NCBI GenBank assembly: GCA_944392815.1
Contig: CALXXY010000004.1
Coordinates: 23,064 to 87,063, forward strand
Length of the DNA: 64,000 bases
Direction of reading: 5' to 3'
Source: an uncultured Alphaproteobacteria bacterium
Lineage (GTDB): Bacteria > Pseudomonadota > Alphaproteobacteria > Rs-D84
In this document: piece after piece, positions 1-64,000 of the stretch
Numbering within the stretch: the first letter of the stretch is position 1
Layout of the letters: each line of letters begins with the position of its first letter
Program-made: the position numbers and the translations under genes
The notes under the pieces: model-generated
The model's input: the letters and a program-made list of their open reading frames with translations, nothing else
Databases searched by the model: none
What the model was told of the DNA's origin: nothing

Positions 1-135
1 ACATGGGGCACAGTCCATTCCGAAGCGGTAGCACCCAGCGGGGCATTGCCCGTCCACCATCGTGCAATCCACCGCCATAGAGGCCATTGGCAACATTATA
101 ATTACACCAAATACGGCAAATAAAATACGTTTCAT
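1..135 (-). CDS. Cys-rich secreted protein, N-terminal part (runs off the window start)
   Basis: Manual translation from ATG at 135: MKRILFAVFGVIIMLPMASMAVDCTMVDGQCPAGCYRFGMDCAPC...; signal-peptide-like start, upstream AGGA RBS; not in ORF track. Confidence 0.75.
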   Translation of the reverse strand, partial: MKRILFAVFGVIIMLPMASMAVDCTMVDGQCPAGCYRFGMDCAPC

Positions 136-203
136 TTAAAATATTCCTGTGCAATATATTACAGGGATAATGTTTACATATTTGAATGATTTCGTCAAAT
201 ATT

Positions 204-232
204 AAAAAAATCCGGCAATGCCGGATTTTTTT
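204..232. terminator. Bidirectional intrinsic terminator
   Basis: AAAAAAATCCGGC-AAT-GCCGGATTTTTTT perfect hairpin at the stop of the 231-656 gene. Confidence 0.85.
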
Positions 233-656
233 AACGTTGCCATGTTCCGTGTCTGTACGCGTTTATTGTCCAACCATTTTGGACTATACGCAAACTGTCC
301 TCGGGTACTTTGGCGGCTTCGCCAACATACAGTTCAAAATCGCCCTGGCCGCGCGCCTTGGGTGATGCGTCAATCCATTCTTGCAATATCCTGGACAGTG
401 AAGTTATATTCTTGGCGCGCAAATTATTCCAGTTGCTGCGCGGGACCAAATATACGGTTCTTACGTCTGATGAGGCCGCGGCCTGTTGGATTTGTTCCAC
501 GGTCAACATATTTAATTGATCAAATACCAAAAATTCATCGCGGGTGGGGATAGGTTCTTTTTCGCACCCCGGGGTCATCATCAATGTTGCGCCGGCCAGT
601 CCCAACATGGGGATTAATCTTTTTATTTTATATGGAACGATTTTTTTTAATTGCAT
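231..656 (-). CDS. Hypothetical lipoprotein (141 aa)
   Basis: Start reassigned to MQLKK (AAGGAG RBS upstream); basic N-terminus, hydrophobic stretch and ...TPG-C lipobox-like Cys. Confidence 0.7.
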   Translation of the reverse strand: MQLKKIVPYKIKRLIPMLGLAGATLMMTPGCEKEPIPTRDEFLVFDQLNMLTVEQIQQAAASSDVRTVYLVPRSNWNNLRAKNITSLSRILQEWIDASPKARGQGDFELYVGEAAKVPEDSLRIVQNGWTINAYRHGTWQR

Positions 657-684
657 TTTGGGCTCCTTTTGGTTTTTCAAAAGC

Positions 685-713
685 AAAAAAGCCCGGAAAA
701 ATCCCGGACTTTT
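685..713 (-). terminator. Intrinsic terminator after the small CxxC ORF
   Basis: Minus strand AAAAGTCCGG-GATTTTT-CCGGGCTTTTTT. Confidence 0.7.
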
Positions 714-864
714 ATCCTATGCGTGACACAAAATCATCGGCGGCGTTAACGGATTTTGGCGAAAATTCATTCCCCATTATTCCCCCCACACGACATTCGT
801 CGCATGGTGGCCAATCCGGCGCACCGCCAGAATAAAAACGGAAAAACATATCATTTTTTGCCAT
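712..864 (-). CDS. Small 50-aa protein with CxxC (below ORF-track cutoff)
   Basis: MAKNDMFFRFYSGGAPDWPPCDECRVGGIMGNEFSPKSVNAADDFVSRIG*; GGTGA RBS; consensus promoter upstream and terminator downstream. Confidence 0.55.
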   Translation of the reverse strand: MAKNDMFFRFYSGGAPDWPPCDECRVGGIMGNEFSPKSVNAADDFVSRIG

Positions 865-907
865 TTTTATCACCATGTGTTTTGTATCACTGGTTCGTTC
901 ACATCTT

Positions 908-936
908 ATTATATGACAAAAATGTCATATTGTCAA
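908..936 (-). promoter_or_regulatory. Consensus sigma70 promoter with operator-like palindrome
   Basis: Minus strand TTGACA-N17-TATAAT; perfect inverted repeat ATATGACA-AAAA-TGTCATAT at 911-930. Confidence 0.8.
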
Positions 937-941
937 GGTTA

Positions 942-3900
942 TTAGTACGATATAATATATCGTGCCGGATTACCCCCGCATACGTCGTCGGCCTGGGTTG
1001 CCGGGTCGTCGGCATCGCCCGTGATGTCGGTTGTTGTGCCGCCGTCCAGCACCCAGGCCCATTTCCCGTTATCATATTGCAGATTGCACATAGATGCCTG
1101 ACCCGCGAAATATGATTTGGACGGATAATCAAATCTGGGGCCGTTTTCGTAGTTCGGCGACATATAGTGGTTAGTTCCGTCCTCGGCTACAATCAGATAG
1201 CGCCCACTACATTGCACTGTTTTACCGGCTGGATATGATGTGTCTGTAGTGTCGACGCCGCTAGTGTCGCCAACGCACAGGACATATATCATGCCATCTG
1301 GATAATAGTTGTCCTTGGTCACATTCACCGCGGCAACAAATTTGGCACCTGCGGGGATACACAGCCCCGAAGCGCTTGTGGGGACATTACCCTCGGTTTG
1401 TGTATCGCCGAAACCATCCGCCCTGATGGGATCATCCTCTAAATTTCCGCCCGCGCTACCGTAATAATCCGATGGGGCGGACCAATCCAGGTCGTCAACA
1501 TTTGGCTCGGTGTTTGCCAAGTGGCAGCAGTTTCCAAATGCGTCCGCCGAGCCGCTGGTGTTGCTATTGATTTTGCAGCATGTCATTATGCCATTGATTT
1601 CCAATTGCCACAGGGTCGACGGGCTGCACATGTTGTTGTGGCCGTCCAGGTTGGCCTCGGACGTGCAGGCGGTCGCGCCGGTTTCTGGGTCCAGAACCGC
1701 GATGAATCCGGGGCCGCATGATGTGTCGCGGCATGCGTCTGGGGCGTCTTCGGTATTGGTGTTTTTGGCAAACCATGACAACAGTGTGTCGTTGCTGGTG
1801 TCCAGTGGCATATTGATTGCGTTGTGCGAATCGGCATTGGCCAAACTGCTGGCGGGGTGTCCCTCGCAGTTGCCCCAGATGCGTTCAGACATACGGCAAA
1901 TGCGGCATTCGTCGGAATCAACGTTGCTGTATGTGCCGTCGTCGTTGTATCCGCACTGGTTTTCGCAGATGTCATATATGCATGTGCCACTGTCCGGGTC
2001 GTTAATGCAATTGTTTATGTTGCTGTGGGTGATTTCATACGCGTTGCCGTATATGCTGGGGTAAAATGCACCGGTGGCGGCGTCGATTTCGTGCGCGTGC
2101 AGTTCCGCTATGCGATCCAGCGATGTTATGCCGGCACTGGTGACGCATTCGACGACTTCGTCCCAACAGGCGGTGCGGTTGATAATCGCCTTTCTGTTGA
2201 CGGACGTGTCAATGTCGTCGCACAGGCCAAAGTTGCCAGATATCGATTTACATGACTGGATAATGCAGGCACGCCCAACCTCGCGACAGGTTTGCAGAAT
2301 TGTTTCGTATGTTTTGTCGGCCGCGATGTCGGTCATGCCGGTTGACCAATCCACACCGCCGTCGGTTGTGTCCAGCAACGCGGTGCAGGCGGTTTGAACC
2401 TCGGCACACATTTGTTTGGCGGTTTTGTCGGCCTCGACCCCGAAAATGGACAGGGCGCGGGCGTCAAATTCCTCTAGCGAATCATAGGCGTTGGTTAAAC
2501 ACTGGGTGGTTAATGTGGTGCAACTTTGGCGGACTTCTTCCAATTTGGCGTCCTGGGCCAATTTGATTTGCGCCAATGCGTCGTCGATGAATTCGTCCCA
2601 TACATAGTCGGCAATGTCCTGGCAATTTTCAGTGGCAGATTCTAAAAACATTTTTTTCGAATTTAAATACCGAACAAATGTGTCGTTGCCGGGAACACTG
2701 GTCCATGTTTGGTTGCCGGTCGGTCGGGTGATTAATGAACCCAAATTTACCAGGTTTTTGGTCAGGATTGCTTCGCCCGTGGACGGATCTATGTATTGGC
2801 CGCTGATGTCCAAACATTTTCCCAAATCGTCACCGCACACGGCCGTATTGGTTAATAAATCCAACATTTTTTTCTTGCACGTTAAAATGTCGTCCGAATT
2901 GCGGGTTTGATATGTGTTCAGGCGTGAAATGTCCAACAGGGCGCTGCCTTCGCGGATTTTTTCGCGCGCCAAATCCTGTTGCGTTTGATATGCCTTGGCC
3001 ACGGTGTTGCAGTCCTGTTCGATGGCCATTTGATATCCGCTTTCGACTATGTCCAGTTCGTCGGCGGTGCAGACCTCCATCGCCATTTCGCGGCAAACGG
3101 GCAAGGCGGCGGAATATAATTCCGTGCCGCTTTTGGTGGTGGTGGACGAACCCGCCAATGAATCAACGCTGTCGAATGCGGCGTCGATGTTCAGCGATAA
3201 TGATATCGGCGCCAGGTTCGCGTCGAATGAATCTGTTTCGAATGTCGTGTTTAATTTTTCGGATATTTCGTCCAATAATTCTTTGGACGCGGTGGTGTCC
3301 TCTTGCTGGAATGCGAGTTCGCCCTCGGTCGCCTGGGATATGGCCAGGGCGTCTTCTTTGTCCATATTCACCGTCAGCAGGCGTTGGTTGAAATCCAGTA
3401 ATTTATCCTCGACCTGGGACAGTTGCGCTTTGACATCGTCGAATTCGTTGACGCGCGATGAACACGCACAGCGTTTTAGTTGGCTGTCCTTGTTCGCGCA
3501 GAATTCGTCCATGCAACTGTAATAAACCTCGCGACAGGTGGTATAGTCGCGCTTGATAATTTCATTCGCGGCGGCCGCGTCGGTTGCGGCGCGTGCAATG
3601 CGATTCGTGGCCGTAGTGCGACGGGGCTGGGTCGCGGCGCGCGATTGTGTGGTGGCCGCGCGGGATATGGTTGTCGCGCTGCGCGATGGGGTGGCGGTAT
3701 GCTGGGGCGCGCTGCGTGATGGGGCGGCCGTGCGGGATACTGTGACGCCGCGTGTGGTGGCCGCGCGCGATGGCACCGATATCACGGATTGCGATGATGT
3801 TGTGGTGCGGGGCAATACCGTCGCGCCAGTGCGCGCAGATACAGATTGTGTCGATGTCGTCGCGCCGCGCGTGGTGTCGCGACTGACCACGTTGCCGTCA

Positions 3901-4151
3901 CGCGTGGACGACGATTGTGTGCGTGTGCGCGTTGTGGTGGGCGGGGTCACGTTTGTTGCGCGCGAAATCCCGGACACTGAATTTGACTGGGTGTGTGTGG
4001 TGGCGGATTGGGTGCGGGACACCGTTGTGGTTGTGTCGCGACGGGTTGCAGCACGCGCAGCCGCGTCCGACGAATCGTCGGCGTATGCGGCGTATACGCA
4101 TATGCCCAGTGCACCCAGGCAACCCAGCAAAATCCGTTTGATTCCCGTCAT
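942..4151 (-). CDS. Large secreted Cys-rich protein with Thr/Arg/Ala-rich N-terminal stalk (1069 aa)
   Basis: Signal peptide, low-complexity T/R/A/S region, many Cys; CREVYYSCMDEFC...RCACS motif shared with 47756-48775. Confidence 0.9.
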   Translation of the reverse strand: MTGIKRILLGCLGALGICVYAAYADDSSDAAARAATRRDTTTTVSRTQSATTHTQSNSVSGISRATNVTPPTTTRTRTQSSSTRDGNVVSRDTTRGATTSTQSVSARTGATVLPRTTTSSQSVISVPSRAATTRGVTVSRTAAPSRSAPQHTATPSRSATTISRAATTQSRAATQPRRTTATNRIARAATDAAAANEIIKRDYTTCREVYYSCMDEFCANKDSQLKRCACSSRVNEFDDVKAQLSQVEDKLLDFNQRLLTVNMDKEDALAISQATEGELAFQQEDTTASKELLDEISEKLNTTFETDSFDANLAPISLSLNIDAAFDSVDSLAGSSTTTKSGTELYSAALPVCREMAMEVCTADELDIVESGYQMAIEQDCNTVAKAYQTQQDLAREKIREGSALLDISRLNTYQTRNSDDILTCKKKMLDLLTNTAVCGDDLGKCLDISGQYIDPSTGEAILTKNLVNLGSLITRPTGNQTWTSVPGNDTFVRYLNSKKMFLESATENCQDIADYVWDEFIDDALAQIKLAQDAKLEEVRQSCTTLTTQCLTNAYDSLEEFDARALSIFGVEADKTAKQMCAEVQTACTALLDTTDGGVDWSTGMTDIAADKTYETILQTCREVGRACIIQSCKSISGNFGLCDDIDTSVNRKAIINRTACWDEVVECVTSAGITSLDRIAELHAHEIDAATGAFYPSIYGNAYEITHSNINNCINDPDSGTCIYDICENQCGYNDDGTYSNVDSDECRICRMSERIWGNCEGHPASSLANADSHNAINMPLDTSNDTLLSWFAKNTNTEDAPDACRDTSCGPGFIAVLDPETGATACTSEANLDGHNNMCSPSTLWQLEINGIMTCCKINSNTSGSADAFGNCCHLANTEPNVDDLDWSAPSDYYGSAGGNLEDDPIRADGFGDTQTEGNVPTSASGLCIPAGAKFVAAVNVTKDNYYPDGMIYVLCVGDTSGVDTTDTSYPAGKTVQCSGRYLIVAEDGTNHYMSPNYENGPRFDYPSKSYFAGQASMCNLQYDNGKWAWVLDGGTTTDITGDADDPATQADDVCGGNPARYIISY

Positions 4152-4209
4152 TCCTTTACTTTATATGTGAATGTTAGCAAATTTTTGAAAACGGGGGCAA
4201 GTTTTATTT

Positions 4210-4296
4210 TGGTGCGGGCAGGGGGAATCGAACCCCCAAGGATTTTAGTCCACAGCATCCTTAGTGCTGCGCGTCTGCCAGTTGCGCCATGCCCGC
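4210..4296 (-). tRNA. tRNA-Leu, anticodon AAG
   Basis: GCGGGCATGGCGCAACTGGCAGACGCG-CAGCA-CTAAGGA-TGCTG-TGGACTAAAATCCTT-GGGGGTTCGATTCCCCC-TGCCCGC-ACCA: 7-bp acceptor stem, long variable arm, A73, encoded CCA; loop C32 U33 A34 A35 G36 G37 A38. Confidence 0.93.
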
Positions 4297-4391
4297 AGGG
4301 TGGGTGATGCGTCAATCTTACAAGAACATGTTTTTTTTTCAATCATTTTATGATATAATTGTGGCGATAATAATAAAGTGGAAGGGGAAAA

Positions 4392-5870
4392 ATGAGAAAG
4401 GTTTCTTTGTTGGCTGTGTTGCTGTTTGCGCCAATTGCGGCGAATGCGGCCGGAACATATTATTCTGGGTATACGACTGGGGCGTATCAATCGCCGCAAA
4501 CGTCGTATGCGTCGCGCCAGACGGGGTATGCCAATCGATATAATACGTCGTATGGTAATACTGGGTCGTATGCCAGTCGGTATAACACGTATGGTGCAAA
4601 TAATGCGCGCAATGTGACAACGCAACAGGTCGCGCAAAGCGCGGCAACACAAACCGGGGGCGGTGCAAAAAAATCTGGATTTTGGCTGGACGCGGGGATT
4701 TTGCATGAAATGGCGCAGTGGCGTTTTGAAATGGCACAGTCCGGCAGTATTTTAAGTTATGATAACCTGGCGTGGAATGTGTTGGACGTGTCGGCCGGGT
4801 ATGCGTTTGATGTTGGCAGCACCACTATGCAGGTTGATGTCGGATTAAAATATGGTATGCAGTGGGGCGAAAGTCCAATGTACGACGATGATATTACCAA
4901 TGGCGGGTATCCGGTGACGTCGTGGTGTACCGATAATAACGACAATGGCGTGTGTGATTCTGGCGACACTTTTCTGGAGGATCAGATTGGTCATGCTATG
5001 TCCATGGGCACCAGCCAGGGCGGCAGTATGATGGGATTTAATGTCGGGTTTGGTTTGACTGATATTTTCAAGATTGGAAATGTGACATTAACGCCGTCGG
5101 TTGGATTTCGGTATTTGAATTATAAACTGACAACCGAAAATAACTATGGGTTGGCGGTTGATACATACAATTGTTTCGAGGTTAATGGCGAAGTTCAATG
5201 TGACCCAATTCTTATCTTTGTCGGGGGCAACGAAGCCGTGCCTGGGCGTGATGACATAAACGATGATATTATTATACCAGGGGGGGCTACGTCGGTGGAT
5301 ACGGCGGGGACATATTATTATATGCAGCCGGGTGAAAGCCATTCGTATGAAACCACATGGATGGGGCCGTATTTGGCGTTGGATATGGATTATGTGATTA
5401 ATCAAAACAATGCTGTGAATGCACGTGTGGAATTGGGATTGCCGGGATATGAATCCGTGGGCGACCAGCCGTATCGTTTTGATTGGCAACACCCAAAAAG
5501 TGTAGAGGATACTGCCGGTATGTTCAGCGCGTTCCATTTTGGAATGGGGGCGAATTGGACAACTGCGATTACCGATTCGGTTGCATTATCGTTGGGTGTG
5601 ACGTATGATTATTACAGTGTCAGCGGCGCGGACGCGACAACATATCTGAATAGTTCGTACTATACTGATCGGTATAATGAAATTTTGAATTCGGACAAGT
5701 GGAATGGCGATGAAGAAGCAATGCTGACCCCAGGGACCGGTAGTGCGGAAGCGATAAATATTAAAGCGTTGGAAGAATCGTGCCCTGGTTGGGTATGCAA
5801 AACCGATGGTGAAATAGAGTCGTTCTATAAATCATTGGGAATTCGCGTCGGGATTAATGCAAAGTTTTAA
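4392..5870 (+). CDS. Outer-membrane beta-barrel protein, omptin-like/Pom-like
   Basis: Signal peptide, alternating beta-strands, C-terminal ...GINAKF; TTWMGPYL and DWQHPKSVE segments recall omptin-fold barrels (family call uncertain). Confidence 0.7.
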   Translation: MRKVSLLAVLLFAPIAANAAGTYYSGYTTGAYQSPQTSYASRQTGYANRYNTSYGNTGSYASRYNTYGANNARNVTTQQVAQSAATQTGGGAKKSGFWLDAGILHEMAQWRFEMAQSGSILSYDNLAWNVLDVSAGYAFDVGSTTMQVDVGLKYGMQWGESPMYDDDITNGGYPVTSWCTDNNDNGVCDSGDTFLEDQIGHAMSMGTSQGGSMMGFNVGFGLTDIFKIGNVTLTPSVGFRYLNYKLTTENNYGLAVDTYNCFEVNGEVQCDPILIFVGGNEAVPGRDDINDDIIIPGGATSVDTAGTYYYMQPGESHSYETTWMGPYLALDMDYVINQNNAVNARVELGLPGYESVGDQPYRFDWQHPKSVEDTAGMFSAFHFGMGANWTTAITDSVALSLGVTYDYYSVSGADATTYLNSSYYTDRYNEILNSDKWNGDEEAMLTPGTGSAEAINIKALEESCPGWVCKTDGEIESFYKSLGIRVGINAKF

Positions 5871-5880
5871 TCGGGCAAGC

Positions 5881-6498
5881 ATGATTGATGTGAAAAAATT
5901 TTTGGTTGCATTATGTGTTGTGGCGGCGCCAGTGATGGCGCATGCCGCAATTGATTTGTCGGGGGTGGCGTCTGTTAATGTGACCAGCGATACCGCCGCC
6001 ACCGCCAAAGATATGGCGTTTGACGAGGCACGCCGTCAAATTATTGCCGACGTTTTGGGACAATATTCCATACCCGATCAATTGGATGCGGTATTGCAAA
6101 ATTCCAAATCGGCCGATTTAACAAATTTGATTGCATCGTCGTCTATTGATGGGGAACAGCAATCTGATACCACTTATTCCGCGAATATTACCATGACGAT
6201 TGATGGGGACGCTGCGCGGGCGTGGATGACCGAAAATAATATTCAAAACTGGCTGACCGATGGGAAATCGGGTGACAGAACCGTGGTGCAGGTTGTTATG
6301 TCTGATAAATTGGCGGGGTGGATTGAATTGAATGCTATTGCCCGGGCCGAGGGTATTGATTTGGATACTAAATTCATTAACGGCAATCGGGTGACGGTGG
6401 AAATTCCCGCTGCGTCACGCAGTGCGTTCACCATCGCCATACGCGAGGCCGGTTGGCGGTACGCCGATCAAAATGGTGTTTTACACATAATAAAGTAA
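5881..6498 (+). CDS. Secreted hypothetical protein (possibly DUF2066-like)
   Basis: Signal peptide from MIDVKK; VNVTSDTAATAKDMAFDEARRQ segment; directly follows the upstream barrel gene. Confidence 0.7.
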   Translation: MIDVKKFLVALCVVAAPVMAHAAIDLSGVASVNVTSDTAATAKDMAFDEARRQIIADVLGQYSIPDQLDAVLQNSKSADLTNLIASSSIDGEQQSDTTYSANITMTIDGDAARAWMTENNIQNWLTDGKSGDRTVVQVVMSDKLAGWIELNAIARAEGIDLDTKFINGNRVTVEIPAASRSAFTIAIREAGWRYADQNGVLHIIK

Positions 6499-6502
6499 TT
6501 CG

Positions 6503-7384
6503 ATGTTTAAAAAAATTTCTGTTGTTTTGTTGTTGGGTCTGACTGTGCCGGCGGTTGCGTGTGCCGATACGGCTGAATCTTTGTTTGGGGTGTCGCACGA
6601 TAATCAAAATTTGAAATTGTCTGTGCGCAGAATTGGGCTGGATTGGTCGAAAACCCAGGTACGAAATTCCGCAGAATATCAGGATTCGCCTGTGTCTGCG
6701 TTGAACGCCACCAGCCAGGATTATATCAAGGGCGTGTTTGATACCATTTTGGAATTTACCAAAAATAAATTTAAATGGGACAACAGTTTGGTGATGGAAT
6801 ATGGCAAAACTACGCTGAAACCGTATAACGCGCCGGCAACAACCGATGAAAATGCGGATAAAATTTTGTATTCCAGTGATTTGTCTTATTCGTGTTGGGA
6901 ATTTGCGGGGCTGAAATTTGGTCCGACTGTGCGTGCGGCGTATGAAACTCAATTCGCCGACAGCGTGGAATCGCCGCGACAGAATATTGTTCGTTCCAGT
7001 GCTGGTATTTCGCTGTTTGATCACAATATTGTTAAAAGTTTATATTTAACCGGTATCCACGAATATGATTTTACGTATGCCGGGGATCAGAATAACAAAA
7101 TCGGTGCTGAATTTGGGTGGCGGTTGGAATATGGACTTCGCGACGGGGTCAAGGTTTCGTCCGATGGATATTATCGTGAATATTTTTCTTATTCTGGATA
7201 TGTGCCGACCGATTTGGAACGCGATTTAAGTGCAGTGTTGCGTTTGGATACTAATTTATGGGGGAATTTCACTATGGGGCCGTATGTGCAATATCGTTTG
7301 GCCAAGGCCCGCGCCGCCCAGCACTATGGCAGCAATTTAATCGTTGGAATTTCGTTTAATTATATAACAGATTTTCTGTTGTGA
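6503..7384 (+). CDS. Outer-membrane beta-barrel protein (DUF3078-like)
   Basis: Signal peptide, WDNSLVMEYG and amphipathic strands, aromatic C-terminal strand. Confidence 0.65.
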   Translation: MFKKISVVLLLGLTVPAVACADTAESLFGVSHDNQNLKLSVRRIGLDWSKTQVRNSAEYQDSPVSALNATSQDYIKGVFDTILEFTKNKFKWDNSLVMEYGKTTLKPYNAPATTDENADKILYSSDLSYSCWEFAGLKFGPTVRAAYETQFADSVESPRQNIVRSSAGISLFDHNIVKSLYLTGIHEYDFTYAGDQNNKIGAEFGWRLEYGLRDGVKVSSDGYYREYFSYSGYVPTDLERDLSAVLRLDTNLWGNFTMGPYVQYRLAKARAAQHYGSNLIVGISFNYITDFLL

Positions 7385-7387
7385 TTT

Positions 7388-9757
7388 TTATTTGACTACG
7401 CTGAATTTTATCGTTGTGGCCGCGCCCATTTCGTCCATTATGCGCACGGTGTAATCACCGATTGGTGTGTCGTGCATTAATGTTGCGCCCGACACGGTTG
7501 TGCCAATCATTTCATCGTTCAAAAACCAAAATATTTTTGCATCTGTCATGTCTGATACTGCGCGAAATGCGATGGGTTGGGTGTCGGCGTCCGACAAAAT
7601 AACCGTGCGCGTGCCGTCAATTGGTGACATGACGACCGGTGCTGCGCGGGTTGATGTGATTGCGTCCAAATCACAGCCCGGCATAAATGGGGGCGGGGTG
7701 TTGCGTGTGATGCCTGCGCGCGCGAACATGTCCAAGTATTCAGAATCCCAAAATTCGAAAATTTCCATATGTGTCGTTTTGGGGTCGCGGTTACATGCCC
7801 GCAGGCCTGTGTCATTATCCACCGGAACCGCGCGATAAACGGACGATGTTGTGATTGGTGATTTGCCCGGGATAAAATATGCAGTGACCGTTTTGGGACA
7901 ATATTTGCCGGCCAGGCCGCCGACGCCGTCGCACATTTCAACCGTTGAAATATTCATATCGTCGCGCAGGAAATTATTATTTTTTATTGGTGCGTTGCGC
8001 GTGGCGTAATATTTTTGTGTGGCGTCGGCCAATGCGAAATAAATCGGGGCCGCGGCGCGCGCGCCACTGAATGCGTTGTTTGGTGTGCCGTCAAAATTGC
8101 CAACCCATACAATCAAAACAAAATCGCCAAATATGCCCGCTGTCCATGCGTCGCGATATGATGATGATGTGCCTGTTTTCCAATAATGGCGAATGGATTG
8201 GGGTTGCTGTTTCGCAAATGGAATATTTTTTGTCGGCGTTGATTGGTGTGCCAACATGTCCAGGGTGATGAAAAATGCCTCGGGCGAGAGGATTTGTGCA
8301 CTGTCGTTCGTTTGGGTGCGCGTGTCTGTGCGTATGTCGCGGCGCAGCCCCAGGTTCGCCATTGTGGCGTAAATGTCCGCCAGTTCGAACATGGAAACCT
8401 CGGCCCCGCCCAGGGCGACTGATATGCCGTAATAGTCCGGGGATTTCAGATTCGTGACGCCGGATGCCGCCAAAATATTATAAAAATTTTTTACGCCTAT
8501 GCGTCGCAACAGGTTAATGGCCGGGATATTGCGTGAATGGGTTAATGCGTCGCGTGCCAGAACGGGGCCGAAAAATTCGCTGTCTGAATTTTCGGGTGCA
8601 TATACGCCGAAATTTATTTTTGCGTCACGCAATAATGTCATGGAATGAATAAATCCCATGTCGACAGCCGTGGCGTATATTAATGGTTTCAGGGTTGAAC
8701 CGGGACTGCGTCGCGCGCGGACGCCATCGTTTTCGCCGTATATTTTTTTGTCGAAATAATCAGCCGATCCGATATAAGCGACTGTGTCCATTGTTTTATA
8801 GTTTACCAATATGGCCGCTGCGTTCGTGATGCCGCGCGAACGCCCGCGGGCAATTTGCGCGGCGATTGTGCGTTCCAATTCGTGTTGCAATCCTAAATCC
8901 AGTGTGGTTGTTATGTATGATTCGTGTGTCGGGGCGCGTGACATCGCGAAATTTACAAAATGCGGTGCATGGAACGGCAATTCACGCGTTGTGCGCGCGG
9001 ACAGTGGCATTTGCGCCAATGTCATCAAATTGCCGTCGTCTGGACCCGTTTCGTCAATCCAGCGGCGTACCAAATCGCCACGCATTTTCATCATGTTTTT
9101 CAGGCCTGTGGGCGTATTCAATCCGCGTTTGTTCGGATTTTGCGGAATTGTTGCCAGGGTTATGGATTCTATGGTTGTTAAATTTTTCGGCGTTTTATTG
9201 AAATATATTAATGACGCCGCGCCAATGCTTTCGATGTTGCCACCATATGGCGCCAGATTTAAATATGCGGTGATGATTTCGTTTTTGGTGTAAAATAAAT
9301 CGATGTAAATTGCTGCGGCAATTTGTTTCAGTTTACCGGCGATTTCCCTGGTGTTGATTCCGTATTTTATGCGTGCAACCTGCATGGTTATGGTGGACGC
9401 GCCGGCCGGGTGTGGGGTGCCGGACAAATAATTTATTGTGGCGCGAATTAATGCGATTGGATTGACGCCTGGGTGGTAATAGAAATATTTATCTTCGTAT
9501 AAAATGGTGGCGCGGACGATGTCTGGGTTTATTTCGGCCAGTGGTGTGTACAGCCGATATTTATCATCTGGTGCCAATGTGATGCGCAACAATTCGCCGT
9601 TTCTGTCGAAATAGGCGTGGCCGAAAATCGCGTCATTTAATAATGGCGGGGTGAAAAATATTTTTATAATCGCCCATAACGCAATCAGGGCAAAAATTGT
9701 GCTGTACAAAATCCTGTGACGGCGCAGGTGCGCCGTCAATTTATTTTGCGTTTTCAT
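7388..9757 (-). CDS. pbpC: Penicillin-binding protein 1C
   Basis: Transglycosylase EDKYFYYH/GASTITMQ, transpeptidase GSTLKP and KTGTS, C-terminal BiPBP domain; start MKTQNK overlaps the A2M stop. Confidence 0.95.
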   Translation of the reverse strand: MKTQNKLTAHLRRHRILYSTIFALIALWAIIKIFFTPPLLNDAIFGHAYFDRNGELLRITLAPDDKYRLYTPLAEINPDIVRATILYEDKYFYYHPGVNPIALIRATINYLSGTPHPAGASTITMQVARIKYGINTREIAGKLKQIAAAIYIDLFYTKNEIITAYLNLAPYGGNIESIGAASLIYFNKTPKNLTTIESITLATIPQNPNKRGLNTPTGLKNMMKMRGDLVRRWIDETGPDDGNLMTLAQMPLSARTTRELPFHAPHFVNFAMSRAPTHESYITTTLDLGLQHELERTIAAQIARGRSRGITNAAAILVNYKTMDTVAYIGSADYFDKKIYGENDGVRARRSPGSTLKPLIYATAVDMGFIHSMTLLRDAKINFGVYAPENSDSEFFGPVLARDALTHSRNIPAINLLRRIGVKNFYNILAASGVTNLKSPDYYGISVALGGAEVSMFELADIYATMANLGLRRDIRTDTRTQTNDSAQILSPEAFFITLDMLAHQSTPTKNIPFAKQQPQSIRHYWKTGTSSSYRDAWTAGIFGDFVLIVWVGNFDGTPNNAFSGARAAAPIYFALADATQKYYATRNAPIKNNNFLRDDMNISTVEMCDGVGGLAGKYCPKTVTAYFIPGKSPITTSSVYRAVPVDNDTGLRACNRDPKTTHMEIFEFWDSEYLDMFARAGITRNTPPPFMPGCDLDAITSTRAAPVVMSPIDGTRTVILSDADTQPIAFRAVSDMTDAKIFWFLNDEMIGTTVSGATLMHDTPIGDYTVRIMDEMGAATTIKFSVVK

Positions 9758-12700
9758 TTGTTGCTGTGAATGTGTCGGTGCGGCCGGTTGCGGAAATTTC
9801 CGGGTTGTACATTGACATGGCGGAAATTGCCGGAACTGTGAATTCGCCGGCCGATCCAATTTGTGCCGTGTATGTGAATTCGCGCGTGTCGCGGTTTAAA
9901 TCCGTAAAGATTAATACACGGTCTGTGCGGAATTCTGCGTATTCCATGTCGCCAGCGATGGTTTGGCTGTCCGGGATAAATCCGCCGGGCAACAAATCTG
10001 TAATTACGACGTTGTCGGCGTTGTCTGTGCCGCCGCGGGTGCGGGCGGATATTTTAACCGTGACAGTATCGCCGATGTTGGCCGATGTTATGCGATTCCC
10101 ATTCATATCATAGTATTCGCGGGTTATATTAATGCCGTTTGATGTGCGTTTGGATTCCGTTGGGTATCCCGATTGCAACAGGGTGAAATATATCGGCGCG
10201 TCGTGCGAACAATCCGCGCATTCGATTGTGATTTCTGTTGCGTTTGCGGGGATATCCGGGGAATTTGTGCCAACGTCTGTCGTGATTTTGATATCTGGGG
10301 CGGGGGCGTTATCCGTTTGGGCCGCGGCCATGATGACGGCGGCGGACGTGTACGCACTGTAATTACCGGCGGCAATGTATGACCGCAGGGCGCGTGATGT
10401 CATCGGGTTTTCAGGTGTGAAATATTTCCGTGTGATGTAATAATATTTCGCATCGTTTGCCACGTTGTTATCGAACAGGGCGATGTATTCAAAATCATCG
10501 TCGGGCGATAATTTATATTTTGCAATTAAATCACGGGCCAGGTCGTCCTGTTTCATGATTTTATATGCTGTGGCGATATATGGTCCCATAATGGTTTGTT
10601 GCCAGTCGTCCAGATTTGCATTCGCGTATTGGGTGAACGCGTCAATATAACTGGTTGTCACATATCCGTTGGCCGAAATCACATATATCGCATATGCCGC
10701 GGCACGTGCATAGGCGGAATCTGTGATGGTGCCGCCCGCAAAAGTCCGCAGGTAATCCACAGCGCGGGACAACATGTCGCCGGGCACATTGAATCCAGTG
10801 TCGCGTGCAATGGTTAAAAATTCTGCGACGTATGCGGTCAGTGTTGCTGTGTCTGCGTTTGTTTGATTTTCGTATGATGTTGGTGCGGCCGCCCACAGCG
10901 CAAACGAACCGTCTGGATTTTGACGATTTTTCAATGTGTTTATTGTGTCGGATATTTTTTCCGCAGATGCGTCAAATGTTGTTCCCAAAATGTCGCTGGT
11001 TGGAATCAGGGCGTATGGTATCGCGCGTGATACCAATTGTTCCGTGCATGGGAATTCATAATTTTTCAGATATTCAAACAATGGCAATATCATCGCGTCC
11101 GTCCCGCGTGATATGTACAGCCGGCGCGTGGCATATTGTGGGTATAAATCAACCGCAAAATCAGATATCTGTACATTTTCCGAATCGATTGCGCCCGACA
11201 AGATATAGGTTTTATATGTTGTTGCTGGGCGTACGGACAGCGTGGTGTTTGATGTGCGTGTTGCCACGTTTGGTATGTCTGATGTTATGGTGATATTTGC
11301 GTTGCCCAATGCATCAGTTGCGTACGCGCCGAATGTGAACAGGTGTTCTGTGTCACGTGCGATTTGTGCGCTGGTGGTGGGGGTGGTTGTGATTTCAATG
11401 CCACCGGTTGCGTTTATTTTGATTGATGTGTCGGCGTTATCTGTATCGGTCATGTTTGTTATGACAGAATTAATTTCAAACGAATCGCCCGGTGCAACAA
11501 ATTCCGGCGCAGATGTTGAAATCATTAATGGCGATTGCACCGTTGTGCGTGTGTCAGATGCGCCAACCGCCGATGTATTTGCAGCGACGGCAAAAATGGT
11601 GATTTCGCCGTTAAAATATTCTGGAATTTCAAAATCAACTGTGCCAGGGACATTGGCGCGTGTGTCAATTATTCCGGACCAGAACGCCACCGGCGGCAGT
11701 GTTGCACGTGCAAATGGGTTTTGGATTATGGCCGCGTCCAATATGCCAGTGCCGTAATCGCCACCGCCTGTTTTGGCGTATTCGCGCAAAATGTTATATT
11801 CCGGCAACAACAATGACAGAATTTGGAAAGTATCAACCTGGAGTGCCGATTTTTGGAAAAAATGCGCCAGTGGATTTGGAATTTGATATTTGGCGACCTG
11901 TAAAATTCCGGTGTTTATCGCGAACACCATAATGCGCGCGTTTTTATCAGTTGTGTATTTGACGGATAATTTGTTATCGCGCACTGTGGTTGGTGCGTCC
12001 AATTTTATCCCGATTTTGTGCGCAGATGTGTCGGCTGAAAATGGCGCGACGGCATATGCATATGGTGTGGTGAATATGTCGCGGCTGTTGATGTCGCGAA
12101 CGAATGATACGTTTACGTATCCGGTGCCTGCGAAATTATCTGGGACGGTTATGTGTTGCACCGATGACGTAGATGTCGTGCGGAACCATTTATATGCATA
12201 AACGCGATCGCGTTCAATTGTTATCAATCCTGTGCCGGCGTATGGGGCAGTTATGCTGACCGTGATGTCATCGCCAGGGGCGTATTCTGTGGCGTTTAAT
12301 TTGATTTGCAAATTGGCGTCTGTGTCGGATTGCATTGTCGTGTTTTCGCCGGCGGCGACGTAATATTCTGCATTGGCCAAAATTTTATCCGATGCGTCCA
12401 GGATTTGCACAAAATATGTTCCGCCCGTGGTTGTGTCCAGTGTTATATCTGTGCCGTTGTCAGAAATATTAATTTTGCGTTCTGATACGATTTTATCGCG
12501 GGTGGTGGTTTGGTATTTGTAATAATTATTATAGTCCTTGACCAATGTGGTTTGGTTTTCGCGGCGCATGACGCGCATGGTCAAATCGTTTACTGAAATT
12601 GGGGTGGCGTTGGAATCGACGGCCACGAAATTAATTTTACGCGCCGCGTTGCGGTTGATGTATGCCAGATTCCCGTTCGCGCGCCAGCCGATTAAATATT

Positions 12701-15461
12701 TCGCGTCGGACGCGCGTGCGGTGATTGCGGTTTGAACACTGCGACCCGAATTGGATTCAAATCCCTGGACGTTTAATGTCAAAGTGTATGTTCCGAATGG
12801 AATGTCACGGTTAAACTGAATGTCCAGTTTTGCATTGCCGTCATTATCTGTGTACGTTTCAGGCAATTCGATGGAATATGTTTGTGTGCGAATTGCTGTG
12901 TCTGAATTTAATTCCGTGCCTGAAATAAAGTTTGATGTGAATTGATATCCTGCAAATTTATCAAATGAATATTGGGTGGGACGCAGTGTGGCGCGTGCCG
13001 ATATTTTGCGGTTTTGGGCGGGCGTGCCAAACATATTGCGCAGTGATACGGTTGCGGATAATTTGTCCGTTGCAATCCATGCGTCGTTGCCGGGGCCATC
13101 GATTATGCGGGCGGTTATTTTCATTGTGTCCGGGGTAAATTCCTGGACATCAAAATTTGTCATGCCCAACATGTCGTCCAGGTTATCGTTGGCCGTTAAC
13201 GAATACAGGTATGCCGTCCATGAACCCAAAGCGGCGTCGGTCGGAATGTCAAATTCAATGTCAAACATACCGTCTGTGGTTAATGAAAAACTGTGTTCGT
13301 ATACTGTGCGGCCGCGCGAATCATACATTTGAACGCGTACCGGGATTCCGGACAGTTTGCTGAATGATTTGTTTTTGACTATGCCGGCCAATACCAGTTT
13401 TTCGCCAGGGCGATAAATTCCGCGGTCTGAAAACATAAATGCGTTCAGTGGGGTTGTGGCGGTGGAATATGTGCCGCCTGTATCAAATTTAGAATATTCG
13501 ACACGTTGGTTGTATGCGTTGTATGGGATAAACGCAACGTCGCTGTTGCGGCGGGCAACAATCGCCACAGGTTCGCGGGCGTTTCTGTATTCTGACCATG
13601 GCAGGGCGGGTATGTCTGCGCGACCGTTTTCGTCCGTGCGACCAGCCCAAACAGCGTTGCCGTTGCGCCCCAGTACCGATATTTCAACGTCAGATGCCGG
13701 GGTACCGGCCCCCAGGTTTGATACAAAAACAACCGATGATGCGTCCAGGTTGACTTTGCGGATAATGCCCAAATCGGTTAATAATATCAGGCGTTTATCG
13801 CTGTATTCAGCGGCGTTTTCTGTGGTGCCGGTTTGAATTATGAATATGCCTGTGTTATCGCCGTATGTTCTGTCCAGGTAATCGCCCAAATCCAGTGCGG
13901 CATAATTTGTGGCTGTTTTTGATGTGTTGGCAAAAGATATTCTTTTTTCAAATACAACGGACATGTCGTATACGCCGAATGCCCATGATTTGAATTCCAT
14001 GTTTTCGGCGAATATATTATATGTCTGGGAAATTAAATGATTTATTTCCGATGATTTGACTTTGTATAAATTTACATATGCGGTATCCACGCCACCACGC
14101 GCAACCAATCCCAATTGACGATCGCCCGCCAATGATAATAATGCACCGGACCCCGCAATTTGTACTGATTTTTCGGGATACGGAACGCGCATAACCGACG
14201 ATGCGGCGTTTTTCATTTCAAATCCGTTCGCAGATGTTGCGCCCGGTTGGATTGCAACATATATATAGCGCGTTTGTTCATCAGATATATTATATGAAAA
14301 CGCGTATTGGTATACGCCATTGGGTGTTGCGAAATTCATTGGTTTGATGTTCAGTTTTTCTGATTTTGATAATGTTTCGTCTGTGATTTCGTCGGGTTGC
14401 CATGTGTGCGGACGCGACATATTTTGTTCGTCATCATCGCGATAGGTTGGCAATAAATACGCTGAAATATATTTTGACCAATCAGTGTTCGGTGCCGCGG
14501 CTGATGTGGTGTTTAGTAATATCAACTGTTGTACATTGCCGTCATTATCGTCGGCGACAGTTGTTTCAATGGACGATATTTTAAATATATTGTCGGCGGA
14601 TTCCACCATGACGTTGGCGGTTAATTTTTCTGTTTTTGTATCGCCCATGGCCGCAGGTATGCGATTTAATTTTAATCGCATGTTTTGCGGGGCGTCTGTA
14701 ATTTGAACTGGGTCAGATATTATGAATGCTGTGCGATTAAATTTATCGAATTTTACGTTGAATCCCAATTTGTCGCCGTCCAGTTTTAATGAAACGCGGT
14801 CATTAAAATCGGTTGTGTTAATTTCATAATTAAACGATATGACTGCAACACCGATTACCGATTTTTGGTTGTCTGGTGCGGGATACAGATTGAAATTATC
14901 AACGTGTGCCGTGATGTCTGGGGTGGTAAACGTTATACGACGTGTGTCGATATCGGCGTCCGGGTTAAATAATGTTTTGTTGATTTTTACTGTGAATTTT
15001 GTGTCGGCCGGCCATGCGGCGTCTGGTTGAAACATAATAGCACTGTTGCCGCGCAGGTACCAATTCCCACGAATGAACGGCGTGATTTTTATGTTTTGTG
15101 CAATGTCATCATTGTTTACGTCCATTTTAAATGCCGGAGCGTATGGGCCGGACACCAGGTCATACGATATGATAACATGGGCGGGGCTGGATATATCGCG
15201 TGCGTTATTTGGTTCGGGGATACTGTGCTGTGTTGCGAAAAACATGGTGTTGTTATCGATGAACGTTTGTGCGGCCGGTGTGGTCACATTTGCCGACAGG
15301 CGGGGCGTGTCATCATCTGGCATGGCGCGACAGATTACCAGCGCAATAATGCCGATAATCAACACCGCACCGAACGCCCACCACAAAATGCGTTTCCAGC
15401 GTGGCGCTTGTACGGTTTTTACCGTTTTTTTTGACGATGTAGATTGTTTTTTGCGTTGCAT
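9741..15461 (-). CDS. yfhM: Bacterial alpha-2-macroglobulin (1906 aa)
   Basis: DRGIYRPGE MG2 motif, thioester motif CTEQ, canonical pairing with pbpC. Confidence 0.95.
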   Translation of the reverse strand: MQRKKQSTSSKKTVKTVQAPRWKRILWWAFGAVLIIGIIALVICRAMPDDDTPRLSANVTTPAAQTFIDNNTMFFATQHSIPEPNNARDISSPAHVIISYDLVSGPYAPAFKMDVNNDDIAQNIKITPFIRGNWYLRGNSAIMFQPDAAWPADTKFTVKINKTLFNPDADIDTRRITFTTPDITAHVDNFNLYPAPDNQKSVIGVAVISFNYEINTTDFNDRVSLKLDGDKLGFNVKFDKFNRTAFIISDPVQITDAPQNMRLKLNRIPAAMGDTKTEKLTANVMVESADNIFKISSIETTVADDNDGNVQQLILLNTTSAAAPNTDWSKYISAYLLPTYRDDDEQNMSRPHTWQPDEITDETLSKSEKLNIKPMNFATPNGVYQYAFSYNISDEQTRYIYVAIQPGATSANGFEMKNAASSVMRVPYPEKSVQIAGSGALLSLAGDRQLGLVARGGVDTAYVNLYKVKSSEINHLISQTYNIFAENMEFKSWAFGVYDMSVVFEKRISFANTSKTATNYAALDLGDYLDRTYGDNTGIFIIQTGTTENAAEYSDKRLILLTDLGIIRKVNLDASSVVFVSNLGAGTPASDVEISVLGRNGNAVWAGRTDENGRADIPALPWSEYRNAREPVAIVARRNSDVAFIPYNAYNQRVEYSKFDTGGTYSTATTPLNAFMFSDRGIYRPGEKLVLAGIVKNKSFSKLSGIPVRVQMYDSRGRTVYEHSFSLTTDGMFDIEFDIPTDAALGSWTAYLYSLTANDNLDDMLGMTNFDVQEFTPDTMKITARIIDGPGNDAWIATDKLSATVSLRNMFGTPAQNRKISARATLRPTQYSFDKFAGYQFTSNFISGTELNSDTAIRTQTYSIELPETYTDNDGNAKLDIQFNRDIPFGTYTLTLNVQGFESNSGRSVQTAITARASDAKYLIGWRANGNLAYINRNAARKINFVAVDSNATPISVNDLTMRVMRRENQTTLVKDYNNYYKYQTTTRDKIVSERKINISDNGTDITLDTTTGGTYFVQILDASDKILANAEYYVAAGENTTMQSDTDANLQIKLNATEYAPGDDITVSITAPYAGTGLITIERDRVYAYKWFRTTSTSSVQHITVPDNFAGTGYVNVSFVRDINSRDIFTTPYAYAVAPFSADTSAHKIGIKLDAPTTVRDNKLSVKYTTDKNARIMVFAINTGILQVAKYQIPNPLAHFFQKSALQVDTFQILSLLLPEYNILREYAKTGGGDYGTGILDAAIIQNPFARATLPPVAFWSGIIDTRANVPGTVDFEIPEYFNGEITIFAVAANTSAVGASDTRTTVQSPLMISTSAPEFVAPGDSFEINSVITNMTDTDNADTSIKINATGGIEITTTPTTSAQIARDTEHLFTFGAYATDALGNANITITSDIPNVATRTSNTTLSVRPATTYKTYILSGAIDSENVQISDFAVDLYPQYATRRLYISRGTDAMILPLFEYLKNYEFPCTEQLVSRAIPYALIPTSDILGTTFDASAEKISDTINTLKNRQNPDGSFALWAAAPTSYENQTNADTATLTAYVAEFLTIARDTGFNVPGDMLSRAVDYLRTFAGGTITDSAYARAAAYAIYVISANGYVTTSYIDAFTQYANANLDDWQQTIMGPYIATAYKIMKQDDLARDLIAKYKLSPDDDFEYIALFDNNVANDAKYYYITRKYFTPENPMTSRALRSYIAAGNYSAYTSAAVIMAAAQTDNAPAPDIKITTDVGTNSPDIPANATEITIECADCSHDAPIYFTLLQSGYPTESKRTSNGINITREYYDMNGNRITSANIGDTVTVKISARTRGGTDNADNVVITDLLPGGFIPDSQTIAGDMEYAEFRTDRVLIFTDLNRDTREFTYTAQIGSAGEFTVPAISAMSMYNPEISATGRTDTFTATNENAK

Positions 15462-15638
15462 GAAATTCCCCCTTTGCCAGATGAAAATATCATAGATGTG
15501 AAATCGTTAAATCGCAAGTCAAATAATTAAATTTTTGCGCCTGATTTTTTTGACTTTAGGATTTTTATCACCAAAACGTGGGGTCTGGCGCAGAGGGCAG
15601 AGAATGCGTGTATTTGCCATCAGCCAAAGGAGTATACA

Positions 15639-16259
15639 GTGATATATGGCTATATACGTGTGTCGACTGATCATCAGACAACAGAAAATCAACGTTTCGA
15701 AATTAAAAAATTTTGCGAAAAACAGGAATTGGTTATTGATTGCTGGATAGAAGAAACTATATCCGCAACCAAAGATTTAAATAAACGAAAACTGGGGCGG
15801 TTAATCAAACGTATTCAAAAAGATGATTTGATAATTGCGTCGGAATTGTCGCGTCTGGGGCGTAATTTGCTGCAGATTATGAGTATTTTGCACCACTGTA
15901 TGAATATAGGTGCGCGAATTTGGACCATAAAGGATAATTATCGGTTGGGGTCTGATATTACCAGCAAAGTGTTGGCGTTCGCGTTTGGGTTGTCTGCGGA
16001 AATTGAACGTAATTTGATTTCACAGCGAACCAAAGAAGCGTTGGCGCGTGTCAAGGCCGAAGGCAAACGCGTCGGCCGTCCCCAGGGCAGTCGCAATGTT
16101 TATAAACTGGAAGGTCGTGAACGCTATATCGTGCAGAAATTGGCCGATGGTGATAATAAAAAAGCCATTGCACGCCGGTTGCATGTTCATCGTGATACTT
16201 TGGCGCGTTTTATTGATGAACGTGGTTTGGATACTGATATCGATGTGACTGTGGATTAA
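15639..16259 (+). CDS. Small serine recombinase (resolvase/invertase family) with C-terminal HTH
   Basis: MIYGYIRVSTDHQ catalytic motif, ELSRLGR, ERNLISQRTKEALA, GRP then HTH; GTG start with AAGGAG RBS. Confidence 0.92.
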   Translation: MIYGYIRVSTDHQTTENQRFEIKKFCEKQELVIDCWIEETISATKDLNKRKLGRLIKRIQKDDLIIASELSRLGRNLLQIMSILHHCMNIGARIWTIKDNYRLGSDITSKVLAFAFGLSAEIERNLISQRTKEALARVKAEGKRVGRPQGSRNVYKLEGRERYIVQKLADGDNKKAIARRLHVHRDTLARFIDERGLDTDIDVTVD

Positions 16260-18106
16260 AATGCCATACGACCACGGGTCAGAATGAAAAATTCGTCCGT
16301 GCCGTATGGATTGTCCACAAAACTGGCGGTGATTGATTTATATGATATGGAATATTCTATTGATGGACGGGTACGCATATCTATGGCATAGTCATTGTAT
16401 AAAATGGCACCAGTCGCAGCGCGGCCGACGGGCGTGCGCAGGTTCATTGTGCCACCGATTATGGTGTCTGGGATTGATACGCCAAATGTCCAATCGCCGT
16501 ATTTCGCACCGATGTCAATTGCGGCAGTATATATGTTTGAAAAATTATTTATTATGGAATTTTGTGTTGTTTGTGGCGTGCCAAATGAAATGCGGGTGCG
16601 CTGGAAAACATTTATATTGCCGATGTCGATGTCGCCGTGTGCGCCAACAAATCCAAACCAATCGTTGCCACGCGTTTGCATCATACCGTCTGCGAATGCG
16701 ATGTCACTGTTTTTTAATCCCATTTCAAAATTGCCGATGTCTGCGATGGTTATGTCGCGTTTCGCGCGCAGGCGTTGGAATCCAATTCCCTGATTTTGTA
16801 CCGAAATAAAATCTGATAAATTTGCGTTGAATGCGCGACCGTATTTATCAAAATATGCAAATTGCGGATTTGCGTCTGATATACGTTGCGCAATTGCGCC
16901 CGATATGCGGGCTGTTTGTATCGGTTGCATTCCGCCACCGTCAATTGGCACCAATGGTGCGCCAACTGGGCGGGTGGCACGTTCCAAATCCAGCATGCCG
17001 TGGCCGTATATGGCGTCAATGCCGGGCGTGCCCAAATCGCGGGCCGTTTCAAATAATAATGATGTAATGTCTGGGGCGGACATGTATGGAAATGCCTGGC
17101 GAATGACGGCGATGGCAGCCGATACCAATGGTGCGGCAAAACTGGTGCCGCTGGCGGTGGTGATGCCGTTGGTGATATCAGTGCCCGGGGCGGTTATGCA
17201 CCATTGACTGGTTATGCCACACGCGTTGCTGTATTCGGCCAATGTGCCGGTGGTGCTGTCCCATGCGACCACGTTTATAAAATGTCCCTGCATTTCAGGC
17301 ATGACGGTTGGAATTGCTGACAGGGCACTGGATTGGCTGTGTGCGTCGTTTCCGGCCGCCCAAACGAATATGGCGTCGCGATTTGTGGCCGCGTTGGATA
17401 AACTGCTGACAAAATTTTCGTCTGTGATACGTATCAGTTGTTCGCGCGATTTTAATTCTGTGGCGCGCATTGGTACAGACCAACTGGCGTTAAATACGTT
17501 TGCGTCGGACGCAGAATTGATAACGTCGCCGATTTCACTGTATGGAACGAAATCCATATTGTATGCGATTTTATATGATGTCACGTTTGCGTCCGGGGCA
17601 ATTGGGCCGGACGATATAATATTTGTGACAAATCGGCCGTGCCATGAATCTATGCCTGCGTCCAAAACGGCTATGTTCGTGCCGGCACCTGTATATCCGC
17701 GGGCAATTGAATATGACAGGCGTATGTCGTCGTAAATGGTCGCGTTCAGTGTGTATTCTGGGGTGGCGGTTGCGGCGGCCAGTTGAATGTTATCTATATC
17801 CCCGCCCACCATATTATATGATGGCAATGTTGGCTGATAATATGTGGAATTGGTGTCGCCACCGTTCGCGGCGTTGGCCAGCCCGATTAGTGCCAGTGCG
17901 CCACCCAAAACCGTTGCACCCGACAAAATGGGCGCCGTTGCCGCCCCCAGAAATGACGGGCATTTATCGGGGTGGACGCGTCTGTATTCGGTGTTTGTAC
18001 AATTATTATTGGCGGATTGGGATAATATTGTAAACTGGATTGCGTTTGCAGGGCGCAATACGCATGCGGCAATCAGGCACGAACAAAATATTTGTACGAA
18101 TTTCAT
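16256..18106 (-). CDS. Secreted S8 (subtilisin-like) serine protease
   Basis: Catalytic D (VLDAG), H (WHG), oxyanion AAGN, GTSFAAP; signal peptide; C-terminal beta-rich domain ending in F. Confidence 0.9.
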   Translation of the reverse strand: MKFVQIFCSCLIAACVLRPANAIQFTILSQSANNNCTNTEYRRVHPDKCPSFLGAATAPILSGATVLGGALALIGLANAANGGDTNSTYYQPTLPSYNMVGGDIDNIQLAAATATPEYTLNATIYDDIRLSYSIARGYTGAGTNIAVLDAGIDSWHGRFVTNIISSGPIAPDANVTSYKIAYNMDFVPYSEIGDVINSASDANVFNASWSVPMRATELKSREQLIRITDENFVSSLSNAATNRDAIFVWAAGNDAHSQSSALSAIPTVMPEMQGHFINVVAWDSTTGTLAEYSNACGITSQWCITAPGTDITNGITTASGTSFAAPLVSAAIAVIRQAFPYMSAPDITSLLFETARDLGTPGIDAIYGHGMLDLERATRPVGAPLVPIDGGGMQPIQTARISGAIAQRISDANPQFAYFDKYGRAFNANLSDFISVQNQGIGFQRLRAKRDITIADIGNFEMGLKNSDIAFADGMMQTRGNDWFGFVGAHGDIDIGNINVFQRTRISFGTPQTTQNSIINNFSNIYTAAIDIGAKYGDWTFGVSIPDTIIGGTMNLRTPVGRAATGAILYNDYAIDMRTRPSIEYSISYKSITASFVDNPYGTDEFFILTRGRMAF

Positions 18107-18192
18107 TTTTTGTGTTTTTATATTAATACATCATTTGATTTTGTCAAATAAAGCCCGCGGAATTTATTCGTTTGATAATTGCCAAATTTTGC

Positions 18193-18221
18193 TTGATTTT
18201 TGTGCGCGTTTGGTCTATTAT
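18193..18221 (+). promoter_or_regulatory. rpsB promoter
   Basis: TTGATT-N17-TATTAT. Confidence 0.6.
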
Positions 18222-18227
18222 CGGGCT

Positions 18228-18314
18228 ACACGTTTCGGCGTGAAGAACACAGTCGTTCAGTAAACGATTTTCTGTCCAAATGAAAATTTGGTTTTTCCGA
18301 ACGACGAGGATAAC
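18228..18314 (+). ncRNA. rpsB leader (t44/S2 autoregulatory leader-like)
   Basis: ACACGTTTCGG...CCGAACGACGAGGATAAC closes a stem and resembles the enterobacterial rpsB leader ends (ACACGTATCGG...GAGGCATAAC); position directly 5' of rpsB. Confidence 0.6.
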
Positions 18315-18337
18315 AACAGAAAACAAAGGATATTAAC

Positions 18338-19204
18338 ATGGCTCTGCCTACATTTACTATGCAGCAGTTGATGGAAGCCGGCGTACATTTTGGACATCAT
18401 ACACGTCGCTGGAATCCATTGATGACACCGTATGTTTATGGTGTAAAAGATAAAATTCACATCATTAATTTGAATAAAACAGCACCGTTGTTGCACCGCG
18501 CTTTGGTCGCGCTGGAGGCAATCGCCGCCGCCGGTGGCAAAGTGTTGTTCGTCGCAACCAAACATCAGGCCAAAGATATCGTCAAAGATGCGGCTGAACG
18601 TTGCGGTCAGTTTTATGTGAACAACCGCTGGTTGGGTGGTATGTTGACCAACTGGACAACTGTTTCACAATCTATTCGCCGTTTGAAAAAAATGGAATCG
18701 GATATCGAAAACGCCGATAAATTGGGTCTGACCAAGAAAGAAGTTGGCGTTATGACCAAAGAAGTCGCAAAACTGCGCGAAATATTTGGTGGTATTCTGG
18801 AAATGCACGGTGTGCCCCAGGCGATGATTGTTATTGATGTGCCGCGCGAAATCAACGCAGTCCGCGAAGCGAAAATCCTGGACATTCCGACAATCGCGAT
18901 TTGCGATACAAATGCAAATCCTGAATTGGTGGATTATCCTGTGCCGGGTAATGATGACGCGGCGCGTGCGACGCAACTGTATTGCGATTTGTTCGTTGAT
19001 GCGATTTTGTCTGGTATCGAAAAACGTTTGGGTGGACCGGCCGGTAAAAAGGTTGAATCTGATATGACAGACGCTATTGCCGCCGCCGAAGAATTCGAGG
19101 CCGATATCAAAGACAAAGAAGCACAGCAAAAATCCAAAATGTCCGAAGCCCGCGCAGAACGTCGTGGCAAATTGATGGAAAAGGCCGAAAAAGCCGACAA
19201 ATAA
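18338..19204 (+). CDS. rpsB: 30S ribosomal protein S2
   Basis: EAGVHFGH, WLGGMLTNW, PGNDDA motifs. Confidence 0.99.
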   Translation: MALPTFTMQQLMEAGVHFGHHTRRWNPLMTPYVYGVKDKIHIINLNKTAPLLHRALVALEAIAAAGGKVLFVATKHQAKDIVKDAAERCGQFYVNNRWLGGMLTNWTTVSQSIRRLKKMESDIENADKLGLTKKEVGVMTKEVAKLREIFGGILEMHGVPQAMIVIDVPREINAVREAKILDIPTIAICDTNANPELVDYPVPGNDDAARATQLYCDLFVDAILSGIEKRLGGPAGKKVESDMTDAIAAAEEFEADIKDKEAQQKSKMSEARAERRGKLMEKAEKADK

Positions 19205-19284
19205 TTTTGGATTAATACGTATTGGTGTTGGTGGGGTGCGCCCCACCGGCACTGTGAATTGAAATTTTAATAATGGGGGAAACG

Positions 19285-20154
19285 ATGGCAGAAATAACCG
19301 CAAAATTAATTCAAGAATTGCGTGAAAAAACTTCAGCGGGCATGATGGATTGCAAAAAAGCCCTGGTTGAAAATAATGGCGATATCGAAGCCGCCGCCGA
19401 TTGGCTGCGTCAAAAGGGTATTGTCAAAGCCGCGTCCAAGGCCGGCCGTGTTGCGGCGTCTGGGTTGGTGACGGTTGTAAAATGCGACGATATGGGCTGT
19501 GTAGTAGAGGTTAATGCCGAAACAGATTTCGTTGCTAAAAATGACAAATTCCAGAAATTGGTTGCGGATATTGCCGCCAAAGCCGCTGAATTAAAGGGCG
19601 ATTTTGATGCGACTATGGACGCGGTCAAAGATGATATTGCCGCCACTATTTCCACAATTGGCGAAAATATGAATTTGCGCCGTATTGCCAAAGTGACTGG
19701 TGATCATATTTATTCTTATATCCACAATGCGCTGGTGCCGGGTATGGGCCAGATTGGTGTTGTGGTTGCCATCAATGGTGATTCCGATAAAATTGATGAA
19801 ATCGGGAACAAGGTTGCCATGCACATTGCGGCAAACAAACCTGAATATATGACAATCGCAGATGTTGACCCGGTGGCCGTGGAACGCGAAAAGAAAGTGT
19901 TCATCGAATCTGGGGCAACGGCCGGCAAACCAGAACAGGTTGTTGAAAAAATGGTTCAGGGACGTATTCACAAATATTATGCCGAAACCGTTTTGGAAGA
20001 ACAGCCGTTTGTTATGGATCCGTCCAAGACCGTTAAACAGGTGGTCGAAGAAGCCGGCGGTAAATTGGCTGGGTTCGCGTATTTCGTTCTGGGCGAAGGT
20101 ATCCAGAAACGCGAAGACAATTTGGCTGATGAAGTTGCCAAAATGTTATCATAA
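19285..20154 (+). CDS. tsf: Elongation factor Ts
   Basis: LREKTSAGMMDCKKAL, NAETDFVA; start reassigned to MAEIT. Confidence 0.99.
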   Translation: MAEITAKLIQELREKTSAGMMDCKKALVENNGDIEAAADWLRQKGIVKAASKAGRVAASGLVTVVKCDDMGCVVEVNAETDFVAKNDKFQKLVADIAAKAAELKGDFDATMDAVKDDIAATISTIGENMNLRRIAKVTGDHIYSYIHNALVPGMGQIGVVVAINGDSDKIDEIGNKVAMHIAANKPEYMTIADVDPVAVEREKKVFIESGATAGKPEQVVEKMVQGRIHKYYAETVLEEQPFVMDPSKTVKQVVEEAGGKLAGFAYFVLGEGIQKREDNLADEVAKMLS

Positions 20155-20177
20155 TTATATTTATGTGGTTAATATTG

Positions 20178-20203
20178 AAAAATCCGGCGTTTGCCGGATT
20201 TTT
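20178..20203 (+). terminator. rpsB-tsf terminator
   Basis: AAAAATCCGGC-GTTT-GCCGGATTTTT. Confidence 0.85.
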
Positions 20204-20223
20204 CCAACTATGGATTTATTGTT

Positions 20224-20619
20224 ATGGAAAAATATGTTGTGAAATCTGCTTTTTGTGTTGGAAATCAAATTGTGCATGTGGAAATGGCAAATAAACGTGG
20301 GGTGGCTGGGGCCATGTTTCCGATTAAATTTGCGCCATTATTAAATGTTGGTACGCGTATATGTGTTTTTGCTGATAAAAACGACAAAAACGTGCCAATT
20401 GCGTACAAGTTTGCGGATAATTTGTGTTTCGCCGCGACGCCACGTAATAAATGGCACGCGTATTCTATGTATGCAGATTTGGCGGGTGTGCGTGAATTCA
20501 GTTTTGATAAAACGCGGTTCCGCAGCGCAATGTCGCGTGCGTTGAAATCGTCTGGGGTTGTGTCATGCAAATCAATCGCAAAAGATATTTTGGCGTTGCA
20601 TGGACAAAATCAAAAATAA
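20224..20619 (+). CDS. Hypothetical protein (paralog of next gene)
   Basis: ORF from MEKYVV; aligns by eye with 20708-21085. Confidence 0.7.
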   Translation: MEKYVVKSAFCVGNQIVHVEMANKRGVAGAMFPIKFAPLLNVGTRICVFADKNDKNVPIAYKFADNLCFAATPRNKWHAYSMYADLAGVREFSFDKTRFRSAMSRALKSSGVVSCKSIAKDILALHGQNQK

Positions 20620-20707
20620 AATTTATTCGGGGGCGCGGCCCCCGTTATTATTTTATGGAAAATTGGCGCGTGGCGTGGTATTTTTAAAAGGTAAAAGGGT
20701 ATGTAAT

Positions 20708-21085
20708 ATGCAAAGGTATACTGTAGACGACGTAAGGGATAATGGGCTGTTTGCATCGGTGACGATGCATAATCACGGATACATGGGACATCAAACGTTT
20801 CCGTCTGATTTTGTGCGGGGTATGAAAAAGGGCGACCGGTTGGTTGGCATTGGGCAAAGTTTGCCTGTGGTGTGGACGTATCATGACAGAATTCATATGT
20901 TGATTGAACCGGTCAGTGATTATGGAATTCGAACATTTGTGACTGAAAAACTGGGAATGATGGACGGAATACATTTCAGATGGGTTTTATGTCGGGCGTT
21001 GTTAAAGTGTGGCATTATGCCGACGATGTCTGTATCGAATAATTTGCGGCTGTATTTGGCGAATAAACGGGGGTGGCAACGGTGA
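20708..21085 (+). CDS. Hypothetical protein (paralog of previous gene)
   Basis: ORF from MQRYTV with AAGGG RBS; stop overlaps tyrS GTG (GTGA). Confidence 0.7.
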   Translation: MQRYTVDDVRDNGLFASVTMHNHGYMGHQTFPSDFVRGMKKGDRLVGIGQSLPVVWTYHDRIHMLIEPVSDYGIRTFVTEKLGMMDGIHFRWVLCRALLKCGIMPTMSVSNNLRLYLANKRGWQR

Positions 21086-22299
21086 AAAACGGGTTATTAC
21101 AGGAATTGGAATCGCGCGGTTTTATTAATCAATCGTCCAATTTGGACGGGTTGAATGACGCATTGAATGCGGGGCGCGTTGTTGGATATTGGGGAACCGA
21201 CCCAACGGGGGATTCGTTGCATGTTGGACATTTGGCGTCGCTGATGTTAATGCGTTGGTTCCAGAAATATGGGCACAAGCCGATTTTGTTGGTTGGCGGG
21301 GCAACTGGGCGTATTGGTGACCCGTCCGGTCGGGACAAGGGACGGCCCATGTTAACCGATGAACAAATTGCGCATAACTGTGATGGGTTGCGTAAATCTA
21401 TATCAAAATTCATCAAGTTTGGTGATGGGGACACGGACGCCATTATGGTGGATAACTATGATTGGCATAAAAATTACAGTCATATGGATTTTTTGCGTGA
21501 ATATGGGACTGATTTTACCGTGCCGCGTATGTTGTCGATGGAAAGTGTGCGCAGACGTTTGGAAAACGGTATGACGTTTTTGGAATTTAATTATATGACT
21601 TTCCAGGCGGTGGATTTTTTAACGCTGAACAAAAAATATAATTGCACGTTGCAATTTTGCGGGGCGGACCAATGGGGCAACAGTATCATGGGTGTCGAAT
21701 TGGTGCGTAAAAAATTGGGCCGCGAAGTATTTGTGTTGTCGACTGCGTTGATTACGGATTCGCGCGGGGAAAAAATTGGCAAGTCCGCAGGGAATGCCGT
21801 GTGGGTGAACGAAAATAAAACAACGCCATACGAATATTATCAGTATTTCCGCAATACACCCGATGATTTGGTGGAAAAATTTTTGAAAATATTTACAGAA
21901 ATTCCATTGGACGAAATTGCCCAGTTGGCCAAATTGCAGGGGGCGGAATTAAATTCTGCCAAACGCAGATTGGCGTTTGCCGCAACTGAAATTGCGCATG
22001 GGTATGATGCGGCTGTGGCGGCGGAAAGCGCGGCGGACGCGCTGTTTGGTGGCGGGGCGAATTCGGAAAATATCCCGACGACTGAATTTTCAATGACGGG
22101 GCCGATGGGCATTGTGGATTTTCTGGTTGCGATTAAAATGTTCGCGTCAAAATCTGATGCGCGCAGAATGGTGGAACAGGGCGGTATTCAAATTGATGGT
22201 AAAAAAATTACTGATTGGAAATCGTCTGTGGCGCCGGCCGATGAAATCATGGTGCAGCGTGGCAAGAAAGTATTTTTGCGTGTTGTGAATAAAAATTAA
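21082..22299 (+). CDS. tyrS: Tyrosine--tRNA ligase
   Basis: GTDPTGDSLHVGH (HIGH), GADQWGN, KIGKS, C-terminal S4 domain; start may be 21073 or 21082. Confidence 0.98.
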   Translation: MKNGLLQELESRGFINQSSNLDGLNDALNAGRVVGYWGTDPTGDSLHVGHLASLMLMRWFQKYGHKPILLVGGATGRIGDPSGRDKGRPMLTDEQIAHNCDGLRKSISKFIKFGDGDTDAIMVDNYDWHKNYSHMDFLREYGTDFTVPRMLSMESVRRRLENGMTFLEFNYMTFQAVDFLTLNKKYNCTLQFCGADQWGNSIMGVELVRKKLGREVFVLSTALITDSRGEKIGKSAGNAVWVNENKTTPYEYYQYFRNTPDDLVEKFLKIFTEIPLDEIAQLAKLQGAELNSAKRRLAFAATEIAHGYDAAVAAESAADALFGGGANSENIPTTEFSMTGPMGIVDFLVAIKMFASKSDARRMVEQGGIQIDGKKITDWKSSVAPADEIMVQRGKKVFLRVVNKN

Positions 22300-23378
22300 T
22301 GAAAAAAATAATTGCTGTTTTTGTGGCTGGATTCGTTTTGTCCACGACGCCCGGTTGGGCGGCCAGTGAATTGGCCAATATCCAGGCACAAATAAAAAAA
22401 ACAGAACAGCAAAATAAAAAATTAAGTCAACAGGTTGCGTCGTCTGACAGGGAAATTGCGTCGACCAAGAAAAAATTGGTGCGTGCGGCCGACCGTGTCA
22501 GCACATTGGAAGAACAGCGCAGTGCAGTCGCCAAAAAAATCAGGGAACTGGACGCCCAACGTGATAAATTGGAACGGGAATTGCAACAAAATCGGGAACG
22601 AATTGCCGATTCTGCTGCGACGATTTTGTTTGTTGCGTCACACCCAAATTTTGATTCTGAAAATATGCGCGATTATGTTTTGACGTCTGCGATATTGTCT
22701 GGGGCGGCGGACAGTTTTGATTCGGAAATTAAACGCGCAACTGAACAAATTGCTGAATTGGCCGAAATACGGGACCAACGCGCAGTTGAAAAAGAAAAAC
22801 TGGACAGAACCGCCCAGCGTTATTCAGATGAAAAAGATGAATTGGACAAGTTGCTGCGCACCCGTTCCGCCCAAAATCAAAAATTGCGGACACAGCAATC
22901 TGAATTGCAAAAAAAATTGCGTGATTTGTCGGCACGCGCAAAAACTATATCTGAATTGATGGCCGGCGTGGGGAGTACGGAAATGTCGGGTGATTCGCGT
23001 TTTTCAATTCGTAAATTGAACAAGCCCGTACGTGGGCGCGTCGTTGTGCATTTTGCTGAAAAAACTGCGTTGGGATTGAAATCAGACGGGTGGCGTATTC
23101 GTGTGCGTGGGGACGCGCTGGTGATGGCGCCGGCCGATGGCGTTGTGAAGTTTGCTGATAAATTCAGGGGTTTTGGCCAGGTTGTAATTATGTCGCATAA
23201 AAATGGATATAATACAGTTATGACCAATTTGGGTGATATAAACGTTATGCTGGGCCAGGAGGTTTTGGCCGGTGAACCCATTGGGCGCATGGATCCGGAT
23301 AAACCAGAAATGTATCTGGAGGTTCGACGTGGCGACAAAGCCGTGGATCCGGCCCGTCTGTTCCGCGAGGACGATTAG
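22299..23378 (+). CDS. envC: Murein hydrolase activator EnvC (coiled coil + degenerate M23)
   Basis: Signal peptide, long coiled coil, LytM fold lacking Zn ligands (DGWRI, MTNL), YLEVRR..VDP. Confidence 0.85.
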   Translation: MKKIIAVFVAGFVLSTTPGWAASELANIQAQIKKTEQQNKKLSQQVASSDREIASTKKKLVRAADRVSTLEEQRSAVAKKIRELDAQRDKLERELQQNRERIADSAATILFVASHPNFDSENMRDYVLTSAILSGAADSFDSEIKRATEQIAELAEIRDQRAVEKEKLDRTAQRYSDEKDELDKLLRTRSAQNQKLRTQQSELQKKLRDLSARAKTISELMAGVGSTEMSGDSRFSIRKLNKPVRGRVVVHFAEKTALGLKSDGWRIRVRGDALVMAPADGVVKFADKFRGFGQVVIMSHKNGYNTVMTNLGDINVMLGQEVLAGEPIGRMDPDKPEMYLEVRRGDKAVDPARLFREDD

Positions 23379-23382
23379 TTAT

Positions 23383-24309
23383 TTATTTCGAAAATTGTTT
23401 TTCCAGATTTACAAAATTTTGCATTTGCCGACGCATAAAGAAAATCTTTTCCATGTTGTTGTCGACACTTTTTTGACTGGCCGGGGTTATGCGCAGGTCG
23501 TCTGCGGCCTTGATAAATCGGCGCAGCCATACGGCCATGATTCTGTATTTCATAATTTCGCGCAGTGATTCGTTTTTTATGCCCGGCATGGGGTACAGCG
23601 ATTTATTATGTAATTGGCAATATGTTTCGTATACGCGTTTGTATATGTCCAGTTCAATTTGCAGTGGGGCAAATATATCGCGATAGATGAATTTATAGTC
23701 GGCCTCGGCAAAATCAATGAATGATATTTTGCTGGTGTTGGGGTCGTATAAAACGTTGCCTGGGTTTAAATCGCCGTGTGACCACGCCAGGCGGGTTTCG
23801 TATTCAAATGTTCCGATTTCATCACGGATTTTTGCCATGGATACAACTTCGGATTTAGTGAACCAGATTGACATTTTGTTTTCGATAAAATTGTCCAGAC
23901 GTGAAAATTTAATATCGTTGGCAATTTTATATTTCTGAATGTCGCCAATTGGTTTTAATTCGTTCATGTCCACCAGAAAACTGGCAACGCTGTTTATGAT
24001 TTCAAATTGCTGGCGTTTGGTTAATTTATTGTACAGCGTGGCGGTTAATGGTTCGCCTGGGGCGCGTTCTTCCAAAATTTGATATTCGTCGTCGTTGATG
24101 AAATTCATCGCAGGTACATTGTACACAGGATTGTCAATCGCGCGAATTGCGTCGATGGATTGCTTGGTTTTATGTTGTTTTTTCAGCCATTTAGTTTTGG
24201 CGGCATCGTTAAATGTTGGCAGTGGACGTTTTAATACGAAATCATCGCCGTAATATACAGCGTATGTTTCGCGTCCATGATTTAGTAAATTTTTCAATTT
24301 GTCTGCCAT
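23383..24309 (-). CDS. APH/choline-kinase-like phosphotransferase
   Basis: HGDLNPGN (Brenner motif) and IDFA; start reassigned to MADKLK, 8 nt after the Fic stop. Confidence 0.85.
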   Translation of the reverse strand: MADKLKNLLNHGRETYAVYYGDDFVLKRPLPTFNDAAKTKWLKKQHKTKQSIDAIRAIDNPVYNVPAMNFINDDEYQILEERAPGEPLTATLYNKLTKRQQFEIINSVASFLVDMNELKPIGDIQKYKIANDIKFSRLDNFIENKMSIWFTKSEVVSMAKIRDEIGTFEYETRLAWSHGDLNPGNVLYDPNTSKISFIDFAEADYKFIYRDIFAPLQIELDIYKRVYETYCQLHNKSLYPMPGIKNESLREIMKYRIMAVWLRRFIKAADDLRITPASQKSVDNNMEKIFFMRRQMQNFVNLEKQFSK

Positions 24310-24317
24310 GGGTGCCC

Positions 24318-25043
24318 CTATAATGTTTTTGAATTTTGCAACAGGGTGATGATTTCCCGTTGGGTGCGCACCAGACATGATGACATATATGAAAAATATT
24401 CTTTTGGTCGGCCATTGGCACATGCGGTGATGGCTTCTTTGTATTTTTGTTTGTCGGTGCGTTGATTGAATACTATTGGGCGATATCCGTTTTGAATCAA
24501 TGTCCAATTCATAACCAGGCGCGCTGTACGTTTGTTGAAATCGTCAAACGGTTGCAACATAATCAAATCGTAATGCACGCCAAATGCACGTTTCAGTGCG
24601 CACATATCTGGGTTATTTAATTTGAACACGATTTCGTTCATTTTGTTCAATATGTATGCCGCGTCTGGGGCGTGCACACGATGACCGTTTACCATAATTT
24701 CAATAATTTTTGGTGATGTGCGGAACAGACCGCCCTGGATATATGTGCCAGCGCACAGCATGCTGTGCAGTTTGCAGATTTCGGTCATATCTATGATTTG
24801 TTTTGGGTTGTTTACGATGTAATCGTATGCGTCACCCAAATTTTTCATGGAATTATAGTCCAAATATGGTGTTTGTTCTTTGTTCGGAATATAAAATAAT
24901 GTACGCGGTTCAGTATACGAAATTTCGTGACGAACCCAATTCAGGTTATTCAGGCGTTTGACAGTGTCGGCACCCGATAACATTTTGGTTATCGTTTCAC
25001 GATTTTCCTCTATTTGTTTTTTATACTTTGGTGTCTTGGTCAT
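24318..25043 (-). CDS. Fic/Doc-family protein with non-canonical motif
   Basis: LHSML...GLFR and QPFDDFNKRTAR (canonical HPFxDGNGRxxR). Confidence 0.88.
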   Translation of the reverse strand: MTKTPKYKKQIEENRETITKMLSGADTVKRLNNLNWVRHEISYTEPRTLFYIPNKEQTPYLDYNSMKNLGDAYDYIVNNPKQIIDMTEICKLHSMLCAGTYIQGGLFRTSPKIIEIMVNGHRVHAPDAAYILNKMNEIVFKLNNPDMCALKRAFGVHYDLIMLQPFDDFNKRTARLVMNWTLIQNGYRPIVFNQRTDKQKYKEAITACANGRPKEYFSYMSSCLVRTQREIITLLQNSKTL

Positions 25044-25212
25044 TGCCTTTTACCTGCTGTTTGTCTTTATAAATATAACCCTTAAAATAAATTTGTCAAG
25101 TTTTTTTACTGTTTTCAATTGTTTTTATGTAAAAACGGGCTTGCGGGCAATGAGTTTTTGTTTTATGGTTATTTCAATCGATTTTTAATGTATTGTACGA
25201 AAGGAATCATAT

Positions 25213-26637
25213 ATGTTGAAAAAATTGCTGGTTTTGGCGATGTTGATTACCCCGGTTGCCGCGTTTGCCGCGGACAAGCCCAAGGACGAGCCCGTGGAAC
25301 ACCTGACCGATGAACAGATTTATGAACAATTGAAAAAATTGGCGTTGGTGTTTGAAACTGCGCGCGATAATTTTGTAGAAGAGGCAGATGAAAAAAAGAT
25401 GTTAGAGGCCGCTATGAACGGCATGTTGCAGGCGTTGGACCCGCATTCGTCGTATTTGTCGGCCGATGATTTCAAGGAATTTAATGATAAATCCCAGGGT
25501 GAATTTGGGGGGCTGGGGATTCAGATTACCAGTGATCGTGGGGCTGTGCGCGTGATTTCGCCGATTGACGATACCCCTGCGGACAAGGCCGGAATCAAGG
25601 CAGGTGACTATATTACACATATTGATGATGAACCTGTGTTTGATTTAACCCTGAATCAGGCAACCAAAAAAATGAAGGGCCGCCCAGGTACCAAGGTAAA
25701 ATTAACCGTTATATCCGAGGGCCAAGAGCCGCGCACTATTACATTAAAGCGCGCCATTATCAAGGTCGAATCCGTTAAATACGAAGAAAAAAAGATGGCT
25801 GGATTCGAAGAGGACGAAGATGCCGATAAAATCGGATATGTTCGTATATCTGATTTTGGTGCCACCACGGCCAAGGAATTAAACAAAGCGTTGGAAAAGT
25901 TAGAAGACAAAGATGTTATCGGGTACGTGTTGGATGTGCGTAATAATCCGGGCGGATATCTGACTGCCGCGATTGATGTGGCCGATGCGTTCCTGGACGC
26001 GGGCGAAATTGTGTCCACGCGCGGGAAACGTCCTACTGATATAGAACGTAATTTTGCCAAGCCCGGTGATTTGGCCAATGGCAAGCCCGTTGTTGTGCTG
26101 ATAAATCATGGGTCTGCGTCGGCGTCTGAAATCGTGGCCGGGGCATTACAGGATAATGGGCGCGCGCTGGTCATGGGGTCGCAATCGTTTGGCAAAGGCA
26201 GCGTGCAACAGCAAAAGCCATTGGGCGATGGAACCGCGATTCATATAACTATTGCGCGGTATTATACGCCGTCTGGCCGTTCCATTCAGAACGAAGGTAT
26301 CACCCCAGATATAGAAGTGCTGCAGAGCAAGATAGAGGTTCTGGAACGTCGTGAAAGTTTGTATTCCGAGGCGTCTTTTAAAAATGCCCTGAAAAATGAA
26401 GAGGCCGAAAAGAAAGCCAAGAATAAATCTGATGATAACGAAGACGAAGAATTAACCGACGAAGAAAAAGATGCGCTGGATTATCAATTGCAACGTGCAA
26501 TGGATATGGTGCGGGCGATGTCCAAATTACAACAGCATGCCGATTTTGTACCGGCAACACCGGAAAGTGTGGCTGCGCTGGACGCTGAATTGGTGGACGG
26601 GGACGCGCCAGATGATGAAAAATCGGACGAAAAATAA
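25213..26637 (+). CDS. ctpA: Carboxy-terminal processing protease (S41A)
   Basis: LDPHS, PDZ GLGIQI, DVRNNPGG, GSASASE, FGKGSVQ. Confidence 0.97.
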   Translation: MLKKLLVLAMLITPVAAFAADKPKDEPVEHLTDEQIYEQLKKLALVFETARDNFVEEADEKKMLEAAMNGMLQALDPHSSYLSADDFKEFNDKSQGEFGGLGIQITSDRGAVRVISPIDDTPADKAGIKAGDYITHIDDEPVFDLTLNQATKKMKGRPGTKVKLTVISEGQEPRTITLKRAIIKVESVKYEEKKMAGFEEDEDADKIGYVRISDFGATTAKELNKALEKLEDKDVIGYVLDVRNNPGGYLTAAIDVADAFLDAGEIVSTRGKRPTDIERNFAKPGDLANGKPVVVLINHGSASASEIVAGALQDNGRALVMGSQSFGKGSVQQQKPLGDGTAIHITIARYYTPSGRSIQNEGITPDIEVLQSKIEVLERRESLYSEASFKNALKNEEAEKKAKNKSDDNEDEELTDEEKDALDYQLQRAMDMVRAMSKLQQHADFVPATPESVAALDAELVDGDAPDDEKSDEK

Positions 26638-26639
26638 CT

Positions 26640-26661
26640 AACCGGGGTTGACCCCGGTTTT
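26640..26661 (+). terminator. Intrinsic terminator
   Basis: AACCGGGG-TTGA-CCCCGGTTTT. Confidence 0.8.
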
Positions 26662-26759
26662 GTTTTGTCAAGTTTGTGATTGATTGATAAATCTTGCCTT
26701 GGGGTGAATTTCGGGGTATGATATAGCCCGTACGAAAATTTTTTTAAGGGAATAAAGAA

Positions 26760-29700
26760 ATGGCAAATTTAATTGTTGATGGAAACTGGGCCGCGGCCGA
26801 TGTCGCGTACAGATGTGTTGATTTTGCGGCTATTTATCCAATTACCCCCAGCAGTACTATGGGTGAATTGGCGGACGAATGGTCGTTCCAGCATAAAAAA
26901 AATATTTGGGGCGCAATCCCGCAAATAATCGAAATGCAGTCCGAGGGCGGTGCCGCTGGGGCTATGCACGGTGCGTTGCAAATGGGGTCGTTGGCGACAA
27001 CGTTTACTGCGTCCCAGGGATTGTTGCTGATGATTCCGAATATGTACAAAATCGCGGGTGAACAAACGCCGTTTGTTATGCATGTGGCGGCACGTGCGTT
27101 GGCGACGCATGCGTTGTCTATATTCGGCGACCACAGCGATGTTATGTCTGTGCGTTCAACTGGGTTCGCAATGTTGTCCAGTCACAATGTGCAACAGGCG
27201 CATGATATGGCGGCGATTTCGCATGCGGCCACATTGCGCGCGCGCGTACCGTTTTTGCATTTCTTTGACGGGTTCCGCACCAGTCACGAAGAATCGCGTT
27301 TGCTGCGAATTGACGACGATGTGTTGCGTGAAATGATTCCTGACGATTTGGTGTTGGCCAATCGGGCGCGCGGTATGTCGCCGGATCACCCGACTGTACG
27401 CGGAACCGCCCAGAATCCTGATGTGTTTTTCCAGGGACGCGAGGCCGCCAATCCGCTGTATATGAATACGCCAGGCGTTGTCCAGGAATGTATGGATAAA
27501 TTCGCAAAATTAACTGGACGGCAATATCATTTGGTGGATTATGTTGGTGATCCGAACGCTGAAAATGTTATCGTCGCAATGGGCAGTGCGTGCGAAACAA
27601 TCGAAGAAACACTGGCGCATTTGCCCGCGGGATTGGGATTGGTCAAAGTTCATTTGTTCCGCCCGTTCCCAACGGACGCATTTATGGCAGCGTTGCCTAA
27701 AACTGTGAAACGGATTGCGGTTCTGGACAGATGTAAAGAGCCCGGCAGTTTGGGTGAACCTTTGTACCAGGACGTTAAAACTGTTGTTGGTGACAGGGCT
27801 GCTGTGTTCGGTGGGCGATATGGGTTGGGTTCCAAAGAATTCAAACCACGCGATGTCAAGGCCGTGTATGAAAATCTGATGCGTGACACGTTGCACCATA
27901 ATTTTACCGTCGGTATCGAAGATGATTTGACGGGGCTGTCGCTGAAAACGGATCCCGCGTTCGCGGTCCAGGACCCAAATTTCAAAACTGCGATTTTGTA
28001 TGGTATTGGATCCGATGGTACGGTGGGGGCTGTAAAAAATATCGTAAAGATTGTCGGGGAAAATTCTGATTTGTATCCGCAATCGTATGCCGTTTATGAT
28101 TCAAAAAAATCAGGTGGGCTGACTGCGTCGCATATTCGTTTTTCTGATAAACCGATTAAAAGCCAATATTTAATAGAGGTTGCAGATTTTATCAGCGTTT
28201 CTAATTTCATGATTGCACAGCGTTTCGATGTGTTTCGTGGATTGCGCGCTGGTGGTACTGTGATGATTAACACTTCGATGGCGCCAGATGTGGCGTTTGC
28301 AAATCTGCCGCGTGATGCCCAGGAACATTTAATTCGTATGCATGCACGTGTGTTTTTCCTGAACGCAAATGCGGCCGCGGCGGAATTGGGACTGGGGAAC
28401 CGTATTAACACGTTTATCATGCTGAATTTCTTTAACCTGACGCATGTGATTGATCCGGCCACCGCCGCCAAAAGTGCCAAGGTCGCAATCGAAAAAACAT
28501 ATAAAAAGAAAGGTATGGATATCGTTCAGGCAAACTGGGCCGCAGTGGACAAGGCGGCCGAGTATCTGCACGAGTACACGTTGCCGTCATCTGTGTCTAA
28601 TTTTGCACCCGATTTTGTACCGGCAATGACCAGTGCAGCCCCAGTTGAAATCGCCGGAACGTTGGGTGAAATGGCCGCGCAACGTGGTGATGCGTTGCCT
28701 GTGTCGCGATTCCGTGTTGATGGTGAATTTGGGGCAGGGCAATATCCTGTGGGAACCGCAAAATATGAAAAGCGTGCAATTTCTGAACGTGTTGCGTCGG
28801 TGGATTTGTCAAAATGTATCCAGTGTGGAAAATGTTCGACACTGTGTCCGCATGCCGCAATTCGTATCAAGGCAATGACCCCAGACCAGGCCGAGGCCGC
28901 CCGTCGCGATGGTGTGATAGTGGTGCCAATGAAAACGCCTGAATTGGGGGCAGACATGTATTTCACGCTGAACATTTCGCCGGCGGATTGCACTGGGTGC
29001 AATGTTTGTGTGAAAAATTGCCCGGTCCAGGCATTGTCCATGATTGCAATGCAGGACGCCGGCGACCAACAAAAGCGTTTTGACGCGGCGCAAAACATTC
29101 CGGATATTCCACGTGAAAAATTAAATTTGAATATACCAAAGCATGTTGAACTGTTGCCGCATTATTTTGAATTCCCTGGGGCGTGCGCAGGGTGTGGGGA
29201 AACGCCGTATATTAAAATGATGTCGCACCTGTTTGGGGATCGTATGGTGGTGGCGAATGCAACGGGTTGTTCGTCAATATATGGGGCGAATTTGCCAACA
29301 ACACCATGGACAACGGACGCAAATGGACGCGGGCCTGCGTGGTCAAATTCGCTGTTCGAAGATAACGCCGAATATGGCCTGGGGATGCGAATCGCATTGA
29401 ATCAAAAACGTGATACTTTGCGGGGATTGTTGTTTGAATTAAACATTCCAAATGTCGAAGAAATGTTCGCAGAACGCGACCCTGACAAGCAGCGCGAAAT
29501 AGAATCAAAATTGCGCGCCCAATTGGAAAAAATGGATTCGCCACGTGCGGCCATGGCACGCAGTTTGGTTGGCGAAATCGTTGATAAATCTGTTTGGATT
29601 GTCGGCGGTGATGGTTGGGCATATGATATTGGATATGGCGGTTTGGACCACATTCTGCACAGTGGGGAAAATGTGAATATTCTGGTTTTGGATACCGAAG

Positions 29701-30266
29701 GGTATTCCAACACTGGTGGTCAACAATCCAAAGCGACCCCATTTGGCGCCAGTATGAAATTCGCCATCGGCGGCAAAGAACACGCCAAAAAAGATTTGGG
29801 TATGATTGCCATGATGTCTGGGGCGTATGTGGCGCAAATCGCGCTGGGCGCGAACCAGGCACAGGCCATTCGTGCCTTTCGCGAGGCCGCTGCATTCCCG
29901 GGACCGTCAATAATTCTGGCGTATGCGCCGTGTATCGCACACGGATTTCCGCTGCAAAACGGGGTGGAACATCAAATGCAATTGGTGTCCACTGGGGCGT
30001 GGCCGTTGTATCGGTTTGATCCGTCGTTAATTTTGGACGGGCACAGTCCGTTAACTATGGATTCCAATGCCGATGAAGTGACCCCGTTGGAAGATTTCTT
30101 GAAGACGGAAAGCCGATTTGGTGCGGCGCGTGCGGCAAATCCGCATTTTGACCGCCTGGTGGCCGAGGCCAAGGAAAACAATCATTATCGCAGTGAATTG
30201 AAAAAATATATTGCGCATTTCGCGATGATGAATTCGCCCGAGGTCAAAGAAAACGGCGAGGGATAA
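26760..30266 (+). CDS. nifJ: Pyruvate:ferredoxin (flavodoxin) oxidoreductase, homodimeric type
   Basis: YPITPS, MQSEGGAAG, two ferredoxin CxxCxxCxxxCP motifs, GACAGCGE, GGDGWAYDIG; promoter TTGCCT-N17-TATGAT at 26694-26722. Confidence 0.98.
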   Translation: MANLIVDGNWAAADVAYRCVDFAAIYPITPSSTMGELADEWSFQHKKNIWGAIPQIIEMQSEGGAAGAMHGALQMGSLATTFTASQGLLLMIPNMYKIAGEQTPFVMHVAARALATHALSIFGDHSDVMSVRSTGFAMLSSHNVQQAHDMAAISHAATLRARVPFLHFFDGFRTSHEESRLLRIDDDVLREMIPDDLVLANRARGMSPDHPTVRGTAQNPDVFFQGREAANPLYMNTPGVVQECMDKFAKLTGRQYHLVDYVGDPNAENVIVAMGSACETIEETLAHLPAGLGLVKVHLFRPFPTDAFMAALPKTVKRIAVLDRCKEPGSLGEPLYQDVKTVVGDRAAVFGGRYGLGSKEFKPRDVKAVYENLMRDTLHHNFTVGIEDDLTGLSLKTDPAFAVQDPNFKTAILYGIGSDGTVGAVKNIVKIVGENSDLYPQSYAVYDSKKSGGLTASHIRFSDKPIKSQYLIEVADFISVSNFMIAQRFDVFRGLRAGGTVMINTSMAPDVAFANLPRDAQEHLIRMHARVFFLNANAAAAELGLGNRINTFIMLNFFNLTHVIDPATAAKSAKVAIEKTYKKKGMDIVQANWAAVDKAAEYLHEYTLPSSVSNFAPDFVPAMTSAAPVEIAGTLGEMAAQRGDALPVSRFRVDGEFGAGQYPVGTAKYEKRAISERVASVDLSKCIQCGKCSTLCPHAAIRIKAMTPDQAEAARRDGVIVVPMKTPELGADMYFTLNISPADCTGCNVCVKNCPVQALSMIAMQDAGDQQKRFDAAQNIPDIPREKLNLNIPKHVELLPHYFEFPGACAGCGETPYIKMMSHLFGDRMVVANATGCSSIYGANLPTTPWTTDANGRGPAWSNSLFEDNAEYGLGMRIALNQKRDTLRGLLFELNIPNVEEMFAERDPDKQREIESKLRAQLEKMDSPRAAMARSLVGEIVDKSVWIVGGDGWAYDIGYGGLDHILHSGENVNILVLDTEGYSNTGGQQSKATPFGASMKFAIGGKEHAKKDLGMIAMMSGAYVAQIALGANQAQAIRAFREAAAFPGPSIILAYAPCIAHGFPLQNGVEHQMQLVSTGAWPLYRFDPSLILDGHSPLTMDSNADEVTPLEDFLKTESRFGAARAANPHFDRLVAEAKENNHYRSELKKYIAHFAMMNSPEVKENGEG

Positions 30267-30289
30267 AAACGGGGCAATTGCCCCGTTTT
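30266..30289 (+). terminator. Intrinsic terminator
   Basis: AAAACGGGGC-AATT-GCCCCGTTTT. Confidence 0.85.
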
Positions 30290-30353
30290 ATTTGCTGCGT
30301 CTGCGTTCAATTTTTTGTTGCGTGCGGGGCGACGTTTGGTGTACATTTGGGGT

Positions 30354-30785
30354 ATGAAAAAATTATTGTTGATTTTGTCTGTGGTGGTGCTGGGGGCCTG
30401 TACGTTCCAGACCAAACATCGTGGCTATGTGTTCCCGCCAGATTTGGATACTGTGGTGGCGGATATCAAAACGACCCAGCAATTGTTAAATGAAATTGGG
30501 TCGCCCCAGGTGAAAACTGTATATGGCGATACAGTGTGGATTTATTATGGTGCGGACGAAAACTATCGTGGGCCGTTGCCATTAAAATATGATAATCAAA
30601 CGGTTTTGCTGGCGTGGGTTGATGGAACACGCGTGACGGATATTCGGGTGCTGCGTGATGATGATTTGCCTGATGTCATTATTTCCGAAGATGAAACACC
30701 AATCCCGGCCGCGATTGAATTGAATGCCATACAGGAACTGTTTAATAACGTCGGGCGTTTTTCGCCGGCTGGGTTGGGGCAATAA
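30354..30785 (+). CDS. bamE: Outer-membrane assembly lipoprotein BamE/SmpA
   Basis: Lipobox VLGA-C, HRGY, LLNEIGSP, WIYY. Confidence 0.8.
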   Translation: MKKLLLILSVVVLGACTFQTKHRGYVFPPDLDTVVADIKTTQQLLNEIGSPQVKTVYGDTVWIYYGADENYRGPLPLKYDNQTVLLAWVDGTRVTDIRVLRDDDLPDVIISEDETPIPAAIELNAIQELFNNVGRFSPAGLGQ

Positions 30786-30848
30786 TATAAAAAGGTATTT
30801 GCAAATACCCGCCAAAATGTGTAAAATAAAAGCAAAAGAGAATTAGGA

Positions 30849-31397
30849 ATGAAGCGAATTTTATTTTCTGTTTTTATTTTGAATTGCGCGTTGTTTGGCG
30901 GTGTTGCGCATGCAGACGATTTTTCATGTGGGCCGGGGTATATTTTGGTCGAACACAGCGATATTGACGGGATAGATGCCGCTGAATGCCAAAAATTATG
31001 GTGTCGCGATTTGGAAACTGGTGACCCGATGGGTAATGGCGATCGTGCTAATAATGGATATAAAACTACGGCCTATCCGATGGAATTGTGCGATGCCGAT
31101 GGGAACTGTGTGGAATGTTTCGGCGACCGCAAATGGTGCAGTGGCCAGCCCGAGGGATTTTGGAACCCTGAATATGGGGCGTATACGTATGGCGGCGATG
31201 ATAATGCAACGTATCGTTCGTATCGCCGGGGCAGTTGTTTTGCCTGGAATTTGGACGAACCCGAATGTCCAGATGGCCAGACGGCTATATTACAGGATGG
31301 TCAGTGGGTGTGCGCTGTGTCCAGCGGAACCACCACCGGGGGACGCGGGTCCAGTGTGCGCAGAACGTCGGGGACTTTGCGGCGTACTATTCGGTAA
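30849..31397 (+). CDS. Secreted Cys-rich hypothetical protein
   Basis: Signal peptide, about 10 Cys in the mature part, Arg-rich tail. Confidence 0.8.
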   Translation: MKRILFSVFILNCALFGGVAHADDFSCGPGYILVEHSDIDGIDAAECQKLWCRDLETGDPMGNGDRANNGYKTTAYPMELCDADGNCVECFGDRKWCSGQPEGFWNPEYGAYTYGGDDNATYRSYRRGSCFAWNLDEPECPDGQTAILQDGQWVCAVSSGTTTGGRGSSVRRTSGTLRRTIR

Positions 31398-31523
31398 TTT
31401 GAATTTGTTCCGCCCTGATTTTGGGGCGGATTTATTTTTTCGGTCAATTATTTGTTTTTCACGTTTTTTGTGCTATAATATACGGGACAGAGAGAATGGC
31501 AACTGTTAAAAGGTATCCAGATT

Positions 31524-32093
31524 ATGCCAAGTAAGAAGTTAGATTTTAAAACAGGCCAGTATGTTGTGTATCCAACCCAGGGCGTTGGAAAGTTAGTGCG
31601 GGTAGAGGAACAAACCGTAGCCGGACAAAAAATAAAAATGCTGGTGATTGATTTTGAACGCAATCATATGACGTTGCGCGTGCCGGTTGAACGTGCGGAA
31701 ATTTCAGGGCTGCGGCCGTTGACGTCGGTCAAAAAAATGGACGAGGCCATCGCGTCCGCCCGGGGCAAGGCCGGTGCCAAACGTATGATTTGGGCACGTC
31801 GTGCCGCCCAGTACGAGGAAAATATTAATTCCGGCGACCCCATGAAATTGGCCGAGGTTGTGCGTGACCTGCAGCGGCGCAATCCGACGGACACTATGAC
31901 GTTTTCTGCGCGGCAATTGTATTTGCGTGCGTTGGAACGTATGGCCCAGGAATTTGCTGTGCTGCACAAATTGGATTTGGACGCTGCGTCTGAAAAGATA
32001 GAAGATATTTTGGGTGTGCCAAAGGAAATTGATTTGAACGCCGTCGACAATGATGATGACGATGACGACGAAGAACCAGATGACGAGGAATAA
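31524..32093 (+). CDS. carD: CarD/CdnL family transcription factor
   Basis: VVYPTQGVG, LRVP, INSGD...AEVVRDL, acidic tail. Confidence 0.92.
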   Translation: MPSKKLDFKTGQYVVYPTQGVGKLVRVEEQTVAGQKIKMLVIDFERNHMTLRVPVERAEISGLRPLTSVKKMDEAIASARGKAGAKRMIWARRAAQYEENINSGDPMKLAEVVRDLQRRNPTDTMTFSARQLYLRALERMAQEFAVLHKLDLDAASEKIEDILGVPKEIDLNAVDNDDDDDDEEPDDEE

Positions 32094-32118
32094 AGCCGGG
32101 GCATTCGCCCCGGTTTTT
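32092..32118 (+). terminator. Intrinsic terminator
   Basis: AAAGCCGGGGC-ATTC-GCCCCGGTTTTT. Confidence 0.85.
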
Positions 32119-32120
32119 AT

Positions 32121-32245
32121 TAGAGTGCAGAGTTTAGAGTGTAGAGTGTAGATGTTGTCCGCGCGTGCGCGGGGGACCACCCCGTCGACTACGTCGACAC
32201 CCCTCCGCAGAGGGGAACTTTTGCCCGCGACGATATGCAGCCGGT
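32121..32245. repeat. REP-like element family C, copy 1, with (T/C)AGAGT(G/T) heptamers
   Basis: ACCACCCCG-hairpin-CACCCCTCCGCAGAGGGGAACTTT core at 32176-32221; flanks match 43796-43910. Confidence 0.85.
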
Positions 32246-32293
32246 GCCCGCCGCAGAGAGGGGCTTTGCCATGTGGTTGGTTTTGCGGGGGAA

Positions 32294-33022
32294 TTACATT
32301 ACGAAATCTTCGCCCAGGTATACTTTTTTAACCATTTCGTCCTGGACGATTTCGGCGGTGGTGCCGTGTTTCAAAATTTTCCCATCGTGCAGAACATAAC
32401 TGCGGTCGGTAATACCCAGCGTTTCGCGAACGTTGTGGTCGGTGATAATTACGCCCAGACCGCGATTTTTTAACTGCGACACCAAATCACGAATTTCATT
32501 TACTGCAATTGGGTCGATGCCCGCAAATGGTTCGTCCAGCAATATAAATTTTGGGTCGTTGGCCAATGCGCGTGCGATTTCCACGCGACGACGTTCGCCG
32601 CCGGACAGGGCGGTCGCAGGGCTGCGACGCAGTGATGTGATTGAAAATTCGTCCAGTAATGCGTCCAATTTTTTTTGGCGTTTTTTGCGGCTGGGCTCGA
32701 CAACCTCTAGGATAGCCATGATGTTTTGTTCCACGGTCAGACCACGAAATACACTGTTTTCCTGGGGCAGATAGCCGATGTGCAGGCGGGCGCGCTGATA
32801 AAACGGCAGGTGTGTTATGTCCTGGGAATTTAAAAATATTTGCCCGCGCGTTGCACTTAATTGTCCGGTTATGCAATAAAATGCGGTTGTTTTGCCCGCG
32901 CCGTTTGGACCCAACAGGCCGACCGATTCGCCCTGGCGTGCGTACATCGATATGTCACGAATAACCACACGTTTGCCGTATGATTTGGACAGGTGTTCTA
33001 TGCGTAATACAGATTGTTTCAT
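32294..33022 (-). CDS. lptB: LPS export ABC transporter ATPase
   Basis: GPNGAGKT, LSGGERRRVEIARAL, LDEPFAGIDP. Confidence 0.98.
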   Translation of the reverse strand: MKQSVLRIEHLSKSYGKRVVIRDISMYARQGESVGLLGPNGAGKTTAFYCITGQLSATRGQIFLNSQDITHLPFYQRARLHIGYLPQENSVFRGLTVEQNIMAILEVVEPSRKKRQKKLDALLDEFSITSLRRSPATALSGGERRRVEIARALANDPKFILLDEPFAGIDPIAVNEIRDLVSQLKNRGLGVIITDHNVRETLGITDRSYVLHDGKILKHGTTAEIVQDEMVKKVYLGEDFVM

Positions 33023-33498
33023 AATTTTATCACCAATTCATCTGTTCTGACTTTGTCGCCGTTGCTGGAATCTATGCGCACATTATCCAGCAATGTTATC
33101 GTTTTGTTTTTTCGATGGTATTGTCCAGTATTTGCGGTTATATGGTCAACTATTTTTTTACCGCCTGATACGCGGGTGATAGTGCCCGATACCGTGTCTA
33201 ATAATATAACGTCCGGTTTGTCGTATTCCTGGCGACCGCTGAGTGCGTTTATTTGAAACGGTTCGCCGTTTTTGTCTGTGCCGGAAAAAGACGTGTTTGA
33301 CATTTTAAACTGGTTCGTGACAATGTCTGTCATGTTTATTGCGGATATCGGCGTCCACAGCAATTGGCGCGTGAACAGCGATCCAGCGATTAATGCCGCA
33401 ACCATAACCAGGCCCCAGCCGGTAAAGAAAAACTGCCACAGACGTTTCAGACGTCTGTGTTTGAAAAATATTATAAAACTGCGTTTGTCGCCTTGCAC
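33019..33498 (-). CDS. lptC: LPS export periplasmic protein LptC
   Basis: Single TM then beta-jellyroll; ATGA overlap with lptB; start reassigned to GTG (MQGDKR) 6 nt after a -10 box. Confidence 0.75.
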   Translation of the reverse strand: MQGDKRSFIIFFKHRRLKRLWQFFFTGWGLVMVAALIAGSLFTRQLLWTPISAINMTDIVTNQFKMSNTSFSGTDKNGEPFQINALSGRQEYDKPDVILLDTVSGTITRVSGGKKIVDHITANTGQYHRKNKTITLLDNVRIDSSNGDKVRTDELVIKL

Positions 33499-33584
33499 GC
33501 CAACAGTGTAGCGCGACCGGAATAAAAAAGCAATTTTTATATTTATTCTGATGTTTTTTTGTGTTATAATGAATCCCAAGAGAG

Positions 33585-34400
33585 ATGAAAAAGTTTTTTC
33601 TGATTTTTGCCGGGGTGTTTGCGTGCATGGCGGGGACGTCGGCCGATGCAATTACTATTAACAAGGCCGCGCCTGTTGCTGCGGCGGAAACAACCACGTC
33701 GACATCTGCGGCCAGTTTGCTGCCGACTGTGTTGGGGATTATCAGTGGCGTTCAGCAATTGAGTGCGCAACAAAAGGAATTGACCGCCGAATGTATACCG
33801 ACAACCCAGGAAATAAATTTCGTTGACCGCATGACCAAGGAATGGGCAAAAACTGGTGCAATGACCGCGGACGAGGTTCGTAAACGCCTGGGGCGGCAAC
33901 GTTGCAGTGTGGCAAATGGCGGATATCGCAGTTCTGTCCAGGTTGCGGCCGGTACTGATATGGACGATTTGATTTGTTATGACTATTTTGCCGGCGATGG
34001 TAATGCCGGTATGGTGTGGGAAAATTTCCCAAAGGTTGGCCTGGCCACGTATTGTTCTGATGGCAGTTTGAGTTGTTCTGATAAAGATCGGGTGACGGTG
34101 TCTGATATCTATGACATATTTAATTTAATCGATTTTACCGAAAAAGATTACTATGGTTCGGACGAATTGACCATGGCCGCCAATTTGACTGCGAAAATCG
34201 AAAAGTGTTCTTATTCCAGATTAAGTGCGAAAAAAAGACAAATGTGGGGCGAATTCCTGACTGGTACCATCAGTTCATTGGGTGAACCAACAAATACCGG
34301 CAGTATTATGGACGCGGTCAGCAGTATCACCAACAGTGGCGGTTTTGGGTCGTCTGTGGGGTCGATTGGTTCGTTGGCTGCACAGTTTTTGGGAAATTAA
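33585..34400 (+). CDS. Secreted hypothetical protein
   Basis: Signal peptide, several Cys, Gly/Ser-rich C-terminal helices; followed by terminator AAAAATCGCCC-GTT-GGGCGATTTTT. Confidence 0.8.
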   Translation: MKKFFLIFAGVFACMAGTSADAITINKAAPVAAAETTTSTSAASLLPTVLGIISGVQQLSAQQKELTAECIPTTQEINFVDRMTKEWAKTGAMTADEVRKRLGRQRCSVANGGYRSSVQVAAGTDMDDLICYDYFAGDGNAGMVWENFPKVGLATYCSDGSLSCSDKDRVTVSDIYDIFNLIDFTEKDYYGSDELTMAANLTAKIEKCSYSRLSAKKRQMWGEFLTGTISSLGEPTNTGSIMDAVSSITNSGGFGSSVGSIGSLAAQFLGN

Positions 34401-34575
34401 AAAATCGCCCGTTGGGCGATTTTTATTGCGGCAACATGTTCGCGCATTGTGTTGAATGCTGCCGTGTGTATGCGTATGATTGAATAATAAGTTTTTTGTA
34501 TTTTGCGCGTTCTTTTTCGCTTTACTCGGGGGGCAAAAAATCGTATAATAACAGGGATTAAGAAAGGAAGAATCC

Positions 34576-36132
34576 ATGAAAAACAAATCTGTGACATCTG
34601 TGTTTGTTATATCACGCGTGCTGGCGATTACGTCTGTGGTCGCGTTGGCGGCGTGTGCCGGCGGAAACAGCAATGACGAATATGCGCCGGTTGCAACCCC
34701 GACTGTGGATTATGTGGAAAGTTTGGACGTGTATTCCGCCCCGCACCAGGATTCTTTTTTAAATCAATTGGCGATGAACTATCGTTCCTATGCCATTTAT
34801 AATGCGCGCACCAGTGGTTATCCCGATATGGGTGAATATTTCGCGCAAAAGGCCGTGGCCGCGTTCAGTGGCGAATTACCATTTCCAGAGGTGTTGGACA
34901 ATTGGCCGGTAGAGGGCGAACAGGAATCTTTCGAGTTATATACCGCATATAATGATTTGCTGGATCAATTGAAAAATGACGCCAGTATGACCCAGCCACA
35001 ATTAGCGGCCGAGGCCCAGGCAAAATACGATTGTTGGTTGTCCGCCGCGGCCAGTGGCCAGACGGGAACTGCAAATGAATGTCGCGACAGATTTTATAAA
35101 ACCTTGACCGCTTTGCGTGATTGCGAGGGTGGCCGTGTTATCAGCAATGTGACAGAAACGGTGACTGAAACATCGCAAACGACCGTCACGACGAATGGCG
35201 ATGTTATGGTGGCGGTGGAACGTGGAACAAAACCCGCCGCACAGAATTATTATCCTGAAACCCGCAATCTGTCGGCGATGAACAGCGCCAGCAAACCGCG
35301 CGAGGGGGTAATTATAGTCAATAATGTTAATGTGCCGGAACATTTGATTAATCCTGTGCCGGTGCAGCCGATGGTGTTTAATCAAAATATTTACGGTGGT
35401 GACAAAACTATCAGCGACAGCAATAATGTCAATGACAGCAGTGTTCGTGAATGCGTGAACGAGGGCGATGTGAATTGTGTCCCGCCACAGCAGCCGGCCA
35501 CCCCGACCGTGACCGAGGATATCCCCCAGATTAGTGATGAACTGGTCACGCGCGAGGAATTTATTAACATGATGATGGCCATGCGTGCCGAATTGGCGGC
35601 GATAAATGCCCGTTTGGACAAATTGCAGGCGAATGCCGGTGAAAAAACTTTTATCAAAGTGCAGCAAATCCCGCTGGAACCCAAACAGCACGTGATGGAG
35701 GAAGTGTTTGAAATCCGCTTTGATTTTGACAAGGCGACAATTAAACCTGAATACGAGGCGTTAATCCAGCAGTTGGCCAGTGCGACCCAGGAAAATAAAA
35801 ATATCAAAGTGTCTGTGATTGGGCATACTGATACAATGGGCAGCACGGATTATAACTATGCGTTGGGTGGGCGCCGTGCCGAAGCCGTACAGAAAATGTT
35901 GATTAAATACGGTATTCCGGCCAGCCAGATTGTCGCTGTTTCCGCAGGCGAGGAAGATTTAGCCGTCCAGACCGGTGACGGGGTGGCGAATGCCGCAAAC
36001 CGCCGTGTCCAGGTTATCAAAGAAGTGCACTATACAGAACAGCCGGGTAGCCAGGTGCCAATCACCGTGGTCGAAGAATATGTGACGCCCGATGAATCCG
36101 GTGTTTGCGGTATGTATGGGTGTGCAGAATAA
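34576..36132 (+). CDS. OmpA-family lipoprotein
   Basis: Lipobox LAA-C; C-terminal FDFDKA, GHTD, N..LGGRRA..V, NRRV. Confidence 0.92.
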   Translation: MKNKSVTSVFVISRVLAITSVVALAACAGGNSNDEYAPVATPTVDYVESLDVYSAPHQDSFLNQLAMNYRSYAIYNARTSGYPDMGEYFAQKAVAAFSGELPFPEVLDNWPVEGEQESFELYTAYNDLLDQLKNDASMTQPQLAAEAQAKYDCWLSAAASGQTGTANECRDRFYKTLTALRDCEGGRVISNVTETVTETSQTTVTTNGDVMVAVERGTKPAAQNYYPETRNLSAMNSASKPREGVIIVNNVNVPEHLINPVPVQPMVFNQNIYGGDKTISDSNNVNDSSVRECVNEGDVNCVPPQQPATPTVTEDIPQISDELVTREEFINMMMAMRAELAAINARLDKLQANAGEKTFIKVQQIPLEPKQHVMEEVFEIRFDFDKATIKPEYEALIQQLASATQENKNIKVSVIGHTDTMGSTDYNYALGGRRAEAVQKMLIKYGIPASQIVAVSAGEEDLAVQTGDGVANAANRRVQVIKEVHYTEQPGSQVPITVVEEYVTPDESGVCGMYGCAE

Positions 36133-36159
36133 TTTTTCTGGTGGGACAGGTAAAAATAC

Positions 36160-36188
36160 TTGACAAAAAATAACTATTAGTATATATT
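36160..36188 (+). promoter_or_regulatory. Sigma70 promoter of small ORF
   Basis: TTGACA-N17-TATATT. Confidence 0.75.
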
Positions 36189-36224
36189 TGTTCCGTCAGA
36201 GAGATGTTGCAAGAGGCATTGAAT

Positions 36225-36380
36225 ATGACGAATACGATTGAAAATTTAAAGCAGGGTACCGCAGCTATCAAGGCGCAGCAGCGTGGCGCCGGGTATAAAA
36301 AGGGCGTTGCGGCTGTGAATTTGGCGGCGGCGTTTGGTGCGCGCGGGATTAATATTCACGACGGCCAAAACCAACAGTAA
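36225..36380 (+). CDS. Small 51-aa protein (below ORF-track cutoff)
   Basis: MTNTIENLKQGTAAIKAQQRGAGYKKGVAAVNLAAAFGARGINIHDGQNQQ*; AAGAGG RBS; own promoter and terminator. Confidence 0.7.
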   Translation: MTNTIENLKQGTAAIKAQQRGAGYKKGVAAVNLAAAFGARGINIHDGQNQQ

Positions 36381-36404
36381 TTATGTGATATGAAATTTCT
36401 ATTT

Positions 36405-36441
36405 AAATCACAGGGGGCAAATGCCCCCTGTGATTTTTTTT
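36405..36441 (+). terminator. Intrinsic terminator
   Basis: AAATCACAGGGGGC-AAAT-GCCCCCTGTGATTTTTTTT. Confidence 0.9.
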
Positions 36442-36445
36442 GTGG

Positions 36446-36670
36446 GCGCGTGCGCGCGGGATAATATATTCCCACCCCCCGTCGCGCTTTGCGCGACATC
36501 CCCCGCCCACAGAACCACCCACGCAAACTATGTTTGCGCGGGGCCCGGTGGTGGCGGTGGGCATTCTGGTGTGGTACCGTTCGGGAACATTGTTTTCTAT
36601 TACTGTGACCACCCCGGCACTACGTGCCACCCCTCCGCAGAGGGGAACTTTGGGCCGCGGCGGTATGCGG
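36446..36670. repeat. REP-like element family C, copy 2
   Basis: GCGCGTGCGCGCGGGATA identical to 43821-43838; core ACCACCCCG...CACCCCTCCGCAGAGGGGAACTTT at 36608-36651. Confidence 0.85.
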
Positions 36671-36710
36671 TTGGTCGCCATGGATAAGGGGCTTTGGTCT
36701 GTGGGGGGGT

Positions 36711-36746
36711 AAAATAAAAATCCCCCGAATGGGGGATTTTTATTTT
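36711..36746 (-). terminator. Terminator of eno-imm transcript
   Basis: Perfect 16-bp stem AAAATAAAAATCCCCC-GAAT-GGGGGATTTTTATTTT containing the imm stop. Confidence 0.85.
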
Positions 36747-36946
36747 TTTGCGGACCAAAATAATGACCACAGCCACCCGATGCCGGTCCAGCCGAATATC
36801 CAACTGGCCAGGCGGACCAAAATCATGTCCTGTTTACTTTTGCCGGTTTGACGCGCCAGCCATGCCGGTGCCAACACGATTGCGATTAAAATCATAATCG
36901 CAATCGCGTATTTTATAACCAGTAAAATATCAAATGGCATGGTCAT
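36740..36946 (-). CDS. Superinfection-immunity (T4 Imm-like) small membrane protein
   Basis: Two TM segments, PAWLA and FGWTGIGWLWSLFWS matching the Imm_superinfect consensus; starts 6 nt after the eno stop. Confidence 0.75.
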   Translation of the reverse strand: MTMPFDILLVIKYAIAIMILIAIVLAPAWLARQTGKSKQDMILVRLASWIFGWTGIGWLWSLFWSAKK

Positions 36947-36952
36947 TTATTT

Positions 36953-38266
<1,314 letters not shown>

Positions 38267-38334
38267 TCACCTTGGCATAACTGATGAAATGTGTAATAAT
38301 ATAATCATAATTTTGGACGGAAAGAAATAGAAAT

Positions 38335-41300
38335 ATGATGAAAAAAACAATATTTTTTATGTTGTGCCTGGCGCCAATGGGTGCCTGGGGCGCGCCGTTT
38401 GCGGGCGGAATTGTCGGAAACGGGGGCGAGGGTAATAATGCAAATGGGTTCGAGGCGACAGATGGCATAGAAGTGTCCGCCATGGAAATTGGTGTGACGC
38501 CGCCTGAAAGTTTGCCGGACGATAATAACGTGTTATATGCCGGGACAAATATTAACAAGGGCGACCCAACAACGGGCGAGGGTGGTTTTACCATTACGTC
38601 GCGTGCCGAAATTAAGGGTGGCGCTTTAAGAATTTATGATGGTTATGTTCTGAATATTCAGAATACGCTGAATTCCAATATTAATATGACGTTTTCGTCC
38701 ATTGATGCGAATGGGTATTTAACAATACGTGATGCCGATGCGTTAAAAATTAATGGGGCAAGTGAAATTGATAATGGTGTGCTGATTTCTGCGCAATCCA
38801 TGACGACCGGTGATTTTAATATAAATGGTGGTGCGTCCGGTATAAATGTTGAAAATACGCTGCAAATGGCGGCTTTGACCACCAATAAGAAGGCGGGCGC
38901 TGTTGATATTACAGCTGGTGATGTGAACATAGTGGGCGACCTGGTGCATAACGCCGCGGCTGAGATGGACATTAACGCCACGGCTGAGATGGATATTAAC
39001 GCCGGGGCTATTACAGTTGGTGGAACTGTGACCAATGGTAATAATGGTGGCGCAATGTCGTTGACCGCCGCGAATTTGACCGTGAAAGGTGGCAGTGTCG
39101 TAGACGGTTCGTTTGTAAACAGTGGCGATTTGATTATCAAGGTTTCTGGTACAACCAAATTGGAATATGGTTTTAATTTGGCCGGTATGGGGGTGAATAA
39201 TACTTTTTCGTTAACCACCGGTGCACTGGAATTTGGTGAAAATGCCAGTCCGGACATGTGGGCAAGTGCGTTTACCAATAAATTAAATTCGTTTGAATTA
39301 AATATTACTGATTCTGATTACACCATTGCCAGCAATGTTATAAATGGCATCACGAACGAGGATACGAGCAATCCGACATTTAATTCGAACGCCAATATGA
39401 CGATTGTCGCGAATGCGCTGACAATCGGCAGTGCCACTGACGGTGCCGATGTGATTAACTATGGCGGTAATTTGACTTTAAAAACACCGGATACAACCGC
39501 CGATGGTGATGCAAGTATTGAAATTTATGGCGATGTTGTTGCCGATGCAACCAATCAAGATGTGGGCGACGGTGGCCGCAACACCACTGTGAATGCCGCG
39601 ACCGATGTTATTGTGCATGGCGATGTGACAAACGCGTATACCATGCAAATATTGGGCGGTGGAAATGTAGTGATTGGTGACGCTGATGTCACGGGCAGTG
39701 GGGATTTGGTAAATACAAATGGCGGAACACTGACTGTACAGGCATCGACCAATGCCGGTTCAATTGATATCGCGGGTAATGTCACGAACGATTCCGGTAT
39801 AACAAATATTAATGCCAAGGACGTGACCATAACGGGCGCATTAATCAGCGATGGGACAATTGGTACGGACGCGATTAATTTTACCGCGTCGGATTCAAAT
39901 GGAACTGCATTGTCCATCGGATCGATTGCGGCCAATGGTGGGACAATTAATTTACAATCACTGACCGGTGGTGTTGCCGTGACGGGCGGCGTGTCTGTGA
40001 CGGGCGGTGTGTTGCAATTGGGTAATGCAACGACATCGTTGACCGCGGGTGATTCAATTGATATTGGTGGCAATGTGATTGCCGGTGTGGCGACCGATGT
40101 CCAGGGTGGCGATGTTGTTGTTGGGGCCATCGGGGTGGAACAGGTTTCAATAATTGCCGATAACAGTGATGCGCACGATGGCACAAATTCGGCCGCGCTG
40201 AATATCGATGGCAATATCACAAATGTCCAGGGTGGTGGTGCACACAGGTTGTTGTTTGCCGGAAATACGATTACCGTGGGCAGTGAAAATACCGGAACTG
40301 GTACAGGAAATGTGACTGTGGCCGGCGGGGATAATTCGCTGACGTTTGGGAATGATGTGTCACAGCAATTGACCATAGCCGGCGCGATGAGTATTGAAAA
40401 TGGTGCGAAAATTACACTGAATACCGGTGTGACCAATGTTGGTACTGTGACCGTTGGTGATGGCAGTGTTTTAAGTTTTGCCGGTGCGTCTGGTGAAACA
40501 GGAACGCAATTGGTTGCCAAGGGCGCGATTGATGTGGCGGACGGCCTGTGGTGGAATGGCGCGAACGCAACAAATCCGGGCGATGGTGTTCAGGTTGATG
40601 GAAATATGACCAAATTGACGTTGCAGTCGAATGATTCATATATTGATTTTGGCGGCGCGATTAATGTGGGATCTGGTAAAACATTGACCATGAGTGCTGA
40701 AACATCGGATATCAGTGTTGGTGGGGCCGTCACCAATGCGGGCACGTTGAATGCGTCGGCGTTGGCGGTTGAATTTGGTGATGTGGGAAACAGCGGCACT
40801 GTTGGGATCAGCGCGACAAAGGGCGATGTGACTGTTGGCGCTGTGACCAATTCCAGTGCGTTAAATGCGAACGCGTCACAGAATGTTAATATGGGCGCGT
40901 TAACCAATAACGGCGGGACCGCCACTGTGAATGCCGGGACGAACGTCAAAGTCGATGGTGATTTGGACGCGAATGCGGGAACTGTGGATATTACCGCGGG
41001 CGAGTTGTTGAATATTACGGGTGCGTTGGATATTGCGTCTGGTGCAACGGTTAATGCCAATACCGATACTGTGAACGTTGGTGGCGCCGTTAATGTCAAG
41101 GGCGATGTTGTGCACGGCACAAATGGCGGGGCATTGAATTTTGTTGCCACTGCCACGGAAATTACCGCACAATCCCTGGCGGTGACGGGTGATTACAGCA
41201 CGACCAATGGGACTGGTGGCATATGGAATTTGACCGGTGGGGCGCAGATTGATGGTGGCGTTAAGGTTGCCGATAACAGTTTGTTAAACTTTAATGTTGG

Positions 41301-43767
41301 TGGTGCGATTGGAACCGGTGGGGTCAACAATAATGGCACTGCGATATTTAATGCCGCGGACGCGATTAGCGTTGGTGGTGATATATCAAATGCCGGCACG
41401 TTGACGTTTACCGGCGCGGAAATTTCATTGACCGGCAATTTAATCAACACAGACGCAGCAAAGGAAATGCGATTGAACACTGAAAATGGTGCGATTGCGT
41501 TTGGTACATTGACCAACACAAGCGGTGCCATGGTGTTACATGCGGCGAATGGAATCGAATTTGAATCCATTGTGTCAAATGCCGGTGAATTGACTTTGGA
41601 TTCCGGGGCGGGTATTACCAATATCACCGATGCTGGGTTGACCGTTGGGGATACCGGCACGATTACGCTGGCCGGGGCGGGACTGGACCTGAATGGTGAT
41701 TTTAATGTTGCAAATACAACGTTATATCAAAATTATGTCGGGACATTGTCCGATGGCATGATTAACGTTGCGTCCGATGATTACACTGTATCTGCCCAGA
41801 ATTTTGTTGCGAATGCTGTGAATCAGGAATCCGGCAAAATGGTGTTAAATGTTGCCGATGTCAAAGTGACCGGTGATATTAACGCGGTTGATTTGCGGTT
41901 CGCGAAAAATCCCGCCAATAATGATAATTGGCTGGACGTGTCGGTGGGCGGCAATGTTTCCGGTGGGGTTGATTTCTGGGGCATTAAAAATATGACAATT
42001 AGTGGCGATTACACATTTAACAACAGCAGTGATTTGTGGGCCGCCGTTATGCCGAATGGTGATGGGTCAAATAATACAACAACCAAAAATTATTGGGCCA
42101 CTATCGAGGCCACTGATGACAACCCAATCGGTGTGATTACCAATGCGGGCGGCGAAGATGCCGAGGCATTAATTACCGTTGGTGGGGAATTCATATCCGA
42201 AATGTCGGGTGTGGCCATTGGCGGTGCCGCCACAGAACCCCAGGTTGGAATTTCGCTGTTTGAAACTGTGGACCAGGGAACGGCCATATGGTTGCTGCAT
42301 GCCACAGATGGTATCCAGGTTGCGGACGCGTTTGATAAATTGCGCAATTTGGATGTGAAATTCTGTAATGCGGACAGTTCGCTGTGCATTAATTATGTCA
42401 GCACGCTGAAACCGGGTGCGGACTATAACGGTTCCGACAGTGCATTGCCGATTTATATCACTGAACGCGATACAGATGGCGATGGGTTGGCCGACAGTTT
42501 GTATATTGTGTTTGATCCTGCGTTCGGTGGGCCGATAGAGGTGTTTAAACTGCAACCGCTGGTTGCCCAGGTGCCGCATACAACCGGTGAATATGTGTCG
42601 GCAGGCGCGTTGGATAACCTGATTGCGGGCCAGGTCGCGAATAAAGTGTTTGATGCTGAATCACCCATAGAGGTTATTCCTGTGGTGTTCCAGGGTACTG
42701 CGTTCCAGGTTATGGCCGATGAACTGTATGACCGTATGGAATATTACAGTATGACCGGAGAACGGGATCCGTTGGCGCGTTTCAGCCGTCTGTTCCAGGC
42801 GCGCGAATTGGAACAAATTGCGGGCGCGGTCGCGCTGAATGAACATACGAATTTCCGTGATTTCGAAGATCGCATGTTCGATGAATTCATTTGGAATCGT
42901 AATCGCAGTTTGAAAAAAGCGTGGTTGGACGTTGATTACGGATTGTTCAGCCAGAATGTGTCTGATGGAAAACGCACATATGGCGATCGGTTCAGCGTGG
43001 CGGGCGGATTTGATTGGCAGGAATCTGAAACAATGATTTTGGGGTTGACTGCGCGTGTGTCGAATTCGTCCAGTGACAATTCTGATTCTGTGGAATTGGG
43101 GTATTTGCCACAAACGTCGCTGATGGGTAATGTTGATATGTCTGTTGACGATTTGAATATTGGACTGGGCGGGTATTTGATGAAAACGCTGGGCGAAAAA
43201 ACGCGGGTGTATGGTAATGCGTTCCTGGACGTGCATATGTTCGATATTTCACGCGACCAGACGTTCATGGGGCATATCGATGGCGATGGTACTGCGTTCA
43301 GTTTAATCAGCGAATGGGGTTTGTTGCATGATTGGCTGAATCAATATATCGTCGGAAATGCGTATGCGCGCGTCGGGTATAATTTCGGGTTTGATGTGAC
43401 TGAATATGCCGATGGCCAGGATTACATGAATATGCAATCAGATGGATATTTGATTTTGACGCCAGGGTATTCGTTGATTGCCCAGAAACGTATATATCCG
43501 TCTATGTGGTTCCAGATTCGCCCGTATGCGTCGATCGGTGTTGAATATGATGTGTTGGGGGCGCCAGATTCTGTGAAATACAAATTTGCGCCGGCGCATA
43601 CGTACACCAAATATGATGTTGATATTGATCCGTTGTGGGCTAATATTGGCGGCGGTGTGGAATTGCTGTCGGCCAGTGGTTTGCAGTTCGGTATTGATTA
43701 TCGTTATCAATATAACGATGCAATCCAGTTGCATAATATTAAAGTGACCGGATCATATCGGTTTTAA
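38335..43767 (+). CDS. Large autotransporter/adhesin (1810 aa)
   Basis: Signal peptide, long G/N/T/V-rich beta-helix-like passenger, C-terminal barrel ending GSYRF. Confidence 0.9.
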   Translation: MMKKTIFFMLCLAPMGAWGAPFAGGIVGNGGEGNNANGFEATDGIEVSAMEIGVTPPESLPDDNNVLYAGTNINKGDPTTGEGGFTITSRAEIKGGALRIYDGYVLNIQNTLNSNINMTFSSIDANGYLTIRDADALKINGASEIDNGVLISAQSMTTGDFNINGGASGINVENTLQMAALTTNKKAGAVDITAGDVNIVGDLVHNAAAEMDINATAEMDINAGAITVGGTVTNGNNGGAMSLTAANLTVKGGSVVDGSFVNSGDLIIKVSGTTKLEYGFNLAGMGVNNTFSLTTGALEFGENASPDMWASAFTNKLNSFELNITDSDYTIASNVINGITNEDTSNPTFNSNANMTIVANALTIGSATDGADVINYGGNLTLKTPDTTADGDASIEIYGDVVADATNQDVGDGGRNTTVNAATDVIVHGDVTNAYTMQILGGGNVVIGDADVTGSGDLVNTNGGTLTVQASTNAGSIDIAGNVTNDSGITNINAKDVTITGALISDGTIGTDAINFTASDSNGTALSIGSIAANGGTINLQSLTGGVAVTGGVSVTGGVLQLGNATTSLTAGDSIDIGGNVIAGVATDVQGGDVVVGAIGVEQVSIIADNSDAHDGTNSAALNIDGNITNVQGGGAHRLLFAGNTITVGSENTGTGTGNVTVAGGDNSLTFGNDVSQQLTIAGAMSIENGAKITLNTGVTNVGTVTVGDGSVLSFAGASGETGTQLVAKGAIDVADGLWWNGANATNPGDGVQVDGNMTKLTLQSNDSYIDFGGAINVGSGKTLTMSAETSDISVGGAVTNAGTLNASALAVEFGDVGNSGTVGISATKGDVTVGAVTNSSALNANASQNVNMGALTNNGGTATVNAGTNVKVDGDLDANAGTVDITAGELLNITGALDIASGATVNANTDTVNVGGAVNVKGDVVHGTNGGALNFVATATEITAQSLAVTGDYSTTNGTGGIWNLTGGAQIDGGVKVADNSLLNFNVGGAIGTGGVNNNGTAIFNAADAISVGGDISNAGTLTFTGAEISLTGNLINTDAAKEMRLNTENGAIAFGTLTNTSGAMVLHAANGIEFESIVSNAGELTLDSGAGITNITDAGLTVGDTGTITLAGAGLDLNGDFNVANTTLYQNYVGTLSDGMINVASDDYTVSAQNFVANAVNQESGKMVLNVADVKVTGDINAVDLRFAKNPANNDNWLDVSVGGNVSGGVDFWGIKNMTISGDYTFNNSSDLWAAVMPNGDGSNNTTTKNYWATIEATDDNPIGVITNAGGEDAEALITVGGEFISEMSGVAIGGAATEPQVGISLFETVDQGTAIWLLHATDGIQVADAFDKLRNLDVKFCNADSSLCINYVSTLKPGADYNGSDSALPIYITERDTDGDGLADSLYIVFDPAFGGPIEVFKLQPLVAQVPHTTGEYVSAGALDNLIAGQVANKVFDAESPIEVIPVVFQGTAFQVMADELYDRMEYYSMTGERDPLARFSRLFQARELEQIAGAVALNEHTNFRDFEDRMFDEFIWNRNRSLKKAWLDVDYGLFSQNVSDGKRTYGDRFSVAGGFDWQESETMILGLTARVSNSSSDNSDSVELGYLPQTSLMGNVDMSVDDLNIGLGGYLMKTLGEKTRVYGNAFLDVHMFDISRDQTFMGHIDGDGTAFSLISEWGLLHDWLNQYIVGNAYARVGYNFGFDVTEYADGQDYMNMQSDGYLILTPGYSLIAQKRIYPSMWFQIRPYASIGVEYDVLGAPDSVKYKFAPAHTYTKYDVDIDPLWANIGGGVELLSASGLQFGIDYRYQYNDAIQLHNIKVTGSYRF

Positions 43768-43795
43768 TAAAACGGGGCGTTCGCCCCGTTTTTAT
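43766..43795 (+). terminator. Intrinsic terminator
   Basis: AATAAAACGGGGC-GTTC-GCCCCGTTTTTATT. Confidence 0.85.
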
Positions 43796-44596
43796 TAGAG
43801 TGTGAGTGTAGATGTTGTCTGCGCGTGCGCGCGGGATACCACCCCGTCGCGCAAAGCGCGCCACCCCTCCGCAGAGGGGAACTTTGGTCTGCGACGGTAC
43901 GTAGCCAGTTCCCCTCCGTTGGGGGGCGCAGGGCGGGGTGGTTTACTCGTTGCTTGTTATTCGTGACTCGTTATTCGTATGTGTGTCGCTCGGGCGCGTT
44001 GCGCCCTGTGCGTATCCTCGTATTTGTTCAAACTGCGCTGTCGCTTGTTTTCACATACTCGGATTCCCTCGGCTGGTGCCTGTGGGTATCCTCGTAGTTG
44101 TTCAAACTGCGCTGTCGCTTGTTTTCACATACTCGGATTCATCGCGAGCAAAGTGTGGCGATCCAGTAAATAAAAAAGCACTGCGGGCGTACCGCCCGCA
44201 GACATATTGCCCTGGATTGCCACAGTCGTACGCCAACGTTTCCAACGTTAGCAATGACAGGGGGGGCGACGCCATTCCATTAAAATGGAATGTCGCTCGC
44301 AATTAAATTGCTGCGCGTATCCTCGTAGTTATTCGAACGGCGCTTGCGCTTGTTCTCATATACTCGGATTCCCTCGGCTGATGCCTGTGGGTATCCTCGT
44401 ATTTGTTCAAACTGCGCTGTCGCTTGTTTTCACATACTCGGATTCATCACTGGGTGACGCCATTCCATTAAAATGGAATGTCGCTCGCAATTAAATTGCT
44501 GCGCGTATCCTCGTAGTTGTTCAAACTTCGCGTTGCTCGTTTTCACATACTCGGATTCGTCACCGGGTGACGCCATTCCATTAAAATGGAATGTCG
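43796..44596. repeat. Composite intergenic repeat cluster (families A, B, C plus heptamers)
   Basis: C core 43838-43885 with inverted partner 43908-43942; five ~55-bp A units (44012, 44086, 44317, 44391, 44505); three 28-bp B palindromes (44268, 44456, 44569); TTA(C/T)TCG-type heptamers 43943-43978. Confidence 0.92.
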
Positions 44597-45048
44597 TCAC
44601 CGATGTCGGCGACGGATATTTCTTCGCGTTGGGGTTGGGACGGTTGAGATGCCGGTTGGCCATAGTCACCGCCAGATGCGGCGCCGTCCAAACTTTTGGC
44701 GCCGGCCAAAATCACCATTTGACCCGCGAATTGATTCAAAACAACTTCGGTTGTATAAACGTCCACACCCTGTTGATTTTGCCATTTGCGTGTACGCAGA
44801 GAGCCCTCGAGATACAGTTTTGTTCCCTTTTGCAGCATGCGTTCGGCAACTTCGACCAAATTCGGATTAAATATCACAACGCGGTGCCATTCGGTTTGTT
44901 CCTTTTGCTCGCCAGTTTGTCTGTCGCGCCAACGATCCGATGTTGCCAGTGAAAAACTGACCACCTTTTGTCCGCTTTGCATTGTTCTGACCTGGGGATC
45001 CTGGCCCACATTACCGACCAATATCACTTTGTTTATGCTGCCTGCCAT
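44581..45048 (-). CDS. ssb: Single-stranded DNA-binding protein
   Basis: SINKVILVGNVGQDP, TEWHRV, DDIPF C-terminus. Confidence 0.99.
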   Translation of the reverse strand: MAGSINKVILVGNVGQDPQVRTMQSGQKVVSFSLATSDRWRDRQTGEQKEQTEWHRVVIFNPNLVEVAERMLQKGTKLYLEGSLRTRKWQNQQGVDVYTTEVVLNQFAGQMVILAGAKSLDGAASGGDYGQPASQPSQPQREEISVADIGDDIPF

Positions 45049-45140
45049 AATCGCTTCCTTTTGTTATAATCTTGGTATATTTATTGGAGCAATAAAATTG
45101 GTAAAAATCAAGTGAAAATCGCCCGATATTCAGGGTGGAC

Positions 45141-45169
45141 TTGACTTTTATGGTAAAAAGTTATATAAT
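45141..45169 (+). promoter_or_regulatory. rho promoter
   Basis: TTGACT-N17-TATAAT. Confidence 0.8.
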
Positions 45170-45231
45170 AGGTGCGTTAAACAGATGGGGCGCGTTCTGC
45201 GTTTCCCACAATTTCCACAAAAGGATTTTTT

Positions 45232-46500
45232 ATGCATATCAATGAATTGAAGGCAAAATCGCCACAACAATTGTTGAAAATGGCCGAAGATATGGGGATT
45301 GAAAACCCGGCGCAATTGAATGTACAGCAATTGCGTTTTGCTGTTATGCGCGTATTCGCGGCCGATAATAAAATCACGCTGATTGGCGACGGGGTTTTGG
45401 AACGTATGCAGGACGGTTTCGGATTCCTGCGGGCACCGGAAAGCAATTATCTGGCCGGGCCGGACGATTTGTATGTGTCGCCTGCGTTGATTAAAAAATA
45501 TGGTCTGAAAACAGGCGATTATATCGAGGGACAAATCCAGGCGCCACAAAATGAATCTGAACGTTATTTCGCGTTGGAAACTATTGAACGCGTAAATGGG
45601 GGCGATCCTGACAAATTGCGTCATCGTGTGTCGTTTGACGATATGACACCGCTGTATCCAGATGAAATGCTGAAAATGGAGGTTGTTGACGATAAGGACA
45701 AAGGGCGCAGTTTGTCCGCGCGCGTGATTGATTTAATCGCGCCGACCGGTCGTGGTCAACGCAGTTTGATTGTTGCGCCACCGCGTACTGGTAAAACTGT
45801 GATGCTGCAAAATATTGCGCATTCAATCGCGACAAATTATCCAGATGTGAAATTAATCGTGTTGTTAATTGACGAACGACCCGAGGAAGTGACCGACATG
45901 CAGCGCAGCGTCAAGGGCGAGGTTATTTCGTCCACTTTTGACGAGCCCGCTGCCCGGCATATTCAGGTGGCCGAGATGGTCATTGAAAAAGCCAAACGTT
46001 TGGTCGAATCTGGCCAGGACGTTGTTATTCTGCTGGATTCTATTACCCGGTTGGGGCGCGCGTATAATACCGTTGTGCCGTCCAGTGGTAAAGTTTTGAC
46101 CGGTGGTGTCGATGCGTACGCGTTGCAACGTCCAAAGCGTTTCTTTGGCGCGGCACGTAATATCGAAGGCGGGGGATCGCTGACCATTATCGCGACCGCT
46201 TTGGTGGATACTGGTTCCAAAATGGACGAAGTTATTTTCGAAGAGTTCAAAGGTACCGGCAACAGCGAAATTATTTTGGACAGAAAGTTGTCTGATAAAC
46301 GTGTGTATCCCGCGATTGATATTACTAAATCCGGGACGCGCAAAGAAGATTTGTTGGTTGGCAAAGATACGTTGGCAAAAATGTATGTGTTGCGCCGCAT
46401 TATTAATCCAATGGGCACATTAGAGGCGATGGAATTCCTGTTGGATAAATTGCGTCTGACAAAAACAAATGCCGATTTCTTTGCGTCAATGAATCAGTAA
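45232..46500 (+). CDS. rho: Transcription termination factor Rho
   Basis: [29 protein letters not shown]. Confidence 0.99.
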
Positions 46501-46521
46501 AATGTGCCAAATTTTCGGTGT

Positions 46522-46547
46522 AATCCCGCCCTGTGCGGGATTTTTTT
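46522..46547 (+). terminator. Intrinsic terminator after rho
   Basis: AATCCCGC-CCTGT-GCGGGATTTTTTT. Confidence 0.75.
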
Positions 46548-46560
46548 GTGGGGGGAATTT

Positions 46561-46791
46561 ATGAAAAAATATTTTGTTATTGCGGCAATTTGTGCCGGTG
46601 TATGTGCCGGGGCATACTGGGCGGGCGGGCGTGTGGCGACCGCGCAATGTGATGTGAAAATATCTGAAATGCGCATGGCACATCAATCAATGAATACAGA
46701 AATTTTGGGGGCTGTACATGAAAAAACTGTTAATACTGGGGTGCGCGATATTCGTCGCATCTTGCACGAAAAATACACCATTGCCGATTGA
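46561..46791 (+). CDS. Small membrane-anchored protein, i-spanin (Rz)-like
   Basis: N-terminal TM (FVIAAICAGVCAGAYWAG) plus short helical C-domain; GGGGGA RBS; overlapped in +1 frame by a lipoprotein gene. Confidence 0.6.
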   Translation: MKKYFVIAAICAGVCAGAYWAGGRVATAQCDVKISEMRMAHQSMNTEILGAVHEKTVNTGVRDIRRILHEKYTIAD

Positions 46792-46909
46792 TAATTGTGT
46801 GCCTTGTGTGCCGATTTATGGGCGGGAAAATGACTGGCGCGTTATCAGCGATGATTTGGCGCGAAATATTTACAGGCATAATTTACTGTGCGCGGCGGTG
46901 CGTGATTAG
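46718..46909 (+). CDS. Small lipoprotein, o-spanin (Rz1)-like
   Basis: Lipobox VAS-C; C..C.PIY....D...SD.LARNI..HN..C pattern recalled from Rz1-like proteins; 74-bp overlap with previous gene. Confidence 0.6.
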   Translation: MKKLLILGCAIFVASCTKNTPLPIDNCVPCVPIYGRENDWRVISDDLARNIYRHNLLCAAVRD

Positions 46910-47754
46910 TCGGGTAATGCGTCCAGTGCAATGCCAACCAATTTGTTGACCAGTTCTGCACTGGCACGGTCACCCGATGGCGCGTATTCCACAAATTCAA
47001 AACTGTGGGCGTCGGGCGCAAATGTGCGTACAAAATATTCGGCCGCGTTTGGTGAAATGCCACCCGTTTCAGGTACCAATACGTCGCGAAATGCGGCGGG
47101 ATCAATCGCGTCAAAATCAAATGACACCACGTATGGGCGGGTGCCGATGGATTGGCGGATTTCACGTGCCGCGCGGGCCCAATCTGTGGGTGATTGCAAA
47201 TCTGTTGGGGAACGCATATAGATATTTTGGCTGCGGGCGAATTCTATTTCCGCATTTTCAAATGAACGTGTGCCCAGATAAAATATATTTTCTGGACGTA
47301 ATGCAGGGCGGTGTGTTTGCAATGACAACCAACGCGCGTCACCGGCGCCCAATAATGCACGCACGTTTGTGCCGTGTGGTGCGCCAGATGCCTGGGCACG
47401 GGACGATTCTGGGGTGTGTATATCCAGGTGGGCGTCAATGTATATCAGGCATAAATCTTCGTCGGGCAAATTGTTGGCCAGCGCAGTAAAATGGCCAAAG
47501 TTGGTCGAATGGTCACCGCCAATCATAATGTGGGGTTCGTCCGGTGTGGCCGCCACAATTTTTTTCTGGATATTAAAACAGTCGCCGAATCTGTCGCGGG
47601 CGCATAATTGCGCGTCGTACGCGTCGGCAACAACCGTTGTCCAATCTGCGTTCGGGTACATTTGCTTTACCGCGGCGGGGGCCAAAGCAGGACCGCCGGT
47701 CACTATTTTTGCCGTGGCGCCACGGCCGTATTCAATTCCCAAGATTGTTTTCAT
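46906..47754 (-). CDS. Arginase/ureohydrolase family protein
   Basis: GGDHS, DAHLD, HGT, SFDFDAIDP, PETGG, FVEY. Confidence 0.9.
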   Translation of the reverse strand: MKTILGIEYGRGATAKIVTGGPALAPAAVKQMYPNADWTTVVADAYDAQLCARDRFGDCFNIQKKIVAATPDEPHIMIGGDHSTNFGHFTALANNLPDEDLCLIYIDAHLDIHTPESSRAQASGAPHGTNVRALLGAGDARWLSLQTHRPALRPENIFYLGTRSFENAEIEFARSQNIYMRSPTDLQSPTDWARAAREIRQSIGTRPYVVSFDFDAIDPAAFRDVLVPETGGISPNAAEYFVRTFAPDAHSFEFVEYAPSGDRASAELVNKLVGIALDALPD

Positions 47755-47755
47755 G

Positions 47756-48775
47756 TTATTTATATGCCTCTACTATACTTTCGGCGGCATTTTCCAATTG
47801 CAACAGTGATGTTTCGTACGCGGCACAATCGCGCGCGATTTCAGATCTGTATGCGTCACGCATATTTGTTTGCATGTATGCACAACCCTGCAGGTGTTGC
47901 ACACAATATTGGTGCCCCATGGCAAATGCTTGTTGGCCGCGGACTGTGCTGGCCGTGCTGGCCCAGTCGATGTCCAGGGCATCTTCCAGATTGTGCCATG
48001 AATTTTCGCCGGTGTATTTAACTATTGTATCCTCCCAATATTCGTGCATTTCCTCGTCCGTCCAGTAATTTGTACTTTGCAGCGTCAGGATTTCTTTGAT
48101 TAATTGGTCTATTTTCGGTTTGTGTTTTGCGTCGATTTGCGCCAACTGAGAACTGCAATAGCAACGATTGTATTCTGCGTCCTGGCGCAGGCAATAATTA
48201 TCCATGCATTCGGTGTAGTCCGCCATGCAACGGGACGATGATATGGCCTCGCCCGTGGTGGTGTATGTGGCCGTTTGGTCGTTGCGTGAAACCGTCGTGC
48301 CGCCGTTTGTGCGCGATGCGCGATTGGCCGATTGGACGGCTGTGCCGGTTGTGGTGCCGGAACGTGCAGTGACGCGGCGCGTGGTGGTTGGCGTCGCCGC
48401 GCGGGCAGTTGTGGATTTGTTTGTCGCGCTGCGCGCCGCCGATGTTGTGCCAGCACGGGCGGTGGTCGATGTGTTTGTGCGGGCCGCCACACGGCGTGTG
48501 GTGGTGGCGTTTGCGGTCGTGGCGCGCCGTGGAACCACGTTGCGGGTTGTGGTGCCGTTTGATTTGGTGCGCGTCAAAACATTAATTTGCGCGTTTGATT
48601 GCGACGGACTGACCCCCGGATTTAAATTGGTGCGCATGGTGTTGTTCATATATGGGTATAAATTGTTATATGTGTTCGCACTGACGTAATCAGACGCACG
48701 GGCCGCGGCGCGCGCGTTTCCCGATATTGATATCAGGCCAATTATAACCGCCGAAAATATGAACTGTTTTACCAT
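47756..48775 (-). CDS. Secreted T/R/A-rich, Cys-motif protein (paralog of 942-4151)
   Basis: Start reassigned to MVKQF; CMADYTECMDNYC...RCYCS motif. Confidence 0.85.
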   Translation of the reverse strand: MVKQFIFSAVIIGLISISGNARAAARASDYVSANTYNNLYPYMNNTMRTNLNPGVSPSQSNAQINVLTRTKSNGTTTRNVVPRRATTANATTTRRVAARTNTSTTARAGTTSAARSATNKSTTARAATPTTTRRVTARSGTTTGTAVQSANRASRTNGGTTVSRNDQTATYTTTGEAISSSRCMADYTECMDNYCLRQDAEYNRCYCSSQLAQIDAKHKPKIDQLIKEILTLQSTNYWTDEEMHEYWEDTIVKYTGENSWHNLEDALDIDWASTASTVRGQQAFAMGHQYCVQHLQGCAYMQTNMRDAYRSEIARDCAAYETSLLQLENAAESIVEAYK

Positions 48776-48832
48776 CAATAGTATTGTAAAAATTTTAGTG
48801 GATTCAGACAAGCACAAAATGTATATAAATAT

Positions 48833-48860
48833 TTGCATTTATATAAAATGCTGTTATAAT
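48833..48860 (+). promoter_or_regulatory. tRNA-Pro promoter
   Basis: TTGCAT-N16-TATAAT with extended -10 (TGTTATAAT). Confidence 0.8.
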
Positions 48861-48870
48861 GGCGGTCATT

Positions 48871-48947
48871 CGGGGCGTAGCTCAGTCTGGTAGAGTGCTT
48901 GCTTTGGGAGCAAGATGTCGAAGGTTCGAATCCTTTCGCCCCGACCA
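48871..48947 (+). tRNA. tRNA-Pro(TGG)
   Basis: CGGGGCGTAGCTCAGTCTGGTAGAGTG-CTTGC-TTTGGGA-GCAAG-ATGTCGAAGGTTCGAATCCTTTCGCCCCG-ACCA. Confidence 0.97.
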
Positions 48948-48974
48948 GAAAATTCAAACCGTCGCATTTGCGGC
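48941..48974 (+). repeat. attL-like direct repeat (tRNA 3' end plus terminator)
   Basis: CCGACCAGAAAATTCAAACCGTCGCATTTGCGGC; 32/34 identical to 63967-64000; terminator hairpin 48956-48979. Confidence 0.88.
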
Positions 48975-49010
48975 GGTTTTAATTTTCTGTTTGGAACGTG
49001 CAGATTCAAA

Positions 49011-49134
49011 CGACAAACGGTCGTTTGTCGGGGGGCGAATCTTTCACTCGATTTATCACAAATATGTGATAAATCTGCGTGTATCCTCGTATTTATGCGA
49101 ACTGCGCTGGGCTTGTTCTTATATACTCGGATTC
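49011..49134. repeat. Palindromes plus a family A repeat copy
   Basis: CGACAAACG-GT-CGTTTGTCG (49011), GATTTATCACA-AATA-TGTGATAAATC (49050), A unit GTATCCTCGT...ATACTCGGATTC (49081-49134). Confidence 0.8.
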
Positions 49135-49326
49135 GCCCCGATTAAAATTTGCTGCTTGCGCCGAAAACGTGGGATTTTCTATTCAAAAATGCACGGTATG
49201 TGATTTTACAATTGCCAAATGCCCCCAATTTTCAGATATAACATACACTGGCAAATTTAGGACAGTCAATAGTATTGAAAAAAATAAGAAAATATCTACA
49301 TTTTAATAGAAAGAAAGGATTTGATT

Positions 49327-50139
49327 ATGACGGATAATTTACCAGAAGAAATAGAACAAGATAGCAAAGGTAAAAGAATAGCTAAGGCAGGACTTGATGT
49401 TTTGGCAGGTGCAATACCCTATGCCGGCGGGATTGTTTCTGCGATAAAGGGTGCATACCAGGATAAGCAACAAGAAAAAGCAAATGCTTTTTTATATAAT
49501 TGGATTTCAATGTTACAAGATGAAATGAAGGAAAAACAGCAGACGATTCTTGAAATTATGTCAAGATTAGATTTTCAAGATGAAAAAATTGCAGATAAAG
49601 TTTCTAGTACCGATTTTCAGTCATTATCAAAAAAAGCATTTCGTGAATGGGGGGCAGCCGAAAGTGAACAAAAGCGTATTTACATCAGAAATATACTTTC
49701 CAATACGGCTGCAGATACATCAGGGAGTTATAGCTATGATGTGGTCCGTATGTTCTTGGATTGGATAAAAACATATTCAGAGTTACATTTCAGAGTTGTT
49801 GAAGCCATTTATAATCAGCCGGAAGGTATTTCTCGTTTTGAAATATGGAATAAATTAGGTCGGCAACGGGTTAGAGAAGATTCCGCAGATGCAGATTTGT
49901 TTCGTTTGGTAATAAGAGATTTGTCTACAGGTGGAATAATTAGACAGCATCGTAATATTACAAGTGATGGTCAATTCATTAAGCAAAGGTCTGGTATTGG
50001 AAAAAGTTCTGCTTCGACACTGATGGAATCAGCATTTGAATCGAACAAGAAATATGAATTAACCAATTTGGGTAAGGACTTTGTACATTATGCGATGTCG
50101 GAACTTCCTATTAAGATAGAGTTTAAACCTGTTGATTAA
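49327..50139 (+). CDS. Hypothetical protein, possibly Abi-alpha/DUF4393-like
   Basis: N-terminal amphipathic helices (LAGAIPYAGGIVSA), FLDWIKTYSELHFRVV, wHTH-like end YELTNLGKDFV; AAAGGA RBS. Confidence 0.6.
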   Translation: MTDNLPEEIEQDSKGKRIAKAGLDVLAGAIPYAGGIVSAIKGAYQDKQQEKANAFLYNWISMLQDEMKEKQQTILEIMSRLDFQDEKIADKVSSTDFQSLSKKAFREWGAAESEQKRIYIRNILSNTAADTSGSYSYDVVRMFLDWIKTYSELHFRVVEAIYNQPEGISRFEIWNKLGRQRVREDSADADLFRLVIRDLSTGGIIRQHRNITSDGQFIKQRSGIGKSSASTLMESAFESNKKYELTNLGKDFVHYAMSELPIKIEFKPVD

Positions 50140-51770
50140 TTGATTTCATAAAACGCCTTTTCCTGCTCGTCGAAGTTTTCATATTTTTCTGCGATAAGGA
50201 ATAGTTCTTGTATGTTCGTATGATTATGTAATTCTCCGTTTAGAGCACTGTTTATGATCTTTGGCGACAAGTAAGCTAGGTTCAGATATTTATAAATTGT
50301 TCTCAGGTTGCGTTTTTCATCTCTGGCAATTTTCTTTATTCCGGCGCCACCTTCGTATAAGTTCTTATACCGCCAGGCTGTTGCAAATGCTTTTACTATC
50401 AGGTGGTTATTGTCGGTTATGCTAATAACTCCAGTCTTGGCGTCTTTATCAATACGCGTTGTTGCGTATTTACGTAGAATAACCGGAACGGTTATTATTA
50501 CTTCATCTTTGTTTGTTATAAAGTCCATTCGTTCGGTTGCTTCATTTATGTACACTTCACTGGTAAATTCTTGCCAACGCATCGGGTCAAGTGAGATATG
50601 AATTATCAGTTTCTCATTTGAATAAATAACTTTCTTTATGACGGATTGTATCAAGTTGCGCTTGGTATCGTATGTCATACTTGTCCAATCTATGCGTTTA
50701 ATTGCGTCTTTGGATTCAAGGGGCAGGGCGGACAAATCAGAATCCAGAAACTTTGTAAAAGTGCTCAGAACAATGGCGTCCAGTTGTGGTGCAGGCAGGT
50801 AAAATCCTTTGGACGCATAGTAATATTTTGTCTTTTGATTTTTACCTGAATTGCGTTGGTTCGTGAACTTAACACCTATATTATTGAACAGTTTGCCAGT
50901 CAAAAGGTTGGGCGAACGAAGGGCTTTTGATTTGTTATTCGTATTGTTTTGCAGGGCGTTTTGTACGGTGTTAAATAACTCATCTGATATGATTGGCTCG
51001 TGCGCACCACGGGCACGTGTTCCGTTTGCTTTGTGTGATATGAATCCGATATAAGTTTTAGCGCGCAGGATTCTGTGCATACTCATTTGTGTAATAGGCT
51101 TGCCACCACGCAAATCGCCACTGCGTGTTTGCCACTTCTTCGCCCAGATTCCATTTAGTTCTGCAAATTCAGTCAATGCGCTGACCGATTGAAATTCAAG
51201 GTATTGCTCAAACAAGGTCTTTACTTGTTGGGCTTCGGCTTCGTTTATAACCAGTTTTTTGTCTTTGATATCATAGCCCAACGGTGGAATGCCGCCCATC
51301 CATAAGCCTTTGGCTTTACTGGCGCGTATTTTATCACGTACTCGTTCGCTGGCGACTTCACGCTCAAACTGTGCAAATGATAATAACATATTCAATGTCA
51401 GCTTGCCCATAGAAGTACTGGTATCAAATGCTTGAGTAATGGACACAAAGTTGCAGTTATACTTATCAAAGTACTTCATCATATTGTGAAAGTCCAAGAT
51501 AGAGCGGGACAATCGGTCAACCTTGTACACGACAACAGTGTTTATTATGCCCTTGGCAATATCGGACAGCATTTCTTGCAGACCTGGGCGTTCCATTGTT
51601 CCACCAGATATACCACCGTCGCTGTAAGTTTTTGTATATTCCCAATTATTAAAGGCTTGCGATGAAATGTATGCTTTGCAAGATTGTTCTTGGTTATCCA
51701 AAGAGTTAAAAGCCTGTTCCAATCCATGTTCAGTAGATTTACGGACATACACTGCACATTTAATTATCAC
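50136..51770 (-). CDS. Large serine recombinase (integrase)
   Basis: AVYVRKST catalytic Ser, DGGISGGTMERPGL, DRLSR, FAQFERE, GGIPPLGY, YIG...GAHEPII. Confidence 0.95.
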   Translation of the reverse strand: MIIKCAVYVRKSTEHGLEQAFNSLDNQEQSCKAYISSQAFNNWEYTKTYSDGGISGGTMERPGLQEMLSDIAKGIINTVVVYKVDRLSRSILDFHNMMKYFDKYNCNFVSITQAFDTSTSMGKLTLNMLLSFAQFEREVASERVRDKIRASKAKGLWMGGIPPLGYDIKDKKLVINEAEAQQVKTLFEQYLEFQSVSALTEFAELNGIWAKKWQTRSGDLRGGKPITQMSMHRILRAKTYIGFISHKANGTRARGAHEPIISDELFNTVQNALQNNTNNKSKALRSPNLLTGKLFNNIGVKFTNQRNSGKNQKTKYYYASKGFYLPAPQLDAIVLSTFTKFLDSDLSALPLESKDAIKRIDWTSMTYDTKRNLIQSVIKKVIYSNEKLIIHISLDPMRWQEFTSEVYINEATERMDFITNKDEVIITVPVILRKYATTRIDKDAKTGVISITDNNHLIVKAFATAWRYKNLYEGGAGIKKIARDEKRNLRTIYKYLNLAYLSPKIINSALNGELHNHTNIQELFLIAEKYENFDEQEKAFYEIN

Positions 51771-52206
51771 GCTTTTTCCTTTTGTTTAATCCGAAGAAGT
51801 CGGGGCCAGATATTTTTATTCCGGTTATTTCTTTGGCAACGGCGGACAAGGTCGGAAAGATTTTGTCGTTGTATAAAAATGTTTTGTCTTCTTGAACCAA
51901 GATTTTGTGGTCTATGCCACGAAATGTTCTGGTGATTGTTGTCCCTGGGCTCAGGTTGTATCTATGTTGGTATACCACACTAGCGCATTCTGCTGGATCG
52001 GCTTTGTACTTTTTTAGTTTGTTCAGATATTTTGTTTCCAGATGAATGTGTGAAGTTTTGCATTGCATGTAATACCATAAAGCGCGCATTTGGCGCTTAA
52101 AAGGGTGGGGCGAATACCGTGCCCATAAACGCGCACGCTCATCTTGTGATAACGCTTTTAACTTTTCAAATGTTTTGGGTAAAATCTCTTTAACTTTCCG
52201 TTGCAT
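51760..52206 (-). CDS. DUF2924 family protein
   Basis: LSPGTTITRTFRG..H...TLSAVAKEITG...SGPDFFGL; start MQRKVK with AAGGA RBS. Confidence 0.85.
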   Translation of the reverse strand: MQRKVKEILPKTFEKLKALSQDERARLWARYSPHPFKRQMRALWYYMQCKTSHIHLETKYLNKLKKYKADPAECASVVYQHRYNLSPGTTITRTFRGIDHKILVQEDKTFLYNDKIFPTLSAVAKEITGIKISGPDFFGLNKRKKRDN

Positions 52207-52375
52207 TATTGTTTCCTTTTTGTCGCAGATGCTGCATAGCAATATCAACTAACATACGTAGAATACGCAGGTTGTGATATAGGTCTTTGTTGGTAATTTC
52301 CGGCATACGCCCGAATGGATTGCCGGAAGTGCCGATATGGAATCTGGTCGTTTTAGGCGGATTTTTGTATGGCAT
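52190..52375 (-). CDS. DUF5681-like small protein
   Basis: YKNPPKTTRFHIGTSGNPFGR matches the recalled YG.PP..TRF.KG.SGNP.GR pattern. Confidence 0.7.
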   Translation of the reverse strand: MPYKNPPKTTRFHIGTSGNPFGRMPEITNKDLYHNLRILRMLVDIAMQHLRQKGNNNATES

Positions 52376-52569
52376 TATTCAACCTCAAACCATTTCATAA
52401 CAGTGACAAGCAGGTGTGGGTAGTCTGCACTGGTGGCCTCGGTCAAGAATTCAGACCATTTGTCTTCTTTGCCGGCAAGGGTTAGGGCATTTTTACACCG
52501 TGCAAGGATAGCAAAAGCATTACCATCACGATTGGTTAAATAAACCTTTATGTCAGGGTATTTATGCAT
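52375..52569 (-). CDS. Small conserved phage/ICE-type hypothetical protein
   Basis: DGNAFAIL...F..EA.S.DY.HLL pattern; AAGGAG RBS; TAATG coupling to next gene. Confidence 0.7.
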   Translation of the reverse strand: MHKYPDIKVYLTNRDGNAFAILARCKNALTLAGKEDKWSEFLTEATSADYPHLLVTVMKWFEVE

Positions 52570-52640
52570 GTTGGACTCCTTTGTTTTTACTATGTTTTTA
52601 AGTTTGTCCAATTACTGCTTGGAAAGCGCCGAAAGTCAAG

Positions 52641-52853
52641 TTAAATAGATTTATTTTTATATACTGCGGTCAGTTGGGTAATTTTGCGGTGAAGGCGACG
52701 TAATAATATTCTGTCGCGACAGGGCAGGTAGCCACCATTACGGCGTCTAATACGATGCTCCATTTTATTCAAAATGCGACAAGCGCAATAATAAAGCATA
52801 TTGCAGGTAGAAACTTTGTTTGGCTTGATGACTTCATAAGATTTATACTTCAT
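52641..52853 (-). CDS. Small basic hypothetical protein (70 aa)
   Basis: Start MKYKSY with AAGGG RBS; the longer ORF-track start overlaps the divergent gene. Confidence 0.5.
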   Translation of the reverse strand: MKYKSYEVIKPNKVSTCNMLYYCACRILNKMEHRIRRRNGGYLPCRDRILLRRLHRKITQLTAVYKNKSI

Positions 52854-52998
52854 GCGACAACCCTTTTTATTAGTTGTCACATTTATGCTTACTATCTCGC
52901 CTTTGTCCTGTCCTTTGTCAATATGGTTTAATAGGTTAAAAAAGTCTTGCGGTATTTTATGTTTATTTTCTATACTTGAATAAAGCAATGGGGGGACG

Positions 52999-53937
52999 GT
53001 GCGTTTTATAGCTTTATTTTTAATGTTTTTACCTTTTACTGCCATGGCAGAGGTGTTGCCATTGTATGATGCACTACGTGGAACATATACTGCGTGCGTT
53101 GGTATTGATGAAGAACTGGCAGATTTAAAGAAAAAGGCAGGTATAAATACAGCGGTGACCGTTGTTGGAACGGCTACAGGTGTTGGAGCAACGGTTACTG
53201 GGGTAGTAAAGTCTTCTAAAGACAGTAAAATAGAATCGCTGGAGATTAAGCTAGAACAGCTGAGAGAAATAGAAAGTAAAAATCAGCAACAAGAAAGTGT
53301 AGAAAATAATTTTGATGCTTTTGCGTCAGAATTTGAGACGTCATATTCATCTATTGCACAACAGCTAAAAGATTATCAATCAGAGATAGACAAATTAACC
53401 GAGCAATCTAAAAATTTAGGTAATTGGCGTACAGGTTTATTGGCAGGTAGTACAGCGACGAATATAGCAGGTGCAGCGATATCTGGAACTAACAAAGTAA
53501 GTGCCGGCTTAAAAGAGCAGATAAATAGTTGTATATCAGCGGTTGATACGTTACAACAATCAATGATGCAGGCGCGATTAAATGGTGAAGATATAACGGA
53601 AGCGCAAAGAATAGTAGAAGCGTGTAAAGAATATGAATATGTAGATACATCAAAGATAGACAACAGGGCAAAAGGTGCAATGATATCTTCTGTTGTTGGG
53701 GCTACGACAGGATTAGCTGGTACGATAACATCAGCGACAGCAAATACTGACAAAACGCGTAATGATAATACAGCTTCAGGTAATCAGAAAGAAAAGAACT
53801 TAAATACGGCTTCAAATGTTTTATCTGGTGTAACGACGGTCGCATCAGCGACGGCTACGGGATTTAATGCAGCGCAGATATCAGCTATAAAGAAGGTTGC
53901 GGAAGTAGCGGAAAAATGCACGGGGGTACTGAAATGA
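52999..53937 (+). CDS. Secreted protein with G/A/T-rich hydrophobic hairpins and coiled coil
   Basis: Signal peptide; segments such as GINTAVTVVGTATGVGATVTGVV and GAMISSVVGATTGLAGTITSA; ATGA-coupled to next gene. Confidence 0.85.
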   Translation: MRFIALFLMFLPFTAMAEVLPLYDALRGTYTACVGIDEELADLKKKAGINTAVTVVGTATGVGATVTGVVKSSKDSKIESLEIKLEQLREIESKNQQQESVENNFDAFASEFETSYSSIAQQLKDYQSEIDKLTEQSKNLGNWRTGLLAGSTATNIAGAAISGTNKVSAGLKEQINSCISAVDTLQQSMMQARLNGEDITEAQRIVEACKEYEYVDTSKIDNRAKGAMISSVVGATTGLAGTITSATANTDKTRNDNTASGNQKEKNLNTASNVLSGVTTVASATATGFNAAQISAIKKVAEVAEKCTGVLK

Positions 53938-56900
53938 AAAGACTTCTGGTAGCATTTTTTATGATTTTAATAGTTGTTCCTTCCTATGCAGAAAACTGGA
54001 TAAGGTTTAAGAGTGAAGTTGTTGAAAAGGCAATAAATCAACTGGTGGCCAGTGAAAGACGTCAGGCTGCCGCGGATGAGTATCAGAAAAATATGGATCA
54101 AACGAATGGGAAAATATCTGTTACAGGTATATATAAAGTATGTATAGCATCTGGTTTTAATATACAGACAAATGATGGTTATAACCTATGCCGGAATTTT
54201 CTGAACTTTATGATGTCTGAATCAAAATTTGGGACAGGGAGCGCGACACAACAAAATTGTGCTAATAAGTTTAATGGTATTTGGACATTAAGTGCGGATG
54301 GGAATAAGTATCAATGTGTTGGACGTGATGGTTATGAATTGGTGTATAAGAGGTCATGTAGCGGTGCAGGAGGGGAGTGTATAAAACAATTTGCTGATTT
54401 GCAAACCCAGGGGTCAAACGGTCGTGAATTTATAAATGCATATGGAAAATTACATGGCCTGAATTTGACGTGCCATTCTGTTACAGAAACCAGACGCAGT
54501 GTTGCCAATCCATTGGGCCAAGATTATATAAAATGCAGTGCCGGTGGTCGGGCATACGAATTTGAATTTGATGATTTAAATCAGACCCCCGGCGACAAAT
54601 CGTCCCACAGTGAAAATACTGCGATATGCGAATTATACGGTGGCAAAATAGTTGACACCGGTGACAAGAATACAGAATCCATTTGGCAGTCTTGCGATAT
54701 ATCCAGTGAATTGTGTAATGGTGCTGTTGCTGATTTGGCAATGCGTACGGGACATACAGTTCAATATCAGGGTTATTGCCGTTTATCACGGAAAGCAAAG
54801 GTGGTTTCTGTTGTTGACTTGCACCAGATAGATGGCATAGACAGTCGTATATTTTATAATGCTGGGGCCCAGATGCGCATGGATACGGCAAAGCCGATGG
54901 TTGAAGAGTATTTGCGTACCCAATTCCCAAATGAAACATATATCGTATGCGATACCAATCCACGGGAATTAAACCGGGGGTTGGGGGTGGATATTGATTA
55001 TGTAATGTCGTGCACGGTTGGCGCGCAACGTGTTGATTTTGTATTTGATGATTTAAGTGAAAGTTTTGATTCCGATGCCGCAACCGGCATGGACATAATG
55101 CAATGTATTATAAATGGTGGCACGTTTAAAGGGGAAAGTTGTCGTGGTCCAACGAAGGAAGAATGTGAAAAATTGGATGCCGTATTACGCTCCAAAGGAT
55201 CTGATAAAGGAGCAAGATATGATGATGAAGCTCGTGCGTGTATATTGGGTAATGCAGAAGCTACGTATAAACGTGATGTTAGGGTTGGGTATGTTACAGG
55301 CGCAGTTGTGATTGTTGGCGGGGCGCTTGTTACAATTGGCACTGGTGGCGCTGCGGGACCTGTGGTGGTAAACGGTGTAGCTATGTTGGCTGGTGACATC
55401 GCGATAAACTATGCAATAGATGCAAATCATCAGCGTTTAACGAACAAAGCAGCAAAGAAGTTTGTAAATTTTGTGACTGATGCGGACGCGTGTACAACTG
55501 AACAGTGTGCACTAGATGTGTTGGAAAAGCATTATGCGACATTATCTGGCGTTATGATTGATTTGAATACTGATGACCAAGCGGTTGTTGATGAAACAAT
55601 GGACAAGTTGATAGGATTAATAAAGACCGAATTTGTTGCGTGTGGCAAGGATGATTCAGGCAAGACGATTTATGCGAGTCCGGCAGATTGTGCAATGCAA
55701 CAATCGCATCTAAAATTGATGGATTATATTGACCCGGTGTCTGAACCTGTTTTGATTATAGGAAGTATTGCATATAACCCAGGTTATGTAACAAACAAAT
55801 TTATGAAACTCAAAAAAGTCAGCAAATTGGCAAAATTTAATGATACGACGGATGCAGCAGTTGTCGCAGGCAGCAAAATAAAGAACCCAAAACAATGGAA
55901 GCCCGGCGAAGATGTTGCAGAATATATGGATGTTGAAAAGTTACAGTCAAAATTTGATGATATTGACAAACGGCATGCGGCTTATTTGGATGAATTGAAA
56001 CAGCGTAAAGAGAATTTGGAACAACTGAAATATAGCACACCTGCACAAACTGATGAACAAAAGGCACTAGCGAATGTTGCTTTTGATGAGTATGAAAAAC
56101 GACTAACACAGTTGGTAGAGAAAAATATGGATGAGTCGGCAGAGTATAACAAAGTAAAAGATGAAATCAGTTCATACAGAACCCAAATAAAAAATGAACA
56201 CCGAGCAGAGCTTGATAAATTAGAGACAAATGGTGATTATGTTGCATATATTTCGAAGTTTGAAGAATATGAAACTGATTTGTCCAAATCCTCTCCAGAA
56301 TTTGCGGCATTACTAAAAAGAGAAGAAGAGCTTGGTGCCAAATATGAAAAAACAAAGGAAATAATAGAATCATCATCTGACGACGTTGATTTACTACGAT
56401 TAAAACAAGAATATCAGACAGCCTCTAATGCAAAATCTCCTGCATACGAAGCTGTTCTAAATGAACAAGCATTTGTTGATGAGTTGATTCTTGATACAGA
56501 GAGAACAATAGGCGATGAAAAAAATGTTGCGTTATGGGATGCAATACCAAATGAAATCAAACAAAAATTGCCAGAAATTCGCGATAACGAAATTGTAGAA
56601 ATCCTAGCAAAAGACGACATGCTAACACATTATGTAAACAATTTTGACGAGGTTAGTAAAAACACAGAGTTGTATGATGATTTTTTGTCTCGTATAGCTC
56701 ATGGTTTCAATGGCAAACACAATATGTCAACCCCGGTCTCAATAAGCACATATAACAACCCTCATGCGCCACTGACGGGGGGACAAGCTGTAGGAAGTAA
56801 CATTCAATTCAACTCCGCCAGAAGTAATTATGTCGATTTAGATGGCACGATAGGAGTCGTAAAACATGAGGTAGGACATGTTATAGATAAGTATGCGCCA

Positions 56901-57209
56901 AACGATGGAATAATAGGCGAAACCTTACAAGCTATGGATACATGGACTTCACACGGAAATTACGACGAGCATTTTACAGTGGCGATTTCTCCATCTGGAT
57001 TAAACAGTTTTAGCGTTGGGGGAATTACTCCAGAGCAAACCAAATTATTAGAAACTGAAGGTTGGAAAATTATGGAAACAACAGATATAGATACTTATAC
57101 CAAATATAGAGCAAAACCAACTGAAAAAAGCTCATGGTCTATTACACCCACTTCTAACATCAAACAAAAGGTAAATTCGTATCGTGAGGCTAATGGCGTT
57201 ACGAAATAA
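53934..57209 (+). CDS. Large secreted multidomain protein with C-terminal HExxH zincin motif
   Basis: Signal peptide, two DY..C..G....F.FDDL repeats, TM hairpin, coiled coil, VKHEVGH. Confidence 0.85.
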   Translation: MKRLLVAFFMILIVVPSYAENWIRFKSEVVEKAINQLVASERRQAAADEYQKNMDQTNGKISVTGIYKVCIASGFNIQTNDGYNLCRNFLNFMMSESKFGTGSATQQNCANKFNGIWTLSADGNKYQCVGRDGYELVYKRSCSGAGGECIKQFADLQTQGSNGREFINAYGKLHGLNLTCHSVTETRRSVANPLGQDYIKCSAGGRAYEFEFDDLNQTPGDKSSHSENTAICELYGGKIVDTGDKNTESIWQSCDISSELCNGAVADLAMRTGHTVQYQGYCRLSRKAKVVSVVDLHQIDGIDSRIFYNAGAQMRMDTAKPMVEEYLRTQFPNETYIVCDTNPRELNRGLGVDIDYVMSCTVGAQRVDFVFDDLSESFDSDAATGMDIMQCIINGGTFKGESCRGPTKEECEKLDAVLRSKGSDKGARYDDEARACILGNAEATYKRDVRVGYVTGAVVIVGGALVTIGTGGAAGPVVVNGVAMLAGDIAINYAIDANHQRLTNKAAKKFVNFVTDADACTTEQCALDVLEKHYATLSGVMIDLNTDDQAVVDETMDKLIGLIKTEFVACGKDDSGKTIYASPADCAMQQSHLKLMDYIDPVSEPVLIIGSIAYNPGYVTNKFMKLKKVSKLAKFNDTTDAAVVAGSKIKNPKQWKPGEDVAEYMDVEKLQSKFDDIDKRHAAYLDELKQRKENLEQLKYSTPAQTDEQKALANVAFDEYEKRLTQLVEKNMDESAEYNKVKDEISSYRTQIKNEHRAELDKLETNGDYVAYISKFEEYETDLSKSSPEFAALLKREEELGAKYEKTKEIIESSSDDVDLLRLKQEYQTASNAKSPAYEAVLNEQAFVDELILDTERTIGDEKNVALWDAIPNEIKQKLPEIRDNEIVEILAKDDMLTHYVNNFDEVSKNTELYDDFLSRIAHGFNGKHNMSTPVSISTYNNPHAPLTGGQAVGSNIQFNSARSNYVDLDGTIGVVKHEVGHVIDKYAPNDGIIGETLQAMDTWTSHGNYDEHFTVAISPSGLNSFSVGGITPEQTKLLETEGWKIMETTDIDTYTKYRAKPTEKSSWSITPTSNIKQKVNSYREANGVTK

Positions 57210-57322
57210 AAACATTGTACTACAGTCCATGGCAAGAAATGATGCACAACAAATCATTGAACGTCGTGCCGAGATGCAGTAAGTATGAAGCAATATATTC
57301 CCTATACGGTATGTACGAATTA

Positions 57323-57843
57323 TCAGAAATATTTTTCTATTCCTTGGCGGAACTGGTCGGTAAATATCGTTTTGAAATACGACCAATCGTTCTGCTCGTA
57401 AAATATATCATGCCTTTCTTATATTCTATCTCGTCCGCACTGCGATATGATAACGGACAATAGTCAGCAGCCAACAATAATGCATTTCCAACCGTACGTG
57501 CTGTGCGCTTGTTTCCGTCTTCAAACGGTTGGATATACGAAATCAGCAATGTGTCGCCTCCACCAACATATATGATATCAGTGTTATCTAAAATTTTTCG
57601 AATATTATCTATGGTCGGAGGATTGTTGATTAAACGCAGTTCTGAAACATTAGCCCCCAAGGATTGAAAATGCGTTATCAGGAAATCTGTATAAGACGGC
57701 AAATCGTTGTCTTGCAGAGCCTTTTTAATGTCTGGGTCTTCGTATTCCCACGCCAAAAAAGCAATCATTAGCGCCTGGTTAAAGCGCTGTCTGAATTTTG
57801 TGTTTTTCCAAGTAAAATCAAAAAACTTATCAAAGTTATTCAT
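57323..57843 (-). pseudogene. Chimeric remnant: peptidase E (S51) 5' part fused to Fic 3' part, frameshifted
   Basis: DIIYVGGGDT then directly YIQPFEDGNKRTAR; a 1-nt frameshift near 57400 restores YEQNDWSYFKTIFTDQFRQGIEKYF*. Confidence 0.8.
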
Positions 57844-57901
57844 GGTAAAAATCCTTTTGCCTCAGCATAGCAAAATCCAGGACATATGCAATTTTTTATT
57901 G

Positions 57902-58010
57902 AAAAAAACGGGGCTTGCGCCCCAGGGGATCCGTAATTGGTTTACCCCACAGAAAATATTCTTTATTATATAAACGGTTGCTTCTCAAATCGTCCGTTGA
58001 ATAAAGATTT
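57902..58010 (-). ncRNA. tracrRNA
   Basis: 19-nt anti-repeat at 57976-57994; minus strand GACGATTTGAGAAGCAACCGTTTATATAATAAAGAATATTTTCTGTGGGGTAAACCAATTACGGATCCCCTGGGGCGCAAGCCCCGTTTTTTT ends in hairpin plus U-tract; 5' end approximate. Confidence 0.88.
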
Positions 58011-58113
58011 CTATGAGAGATATGTTATATTAAACTTATTTGTTTTTCAAGTTTTTTTATTGCTTTTTTGCTAATGTTTTATACCATATGAAAAACGATG
58101 CACGGAGTTAAAA

Positions 58114-61044
58114 ATGTCAAAGATTTTTGGGTTTGATTTAGGTGTTGCTAGTATTGGCTGGGCTGTTGTGGAATTGCCAGATGTTCCAGATAATGTTGTT
58201 CTGGATGAAAGTAATAGGCTTGAAGGTAAAATTTTGGGTGCCGGGGTGCGTTGTTTTGATACCGCACTTAATGGTCAAGATCGCAGAAATGCAAGGTCAA
58301 TGCGCCGTAGAATACGTCATCGTGCGCAAAGAATGCGTGAAATACGTGCTTTATTAAGAAGTGAAGGGCTGATAGATATTCCAGAACCAAAACATAACGG
58401 TCATAACAATTTTTATCTGAATAAAGATATAGATGAAAATATTTGGAAACTACGTGCGGTTTCTGCATTTGAACGCCCTTTGAATCAACGAGAAGTTGGG
58501 AGAATTTTATATCATTTGGCTAAGCATCGTGGATATGATGATATTACTTATCCGATAGCACAGGGCGAAGTCAAAGAAAAAGACGGGGAAAAGAGTTCCG
58601 ACGAATTAAAAGCTACTGGATGTATAAAAGATAATCTTTTGCTTTTGAATCAAGAAGGCAATTCTAATAAAACAATGTGTCAGGTTTTATATGCTAAAAA
58701 CCCGAAACAAATGCGTAATCATAAAAATGTTGTTGCGAAAAAGACAAAAAATGGAGAAATAAAATATTCTGAGGAGGCAACGTATACGAATTCTATTCCG
58801 CGTTCGGAAATAAAGCGTGAAGCAGAAATGATTTTGCACGCACAAAAAACTTTCGGAAACGATTTTTCAGATTTGTTTGAAAAATGGGAAAAAATCGCTT
58901 TTCGTCAACGTAAGTTCAATGAATCTGGCTCGCCGATGGCAAAGTCTGTTGATGAAATGCGTGGTCGTTGCATCTTTACAAATGAACCTGTCGCGCCGAA
59001 AGAAGCACCAACAGCTCAGTTGTTTGTTGCGCTTAGTAAATGTAATCAGAATGGTTTTAGTGCCGAACAGATAAAAAAAGTTATAGATGCATTGTATAAG
59101 AAAAAGACAGGTTTATCTTATGCAGATGTAAGAAAGTTGTTGGATTATGATGGTCCGTTTGCCACTTTGAATTACAAGCGTGAATATGACAAAGAAACCA
59201 AGAAATGGTTAGAGCCAGATATAAAAAAGATAGAAAAAGAAAAGTTTGCAACGTTTACCGGATATCATAAATTATGCGATTTTACAGACAATTTGTCTGA
59301 TATGGATAAAATATTTGAAATTATTGCCACGCAAAAAACGCAAAAAAATATAGAGCAAGAAGTTTCAAAGATTTGCCCAGAACACGCAAAACAAATTTCA
59401 GAAATTACAACGTCAAAATTCTTGAATTTATCTCTGACTGCATTGCGTACGCTGGTTCCAGAAATGGAACAGGGAAAGTCATACAGTCAAGCCTGTGAAG
59501 CTCGTGGCTGGAATCATCGGACCTCTGGCGAATCTTTTGTTGATATAACAGACGAAGTTCAGCCGGGATATTTGCGTCGTATAAATTGGGTAAAATTGGG
59601 AAATCGTGTAACTTCACCGGTCGTGAAACGTACACTTTCGCAAATGCATAAAGTCTATAATGCGATGTTTTATCGCTATGGTTGCCCTGATAGAGTTCAT
59701 TTAGAAATTGGTAGGGAATTAAAAAAATCCCCAGATGATATCGCTCGTATAAACAGAGAAATTGAAAAAAATAGAAAAGCCAATGAAGAAGCATATAAGG
59801 AGTATGGAAAACATTTTCACAAGTATAAGCTGTACATGGAACAAAGTGGTCAGTGTATATATTGCGGAAAAAAGTTAGAGGCTGGCTTGTGGGATGCATA
59901 CGAGATAGACCATATTCTGCCATATTCACGTTCTTTGGACAATTCGCAGTCTAATAAAGTTTTGGTCTGTCGCGAATGTAATCAGCGCAAGGGGAATAAA
60001 ACACCGTACGAATTTATGTCAAATCAGGAATTCTTTGAAATGACTGTTCGGGCTCGTGCTTTGAATAATTCAGCAAAATTTAGAAAATTGACGAATATTG
60101 ATTTGCCTTCATCGTATGATGAAAAAAATGACTTTATTGCAAGAAATGCAAATGATAATGCTACAATTGCACGTTTTGCCAGTCAGTATTTAGAGCAGGG
60201 GATTGATTGGGGAAAAGATAATAAAAAACATATATTGGTGCGAACAGGTGCTTTGACAGATTATTTGCGGCATCAGTGGGGATTGGAAAAATCACGTGAA
60301 GAATCAGACAAGCATCATGCCCAAGACGCGATAGTTATTGCTTGTGCAACGCAAGACATGGTCAGATATTTGGCGACATTGTCTGCAAAATTCGAAAATA
60401 AATGGGCTTTGATTGGCGAAAATGGGGAAGCTTGGTATAAACAGTTAAAGAAGTCTATATCAGAACCTTGGACTAATTTCAGGGCAGATGTTTTGTCTTG
60501 TTTGGATTCAGTGTTTGTTTCGCGTCCACCGCGTTGTAATGCAACTGGGCAAGCACATAACGAAACAATTTGTGGAAAAATGAATTCTTACAATACCAAG
60601 AAAAATAGGAACTTGAAAAAGAATCGTGGTGGTGGCACCTTAAATGTTCGTTTTGGTAAGGCTGATCGTGGCAATATGTTCCGTTTTGATATATGGAAAC
60701 AGAAAAACGGAAAACACAAGTGCGTTCCTGTATATGTTTCTGATTTAGTTGAAAAAAACGATGCAAAATTTATAGTCGCAGATGCTGAATTTGTATGTAC
60801 TTTGCACAAGGATGATTATGTAAAGTTAACAACACGTAAAGGCGAAGTTTTTGAAGGCTATATAACTCAAATGGATCATGGCACTAATTTTATTTTATAC
60901 AGACAAGATAATAGCAAGGTACAGGTTGTAAAAAAATCTGTTGGTGAATGCGAAAAAATTGAAAAGTATTCTGTGACTTTGTTGGGAAATAAAAAGTTGG
61001 TCAGATTGCCAGAAAAAAGACAACCCGTTGTAAAAAGTAAATAG
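58114..61044 (+). CDS. cas9: Type II-C Cas9 (976 aa)
   Basis: RuvC-I GFDLGVASIGWA, Arg-rich bridge helix, RuvC-II HLEIGRE, HNH EIDHILPYSRSLDNS..NKVL...CNQRKGNKTP, RuvC-III HHAQDA. Confidence 0.98.
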   Translation: MSKIFGFDLGVASIGWAVVELPDVPDNVVLDESNRLEGKILGAGVRCFDTALNGQDRRNARSMRRRIRHRAQRMREIRALLRSEGLIDIPEPKHNGHNNFYLNKDIDENIWKLRAVSAFERPLNQREVGRILYHLAKHRGYDDITYPIAQGEVKEKDGEKSSDELKATGCIKDNLLLLNQEGNSNKTMCQVLYAKNPKQMRNHKNVVAKKTKNGEIKYSEEATYTNSIPRSEIKREAEMILHAQKTFGNDFSDLFEKWEKIAFRQRKFNESGSPMAKSVDEMRGRCIFTNEPVAPKEAPTAQLFVALSKCNQNGFSAEQIKKVIDALYKKKTGLSYADVRKLLDYDGPFATLNYKREYDKETKKWLEPDIKKIEKEKFATFTGYHKLCDFTDNLSDMDKIFEIIATQKTQKNIEQEVSKICPEHAKQISEITTSKFLNLSLTALRTLVPEMEQGKSYSQACEARGWNHRTSGESFVDITDEVQPGYLRRINWVKLGNRVTSPVVKRTLSQMHKVYNAMFYRYGCPDRVHLEIGRELKKSPDDIARINREIEKNRKANEEAYKEYGKHFHKYKLYMEQSGQCIYCGKKLEAGLWDAYEIDHILPYSRSLDNSQSNKVLVCRECNQRKGNKTPYEFMSNQEFFEMTVRARALNNSAKFRKLTNIDLPSSYDEKNDFIARNANDNATIARFASQYLEQGIDWGKDNKKHILVRTGALTDYLRHQWGLEKSREESDKHHAQDAIVIACATQDMVRYLATLSAKFENKWALIGENGEAWYKQLKKSISEPWTNFRADVLSCLDSVFVSRPPRCNATGQAHNETICGKMNSYNTKKNRNLKKNRGGGTLNVRFGKADRGNMFRFDIWKQKNGKHKCVPVYVSDLVEKNDAKFIVADAEFVCTLHKDDYVKLTTRKGEVFEGYITQMDHGTNFILYRQDNSKVQVVKKSVGECEKIEKYSVTLLGNKKLVRLPEKRQPVVKSK

Positions 61045-61101
61045 TTTACTATATATACTGTATTAGATTGGTGGGAAAGGATACAAACAAAGGCGTTTTT
61101 T

Positions 61102-62016
61102 ATGTCTTGGCGTGTTCTTACCTTGACCAATCCTGGTCGTGTTTGTGTTAAACACAGGCAACTGAATTGGACAGATGAGGCAGGTAATATTCAAAATATT
61201 CCAATAGAAGATATTTCTGTCTTGATCATAGAAAATCCATATATACAAATTTCTTCTGCGGTGTTGGCGGATTTGGCGGCGGCAGGGGCGGTTGTTTTTA
61301 CTTGTGATTCTTCACATTTGCCAAATGGTGCATTGTTTCCATTTCATAACAATTCCAGATATACAGAAAGTGCTTTTGCACAAATAGAATCTTCTTTGCC
61401 ATTTCGTAAGCGTATGTGGCAAGAAATAGTAGTGCAAAAAATAAAAAATCAATCAGCAATTTTAAGATTGGTTGGATCTGGGGCGTATAAAAATTTGGAT
61501 ATACTGGCCAACAGTGTTCAGTCTGGTGATTGTCAAAACATAGAAGGTGTTGCAGCACGTGTATATTGGGGTGCTTTGTGGGAAAAATTTAACAGGAATG
61601 ATATTTCAAATGTAAAAAATCATGCGCTGGATTACGCTTATGCTGTTTTGCGTGGGTGTGTTGCAAGGTGTGTGGTTGGGGCGGGCTTGCTGCCGTTTTA
61701 TGGTATTCATCATTGTAATAAGTTAGATAATTTTTGTTTAGTTGATGATTTGATAGAACCTTGGCGTCCTTTTGCAGATTTTGTAGTTAATAAAATTGAT
61801 TGGACTACAAATGATTCTTTGACTCCGCAAATTAAACAACGCTTGATATCTGTATTGCTGCATGGATGTAATTTTAATGGAAAACAACATTCTATATTGA
61901 ATGCTATGCCGTTGTATGCGGAATCAGTTGCAAGTTGTTTTAAAAATAAAACATTAAAGAATTTGAAATTGCCGACTATTAAATCAGAACCACAGATAAT
62001 AAATACACAGAATTAA
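61102..62016 (+). CDS. cas1: CRISPR-associated Cas1 (type II)
   Basis: IPIEDI, EGVAARVYW, N.ALDYAYAVLRG, GIHH...DDLIEP. Confidence 0.97.
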   Translation: MSWRVLTLTNPGRVCVKHRQLNWTDEAGNIQNIPIEDISVLIIENPYIQISSAVLADLAAAGAVVFTCDSSHLPNGALFPFHNNSRYTESAFAQIESSLPFRKRMWQEIVVQKIKNQSAILRLVGSGAYKNLDILANSVQSGDCQNIEGVAARVYWGALWEKFNRNDISNVKNHALDYAYAVLRGCVARCVVGAGLLPFYGIHHCNKLDNFCLVDDLIEPWRPFADFVVNKIDWTTNDSLTPQIKQRLISVLLHGCNFNGKQHSILNAMPLYAESVASCFKNKTLKNLKLPTIKSEPQIINTQN

Positions 62017-62018
62017 CC

Positions 62019-62351
62019 ATGAAATATAAATATCAGGAAAAGTTTATGCGAATAATAGTATTTTTTGATTTGCCAGTCAGCACAAAAAAGGAACGGTATT
62101 ATGCAACGCGGTTCAGAAATGATTTGTTGAACGATGGCTATTATATGATGCAGTTTTCTGTTTATTCGCGGATGGTAAAGGGGCTTGCGGATGCAGAAAA
62201 GCATATTCAAAGATTGCATAACTTAACCCCGCCATCTGGTTCTGTTCGTGTTTTAACGGTTACAGAAAAACAATTTGCTGATATGTTTTTTCTGGTTGGA
62301 CAACCGCCACAGGCAGAAAAAATCGGAACACAGCAACTATTAATGTTTTGA
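62019..62351 (+). CDS. cas2: CRISPR-associated Cas2
   Basis: FMRIIVFFDLP, YYMMQFSVYSR, LTVTEKQF; no csn2 or cas4 follows. Confidence 0.97.
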   Translation: MKYKYQEKFMRIIVFFDLPVSTKKERYYATRFRNDLLNDGYYMMQFSVYSRMVKGLADAEKHIQRLHNLTPPSGSVRVLTVTEKQFADMFFLVGQPPQAEKIGTQQLLMF

Positions 62352-62416
62352 AAAAACTATTTGTTTTATTAAAAAATAGGCAGAAATTTTTATAAAATTT
62401 TTATGATAAAAACAAT

Positions 62417-62444
62417 AAAAACCCACAAAAAACTGTGGGTTATT
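62417..62444 (-). terminator. Terminator for minus-strand array transcripts
   Basis: Minus strand AATA-ACCCACA-GTTTTT-TGTGGGT-TTTT. Confidence 0.6.
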
Positions 62445-62452
62445 GTTCGTCT

Positions 62453-63280
62453 ATTATATCAAAGACGATTTGAGAAGCAACCTATAACATACCAACTGAC
62501 CCCGGTGTCTTTGTTATAATTATATCAAAGACGATTTGAGAAGCAACCTATAACAATCGCTATTCTGGATTAAATCGTCATCTGATTATATCAAAGACGA
62601 TTTGAGAAGCAACCTATAACGCTATATACCAACAAATACGACACTTTGTAATTATATCAAAGACGATTTGAGAAGCAACCTATAACTATTCTGATACAAA
62701 GTTCCATAATCTCGTCATTATATCAAAGACGATTTGAGAAGCAACCTATAACAAAAAAGGGGATTCGGTTTTGTATGCAAATATTATATCAAAGACGATT
62801 TGAGAAGCAACCTATAACATACCAATGAATAACCTTTCATACCAACTTATTATATCAAAGACGATTTGAGAAGCAACCTATAACCCTGATTTTTTGTTTG
62901 TGTATCGTGTTGCGATTATATCAAAGACGATTTGAGAAGCAACCTATAACAGAGGCAACCGGCCAACCGCTGGACATATTATTATATCAAAGACGATTTG
63001 AGAAGCAACCTATAACAACAGCAACGTGTTTATCAACGCTTGCAATATTATATCAAAGACGATTTGAGAAGCAACCTATAACGCGGTTAAATCGATCGTC
63101 AAGGGCAAGATTATTATATCAAAGACGATTTGAGAAGCAACCTATAACGCATAAACAACCGAATCGCCCTTTTTATGAATTATATCAAAGACGATTTGAG
63201 AAGCAACCTATAACTTAAATCGTATGGTATTTGATTTTATGAAAATTATATCAAAGACGATTTGAGAAGCAACCTATAGA
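62453..63280 (-). CRISPR. CRISPR array: 13 repeats of 36 bp, 12 spacers of 30 bp
   Basis: Repeat on + ATTATATCAAAGACGATTTGAGAAGCAACCTATAAC every 66 bp from 62453 to 63245; last copy ends ...TATAGA (degenerate); crRNA orientation GTTATAGG...TGATATAAT. Confidence 0.99.
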
Positions 63281-63291
63281 TTTTTAAGTTT

Positions 63292-63639
63292 TTATTTAAT
63301 AATCTCGTGTTTGAACCATTGTTCTTGGAATTTGGTTTTTTGTTCTATGAATTGGTTCGTTATCTTTAAGCCGTCTGGAACAACCACCAGTTTATCATCG
63401 TTATCGTTTGTGCGGTGAATAATTGCTACACAACGTCCTGTGAATTCTTTTAATGGTTTGTCTATGCCTAAAACATATGCGTCAAGCTCTTCGCCATCAC
63501 CAGAAACTGTGTTTGGAATGTAACCATAGTTTACTTCGTACACAAAGCCGTGCTTTGGGTGCTTTGTGCCCAATGGTCTGTCCATGACGACAGATACAAT
63601 TTTGTTCAGATAGTCAGAAGATTTGGTTTGGTGTGGCAT
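63292..63639 (-). CDS. ppa: Short family I inorganic pyrophosphatase-like protein
   Basis: YEVNYGYIPNT..GDGEELDAYVLG, DDKLVV; start MPHQTK with AAGGGG RBS. Confidence 0.8.
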   Translation of the reverse strand: MPHQTKSSDYLNKIVSVVMDRPLGTKHPKHGFVYEVNYGYIPNTVSGDGEELDAYVLGIDKPLKEFTGRCVAIIHRTNDNDDKLVVVPDGLKITNQFIEQKTKFQEQWFKHEIIK

Positions 63640-63717
63640 GTTGGGGCCCCTTTTTTCGAAAAGTATCACATATACCCCGAAAAACAAGATAAAAATGGGC
63701 TTCGCTGTTAGCTTATC

Positions 63718-63902
63718 AAATTCCCTGATGTTCGAGGATAATTCCCTGATATGTTATAAAAAAATCCCTGTTATTTTTGTAGGGAACTTTGGGGTGAGTG
63801 GGGCGTAAGTGCCTAGAAAACCGCGGGTGGATTCTAGTACAAGTTGTGTGGATTTTGGTCAAAATACCCGTTTTTTGCAAAAATTCCCTGTTTTTCCCTG
63901 TT
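63718..63902. repeat. Cluster of TCCCTG motifs at the element right end
   Basis: TCCCTG at 63722, 63742, 63765, 63885, 63895; inverted AGGGAA at 63781. Confidence 0.7.
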
Positions 63903-63966
63903 TTTTATTGCAAGGCGTATGTGTTTTAGCCGATTTTGTATGTGCCACAGGGCGCGGTATTTGAAT

Positions 63967-64000
63967 CCGACCAGAAAATCCAACCCGTCGCATTTGCGGC
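63967..64000 (+). repeat. attR-like direct repeat (truncated by window end)
   Basis: CCGACCAGAAAATCCAACCCGTCGCATTTGCGGC, 2 mismatches vs 48941-48974. Confidence 0.88.

Follow-up and report, generated by a model that had tools for sequence, protein, structure and literature searches.

The alphaproteobacterial genus Candidatus Enterousia possesses a tRNA-Leu gene with the anticodon AAG, which, as judged from sequence comparisons, is a genuine and functional gene found throughout the lineage. With a probability of roughly 70%, A34 of this tRNA is deaminated to inosine by TadA as in the Lactobacillales, and the enzyme would accept it owing to an anticodon loop mimicking that of tRNA-Arg(ACG). By its position in the genome and its sequence, the Enterousia gene is best described as the orthologue of the alphaproteobacterial tRNA-Leu(GAG) gene in which G34 has become A34.

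The 64-kb stretch of DNA analyzed here (the window, C4:23064-87063) is part of a 927-kb assembly of 18 contigs, the source genome G000, with a G+C content of 45.5% and a completeness of 96.8%. MAGs of the genus were obtained from chicken, horse, ruminant, and human gut. Candidatus Enterousia is listed among the Alphaproteobacteria incertae sedis in the NCBI taxonomy and is assigned to order and family Rs-D84 in GTDB (PMC12306168); the Rs-D84 genome paper contains no mention of tRNA or codons (PMC12306168). ARAGORN predicted two tRNA genes in the window, one of them the tRNA-Leu gene listed in Table 1, for which the Rfam tRNA model RF00005 gave a score of 48.8 bits (gathering score, 29). In the reverse complement, the 5′ half of the tRNA reads GCGGGCA-UG-GCGC...CGCG-CAGCA-CUAAGGA-UGCUG and is followed by a 16-nt variable arm and the 3′ half GGGGG-UUCGAUU-CCCCC-UGCCCGC-A-CCA. 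The sequence folds with a 7-bp acceptor stem, U8, a D arm, a long variable arm, and the T stem GGGGG/CCCCC, and the anticodon loop C32-U33-A34-A35-G36-G37-A38 is enclosed by the stem CAGCA/UGCUG. The initial annotation, made from the letters of the window, had described a tRNA-Leu with A34, this anticodon, this stem, and this loop, in exact agreement with both the ARAGORN call and the reverse-complement reading. The site it had proposed for inspection (4262-4264) includes A34, but its other two bases correspond to U33 and C32.

Table 1. Features of the tRNA-Leu(AAG) locus, with positions counted from the first nucleotide of the window
Feature	Position	Strand	Support or remark
tRNA-Leu(AAG) gene, type II, 87 nt, A73, encoded CCA	4210-4296	minus	ARAGORN; Rfam RF00005; cloverleaf with compensatory pairs
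Anticodon arm CAGCA-CUAAGGA-UGCUG	4253-4269	minus	Invariant in the genus; position 35 is the only difference from the loop and A31-U39 pair of the resident tRNA-Arg(ACG)
Anticodon AAG (plus strand, ctt)	4260-4262	minus	A34 is the complement of base 4262
Promoter-like site TTGAAA-16 nt-TAAGAT	4315-4342	minus	Consensus match and conservation
1069-aa secreted protein, Thr/Ser/Arg-rich, then Cys-rich (cluster F3)	942-4151	minus	No Pfam match; second syntenic anchor
Pom-like outer-membrane protein (cluster F1)	4392-5870	plus	Pfam PF17251 (1.1e-9); syntenic anchor
213-aa secreted protein gene	5857-6498		
DUF3078 protein gene	6503-7384		

The promoter-like site has its 3′ limit 19 nt upstream of the 5′ end of the tRNA, and a motif of the form TTGAAAA...TA(t/a)AAT occurs at the same position in most of 30 congeneric loci. 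In some congeneric genomes (loci L002, L003, L011, and L016), a GC-rich palindromic segment (CATGGCGACTAC...GCCGCCATGG-like) is present upstream of the tRNA instead of the conserved promoter region.

Conservation in related MAGs had been suggested as a check on the unusual anticodon. A BLAST search with the tRNA against the genomes of 36 congeneric species gave matches in all 36 and an orthologue in 33 of them; in G015, G023, and G029 the match covered the T arm only. AAG was present in all 30 congeneric orthologues that were fetched. When the genus was searched with a pattern combining anticodon arm and T loop, 243 of 257 species genomes proved to have the AAG arm, 174 of them among the 181 genomes of high quality, 6 genomes contained a GAG arm instead, and none of the 257 contained both, with the anticodon states of these relatives being pattern matches in partly incomplete MAGs. 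Among 24 distinct congeneric orthologues, 8 of the 25 predicted base pairs were kept through changes on both sides. These compensatory changes were located in the acceptor stem, in one pair of the D stem, and in the stem of the variable arm, and the anticodon arm was invariant. A few genomes contained the Leu(AAG) arm twice, namely G134, G269, and G299, in the last case with copies 193 nt apart on one contig (C97:2937-3177).

These results leave next to no room for the idea that AAG reflects an assembly or sequencing error, or a dead copy accompanying a real tRNA with GAG, and we regard it as refuted for practical purposes by the genus-wide occurrence of AAG in independently assembled genomes and by the compensatory evolution of the stems. 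In addition, the AAG arm differs from the standard alphaproteobacterial Leu-GAG arm, which is CAGCG-UUGAGGU-CGCUG in the G34 control sample, by five linked changes at positions 31, 32, 34, 38, and 39, which is incompatible with a single base-calling error. A dead copy would also leave the source genome with no reader for its CUY codons, as described below.

A whole-genome search with ARAGORN yielded 45 tRNAs, including the leucine tRNAs UAG, CAG, UAA, CAA, and AAG. Neither Leu-GAG nor any other CUY reader was found among them, and Leu-AAG and Arg-ACG were the only A34 tRNAs. The initial annotation had asked whether Leu-GAG and Leu-TAG are both missing from the genome; this turned out to be the case for GAG, whereas Leu-UAG is present. 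Nor need the new tRNA read the CUN box, a possibility raised in the initial annotation, because the retained Leu-UAG and Leu-CAG leave CUU, CUC, and at most CUA to be served by Leu(AAG). ARAGORN detected no tRNA-Ile and no tmRNA in the assembly; the likely reason is that repeats or the rRNA operon remained unassembled, so that the tRNA census of the source genome is incomplete. Identical copies of tRNA-Gln(UUG) are located at two contig ends (C5:4-77 and C13:15942-16015).

Codon usage was determined from 665 long open reading frames, which cover 82% of the genome. Of the leucine codons, 47% were UUG, 27% CUG, and 23% UUA, and CUU and CUC together accounted for only 2.1%; expressed per 1000 codons, CUU occurred 1.3 times, CUC 0.4 times, and CUA 1.0 times. 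CUY codons were present at ~1 per 1000 codons in core genes and at 6 to 10 per 1000 in AT-rich, island-like genes. As at least one CUY codon was found in 206 of the 665 reading frames, tRNA-Leu(AAG) must be indispensable. The near extinction of CUU, CUC, and CUA despite a G+C content of 45.5% is a peculiarity that the neighboring G34 genera share. In rpoB regions, CUC was just as rare in the G34 genera g13 and g16, and the rarity of this codon in Enterousia is therefore not caused by A34.

Such an extreme rarity of CUU, CUC, and CUA is the usual precondition for codon capture, and CUN codons have in fact been reassigned in yeast mitochondria. A different identity of the tRNA or a reassignment of CUU and CUC is nevertheless exceedingly improbable. 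The tRNA carries A73 on a type II body, and its acceptor stem resembles those of the other leucine tRNAs of the genome. At conserved RpoB columns of the A34 lineages, 176 of 191 CUU codons and 33 of 36 CUC codons (92% each) were located on leucine columns, much as in the G34 lineages, where this was the case for 319 of 337 CUU codons (95%) and 64 of 71 CUC codons (90%). CUU and CUC thus still specify leucine in the A34 lineages, and codon reassignment was rejected.

The distribution of the two anticodon states was followed through the order Rs-D84 and beyond. In family f1, AAG was found outside Enterousia in genera g19, g20, g27, and g28 and in part of g26, and GAG was found in g13, g14, g16, g17, g18, g22 to g25, and g29, in the other part of g26, and in a small subclade of Enterousia. 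Family f6 was represented by two genomes with AAG and one with GAG, and families f2 to f5 had GAG. Leu(AAG) was not found in 397 Alphaproteobacteria sampled from roughly 200 other families; the sole match to the AAG pattern among them lacked a complementary stem and was a chance match. The G34 version of the pattern matched in 108 of 119 control Alphaproteobacteria, corresponding to a sensitivity of ~91%.

In both states the tRNA gene is flanked by the genes for the 213-aa secreted protein and the Pom-like protein on one side and by a gene for a secreted, Cys-rich protein of ~1000 aa on the other. According to a synteny table, this locus is shared by genera g1, g13, g16, g17, g23, g27, g28, and g29. 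The surrounding block of envelope genes (942-7384 in the window; loci L128 to L146) is kept across family Rs-D84.

In a quick single-gene tree, built from RpoB of 47 Rs-D84 genomes by maximum likelihood, the A34/G34 label required 7 changes, with at least 6 of them forced by well-supported branches, compared to ~15 changes for shuffled labels. In family f6, the GAG tRNA of G041 is identical to the AAG tRNA of G048, a member of the same genus, outside the anticodon and variable arms. By sequence, the f6 switch is a clean in-place conversion that is independent of that in family f1. In family f1, an A34 allele with the T stem GGGGG alternates with a G34 allele with the different stem CUACC/GGUAG and the T stem AGGAG among close relatives at the same locus, and recombination among relatives, replacing one allele by the other, is here as likely an explanation as repeated mutation. 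The six Enterousia species with GAG (G029, G081, G137, G278, G285, and G288; loci L128 and L129) have a quite different arm, CYACY/GGURG, and the T stem AGGAG at the same locus, which looks like an allelic replacement rather than a point mutation. On the RpoB tree, G081 and G137 are sister to the AAG clade.

The interleaving of A34 and G34 alleles on the RpoB tree hints at some exchange, and the gut is a habitat that Enterousia shares with the Lactobacillales. An import of the A34 gene from the Firmicutes or another phylum is nonetheless very improbable and was rejected. The arm is the standard alphaproteobacterial CAGCG arm with five changes, the GAG and AAG tRNAs of one f6 genus share the same body, and AAG and GAG genes occupy one locus between the same genes. 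Exchange may have occurred among Rs-D84 relatives. The notion of an independent decoding change in a reduced, proteobacterial genome, put forward in the initial annotation, fits well with this origin from the resident Leu-GAG gene.

Comparison of the anticodon arms pointed to tRNA-Arg(ACG) as the template of the new loop. In the source genome, the arm of Arg-ACG is UCUGA-CUACGGA-UCAGA and that of Leu-AAG is CAGCA-CUAAGGA-UGCUG; the two loops differ at position 35 only (C in Arg-ACG, A in Leu-AAG) and are closed by the same A31-U39 pair. A loop of the form CU-NNG-GA was found in no other tRNA of this genome, and the sibling tRNAs Leu-UAG and Leu-CAG have loops of the form UU-NAG-GU. Wherever A34 has taken the place of G34, four further bases differ as well: C32 has replaced U32, A38 has replaced U38, and the pair A31-U39 has replaced G31-C39. 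The order-wide search patterns left position 38 free, and all A34 matches listed for Rs-D84 had A38, A31-U39, and C32 (U32 in one genus), whereas U32 and U38 were combined with another 31-39 pair in every listed G34 match. The Arg-ACG arms of other Rs-D84 lineages conform to NCUGA-CUACGGA-UCAGN. The exception is G045 of family f6 (C26:1800-1838), where the Arg-ACG loop is CUACGAA with A37 and the Leu-AAG loop is CUAAGGA with G37, so that the mimicry is imperfect in places.

The bases 32 to 38 of the anticodon stem-loop were reported to be enough for recognition by TadA (PMC8216470). E. coli TadA deaminated ~15% of an orthogonal AAG tRNA carrying a loop identical to that of Arg2, and any tested change at position 32, 37, or 38 of this tRNA abolished deamination (PMC11066159). 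From the two proven TadA substrates of S. pyogenes, the consensus YUAMGRA was derived (PMC11472039). The CUAAGGA loop of the Enterousia tRNA fits this consensus. The 32-38 pair also tunes the strength of decoding on the ribosome, which offers a possible function of the loop changes in translation instead of in TadA recognition.

The source genome contains one TadA-like gene, located on contig C14 (C14:4355-4840), whose product comprises 161 aa from a TTG start and 152 aa from the first Met; the 152-aa version was the one used. Its HAE and PCxxC motifs are intact, and its best PDB matches are the TadA proteins of Aquifex aeolicus (2e-32) and Agrobacterium. The best NCBIfam match is the TadA equivalog, with a score of 106.7 bits that lies below the curated cut-off of 150. 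The tadA sequence, which had also been named as a point to check, thus revealed one gene with intact catalytic motifs and TadA proteins as best matches. In agreement with a need for this enzyme, CGU and CGC represent 82% of the CGN codons in the arginine box, and an I34 pathway is therefore required regardless of Leu(AAG).

Inspection by eye of 46 aligned TadA sequences, 19 from A34 and 27 from G34 lineages, revealed no residue separating the two groups. A C-terminal extension has been noted for S. pyogenes TadA (PMC11472039); it has no counterpart in the enzyme of the source genome, which extends 3 residues past the aligned core compared to ~15 in 2nx8. The broadened TadA specificity considered in the initial annotation is thus not reflected in the enzyme, and it is the tRNA loop that changed. 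Because no TadA residue tracks the A34/G34 switch, the adaptation seems to reside in the tRNA rather than in the enzyme, provided that TadA edits Leu(AAG). In the one published biochemical comparison, E. coli TadA left streptococcal tRNA-Leu(AAG) unedited (PMC11472039), and the permissiveness of the Enterousia TadA is therefore an assumption.

We propose the following sequence of events. The transcript would be aminoacylated by LeuRS like any type II leucine tRNA, and the single TadA would deaminate A34 to I34. TadA would accept Leu(AAG) because, apart from position 35, the loop and its closing pair match those of the resident tRNA-Arg(ACG), with C32, U33, A34, G36, G37, A38, and A31-U39 forming the same recognition element in both tRNAs. 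A latent tolerance of TadA for A35 would suffice, and the loop changes would exist for the sake of this enzyme. The mature tRNA-Leu(IAG) would read CUU and CUC and could also read CUA.

Alternatively, A34 might stay unmodified and read CUU well and CUC poorly, which would be tolerated since Enterousia is nearly devoid of CUY codons. We consider this unlikely, although several observations are in its favor. The codon frequencies given above are low for CUU, for CUC, and for CUY codons in core genes, and CUC occurs 0 to 1 times in the rpoB regions of core Enterousia. No TadA change goes along with the switch, and the inactivity of the E. coli enzyme on streptococcal Leu-AAG points in the same direction. 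Furthermore, E. coli tolerates unmodified A34 tRNAs in four-codon boxes, and these tRNAs function there (bioRxiv 10.64898/2026.05.15.725136).

As CUC is almost unused in Enterousia, a need for reading C cannot be argued from the source genome alone. The equal rarity of CUC in g13 and g16, however, deprives the codon frequencies of much of their meaning in this respect, and across the A34 lineages the usage of CUU and CUC in rpoB regions varies from 1% to 60%. In g20, g26, and f6-g9, whose arm is identical to that of the source genome, CUC is used heavily, with 16 to 67 codons in the rpoB region, and Leu-GAG was not found among the type II tRNAs listed from these genomes. These lineages therefore need an efficient reader of C, which argues for inosine. 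The share of CUC among CUY codons was 0.28 in A34 and 0.22 in G34 lineages. This is a descriptive comparison of lineages that are related to each other, limited to those with a minimum of 20 CUY codons and a G+C content of at least 0.47. An avoidance of CUC as a sign of unmodified A34 was thus not seen in the rpoB regions across A34 lineages. With an unmodified A34, the four coordinated Arg-ACG-like changes would have no obvious purpose, and a TadA is encoded whose target consensus is matched by the loop. Taken together, the indirect evidence favors inosine over unmodified A34.

A restricted version of this alternative, according to which A34 is not or only partly deaminated in Enterousia proper, so that the tRNA is a true A34 reader of the few CUU codons and CUC is drifting toward being unreadable, appears quite unlikely. 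If it were true, Enterousia would be a bacterium outside the Mollicutes at the stage of codon disappearance that precedes codon capture, and ribosomal decoding, not TadA, would be what maintains the CUAAGGA loop.

Unmodified A34 tRNAs are represented by tRNA-Thr(AGU) of Mycoplasma and organellar tRNA-Arg(ACG), which read a whole box alone, often in cells or organelles without TadA. Enterousia resembles these systems in that its genome is reduced and that A34 is found in a tRNA other than Arg-ACG. In contrast to the superwobble tRNAs of Mollicutes and organelles, its Leu(AAG) is not the sole tRNA of the box, and TadA, Leu-UAG, and Leu-CAG are present.

Returning to inosine as the preferred reading, the closest parallel is the tRNA-Leu(AAG) of the Lactobacillales, in which I34 is proven and depends on TadA in O. 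oeni, S. pyogenes, and S. mutans (PMC11472039, PMC13249217), and for Enterousia we infer the same modification. Both groups encode A34 in a type II leucine tRNA and retain Leu-UAG, both have replaced Leu-GAG by AAG such that the two never occur together, both have a YUAAGGA loop with A38, and in both TadA is the only candidate deaminase. Enterousia differs in belonging to another phylum and in the independent origin of its tRNA from an alphaproteobacterial GAG gene, and its TadA has neither the C-terminal extension of the S. pyogenes enzyme nor a visible adaptation. The Leu and Arg-ACG loops differ at position 35 only in the source genome, but at positions 35 and 37 in S. pyogenes, a situation that recurs in G045. 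Whereas CUU and CUC rose genome-wide in the Lactobacillales (PMC13249217), CUY codons are nearly extinct in Enterousia.

With the canonical pair of TadA and tRNA-Arg(ACG), converted to ICG, as known from E. coli and from the S. aureus structure 2B3J, the Enterousia system has in common the enzyme family and the loop C32-U33-A34-N35-G36-G37-A38 on A31-U39; it is distinguished by A35 instead of C35, by the type II body, and by leucine identity. The tRNA-Leu(IAG) of eukaryotes, a product of ADAT2/ADAT3, shares the anticodon and is likewise expected to decode CUU, CUC, and CUA. ADAT2/ADAT3 is a heterodimer that recognizes its substrates by the entire tRNA and accepts many different loops, whereas the homodimer-type TadA of Enterousia would depend on loop mimicry.

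Surveys of genome databases in which cultured bacteria predominate assign almost all bacterial tRNA-Leu(AAG) genes to the class Bacilli (PMC13249217), and only scattered A34 tRNAs have been reported in Proteobacteria (bioRxiv 10.64898/2026.05.15.725136). In the literature on A34 and inosine in Alphaproteobacteria and on Enterousia, we found no report of Leu(AAG). A decoding trick that is rare, but not unprecedented, thus appears in a further bacterial lineage. Leu(AAG) is fixed in a species-rich gut genus of the Alphaproteobacteria and in several sister genera, and I34-type decoding would thereby be extended to a second, unrelated bacterial setting. Moreover, the order Rs-D84 provides a natural series of close relatives in which one syntenic locus carries either a G34 arm (UUGAGGU) or an A34 arm (CUAAGGA, A31-U39). 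The state has switched six or more times in this series, and TadA shows no change that would correspond to the switches. This series makes it testable whether an expansion of inosine decoding starts from a substrate that copies tRNA-Arg or from an enzyme that relaxes its specificity, a question that bears on the origin of the eukaryotic multi-substrate ADAT.

Follow-up and report, generated by a model that had tools for sequence, protein, structure and literature searches.

Two overlapping genes located behind rho in an uncultured gut alphaproteobacterium are supported, by their homology and architecture, as a genuine two-component spanin of phage origin, which has very probably been domesticated as a functional module of its host. 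Spanins are known for completing phage lysis; a few pathogens also have them within whole domesticated lysis cassettes. The most likely function of the present pair, proposed tentatively at a little below even odds, is to serve the release of T7-like particles whose genes lie elsewhere in the same genome. Taken as a whole, the best explanation, that of a domesticated phage spanin which would supply the outer-membrane step of particle release, is given a probability of about 0.5.

The host genome is a 927-kb metagenome-assembled genome (96.8% complete) from the family Rs-D84 (Candidatus Enterousia and its sister genera), the members of which have genomes of about 0.9 Mb. The lineage, placed in the order Rs-D84, has been described as gut bacteria with reduced genomes that probably depend on partners (PMC12306168). 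That a spanin pair alone is kept near-universally in a lineage that has lost most of its genome argues for a real cellular use of this membrane fusogen.

The overlapping genes and their surroundings

In the window, i.e., the whole stretch of 64,000 nucleotides that was analysed, the i-spanin-like gene (ORF A) occupies positions 46561..46791 of the plus strand, starting with ATG and encoding 76 amino acids, and the o-spanin-like lipoprotein gene (ORF B) is found on the same strand at 46718..46909, likewise with an ATG start and with a product of 63 amino acids. The two share a dual-coding overlap of 74 nt (46718..46791, plus strand), ORF B being in the +1 frame relative to ORF A; frame 0 of the overlap encodes the C-terminus of the i-spanin and frame +1 the signal peptide and lipobox of the o-spanin. 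These ORF coordinates agree exactly with the original prediction, which had described a TM-anchored 76-aa gene overlapped by 74 bp in the +1 frame by the gene of a 63-aa Cys/Pro lipoprotein, with host-like codons and a position between rho and arginase. The position was likewise borne out: rho (45232..46500, recognised by its sequence motifs and its use as a query) lies upstream, and an arginase-family gene on the minus strand (46906..47754; PF00491, E 1.4e-34) converges on the pair from downstream, its stop codon overlapping that of the o-spanin gene. Composition is host-like as stated, with a GC content of 0.467 against 0.456 for the genome, and with codon-adaptation values of 0.82 and 0.73 that fall at or just above the genomic 5-95% range of 0.65-0.80.

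No phage-like genes flank the pair, the flanks being rho and the arginase-family gene, and no holin or muralytic gene was found near it in the surrounding window. The lysis-cassette context of holin and endolysin is seen only around the prophage homologues described below and not at the rho locus, location in a cassette being a matter of context and not of protein family. Beyond the arginase-family gene, a conserved gene on the minus strand (window 47756-48838) encodes a 360-aa secreted protein with no Pfam hit, comprising a Thr/Ala/Arg-rich low-complexity stretch and a Cys-rich C-terminal domain. Several relatives carry a further gene of 308-364 aa, absent from the window, on the same strand between the o-spanin gene and the arginase-family gene (L006:1711-2676, L007:1712-2680, L009:1737-2663, L010:1737-2693, L019:3253-4200, and L025:3248-4342), the product of which bears the protein-kinase-like motifs A-L-K and R-I-D-[WF]-G. 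Between a 1810-aa ORF and ssb, a repeat of ~113 nt occurs as an array with dispersed copies (window 43800-44650; TRF, 44391-44596, 1.8 copies, 92% match), and its units produce look-alike spurious ORFs.

A terminator-like hairpin with its T-run (46522..46549, the hairpin itself at 46522-46542, plus strand) stands directly 3' of rho. The T-run ends 12 nt upstream of the i-spanin ATG, and there is no room for a separate promoter between the rho terminator and that start codon. Sequence reading places a G-rich Shine-Dalgarno-like site for the i-spanin gene at 46550..46555 and a second such site, preceding the o-spanin ATG, at 46707-46711 (both on the plus strand). Because the T-run of the rho terminator reaches right up to the i-spanin ribosome-binding site, RNA polymerase can arrive at the pair only across the hairpin; the genes would be transcribed solely where this terminator is read through at a low level or is subject to regulated antitermination, an arrangement typical of phage late genes. 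Among the homologous loci, a T-run of at least five within 45 nt upstream of the i-spanin gene is present in 74 of 98, the median distance to the upstream co-directional ORF is 50 nt, and Shine-Dalgarno-like sites precede the i-spanin gene at 63/98 loci and the o-spanin gene at 77/100.

Spanin features and phage relatives

The i-spanin-like protein begins with M-K-K (K2, K3), followed by a hydrophobic stretch at residues ~5-22 predicted to act as the TM anchor and by a membrane-proximal Cys30 that is conserved in at least 90% of homologues. In the AF2 prediction, made with the family alignment, residues 2-75 form a single uninterrupted helix (pLDDT about 75), and the protein would accordingly present the N-terminal TM anchor and helical periplasmic domain of a two-component spanin, in which the ~53 periplasmic residues would by arithmetic reach roughly 8 nm if fully helical. 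The helical stalk is freely variable in the family alignment, and conservation lies in the last ~20 residues, with the C-terminal motif D-I-R-R-x-L-x-x-K-Y-T-I-A-D/E.

The o-spanin-like precursor comprises a signal peptide, the lipobox F-V-A-S-C with Cys16, four cysteines and four prolines in all, and a mature protein of 48 aa. Across 24 aligned homologues, the lipobox follows the pattern [VA]-[AT]-[SAG]-C with an invariant Cys16, and the residue at +2 varies among T, A, V and C but is not D in any of them. The lack of an Asp at +2 after the lipobox Cys, which is found in this protein as in the o-spanins of two-component systems generally, constitutes an outer-membrane sorting signal. The genome encodes Lgt, LspA, LolA, BamA, TolB, a TolQ-like gene of the MotA/ExbB family and six OmpA-like proteins, from which it follows that a diderm envelope and lipoprotein sorting are available. 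Conservation of the o-spanin is concentrated in its C-terminal 30 residues; Cys30, Cys58 and the core D-W-x-x-I-S-D-D-L-A-R-N-I-Y-R-H-N are invariant. In the AF2 model, an unstructured linker (19-36) joins the signal helix to two further helices (37-41 and 45-62); pLDDT is 84-88 over residues 31-60.

Since the C-termini of the two subunits bind each other in characterised spanins, the conserved C-termini of both proteins would fit a retained complex. Periplasmic cysteines that could form disulfide-linked dimers are present in both sequences (Cys30 of the i-spanin; Cys30 and Cys58 of the o-spanin), in a pattern resembling the near-universal periplasmic cysteines of two-component spanins, T4 PseT.2 especially (PMC6139136). 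Of the embedded, overlapped and adjacent arrangements in which o-spanin genes occur, the pair displays the overlapped one, a class defined by Kongari et al. in 2018 (PMC6139136).

Neither protein matched any family in Pfam or NCBIfam, no close relative of the pair was found in IMG/VR, and a PDB sequence search returned no relative. Homology to recognised spanin families came from the o-spanin, which matches phrog_1275, the 'Rz-like spanin', near full length at E 1.5e-6 (4.9e-7 on the genome), and the family of which aligns with three phage o-spanins at hhalign 97.3% (E 2.6e-11). Foldseek against BFVD matched only weakly (best E 0.012), named o-spanins ranking sixth and seventh. A tblastn search of 50,697 phage records likewise gave weak matches, nearly all on annotated o-spanins, whose genes overlap an upstream i-spanin gene of 89-106 aa in a pair that comes after holin and endolysin. 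A profile search of 1.84 billion representatives returned 19 matches, indicating that the subfamily is narrow. Three long matches from the profile search were rejected as repeat or mis-called proteins, and the 'fused' matches of 114-119 aa because their gene calls had been begun too far upstream and ran across a prophage pair of the overlapped kind.

The phrog_1275 pairs of Escherichia phage Fostie, Klebsiella phage KPP5665-2 and Burkholderia phage PE067 similarly consist of a short TM i-spanin overlapped by a lipoprotein gene. Their o-spanins (65-89 aa) have in common with the present one the core C..PIY..DWDV[IL]..R.I..HN...C and the periplasmic Cys, whereas their i-spanins measure 89-106 aa against 76 aa here, and the i-spanin family aligns with those of the Fostie/PE067 type collinearly but weakly (hhalign 23%). 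The phage pairs come after holin and endolysin; in contrast, the pair in the window stands alone between rho and the arginase-family gene and is vertically inherited.

The closest relatives of both genes occur in Enterousia prophage cassettes (L127, L126 and the metagenome contig L029), in which the o-spanin core recurs and the two genes again overlap in the +1 frame, by 74-80 nt. A holin (PF05105) or a small TM protein flanks these copies on one side and an endolysin, either VanY/M15 or phrog_873, on the other, with tail-fibre genes adjacent. In G073 (L127), a Phage_holin_4_1 protein (E 5e-14), a 79-aa i-spanin, an overlapped o-spanin and a VanY/M15 endolysin are encoded in succession after the tail-fibre genes; G288 (L126) has a small TM protein, a 76-aa i-spanin, an o-spanin and a VanY endolysin, and contig L029 a C-terminal-TM protein, an i-spanin, an o-spanin and a phrog_873 endolysin (E 2.6e-54). 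The window i-spanin matches that of the G288 prophage by BLASTP (E 2e-8) and the Enterousia cassette i-spanin by hhalign (95.4%), sharing with the cassette proteins the C-terminal motif (DIRRxLxxKYTIAD) and the membrane-proximal Cys. Given homologues of both genes in prophage lysis cassettes, the pair belongs to a spanin family that serves lysis in the phages of this lineage; the suggested Rz/Rz1-like identity was thereby upheld, the o-spanin having come through the HMM comparison with spanin databases that had been proposed as its check.

Conservation and selection in the family

The o-spanin profile was detected in 269 of the 328 genomes of the order, with 268/298 in the own family and 243/256 in the own genus against 0/29 in the five sister families, representatives of which showed no such pair behind rho. 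Both genes were present at 100 of 103 loci. Among these 100, the i-spanin measured 74-79 aa at 99, and the same 74-nt overlap, with both ORFs intact, was retained at 99 species loci, far beyond chance. The pair is also a very clean natural case of a dual-coding overlap, fixed at 74 nt in hundreds of species. Synteny across the lineage was also preserved, with rho upstream at 71/82 loci, the arginase-family gene downstream at 59/75 and the 360-aa secreted protein downstream at 71/75; at loci rearranged without rho, the pair is still placed 40-70 nt behind another same-strand gene. The pair is vertically inherited and near-universal in the family, with neighbours that are usually the same, as its assignment to the core genome had implied.

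NG86 estimates of dN/dS, made at a saturated dS of about 1.4, were 0.16 for the o-spanin outside the overlap, placing this protein under purifying selection, and about 0.5-0.6 for the i-spanin stalk; dS was about 0.45 in the overlap versus about 1.45 in the single-coding parts. Family-wide conservation, the exact overlap and the low dN/dS together argue for the domesticated module that had been predicted and not for a decaying relic. The pair would have become established downstream of rho in the common ancestor of the family, and selection would have maintained it since then with no linkage to a holin or endolysin. It is nonetheless dispensable and not essential, being missing from the near-complete genomes G017, G155 and G160, which have nothing after the rho terminator. 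As the o-spanin tree (67 columns) did not resolve, with prophage copies nesting among host copies, no claim is made on the direction of transfer between host and phage. A sister genus that lacks the spanins contains a 26-residue stretch matching the o-spanin core, with an in-frame TAA (G307:C13:4550-4627, E 0.014), which may be the remnant of a lost o-spanin copy.

Candidate partners and competing roles

The pair had been predicted to lack any holin, endolysin or prophage, and to work with lysis or GTA genes elsewhere. The first of these statements holds at the locus and fails genome-wide for endolysins, since the search of the host genome (G000) for orphan holin, endolysin and GTA genes found no holin, including no homologue of the prophage holin-like protein, and did find muralytic candidates and a T7-like particle cluster. 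Two membrane-anchored paralogues, P0146 (G000:C1:149699-150460) and P0147 (G000:C1:152095-153111), have a C-terminal domain matching phrog_873 (E about 1e-19 and about 1e-20, respectively), a domain of the phage internal-virion/endolysin type with the motif W-R-N-N-N-P-G-N, which occurs as the stand-alone endolysin domain in the L029 prophage. Homologues of P0147 were present in 51/51 sampled family genomes versus 3/19 elsewhere in the order. A further candidate, P0127 (G000:C2:115770-117077, minus strand), is a membrane protein of 436 aa in which a TPR motif and a borderline match to GH24 phage lysozyme were found; its gene adjoins that of a Ros/MucR-like regulator.

The particle cluster (G000:C1:98288-110145) encodes a T7-type portal (C1:98327-99520), tail tube proteins, a major head protein (phrog_3437, E 8e-72), a T7-type scaffold, a Lys/Ala-rich basic protein and a T7-type large terminase split into two genes (C1:103735-104322 and C1:99630-100319) around an opposite-strand block of three ORFs. 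Directly at its edge lies the gene of P0148 (166 aa), a SleB/Hydrolase_2-like cell-wall hydrolase as judged from its SleB/Hydrolase_2 motifs, its language-model neighbours (98/100 SleB/Hydrolase_2, score 0.96) and a phrog_938 match (E 1.7e-4). Every family genome sampled (26/26) has a conserved P0148. Its homologue shares a contig with the T7-type terminase gene, at a distance of up to about 7 kb, in at least two of the other genomes checked: G004, and G026, which belongs to a sister family. A GTA of the HK97 type was rejected, since no PF05065 capsid was found in the host genome.

By homology with phage spanins, the i-spanin would sit in the inner membrane, projecting a single helix of roughly 8 nm, and the o-spanin, lipidated at Cys16, would be delivered by the Lol pathway into the outer membrane, on its inner leaflet. 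The conserved C-terminus of the former may then bind the conserved helix pair of the latter, giving a complex that reaches across the periplasm by passing through the peptidoglycan. After local cutting of the wall, by the SleB-like P0148 and possibly also by the membrane-anchored muralytic proteins P0146 and P0147, the complex would collapse and the inner and outer membranes fuse. The pair would in this manner act last, opening the outer membrane in a lysis under host control by which the domesticated T7-like particles (G000:C1:98-110 kb) would be set free.

A co-loss test compared the spanin profile with the T7-type portal in 83 family genomes that were at least 96% complete. Genomes with the spanin had the portal in 73 cases and lacked it in 3, and those without the spanin had it in 4 and lacked it in 3, corresponding to an odds ratio of 18 (one-sided Fisher p 0.0068, with phylogeny and assembly gaps ignored). 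The three double absences fall in three different genera, and the signal favours a link between spanin and particle without being decisive, there being seven discordant genomes (4 spanin-less with portal and 3 portal-less with spanins). Counting against the link, the T7-like cluster is also present in sister families that do not possess this spanin pair, in which no replacement pair was found near the T7-like clusters or behind rho. The failure to find a holin, the short i-spanin stalk (~53 periplasmic residues) and the weak similarity to well-studied phage i-spanins (hhalign 23%) count further against the best explanation. The predicted partnership with lysis or GTA genes elsewhere thus gains a T7-like cluster with a SleB-like hydrolase on C1 and a co-loss signal, and its functional side continues to be inferred.

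Several other roles can be weighed against particle release. The pair might be a stand-alone membrane-fusion device under host regulation, switched by antitermination at the rho terminator and opening local fusion pores between inner and outer membranes without cell death, so as to release particles, DNA or vesicles or to act as a phage decoy. This is rather unlikely, but if true it would represent a new physiological use of spanins outside lysis cassettes. Also unlikely is a non-lytic or sub-population release of large proteins or vesicles in the manner of a T10SS, employing P0146, P0147 or P0127 and independent of the T7-like particles. The release of proteins by domesticated holin/endolysin/spanin cassettes is well established (PMC10847048, PMC13284979), muralytic proteins of the P0147 type are core to the family by the counts given above, and the genome encodes many very large proteins; however, the spanins of known T10SSs are clustered with holin, endolysin and cargo, whereas here nothing is linked and no holin was found in the genome, and the co-loss with the particle portal points elsewhere.

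Improbable, too, is an anti-phage use, by which the host copies would mix with the closely related spanins of infecting Enterousia phages and poison them, or hasten abortive lysis. Enterousia prophages do have the same spanin family with the same interface motifs, and the nesting of prophage among host copies, in a poorly resolved tree, makes cross-interaction conceivable. Yet no defence genes flank the pair, the strong purifying selection and invariant interface bear no arms-race signature, a block at the last step of lysis does not rescue the infected cell, and the o-spanin tree is too short to be informative. Much the same doubt attaches to a purely structural tether, i.e., a periplasmic spacer or a connection of the inner to the outer membrane that takes no part in fusion. 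Spanin complexes of the Rz/Rz1 kind physically link both membranes through the cell wall, and a component made constitutively would be well served by low-level expression through read-through from rho; against this, a tether replacing Tol-Pal is unlikely because TolB and the TolQ-like MotA/ExbB-family gene are present together with the six OmpA-like proteins, and the three near-complete genomes devoid of the pair show that it can be dispensed with. The least credible reading is that of a neutral prophage relic, which the original prediction had retained as its alternative, or of a TM/lipoprotein pair unrelated to spanins. The silence of Pfam and NCBIfam and the weak similarity of the i-spanin to characterised phage i-spanins would agree with it, but both genes have homologues in real lysis cassettes, and the family-wide conservation, exact overlap and o-spanin dN/dS of 0.16 speak against it.

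Domesticated lysis cassettes that include spanins are already known (PMC10847048, PMC13284979). In the YenLC cassette of Yersinia entomophaga and the T10SS of Salmonella, phage lysis proteins including spanins are similarly kept for controlled release, with holin, endolysin and spanins forming one cassette beside the cargo, whereas here the spanin pair is found alone in a 0.93-Mb genome and across a whole family, and the window around it contains no such cluster of holin, endolysin/peptidase and spanins with cargo. The literature search found no paper on a spanin-only core module or 'orphan spanin', nor a GTA paper describing a dedicated unlinked spanin pair. Gene transfer agents are released by lysis (PMC13236601), and those of the RcGTA type and of Caulobacter resemble the case proposed here, in which a domesticated particle cluster would likewise rely on lysis genes elsewhere in the chromosome, but the cluster here is T7-like, not HK97-type. 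The pair and the conserved T7-like cluster together outline a dispersed phage-derived release system in abundant uncultured gut bacteria, in which the pair offers a testable handle on whether the T7-like particles are released. Unlike the rho-linked pair, the Enterousia prophage copies occur in only a few genomes; two of these prophages, L127 (G073:C5) and L126 (G288:C1), carry baseplate and tail-fibre genes and are integrated beside a HicB-like gene and a lysS/RelA-SpoT-like pair.

Follow-up and report, generated by a model that had tools for sequence, protein, structure and literature searches.

A tRNA-Pro-associated island with a type II-C CRISPR-Cas cassette, probably an eroded member of a family of large serine recombinase elements

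Serine recombinases of the Ccr type insert SCCmec and other SCC elements of Firmicutes at rlmH (orfX), a protein gene, and the cargo of these elements consists of resistance genes. The locus described here resembles SCC in its insertion at the 3' end of a conserved housekeeping gene, its short direct repeat, its composite tandem arrays, and its variable cargo. With the PLE of Vibrio cholerae, it shares the character of a small, phage-related chromosomal island that is integrated by a large serine recombinase (LSR), lacks capsid genes of its own, and has a role in defense (PMC9638900). When compared by shared domains, Wolbachia phage WO, a full tailed prophage of ~65 kb (PMC10299305), also has a DUF2924/RAMA protein followed by a serine recombinase, again in the Alphaproteobacteria (PMC10299305, PMC11342252). 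Cas9 on a mobile element has a precedent in CampyICE1, an integrative mobile element with a type II-C Cas9 (10.1101/2021.06.01.446523).

In the present work, we analyzed a 64,000-nucleotide stretch of DNA (the window) from a Candidatus Enterousia-like alphaproteobacterium (G000; genome, 0.93 Mb), which ends in an island at tRNA-Pro(UGG) (Table 1). On the basis of comparisons with related genomes, we consider it probable that this island is one copy, now eroded, of a tRNA-targeting LSR-DUF2924 element family and that it carries a swappable type II-C cassette as cargo.

Table 1. Coordinates of the tRNA-Pro island in the window
Feature	Position	Strand	Evidence or remark
tRNA-Pro(UGG), integration target	48871..48947	+	ARAGORN; Rfam RF00005, 68.6 bits
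Repeat copy 1: core CCGACCAGAAA and native-type tRNA terminator hairpin	48941..49012	.	Palindrome about 48946-48989
Second small hairpin, one dispersed family-A repeat unit, degenerate junction	49013..49157	.	Repeat unit to 49134; junction GCCCCGA/TTAAAAT...
Conserved left end of element	49158..49320	.	90-95% DNA identity vs 72-77% backbone
orf272, variable cargo slot between attL and LSR	49321..50139	+	99% aa in G058, 94% in G014
LSR, 544 aa, intact	50136..51770	-	PF00239 2.6e-39, PF07508 1.4e-11; phrog_95 integrase 1e-98
DUF2924 (RAMA-like DNA-binding) protein, upstream of LSR	51760..52248	-	PF11149 1.6e-19; PMC11342252
DUF5681-like stub, 61 aa	52190..52375	-	PF18932 4e-4, below cutoff; phrog_26239
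orf78 and orf134	52375..53045	-	orf78, phrog_1933; end of conserved core common to G273 and G274
orf312 and orf1097, overlapping pair	52999..57209	+	Signal-peptide-like N termini
orf168, chimeric remnant	57337..57843	-	N terminus of 280-aa gene of G273 element plus Fic and S51 fragments
tracrRNA	57902..58000	-	Anti-repeat 57976-57994, terminator 57902-57923; left edge of cas cassette
cas9, 976 aa	58114..61044	+	HNH_4 8.8e-20, RuvC_III 1e-17; PADLOC Cas9 8e-129
cas1 (type II)	61102..62016	+	PADLOC Cas1 II/NMENI model
cas2	62019..62351	+	PADLOC Cas2_II model
CRISPR array	62453..63280	.	13 repeats of 36 nt, 12 spacers of 30 nt; right edge of cas cassette
PPase-like accessory gene, 131 aa	63292..63687	-	Recurrent right-end gene of element family
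Conserved right end: C region and 40-nt arm (P arm of attR)	63688..63966	.	Arm ends ...GGTATTTGAAT
Repeat copy 2: core and displaced native terminator (B' arm of attR)	63967..64000 (to 64038 past window)	.	

The LSR-DUF2924 element family

An initial annotation of the window had listed an intact LSR and a DUF2924 gene, and Pfam searches confirmed both (Table 1). The Resolvase domain (PF00239), a resolvase-type catalytic domain with a serine nucleophile, spans residues 6 to 156 of the LSR, and the N terminus (...YVRKST...) carries the usual Y-x-R-x-S motif. The Recombinase match (PF07508) and the length of the protein also fit an LSR; the phrog_95 match spans residues 2 to 342 only, and no zinc ribbon was matched in Pfam. 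In agreement with this assignment, the attL and attR sites of relatives have very short cores (8 to 14 bp), with nonidentical arms on both sides. The LSR orthologues at tRNA-Pro in genomes G273 and G274 are 96% and 92% identical in amino acid sequence, respectively. A DUF5681 gene had been annotated as well; the similarity holds, but it is weak and confined to a 61-aa stub, which is 92 to 93% identical in the same two genomes.

The first eight LSR homologues examined all face the 3' end of a tRNA gene, at distances of 0.16 to 2.8 kb. Across 80 public loci, a convergent tRNA gene lies within 3.6 kb past the LSR stop codon in 59 of the 65 loci that have room for one, so the LSR-DUF2924 module indeed belongs to a family that integrates site specifically at tRNA 3' ends. 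The DUF2924 gene, which consistently precedes the LSR gene, is linked to it in nearly all of the 80 loci, and its product is a candidate regulator or directionality factor. In the LSR tree, the tRNA-Pro LSRs form one clade and the tRNA-Tyr LSRs form another (100/100 and 100/99); more distant LSRs (45 to 53%) likewise lie at tRNA-Pro, and target and clade are therefore not one-to-one. A 12-bp repeat bounds 11.8 kb at tRNA-Ser in locus L112, and a 14-bp repeat bounds 19 kb in a sibling on contig C1 of G000 itself. The family consists of phage-related integrative elements of 12 to 24 kb in Candidatus Enterousia and allied gut Alphaproteobacteria.

At the same tRNA-Pro in other species, the LSR core and right end of sister elements are ~90% identical in DNA sequence, compared with 72 to 77% for the backbone (LSR core in G273 and G274, 90 to 92%), and orf272 is 99% identical in amino acid sequence in G058, where the flanking genes reach 59 to 84%. 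The cas cassette of G236 is 95% identical against a backbone of 68 to 77%, with the LSR cores there at 80%. As judged by these identities, both the LSR core and the cas cassette have been transferred horizontally. It had been asked whether related elements carry other cargo, and they do: sister elements contain methylases, Fic, two reverse transcriptases, glycosyltransferases, and radical SAM proteins, and G228 has GmrSD and KAP and AAA ATPases.

An empty site, also sought, was found in G013, where tRNA-Pro is followed directly by DUF308. Remnants are present in G052, G058, and G008, and the site is occupied in G273, G274, and G236; the whole G000 configuration was found in no other genome compared. 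Tandem accretion has occurred at this locus in G274, G275, and G228, and in G056 a tyrosine-integrase element occupies the same tRNA gene, and the terminator is part of its repeat, which is at least 120 nt long. From the genomes compared, the interval from tRNA-Pro to DUF308 is evidently a tandem-accretion hotspot for several LSR lineages and for tyrosine-integrase elements.

Terminal repeat and junctions

The 34-bp direct repeat thought to bracket the island is real (48941 to 48974 and 63967 to 64000; 32 of 34 positions identical), and its first 7 nt, CCGACCA, are both the last 7 nt of the tRNA gene and the start of the core. When the contig was read beyond the end of the window, the repeat was found by manual count to extend to 72 bp (48941 to 49012 versus 63967 to 64038; 61 of 72 identical). 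A search of the whole genome with its first 49 nt gave an E value of 8e-13 and no third copy; the repeat therefore greatly exceeds chance expectation and does not belong to a larger segmental duplication, the outcome that the initial annotation had named as speaking against its proposal. Within each copy, a self-match reveals an imperfect palindrome of ~44 bp, a terminator-like hairpin of the tRNA, the stem of which is preserved between the copies by one compensatory A.T to C.G change.

As an att core, the 34- or 72-bp repeat was ruled out, since the clean junctions of relatives give cores of 8 to 11 bp. Sequence comparison identifies the 72-bp repeat as two copies of the native-type tRNA terminator, not as the crossover core. 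The arms at tRNA-Pro junctions all vary a single terminator theme, and their type does not follow LSR identity: the same type is found in G274 (92% LSR) and G228 (45% LSR).

In the clean attL of G058, G008, G273, and G236, the tRNA gene ending in CCGACCAGAAA is followed by an element hairpin and then by sequence that matches the window from 49158 onward; the conserved left end sits ~40 nt past tRNA-Pro in the first three of these genomes. The degenerate left junction of G000 lacks ~34 nt of this arrangement (the remainder of the core and the hairpin arm) and by this comparison is noncanonical. Together with the tRNA gene, repeat copy 1 looks like an unoccupied attB, and its sequence is also present 3' of tRNA-Pro in G052, G004, G059, and G013, none of which has an intact LSR element abutting tRNA-Pro. 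It may represent either the native (B') arm or an element-borne (P') arm. The right junction, by the same kind of comparison, is canonical: its 40-nt arm is identical or nearly so in the attR of G058, G274, and G275, and the C region is also found in L112 and L148. The attP that had been predicted is consequently half wrong, because the repeat is not the att core; its P arm, ...TTTGAAT joined to CCGACCAG, stands, and its other arm does not, since relatives have an element-borne hairpin there, not ...GAAAATTC. A search of public assemblies did not find the attP pattern.

We postulate that a circular element would be inserted by the LSR, through chemistry that we infer, into the 3' terminus of one particular tRNA gene, in this case tRNA-Pro(UGG) with the core CCGACCAGAAA. 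After insertion, the LSR gene would face the tRNA gene, for which the element would supply a new terminator hairpin, so that the native terminator would come to lie at the opposite junction (attR). Cargo slots lie between the conserved ends, one of them filled here by the complete type II-C cassette, which has sharp boundaries, runs from tracrRNA to array, and has moved horizontally between element backbones. Siblings may transfer by capsid hijacking. The presence of a native-type terminator copy at both ends would be due to the tandem-accretion history of the locus.

The CRISPR-Cas cassette, other cargo, and erosion

The tracrRNA, cas9, cas1, cas2, and array that had been annotated were all recovered by Pfam, PADLOC, and repeat searches. 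There are no ORFs between cas2 and the array, and csn2 (II-A) and cas4 (II-B) are absent; with a Cas9 that has RuvC and HNH domains, cas1, cas2, a tracrRNA, and a regular array, the system is type II-C by its sequence features. The anti-repeat of the tracrRNA is 19 nt long and perfect, and the terminal repeat of the array is degenerate. The tRNA-independent tracrRNA matched no Rfam family. None of the spacers is shared with the 21 spacers of G228, though the repeats are identical, and no protospacers were found in viral contigs for three spacers.

Homology with G228 begins at 57904, and homology with G273 stops at 57900. Comparisons of this kind define the cas module (57904 to 63279) as an exchangeable cassette that is not tied to this LSR. 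In G228, it follows a dead LSR, and both the PPase-like gene and the second repeat are missing; it and the adjoining rmlDC-DUF308 genes show backbone-like identity (78 to 83%). A chromosomal locus would account equally well for its long residence in that genome. The proposal that the element carries CRISPR-Cas9 holds in that the conserved left and right ends enclose a complete II-C system, with the qualification that the cassette does not belong to this LSR in particular.

The remaining cargo bears out less of the initial annotation. The possible Abi gene is orf272, which had no match among Pfam, PHROG, PADLOC, or PDB sequences, and the label therefore lacks support. The same is true of the toxin-like or effector-like pair, orf312 and orf1097: orf312 has just a subthreshold Pfam match (CUX1_N) and a weak PHROG match to a family of unknown function, with none in PADLOC, and orf1097 has no family match in these three collections and no PDB match. 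A paralogous pair is present on contig C5 of G000, and another adjoins cas in G096. The gene labeled ppa encodes a truncated PPase-fold accessory protein, and elements in L112, L148, G275, and G058 have this gene at their right ends too; the housekeeping ppa itself lies on contig C2. As had been stated, no conjugation, replication, or capsid family was found among the island ORFs (Pfam, PHROG); relaxase, coupling protein, and type IV secretion families are likewise absent from them, which sets the island apart from integrative and conjugative elements.

TerL, the DUF5681-like protein, and a ParB-methylase are encoded in G273, in the C1 sibling, and in 38 to 40 of the 80 loci, and the first two also in the G274 sibling. 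The ParB-methylase/TerS-like/TerL block is absent from the G000 island, where the stub alone is left; without a terminase gene, the island does not have the combination that marks a phage satellite, namely, packaging genes and no capsid genes of its own. The description of the island as mobilizable is doubtful, given its noncanonical left junction and the missing packaging block. Its sequence suggests that it is eroded and perhaps no longer capable of moving by itself, and because the left arm is missing and the packaging block is lost, it probably now acts as a resident defense island rather than an autonomously transferring one.

Alternative histories and known systems

The initial annotation implied a single intact island that is still mobilizable, with the repeat (34 or 72 bp) as attL and attR, an excised circle (...TTGAAT-CCGACCAGAAAATTC), and an empty tRNA-Pro site. 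The LSR ORF is complete, the right junction has the canonical form, the two repeat copies sit exactly at the island ends, and recombination anywhere within it, by the LSR or by homology, would restore a normal tRNA gene and terminator. In addition, the repeat, the A unit, and the left end travel together in G052, the G274 remnant, and G014, so repeat copy 1 could be the P' arm of this variant. We nevertheless regard this history as unlikely: family cores are far shorter than 72 bp, a different 40-nt hairpin arm, absent from G000, links the same left end to the tRNA gene in close relatives, the tRNA-proximal copy is the terminator of genomes in which no intact LSR element adjoins this gene, the siblings' packaging block is gone, and attP was not found in public assemblies. 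That the island is instead a decayed remnant of a true temperate phage, with trapped defense genes, seems highly improbable. The integrase-type phrog_95 match of the LSR, the PHROG matches of DUF2924, orf78, and DUF5681, the full TerL (phrog_38, 3e-104) and ParB-methylase of siblings, and the DUF2924-recombinase pair in Wolbachia phage WO regions (PMC10299305) would all fit a phage; however, complete siblings with both ends defined measure only 11.8, 19, and 24 kb, and the ORFs of the 19-kb C1 element, the 24-kb G274 element, and G273 (to the contig end) include no capsid, portal, or tail family and are filled with glycosyltransferase, restriction-modification, and defense genes.

It can also be envisioned that CRISPR-Cas is an old chromosomal resident of the tRNA-Pro-DUF308 interval, a neighbor rather than cargo, beside which unrelated LSR elements happened to insert, and that successive insertions gave rise to the repeat. 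Cas9 proteins of three lineages are encoded in the interval, the G228 cassette is syntenic with rmlDC-DUF308 at near backbone identity, G003 has a different cas9 265 bp past tRNA-Pro with no LSR, and in L143 cas9 lies just past another tRNA gene, outside the LSR element. Against this stand the position of the G000 cassette between the conserved left end and core of the family and its right end (PPase-like gene, C region, and arm), the G228 cassette directly after a displaced canonical attL arm and LSR remnant, and the high identity in G236. Furthermore, the cassette edges are module boundaries in G273 and in relatives bearing the PPase-like gene, and LSR remnants adjoin cas9 at other loci (G019, and G065 at tRNA-Ser). 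We therefore hold a resident origin to be quite unlikely and favor the eroded LSR-DUF2924 element with a swappable cassette.

Such an element differs from each of its nearest counterparts. SCC elements are not known to contain DUF2924 or terminase, and their target is a protein gene, not a tRNA gene. To our knowledge, the integration sites of phage WO are not tRNA genes either. Tyrosine-integrase islands and prophages, such as that of G056, likewise target tRNA 3' ends, regenerate the tRNA, form tandem arrays, and carry defense cargo; unlike the LSR elements, with their 8- to 14-bp cores and a different terminator, they use another recombinase family and, at this locus, have long repeats (at least 120 nt). 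For PLE, the integration target is integron repeats, not tRNA genes, the helper phage ICP1 is needed, and no CRISPR-Cas is carried (PMC9638900), whereas siblings of the G000 island encode their own TerL. Finally, CampyICE1 is conjugative, spans 70 to 129 kb, and has Cas9 without cas1 or cas2 (10.1101/2021.06.01.446523), whereas the G000 island, at 15 kb and without conjugation genes, has a complete adaptation module and tracrRNA.

Gene content of the island and its host

The source genome (G000) is represented by a 927-kb assembly of 18 contigs with 46% G+C, and the host is Candidatus Enterousia or an allied gut alphaproteobacterium; Candidatus Enterousia belongs to Rs-D84, an order with member genomes of <1 Mb (PMC12306168). 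The island beside tRNA-Pro encodes an intact large serine recombinase (LSR) of 544 aa, DUF2924, a 61-aa DUF5681-like stub and a type II-C CRISPR-Cas system with cas9 (976 aa), cas1, cas2 and an array of 13 repeats and 12 spacers; a tracrRNA anti-repeat with its own terminator was also found. All of these had been listed in the initial annotation and were confirmed. The remaining labels fared less well: the gene called ppa is a 131-aa truncated accessory gene of the PPase fold. The view of it as a core gene that argues against mobility was rejected because the true, housekeeping ppa lies on contig C2 and the island copy is patchy and element-linked. Homologues of this PPase-like protein are found in about 20 of 61 genus genomes, are often 121 to 131 aa long and lie within an ORF of 284 to 298 aa in six genomes; in LSR elements that occupy different tRNAs, it is repeatedly the gene nearest the right end (loci L112 and L148).

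For orf272, between the left end and the LSR gene, and for the overlapping pair orf312 and orf1097, searches against Pfam, PADLOC and PDB sequences returned no match supporting the proposed toxin, Abi or effector functions; the sole weak matches of orf312 were to sub-threshold Pfam CUX1_N and to a PHROG family of unknown function. Paralogues of both exported proteins, orf312 and orf1097, lie together on contig C5 of G000 (57% and 24% identity), and a homologous pair adjoins the G096 cas operon; the pair seems to represent an exported protein family, specific to this lineage, that travels with defence cargo.

Coordinates of features at the island and at related loci (window numbering unless a contig or locus is named)
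Feature	Location	Remark
Window on source contig	G000:C4:23064-87063	
Dispersed short repeats near ssb	43839-43927; 44140-44250	
tRNA-Pro(UGG)	48871-48947	
Repeat copy 1	48941-48974	34-bp part
Dispersed short repeat	49075-49134	
LSR core	50145-52892	
orf312/orf1097	52999-57209	
PPase-like gene	63292-63687	
Repeat copy 2	63967-64000	34-bp part
rmlD-rmlC	64092-65487	past window end; L001:256-1651
Second complete family element	G000:C1:169656-188654	L064
Paralogous orf312/orf1097 pair	G000:C5:428-2646	
Homologous orf312/orf1097 pair	L080:3352-5945	G096
Other-lineage cas9	L078:1817-4839	G003; tRNA-Pro-UGG
Other-lineage cas9	L143:16162-19183	tRNA-Ser-GCU
Tyrosine integrase element	L060:1812-9599	G056
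C-terminal LSR fragments	L052:2716-3087; L047:3023-3394; L058:10263-10568; L074:12126-12343; L076:15088-15459; G275:C7:49601-50011	

Recombinase lineages and junctions at tRNA 3' ends

The usual account has serine integrases inserting into protein genes or repeats and reserves tRNA ends for tyrosine integrases. In all full-length homologues first found, the 3' end of the LSR gene faces the 3' end of a tRNA gene (Ser, Tyr or Pro) at a distance of 0.16 to 2.8 kb; one of these homologues is a paralogue on contig C1 of G000 (63% identical). Among 80 public loci (43 to 96% identity), this convergent arrangement was seen in 59 of the 65 that had enough flank, and DUF2924 was almost always encoded directly upstream of the LSR. 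DUF2924 is a RAMA-like DNA binder (PMC11342252) and a candidate regulator or directionality factor of these elements. In a maximum likelihood tree, LSRs at tRNA-Pro group in one clade (100/100) and those at tRNA-Tyr in another (100/99), and the remainder lie at tRNA-Ser; the relation between lineage and tRNA is not strictly one-to-one, since distant LSRs (45 to 53%) are also found at tRNA-Pro in G228 and G028. C-terminal LSR fragments (roughly residues 400 to 544) are kept beside att sites or cas9 in many genomes and are far commoner than N-terminal ones; PHROG 14161, a family of 143 positions, matches LSR residues 419 to 539 alone. They may mark a point at which deletions repeatedly end, or may represent a small gene in its own right.

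The junctions of related elements at the same tRNA are clean. In G058, G008, G273 and G236, the tRNA ends in ...CCGACCAGAAA; next come a different hairpin arm of 40 nt and the sequence found in G000 from 49158 on. At the opposite end, in G000, G058, G274 and G275, an identical 40-nt arm ending in ...GGTATTTGAAT is followed by CCGACCAGAAA and then by the native terminator. The common core is therefore ≤11 bp, and it is 8 bp for the G274/G228 arm type. The element thus exchanges the terminator of the tRNA for its own, and the native one ends up at attR, the far end. No long direct repeats occurred within 20 kb of eight other LSR loci, and a k-mer search found short cores; the tRNA-Ser element of Ca. 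Enterousia avicola (11.8 kb) is bounded by a 12-bp repeat, and the tRNA-Ser sibling on contig C1 of G000 (19 kb) by a 14-bp repeat of the tRNA end. The predicted attP junction (26 nt) had no match in public genome and metagenome assemblies, and matches to the 20-nt arm-plus-core pattern were attR or tandem junctions (G274, G058 and G275) together with unrelated chance matches in Haliea, TARA and soil contigs.

Relatives support exchange at this site. The LSR core at the same tRNA in G273 and G274 is 90 to 92% identical in DNA, compared with 72 to 77% for the backbone, and G274 shares its right end with G000; for orf272 the identity to G058 is 99%, against 59 to 84% for flank proteins in that genome. 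The suggestion that related elements might carry other cargo was borne out, as the cargo of G273 (methylases, Fic and two reverse transcriptases) and of G274 (glycosyltransferases, radical SAM and PHP) is unrelated to that of G000. An empty site was likewise found in G013, which has nothing between tRNA-Pro and DUF308, the real right-hand backbone marker. Internally deleted remnants occur in G052, G058 and G008, and tandem accretion, with a newer element at the tRNA and an older one beside it, occurs in G274, G275 and G228. The rmlD gene was rejected as a right-flank marker because it is present at this locus in G000 and G228 only, where rmlD-rmlC separates the island from DUF308; in 24 further genomes of the genus rmlD lies at a distance from tRNA-Pro or on a different contig, so this pair, too, has moved into the hotspot. 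In G056 the same tRNA-Pro is the site of another element family, represented by an 8.4-kb element that encodes a tyrosine integrase (516 aa) and a DUF927 protein and whose flanking repeats (≥120 nt, including the terminator) reach 10 nt further into the tRNA and >110 nt downstream.

Origin of the long repeat and state of this copy

The 34-bp direct repeat reported around the island is real (32 of 34 positions identical), and past the window end it extends to 72 bp (61 of 72). It is not part of a larger segmental duplication, as a third copy is absent from the G000 genome; the first 49 nt score E = 8e-13. Each copy contains an imperfect palindrome of ~44 bp directly 3' of the tRNA CCA, a terminator-like hairpin whose stem is preserved by one compensatory change between the copies. 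Copy 2 is the native tRNA terminator displaced to attR, and copy 1 is probably a native-type terminator still joined to tRNA-Pro: copy 1 matches the post-tRNA sequence of G052, G004, G059 and G013, four genomes in which no intact LSR element adjoins the tRNA. One dispersed repeat unit (family A) and a short junction separate copy 1 from the left end of the element, and the G000 left junction resembles a clean attL minus about 34 nt. A native-type copy on both sides can be explained either by the repeats of a tyrosine integrase element or by tandem attB-like duplication, which is present in G004. Alternatively, copy 1 may be this variant's own arm, as the repeat, the A unit and the left end co-occur as one block in G052, G014 and the G274 remnant; the matches of copy 1 to the four relatives point instead to the native-type terminator. 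The idea that the A region is a pseudo-tRNA scar was mostly ruled out, as the region is a dispersed repeat unit and just the 7-nt GCCCCGA after it resembles a tRNA end. Family A has eight copies in G000; two units neighbouring it have dozens of copies in G274, a MITE-like expansion in appearance.

Sibling elements encode a ParB-methylase, a DUF5681-like protein of 138 aa and a complete TerL (phrog_38, 3e-104), present in G273, on contig C1 of G000 and in 38 to 40 of the 80 loci. An unassigned ORF of 404 to 416 aa adjoins TerL. No capsid, portal or tail families were found in the ORFs scanned of the complete C1 and G274 elements and of G273 to its contig end, and siblings with both ends defined measure just 12 to 24 kb. 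Such small size and lack of capsid families are as expected of phage satellites, which the siblings may resemble; for the TerL-bearing siblings we infer a helper and induction. The C1 element also carries an HNH/methylase pair, four glycosyltransferases and NUDIX, and its slot between LSR and tRNA is occupied by a HATPase_c_3 protein of 642 aa. The tRNA-Pro island has lost the packaging block, contains chimeric gene remnants (orf168) and has an odd left junction; therefore, present autonomous mobility is unlikely, the earlier term mobilisable is doubtful, and this copy is probably decaying.

The cas cassette and comparison with known systems

The cas module behaves as a cassette, to judge by where homology starts and stops: that to G228 begins at 57904 (the tracrRNA 3' end) and ends at 63278 (the array end), that to G273 ends at 57900, and that to relatives bearing the PPase-like gene begins at 63280 to 63293. 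The cassette is 95% identical in G236, with the backbone at 68 to 77% and LSR cores at about 80%. In G228 the cassette is 83% identical, near the backbone level, and the right end has been lost. A canonical hairpin arm, now displaced, precedes the cassette there together with an LSR remnant and a GmrSD gene, and a newer LSR element separates the cassette from the tRNA. The G000 and G228 arrays have identical repeats and share no spacers. G000 spacers had no match in the host genome or any fetched locus, and exact matching of three spacers to viral contigs gave none. Cas9 is patchily distributed in the genus, occurring in 21 of 257 genomes and in several lineages; three Cas9 lineages occupy the same tRNA-Pro interval, and cas9 has LSR remnants next to it at other loci. 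Locus L143 was considered as another LSR-plus-cas9 element and rejected, since its cas9 is on the far side of the tRNA and not within the element. This cas9 and that of L078, both of other lineages, start 236 to 265 bp past a tRNA 3' end with no recombinase between; cas cassettes may reach tRNA ends by a non-LSR route, or all trace of the element may have been lost.

We tentatively propose, giving it somewhat less than an even chance, that in these <1-Mb gut Alphaproteobacteria defence islands, and with them whole Cas9 cassettes, are assembled and reshuffled mainly by an undescribed family of LSR elements that have their own terminase and target tRNA 3' ends, each recombinase lineage reading a different tRNA end and bringing a replacement terminator. 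If so, LSR/att pairs that are naturally orthogonal to one another could be drawn from these lineages. The LSR family is widely spread and targets tRNA 3' termini, the choice of tRNA (Pro, Tyr or Ser) being linked to lineage, and its easily defined junctions are useful for studying how LSRs recognise their sites and for obtaining new LSR/att pairs. In addition, a complete, compact type II-C system acts as a cassette within small integrative elements at a tandem-accretion hotspot, a route by which <1-Mb genomes can gain and exchange adaptive immunity.

Among the closest known systems are the tyrosine integrase tRNA islands and the SCC elements, which likewise have an LSR at a gene 3' end and form tandem composites. 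PLE is similar in being an LSR-integrated satellite (PMC9638900), phage WO regions share the DUF2924-recombinase pair (PMC10299305) and CampyICE1, an ICE, resembles the island in carrying Cas9 on an integrative mobile element (10.1101/2021.06.01.446523). The finding is real and coherent, but the claim of an undescribed system reduces to a variation on LSR islands, mobile CRISPR-Cas and tRNA hotspots, all of them already known, and the island is not a system of a new kind.

Follow-up and report, generated by a model that had tools for sequence, protein, structure and literature searches.

The 64,000-nucleotide stretch of DNA analysed here (the window) comes from an uncultured alphaproteobacterium with a genome of about 0.93 Mb, and it carries a gene for a small Cas9. 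The question raised by this gene is whether it encodes a working nuclease of a living immune system, and whether that nuclease is already known. Our main reading, to which we give a probability of roughly 0.88, is that the protein is the RNA-guided double-stranded DNA endonuclease of a complete and functional type II-C adaptive immune locus.

Catalytic residues, size and relatives of the Cas9

The cas9 gene (58114..61044, plus strand) starts with ATG, has GGAG 8 nt upstream and encodes a type II-C Cas9 of 976 amino acids. Pfam finds HNH_4, RuvC_III and Cas9_RuvC in the protein, and the NCBIfam model TIGR01865 (cas_Csn1), spanning residues 4-971, gives 565.6 bits, above its cut-off of 100. The RuvC-like domain is split into motifs I, II and III with the HNH domain inserted, and the catalytic residues are complete: D8 (FDLGVAS), E531 (HLEIGRE), H735 and D738 (both in HHAQDA) for RuvC, and H600 (EIDHILP) and N623 (CNQRKGN) for HNH. 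The earlier note had described the RuvC D/E/H/D and HNH H/N sites as intact. All six residues are present, and none of them varies in a family alignment of 35 sequences with identities down to 38%. The product is an intact Cas9, and it is probably active in RNA-guided, PAM-dependent cleavage of double-stranded DNA.

The quality of the AlphaFold2 model is moderate overall (pLDDT 75, pTM 0.51) and poor over residues 817-848; the predicted fold is bilobed. Its best Foldseek match is Nme1Cas9 (6jdq, E 4.5e-50, TM 0.60), followed by ThermoCas9, HpaCas9 and GeoCas9. Nme1Cas9 (PDB 6JDQ, 6KC8) aligns from RuvC-I through RuvC-III at an identity of only about 26%. HpaCas9 (PDB 8HNT) and ThermoCas9/GeoCas9 (9AR6, 8JTJ) show a comparable similarity, with E 3e-81 and TM 0.59-0.66, but differ in being 1055-1087 aa long, 24-26% identical and accompanied by other repeat and tracrRNA sequences. 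In the PI domain there is a weak alignment of residues 841-972 to residues 906-1054 of HpaCas9.

The protein had been noted as very compact, which proves not to be distinctive. The homologue search finds dozens of Cas9s of 943-1004 aa in the same alphaproteobacterial clade, so that its size is ordinary for this clade. The lower size of natural Cas9s is given as about 1000 aa (PMC7606464). The already characterised Cas9d enzymes (PMC11706934, PMC9755519), also compact RNA-guided nucleases with RuvC and HNH domains, have 747 aa. Since Cas9d (type II-D) is far smaller, no size record can be claimed; the window protein is not itself a Cas9d, as it scores 167 bits on NF049971 where the cut-off is 375. 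It is numerically shorter than CjCas9 (984 aa), as had been stated, but the gap of eight residues has no practical meaning. The small size traces to the stretch linking RuvC-III with the PI domain, which has about 50 aa where HpaCas9 and Nme1Cas9 have about 130-150; nearly all of the 106 residues by which the protein is shorter than Nme1Cas9 fall here (about 50 against about 150 aa). A reduced REC lobe is ruled out as the cause, since in the HMMER alignment residues 3-794 match residues 11-784 of the Nme1 chain one to one. The 2.9-kb gene does lie within AAV limits, like those of other II-C enzymes.

Could the protein be a close orthologue of a compact Cas9 that is already characterised, for example CjCas9 or an enzyme published from metagenomes, and hence be known? 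It belongs to the same size class as CjCas9 and Cj4Cas9 (985 aa, PMC12868821), and large PAM catalogues exist (CRISPR-PAMdb, PMC12996302). CjCas9 (PDB 5X2G) further shares the II-C subtype and the fit to AAV, but it is far more distant than the Nme1 group: it ranks 27th in the fold search with 19% identity, and its phmmer E-value is 3.6e-46 against 3e-81 for HpaCas9 and Nme1Cas9. Membership of the CjCas9 clade is therefore unsupported. Among solved structures the best (Nme1, Thermo, Hpa) reach only about 25% identity, every homologue more than 45% identical is an unnamed protein from a metagenome, and full-text literature searches returned no near-identical characterised enzyme. Near-identity to a characterised orthologue, which the earlier note had named as grounds for dropping its claim, was not found, the best solved relatives being about 25% identical. 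We regard a known orthologue as very improbable; the protein is an uncharacterised addition to a known family.

The locus and its guide RNAs

Downstream of cas9 on the plus strand follow cas1 (61102..62016, 304 aa) and cas2 (62019..62351, 110 aa). The former is of the type II NMENI subtype (TIGR03639, 258 bits with the cut-off at 120; Pfam Cas_Cas1), and the latter is recognised by TIGR01573 (81.5 bits) and Pfam CRISPR_Cas2. There is no further gene up to the array at 62453, and the gaps between cas9, cas1, cas2 and the array are too short for the csn2 of II-A or the cas4 of II-B, which excludes both. In the gap between cas2 and the array a hairpin (62420..62441, strand-neutral) resembles a terminator whichever strand is read, with a T-run on the minus strand. 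Judged from its sequence, the locus is a complete type II-C CRISPR-Cas9 locus.

The array (62453..63280, minus strand) is as regular as had been reported: 13 repeats of 36 nt enclose 12 spacers, all of exactly 30 nt. Only the cas-distal repeat deviates, by two changes, from the sequence common to the other twelve. The orientation of the array is taken from the strand of the tracrRNA. Read as crRNA, the repeat is GTTATAGGTTGCTTCTCAAATCGTCTTTGATATAAT, and every copy terminates on the minus strand in TGATATAAT, which we read as the extended -10 consensus TGnTATAAT. A generic sigma-70 scan for two hexamers did not call the repeats as promoters, because the -35 element is poor (3/6). Repeat-internal promoters are documented for II-C systems (PMC8616872). 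Each repeat may hold a promoter in the Neisseria/Campylobacter style, in which case the crRNAs would start inside the adjacent spacer and need no RNase III.

The tracrRNA gene (57902..58014, minus strand, about 113 nt) lies divergently upstream of cas9, and is identified from the reading of the minus strand, the duplex with the repeat and conservation. Its parts are an anti-repeat (ACGGACGAUUUGAGAAGCAACC...UAUAAU), a small hairpin and a stem of GGGG/CCCC, together with an intrinsic terminator called at 57924-57909, in which GGGGCGCAAGCCCC leads into U7. Repeat and anti-repeat pair in a perfect 19-bp duplex and a 6-bp duplex, and the chimeric guide folds with z = -7.9. Conservation of the gene upstream of cas9 extends over eight lineages; among these the GGGG/CCCC stem shows one compensatory GC-to-AU pair, and the terminators vary in sequence while all keep the hairpin and the U-run. 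We place the 5' end at about 58014, because conservation begins there and -10-like boxes are present. When the tracrRNA is folded alone with RNAalifold the anti-repeat folds on itself, which is uninformative for the crRNA-bound state.

The locus resembles that of Nme1, which likewise has cas9-cas1-cas2 with neither csn2 nor cas4, 36-nt repeats and 30-nt spacers, an extended -10 box at the repeat end and an array read towards the cas genes. The position of the tracrRNA upstream of cas9 is unlike that in the Nme1 locus.

The following mechanism is proposed. Extended -10 boxes on the minus strand of the repeats would start short crRNAs inside the adjacent spacer, as in Neisseria and Campylobacter, so that each crRNA would carry the repeat (GUUAUAGGUUGCUUCUCAAAUCGUC...) behind a guide of about 23-24 nt. 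The repeat portion would pair with the anti-repeat of the tracrRNA, and Cas9, loaded with this duplex, would find guide-matching DNA beside a PAM on the 3' side and cut it with HNH (H600/N623) and RuvC (D8/E531/H735/D738). New spacers would be inserted by Cas1 and Cas2 at the array's cas2-proximal end.

Likely phage targets and a tentative PAM

Four of the 12 window spacers (W1, W5, W6 and W11) have their matches, at 25-28 of 30 positions, in a single 144-aa gene of a phage of about 51 kb. This phage carries portal, capsid and tail genes, and its contigs come from the same studies as the cas9-bearing contigs (BRZ_, ONAT22-1 and ERR4096... records). Spacers of the sister arrays match small microviruses of the gut. 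Across the family, 35 matches of at least 22/30 come from 13 of 110 spacers and fall on eight small microviruses, compared with 0-4 matches in 20 shuffles of the spacers. All protospacer matches are imperfect, with 2-8 mismatches, and the flanks are therefore those of sequences related to the true targets.

Other searches gave less. Concatenated spacers compared by BLAST with 328 genomes of the order produced mostly marginal matches; one of 28/30 was an artefact, lying across the point where two spacers had been concatenated, and shuffled-spacer controls were applied to later spacer matching. A match of W9 to MT836735 (26/30) was excluded as unconfirmed, its flank being off-motif. In IMG/VR there was no match for spacers L2_15, W1 and W8 or the W5/W11 consensus (exact-pattern search), nor for the microvirus Rep protein, and in JGI metagenome contigs none for the W5/W11 consensus. 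Tailed phages and small Microviridae from the guts of animals are the proposed natural targets.

The PAM had been called unknown by the earlier note. For Cas9s at least 83% identical, 9 of 12 3' flanks have G at +5 (p ~1e-4) and 11 of 12 have A at +9 (p ~1.5e-5), with no signal in the 5' flanks. One counter-example, the match of spacer L2_10 (28/30) on an integrase-bearing contig of 2.4 kb, has neither base and was kept in the counts. The PI domains of the window and sister lineages are only 84.6% identical, and for this reason the PAM of the sister lineage was not transferred unchecked; the window's own four protospacers agree with it, having G5 and A9 in four of four each. Flank alignment thus yields a tentative PAM, 5'-NNNNGNNNA on the 3' side of the target, which partly answers the earlier statement, though as an in silico result from imperfect matches only. 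The Nme1 PAM shares the G at position 5, but has ATT at +6 to +8 in place of the tentative A at +9.

Selection, spacer turnover and the wider clade

An intact-looking locus may still be immunologically frozen or decaying, with Cas9 no longer a defence against phages but retained for a different task, for example regulating genes in the scaRNA or tracr-L manner. The array of the window lineage is the same in all six independent samples in which it was seen, and so gives no sign of recent acquisition. Further, a sister species (G061) retains cas9, the tracrRNA and a mini-array of two spacers but neither cas1 nor cas2, so that interference-only remnants do exist in the genus. In the window, however, cas1 and cas2 are intact and the nuclease residues are all invariant. 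The cas9 gene is under purifying selection: dN/dS is 0.06-0.08 against the lineages at 87% and 83% identity, about 0.07 over the whole gene and 0.10 in the PI domain. The spacers match co-occurring phages beside a PAM-like flank, and no window spacer matches the host's own genome, so a self-targeting spacer is absent. In the 87% sister lineage the arrays differ by spacers gained at the cas2-proximal end (L011 > L008/L009 > L002). Taking both sides together, we consider a frozen locus improbable and favour the functional immune locus.

In the genus, 27 of 257 species genomes bear a Cas9, and they fall in four unrelated lineages. A broader picture can be sketched, which we hold only tentatively and think rather doubtful as a whole. 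It would be that of an uncharacterised II-C clade of Cas9s of about 960-1000 aa in tiny-genome gut Alphaproteobacteria, with three unusual traits: a repeat and tracrRNA that stay identical among members while their proteins diverge by 35%, a nearly deleted wedge from RuvC-III to the PI domain and an unusual split PAM of two bases (G at +5, A at +9). Here the module would be cargo of a serine-recombinase island of about 15 kb between tRNA-Pro repeats, and hence a mobile, interchangeable Cas9 cassette.

The window locus leaves the understanding of Cas9 mechanism unchanged. If active, the enzyme would be one more AAV-sized Cas9, with a ready-made guide scaffold because the tracrRNA and repeat are defined; if the PAM is also truly NNNNGNNNA, its two fixed bases would be less restrictive than Nme1 N4GATT or Cj N4RYAC. 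For the uncultured host group, the locus points to likely phages, namely the tailed phage of about 51 kb and microviruses like mg7_25. Genomes of only about 0.9 Mb still hold, and apparently exchange, a complete adaptive immune module.

Locus and guide RNAs

The cas9 gene spans 58114-61044 on the plus strand and has 976 codons, an ATG start and a GGAG 8 nt upstream. The protein matches HNH_4, RuvC_III and Cas9_RuvC in Pfam, and residues 4-971 score 565.6 bits against TIGR01865, the NCBIfam equivalog for Cas9, whose cut-off is 100 bits. The catalytic residues are present in both RuvC (D8, E531, H735, D738) and HNH (H600, N623), and all six are invariant across 35 aligned family members with identities down to 38%. 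The earlier note had described a very compact Cas9 with intact catalytic sites and a regular array, and had inferred an active enzyme; the observations are confirmed, and the interpretation is supported in part.

The first element of the locus is the tracrRNA (about 58014 to 57902, minus strand), ahead of cas9. Then follow cas1 (61102-62016; type II NMENI subtype, 258 bits), cas2 (62019-62351), a hairpin that is terminator-like on both strands (62420-62441), and the array (62453-63280). The array is indeed regular: it has 13 repeats of 36 nt and 12 spacers of exactly 30 nt, and 12 of the repeats are identical, with two changes in the cas-distal copy. Neither csn2 nor cas4 was found among the tracrRNA-cas9-cas1-cas2-array genes, and the locus therefore belongs to subtype II-C.

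The anti-repeat pairs with the repeat solely in the minus-strand reading of the array, GTTATAGGTTGCTTCTCAAATCGTCTTTGATATAAT; this complementarity and the strand of the tracrRNA fix the crRNA strand as minus. A repeat-GAAA-tracrRNA chimera folds (z = -7.9) with a perfect duplex of 19 bp, a 5-nt bulge and a second duplex of 6 bp; three more hairpins come after these, the final one being GGGGCGCAAGCCCC and then U7. In the crRNA sense each repeat terminates in TGATATAAT, a consensus extended -10 box. The same layout is known in N. meningitidis and C. jejuni, whose crRNAs begin within the individual spacers, independently of RNase III (PMC8616872). By analogy, we infer RNase III-independent starts within the spacers here too; the guides would then have about 23-24 nt. 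The repeat sites are not called by a generic two-hexamer promoter scan, because their -35 element is poor.

Two ORFs are found directly upstream of the tracrRNA: one of 168 aa with weak Peptidase_S51 and Fic matches (57337-57843, minus strand), and one of 1097 aa with no Pfam match (53916-57209). In the sister lineage whose Cas9 is 87% identical, a methyltransferase, DpnII, a KAP NTPase and GmrSD occupy this place, which makes it a variable slot of a defence island. Further, the 3' end of a tRNA-Pro with its downstream hairpin (CCGACCAGAAAATTCAAACCGTCGCATTTGCGGC) at 48871-48974 is repeated (32/34) just past ppa at 63967-64000, from where it runs on into G000:C4, the contig of the window genome, past the window edge. 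The two copies flank about 15 kb, with the entire CRISPR-Cas locus inside. The right-hand copy is also seen in two window-lineage samples (L014, L016) and is absent from the 87% lineage, though the same downstream genes are found there.

Size, structure and kinship

Natural Cas9s are reported to have about 1000 to 1600 aa (PMC7606464); Cj4Cas9 has 985 aa (PMC12868821) and newly mined "compact II-C" Cas9s have 1074-1092 aa (bioRxiv 10.64898/2026.08.17.745178). Among II-A/B/C Cas9s, a length of 976 aa falls at the lower end of the range. As a distinction, "very compact" does not hold: the structurally characterised Cas9d has 747 aa (PMC11706934, PMC9755519), and within its own clade (943-1004 aa) the protein is ordinary.

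In HMMER, residues 3-794 align with 11-784 of the Nme1Cas9 chain and 9-775 of HpaCas9, so RuvC, the bridge helix, REC and HNH all have their full size. The PI-like beta domain (about 841-972) has its aligned counterpart at 906-1054 in Hpa and 938-1069 in Nme. The stretch that joins RuvC-III to the PI domain has about 50 residues, compared with about 130-150 in Hpa and Nme. The AlphaFold2 model (pLDDT 75, pTM 0.51) is least confident in this short stretch, at 817-848. Searching with the model, Foldseek ranks Nme1Cas9 first (TM 0.60, 26% identity), then ThermoCas9, HpaCas9 and GeoCas9. Close kinship with CjCas9 is not supported, the identity being 19%. Given the alignment and the ranking, this II-C Cas9 is of the Nme kind and has a minimal wedge region.

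Close copies in the protein database have 97, 87 and 83% identity; the relatives at 96% and 87% are on uncultured Alphaproteobacteria MAGs. The next group contains Cas9s of 960-1004 aa at 61-68%. Beyond a gap, many Cas9s of about 1000 aa are found at 35-45%, from Rickettsiales or Alphaproteobacteria MAGs where labelled; some have as few as 943-945 aa. No characterised enzyme close to this Cas9, let alone nearly identical, was found in the protein database or the literature, a comparison that lies outside patent sequences and CRISPR-PAMdb (PMC12996302).

Distribution in the genus and signs of function

The window genome has 927 kb in 18 contigs and is 96.8% complete; its genus comprises 257 species genomes of 0.6-1.1 Mb. 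A Cas9 of any kind is present in 27 of these (about 10%): three close to that of the window, seven at 65-66% identity, about seven at 46-48% (1024-1033 aa) and about ten at 26-33% (mostly 1100-1137 aa). These are four unrelated lineages, so Cas9 is patchy and mixed in origin within the genus. The 83% copy has a wholly different genomic neighbourhood, and the 87% copy shares the window's on the downstream side only.

The 36-nt repeat is identical among lineages with Cas9s just 65% identical, save in G285, where it has two changes, and the tracrRNA is nearly identical. The GGGG/CCCC stem of the tracrRNA shows a GC-to-AU compensatory change among lineages, and the terminators are entirely unlike in sequence, yet all are a hairpin followed by a U-run. 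In a sister species (G061:C14, L046/L079, about 25714-29000), an intact 974-aa cas9 (66% identical) with its tracrRNA is directly followed by a mini-array with two complete repeats and a degenerate one; neither cas1 nor cas2 lies within 5.4 kb, and the locus looks like an interference-only remnant.

Compared with the 87% and 83% lineages, pairwise dN/dS is 0.06-0.08 for cas9 and 0.09-0.10 for the PI domain. Arrays of the 87% lineage share a common core and carry 1-3 additional spacers at the cas2-proximal end (L011 > L008/L009 > L002), so acquisition is polarised and recent in that lineage. Two arrays, L002 and L010, are identical except at position 11, where related but different spacers (GTACGCCGGCAGGTTCCAGTGCAACTATGT and GTTTCCGGTCTGGTTGCAGTGCAAATGTAT) derive from a single microvirus site in two variants of the virus. 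The window-lineage array is the same in 6/6 samples, and no window spacer matches its own genome.

Spacer targets and a candidate PAM

Among GenBank phages, BLAST with the spacers found isolated, marginal matches, and each of these lay in the replication-initiator gene of a small member of the Microviridae from animal faeces. All 110 family spacers were then scanned against seven mg7_25-clade genomes (MN379645, OM869494, PQ006644, PQ007294, PQ007303, MG945584, MG945252) and the more distant PQ006608. Thirteen spacers gave 35 matches of at least 22/30, compared with 0-4 in 20 shuffled controls.

A target of the window array was found with a degenerate pattern built from spacers W5 and W11, which overlap on opposite strands. 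It retrieved a contig of 6.9 kb (L090, CALVMH010000056.1) from the same BRZ study, and identity look-ups from there led to phage contigs about 51 kb long, which carry genes for portal, major capsid, tail and DnaB. Four spacers, W1 (27 of 30), W5 (26), W6 (25) and W11 (28), match inside about 200 bp of a single 144-aa phage gene (L091 7651-8085), which suggests a strong acquisition hot spot. Thus 4 of the 12 spacers of the array, these four lying within 62489-63244, have one phage gene as source; W1 and W6 share a 10-nt overlap on it, and W5 and W11 derive from two sequence variants of one site. CALVMH010000056.1 has been assigned to a MAG of "uncultured Clostridia" yet is a fragment of the targeted phage, and is probably mis-binned.

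In the crRNA sense, the 3' flanks are CAATGCGAA (W11), GAACGTTTA (W1), ATGCGCGAA (W5) and TAGTGCGAA (W6). Aligning protospacer flanks, as the earlier note had proposed, reveals a 3' bias. Twelve independent protospacers belong to Cas9s with 83% identity or more; among them, G is found at +5 in nine (p about 9e-5), A at +9 in 11 (p about 1.5e-5) and G at +8 in none. In the full set of 17 protospacers, 11 have G at +5 and 15 have A at +9. No bias was found in the 5' flank. Since every match is imperfect, the flanks belong to relatives of the true targets. The PI domains of the window Cas9 and its sister are only 84.6% identical. Spacer L2_10 has a good match (28/30, on an integrase-bearing contig), yet without the motif. 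We tentatively propose the PAM 5'-NNNNGNNNA-3'. For the window enzyme the motif may extend further, as GCGAAT stands at +5 to +10 in three of its four protospacers.

This Cas9 is a new member of the type II-C family; its predicted function has good indirect support, and its locus supplies a computational PAM lead.
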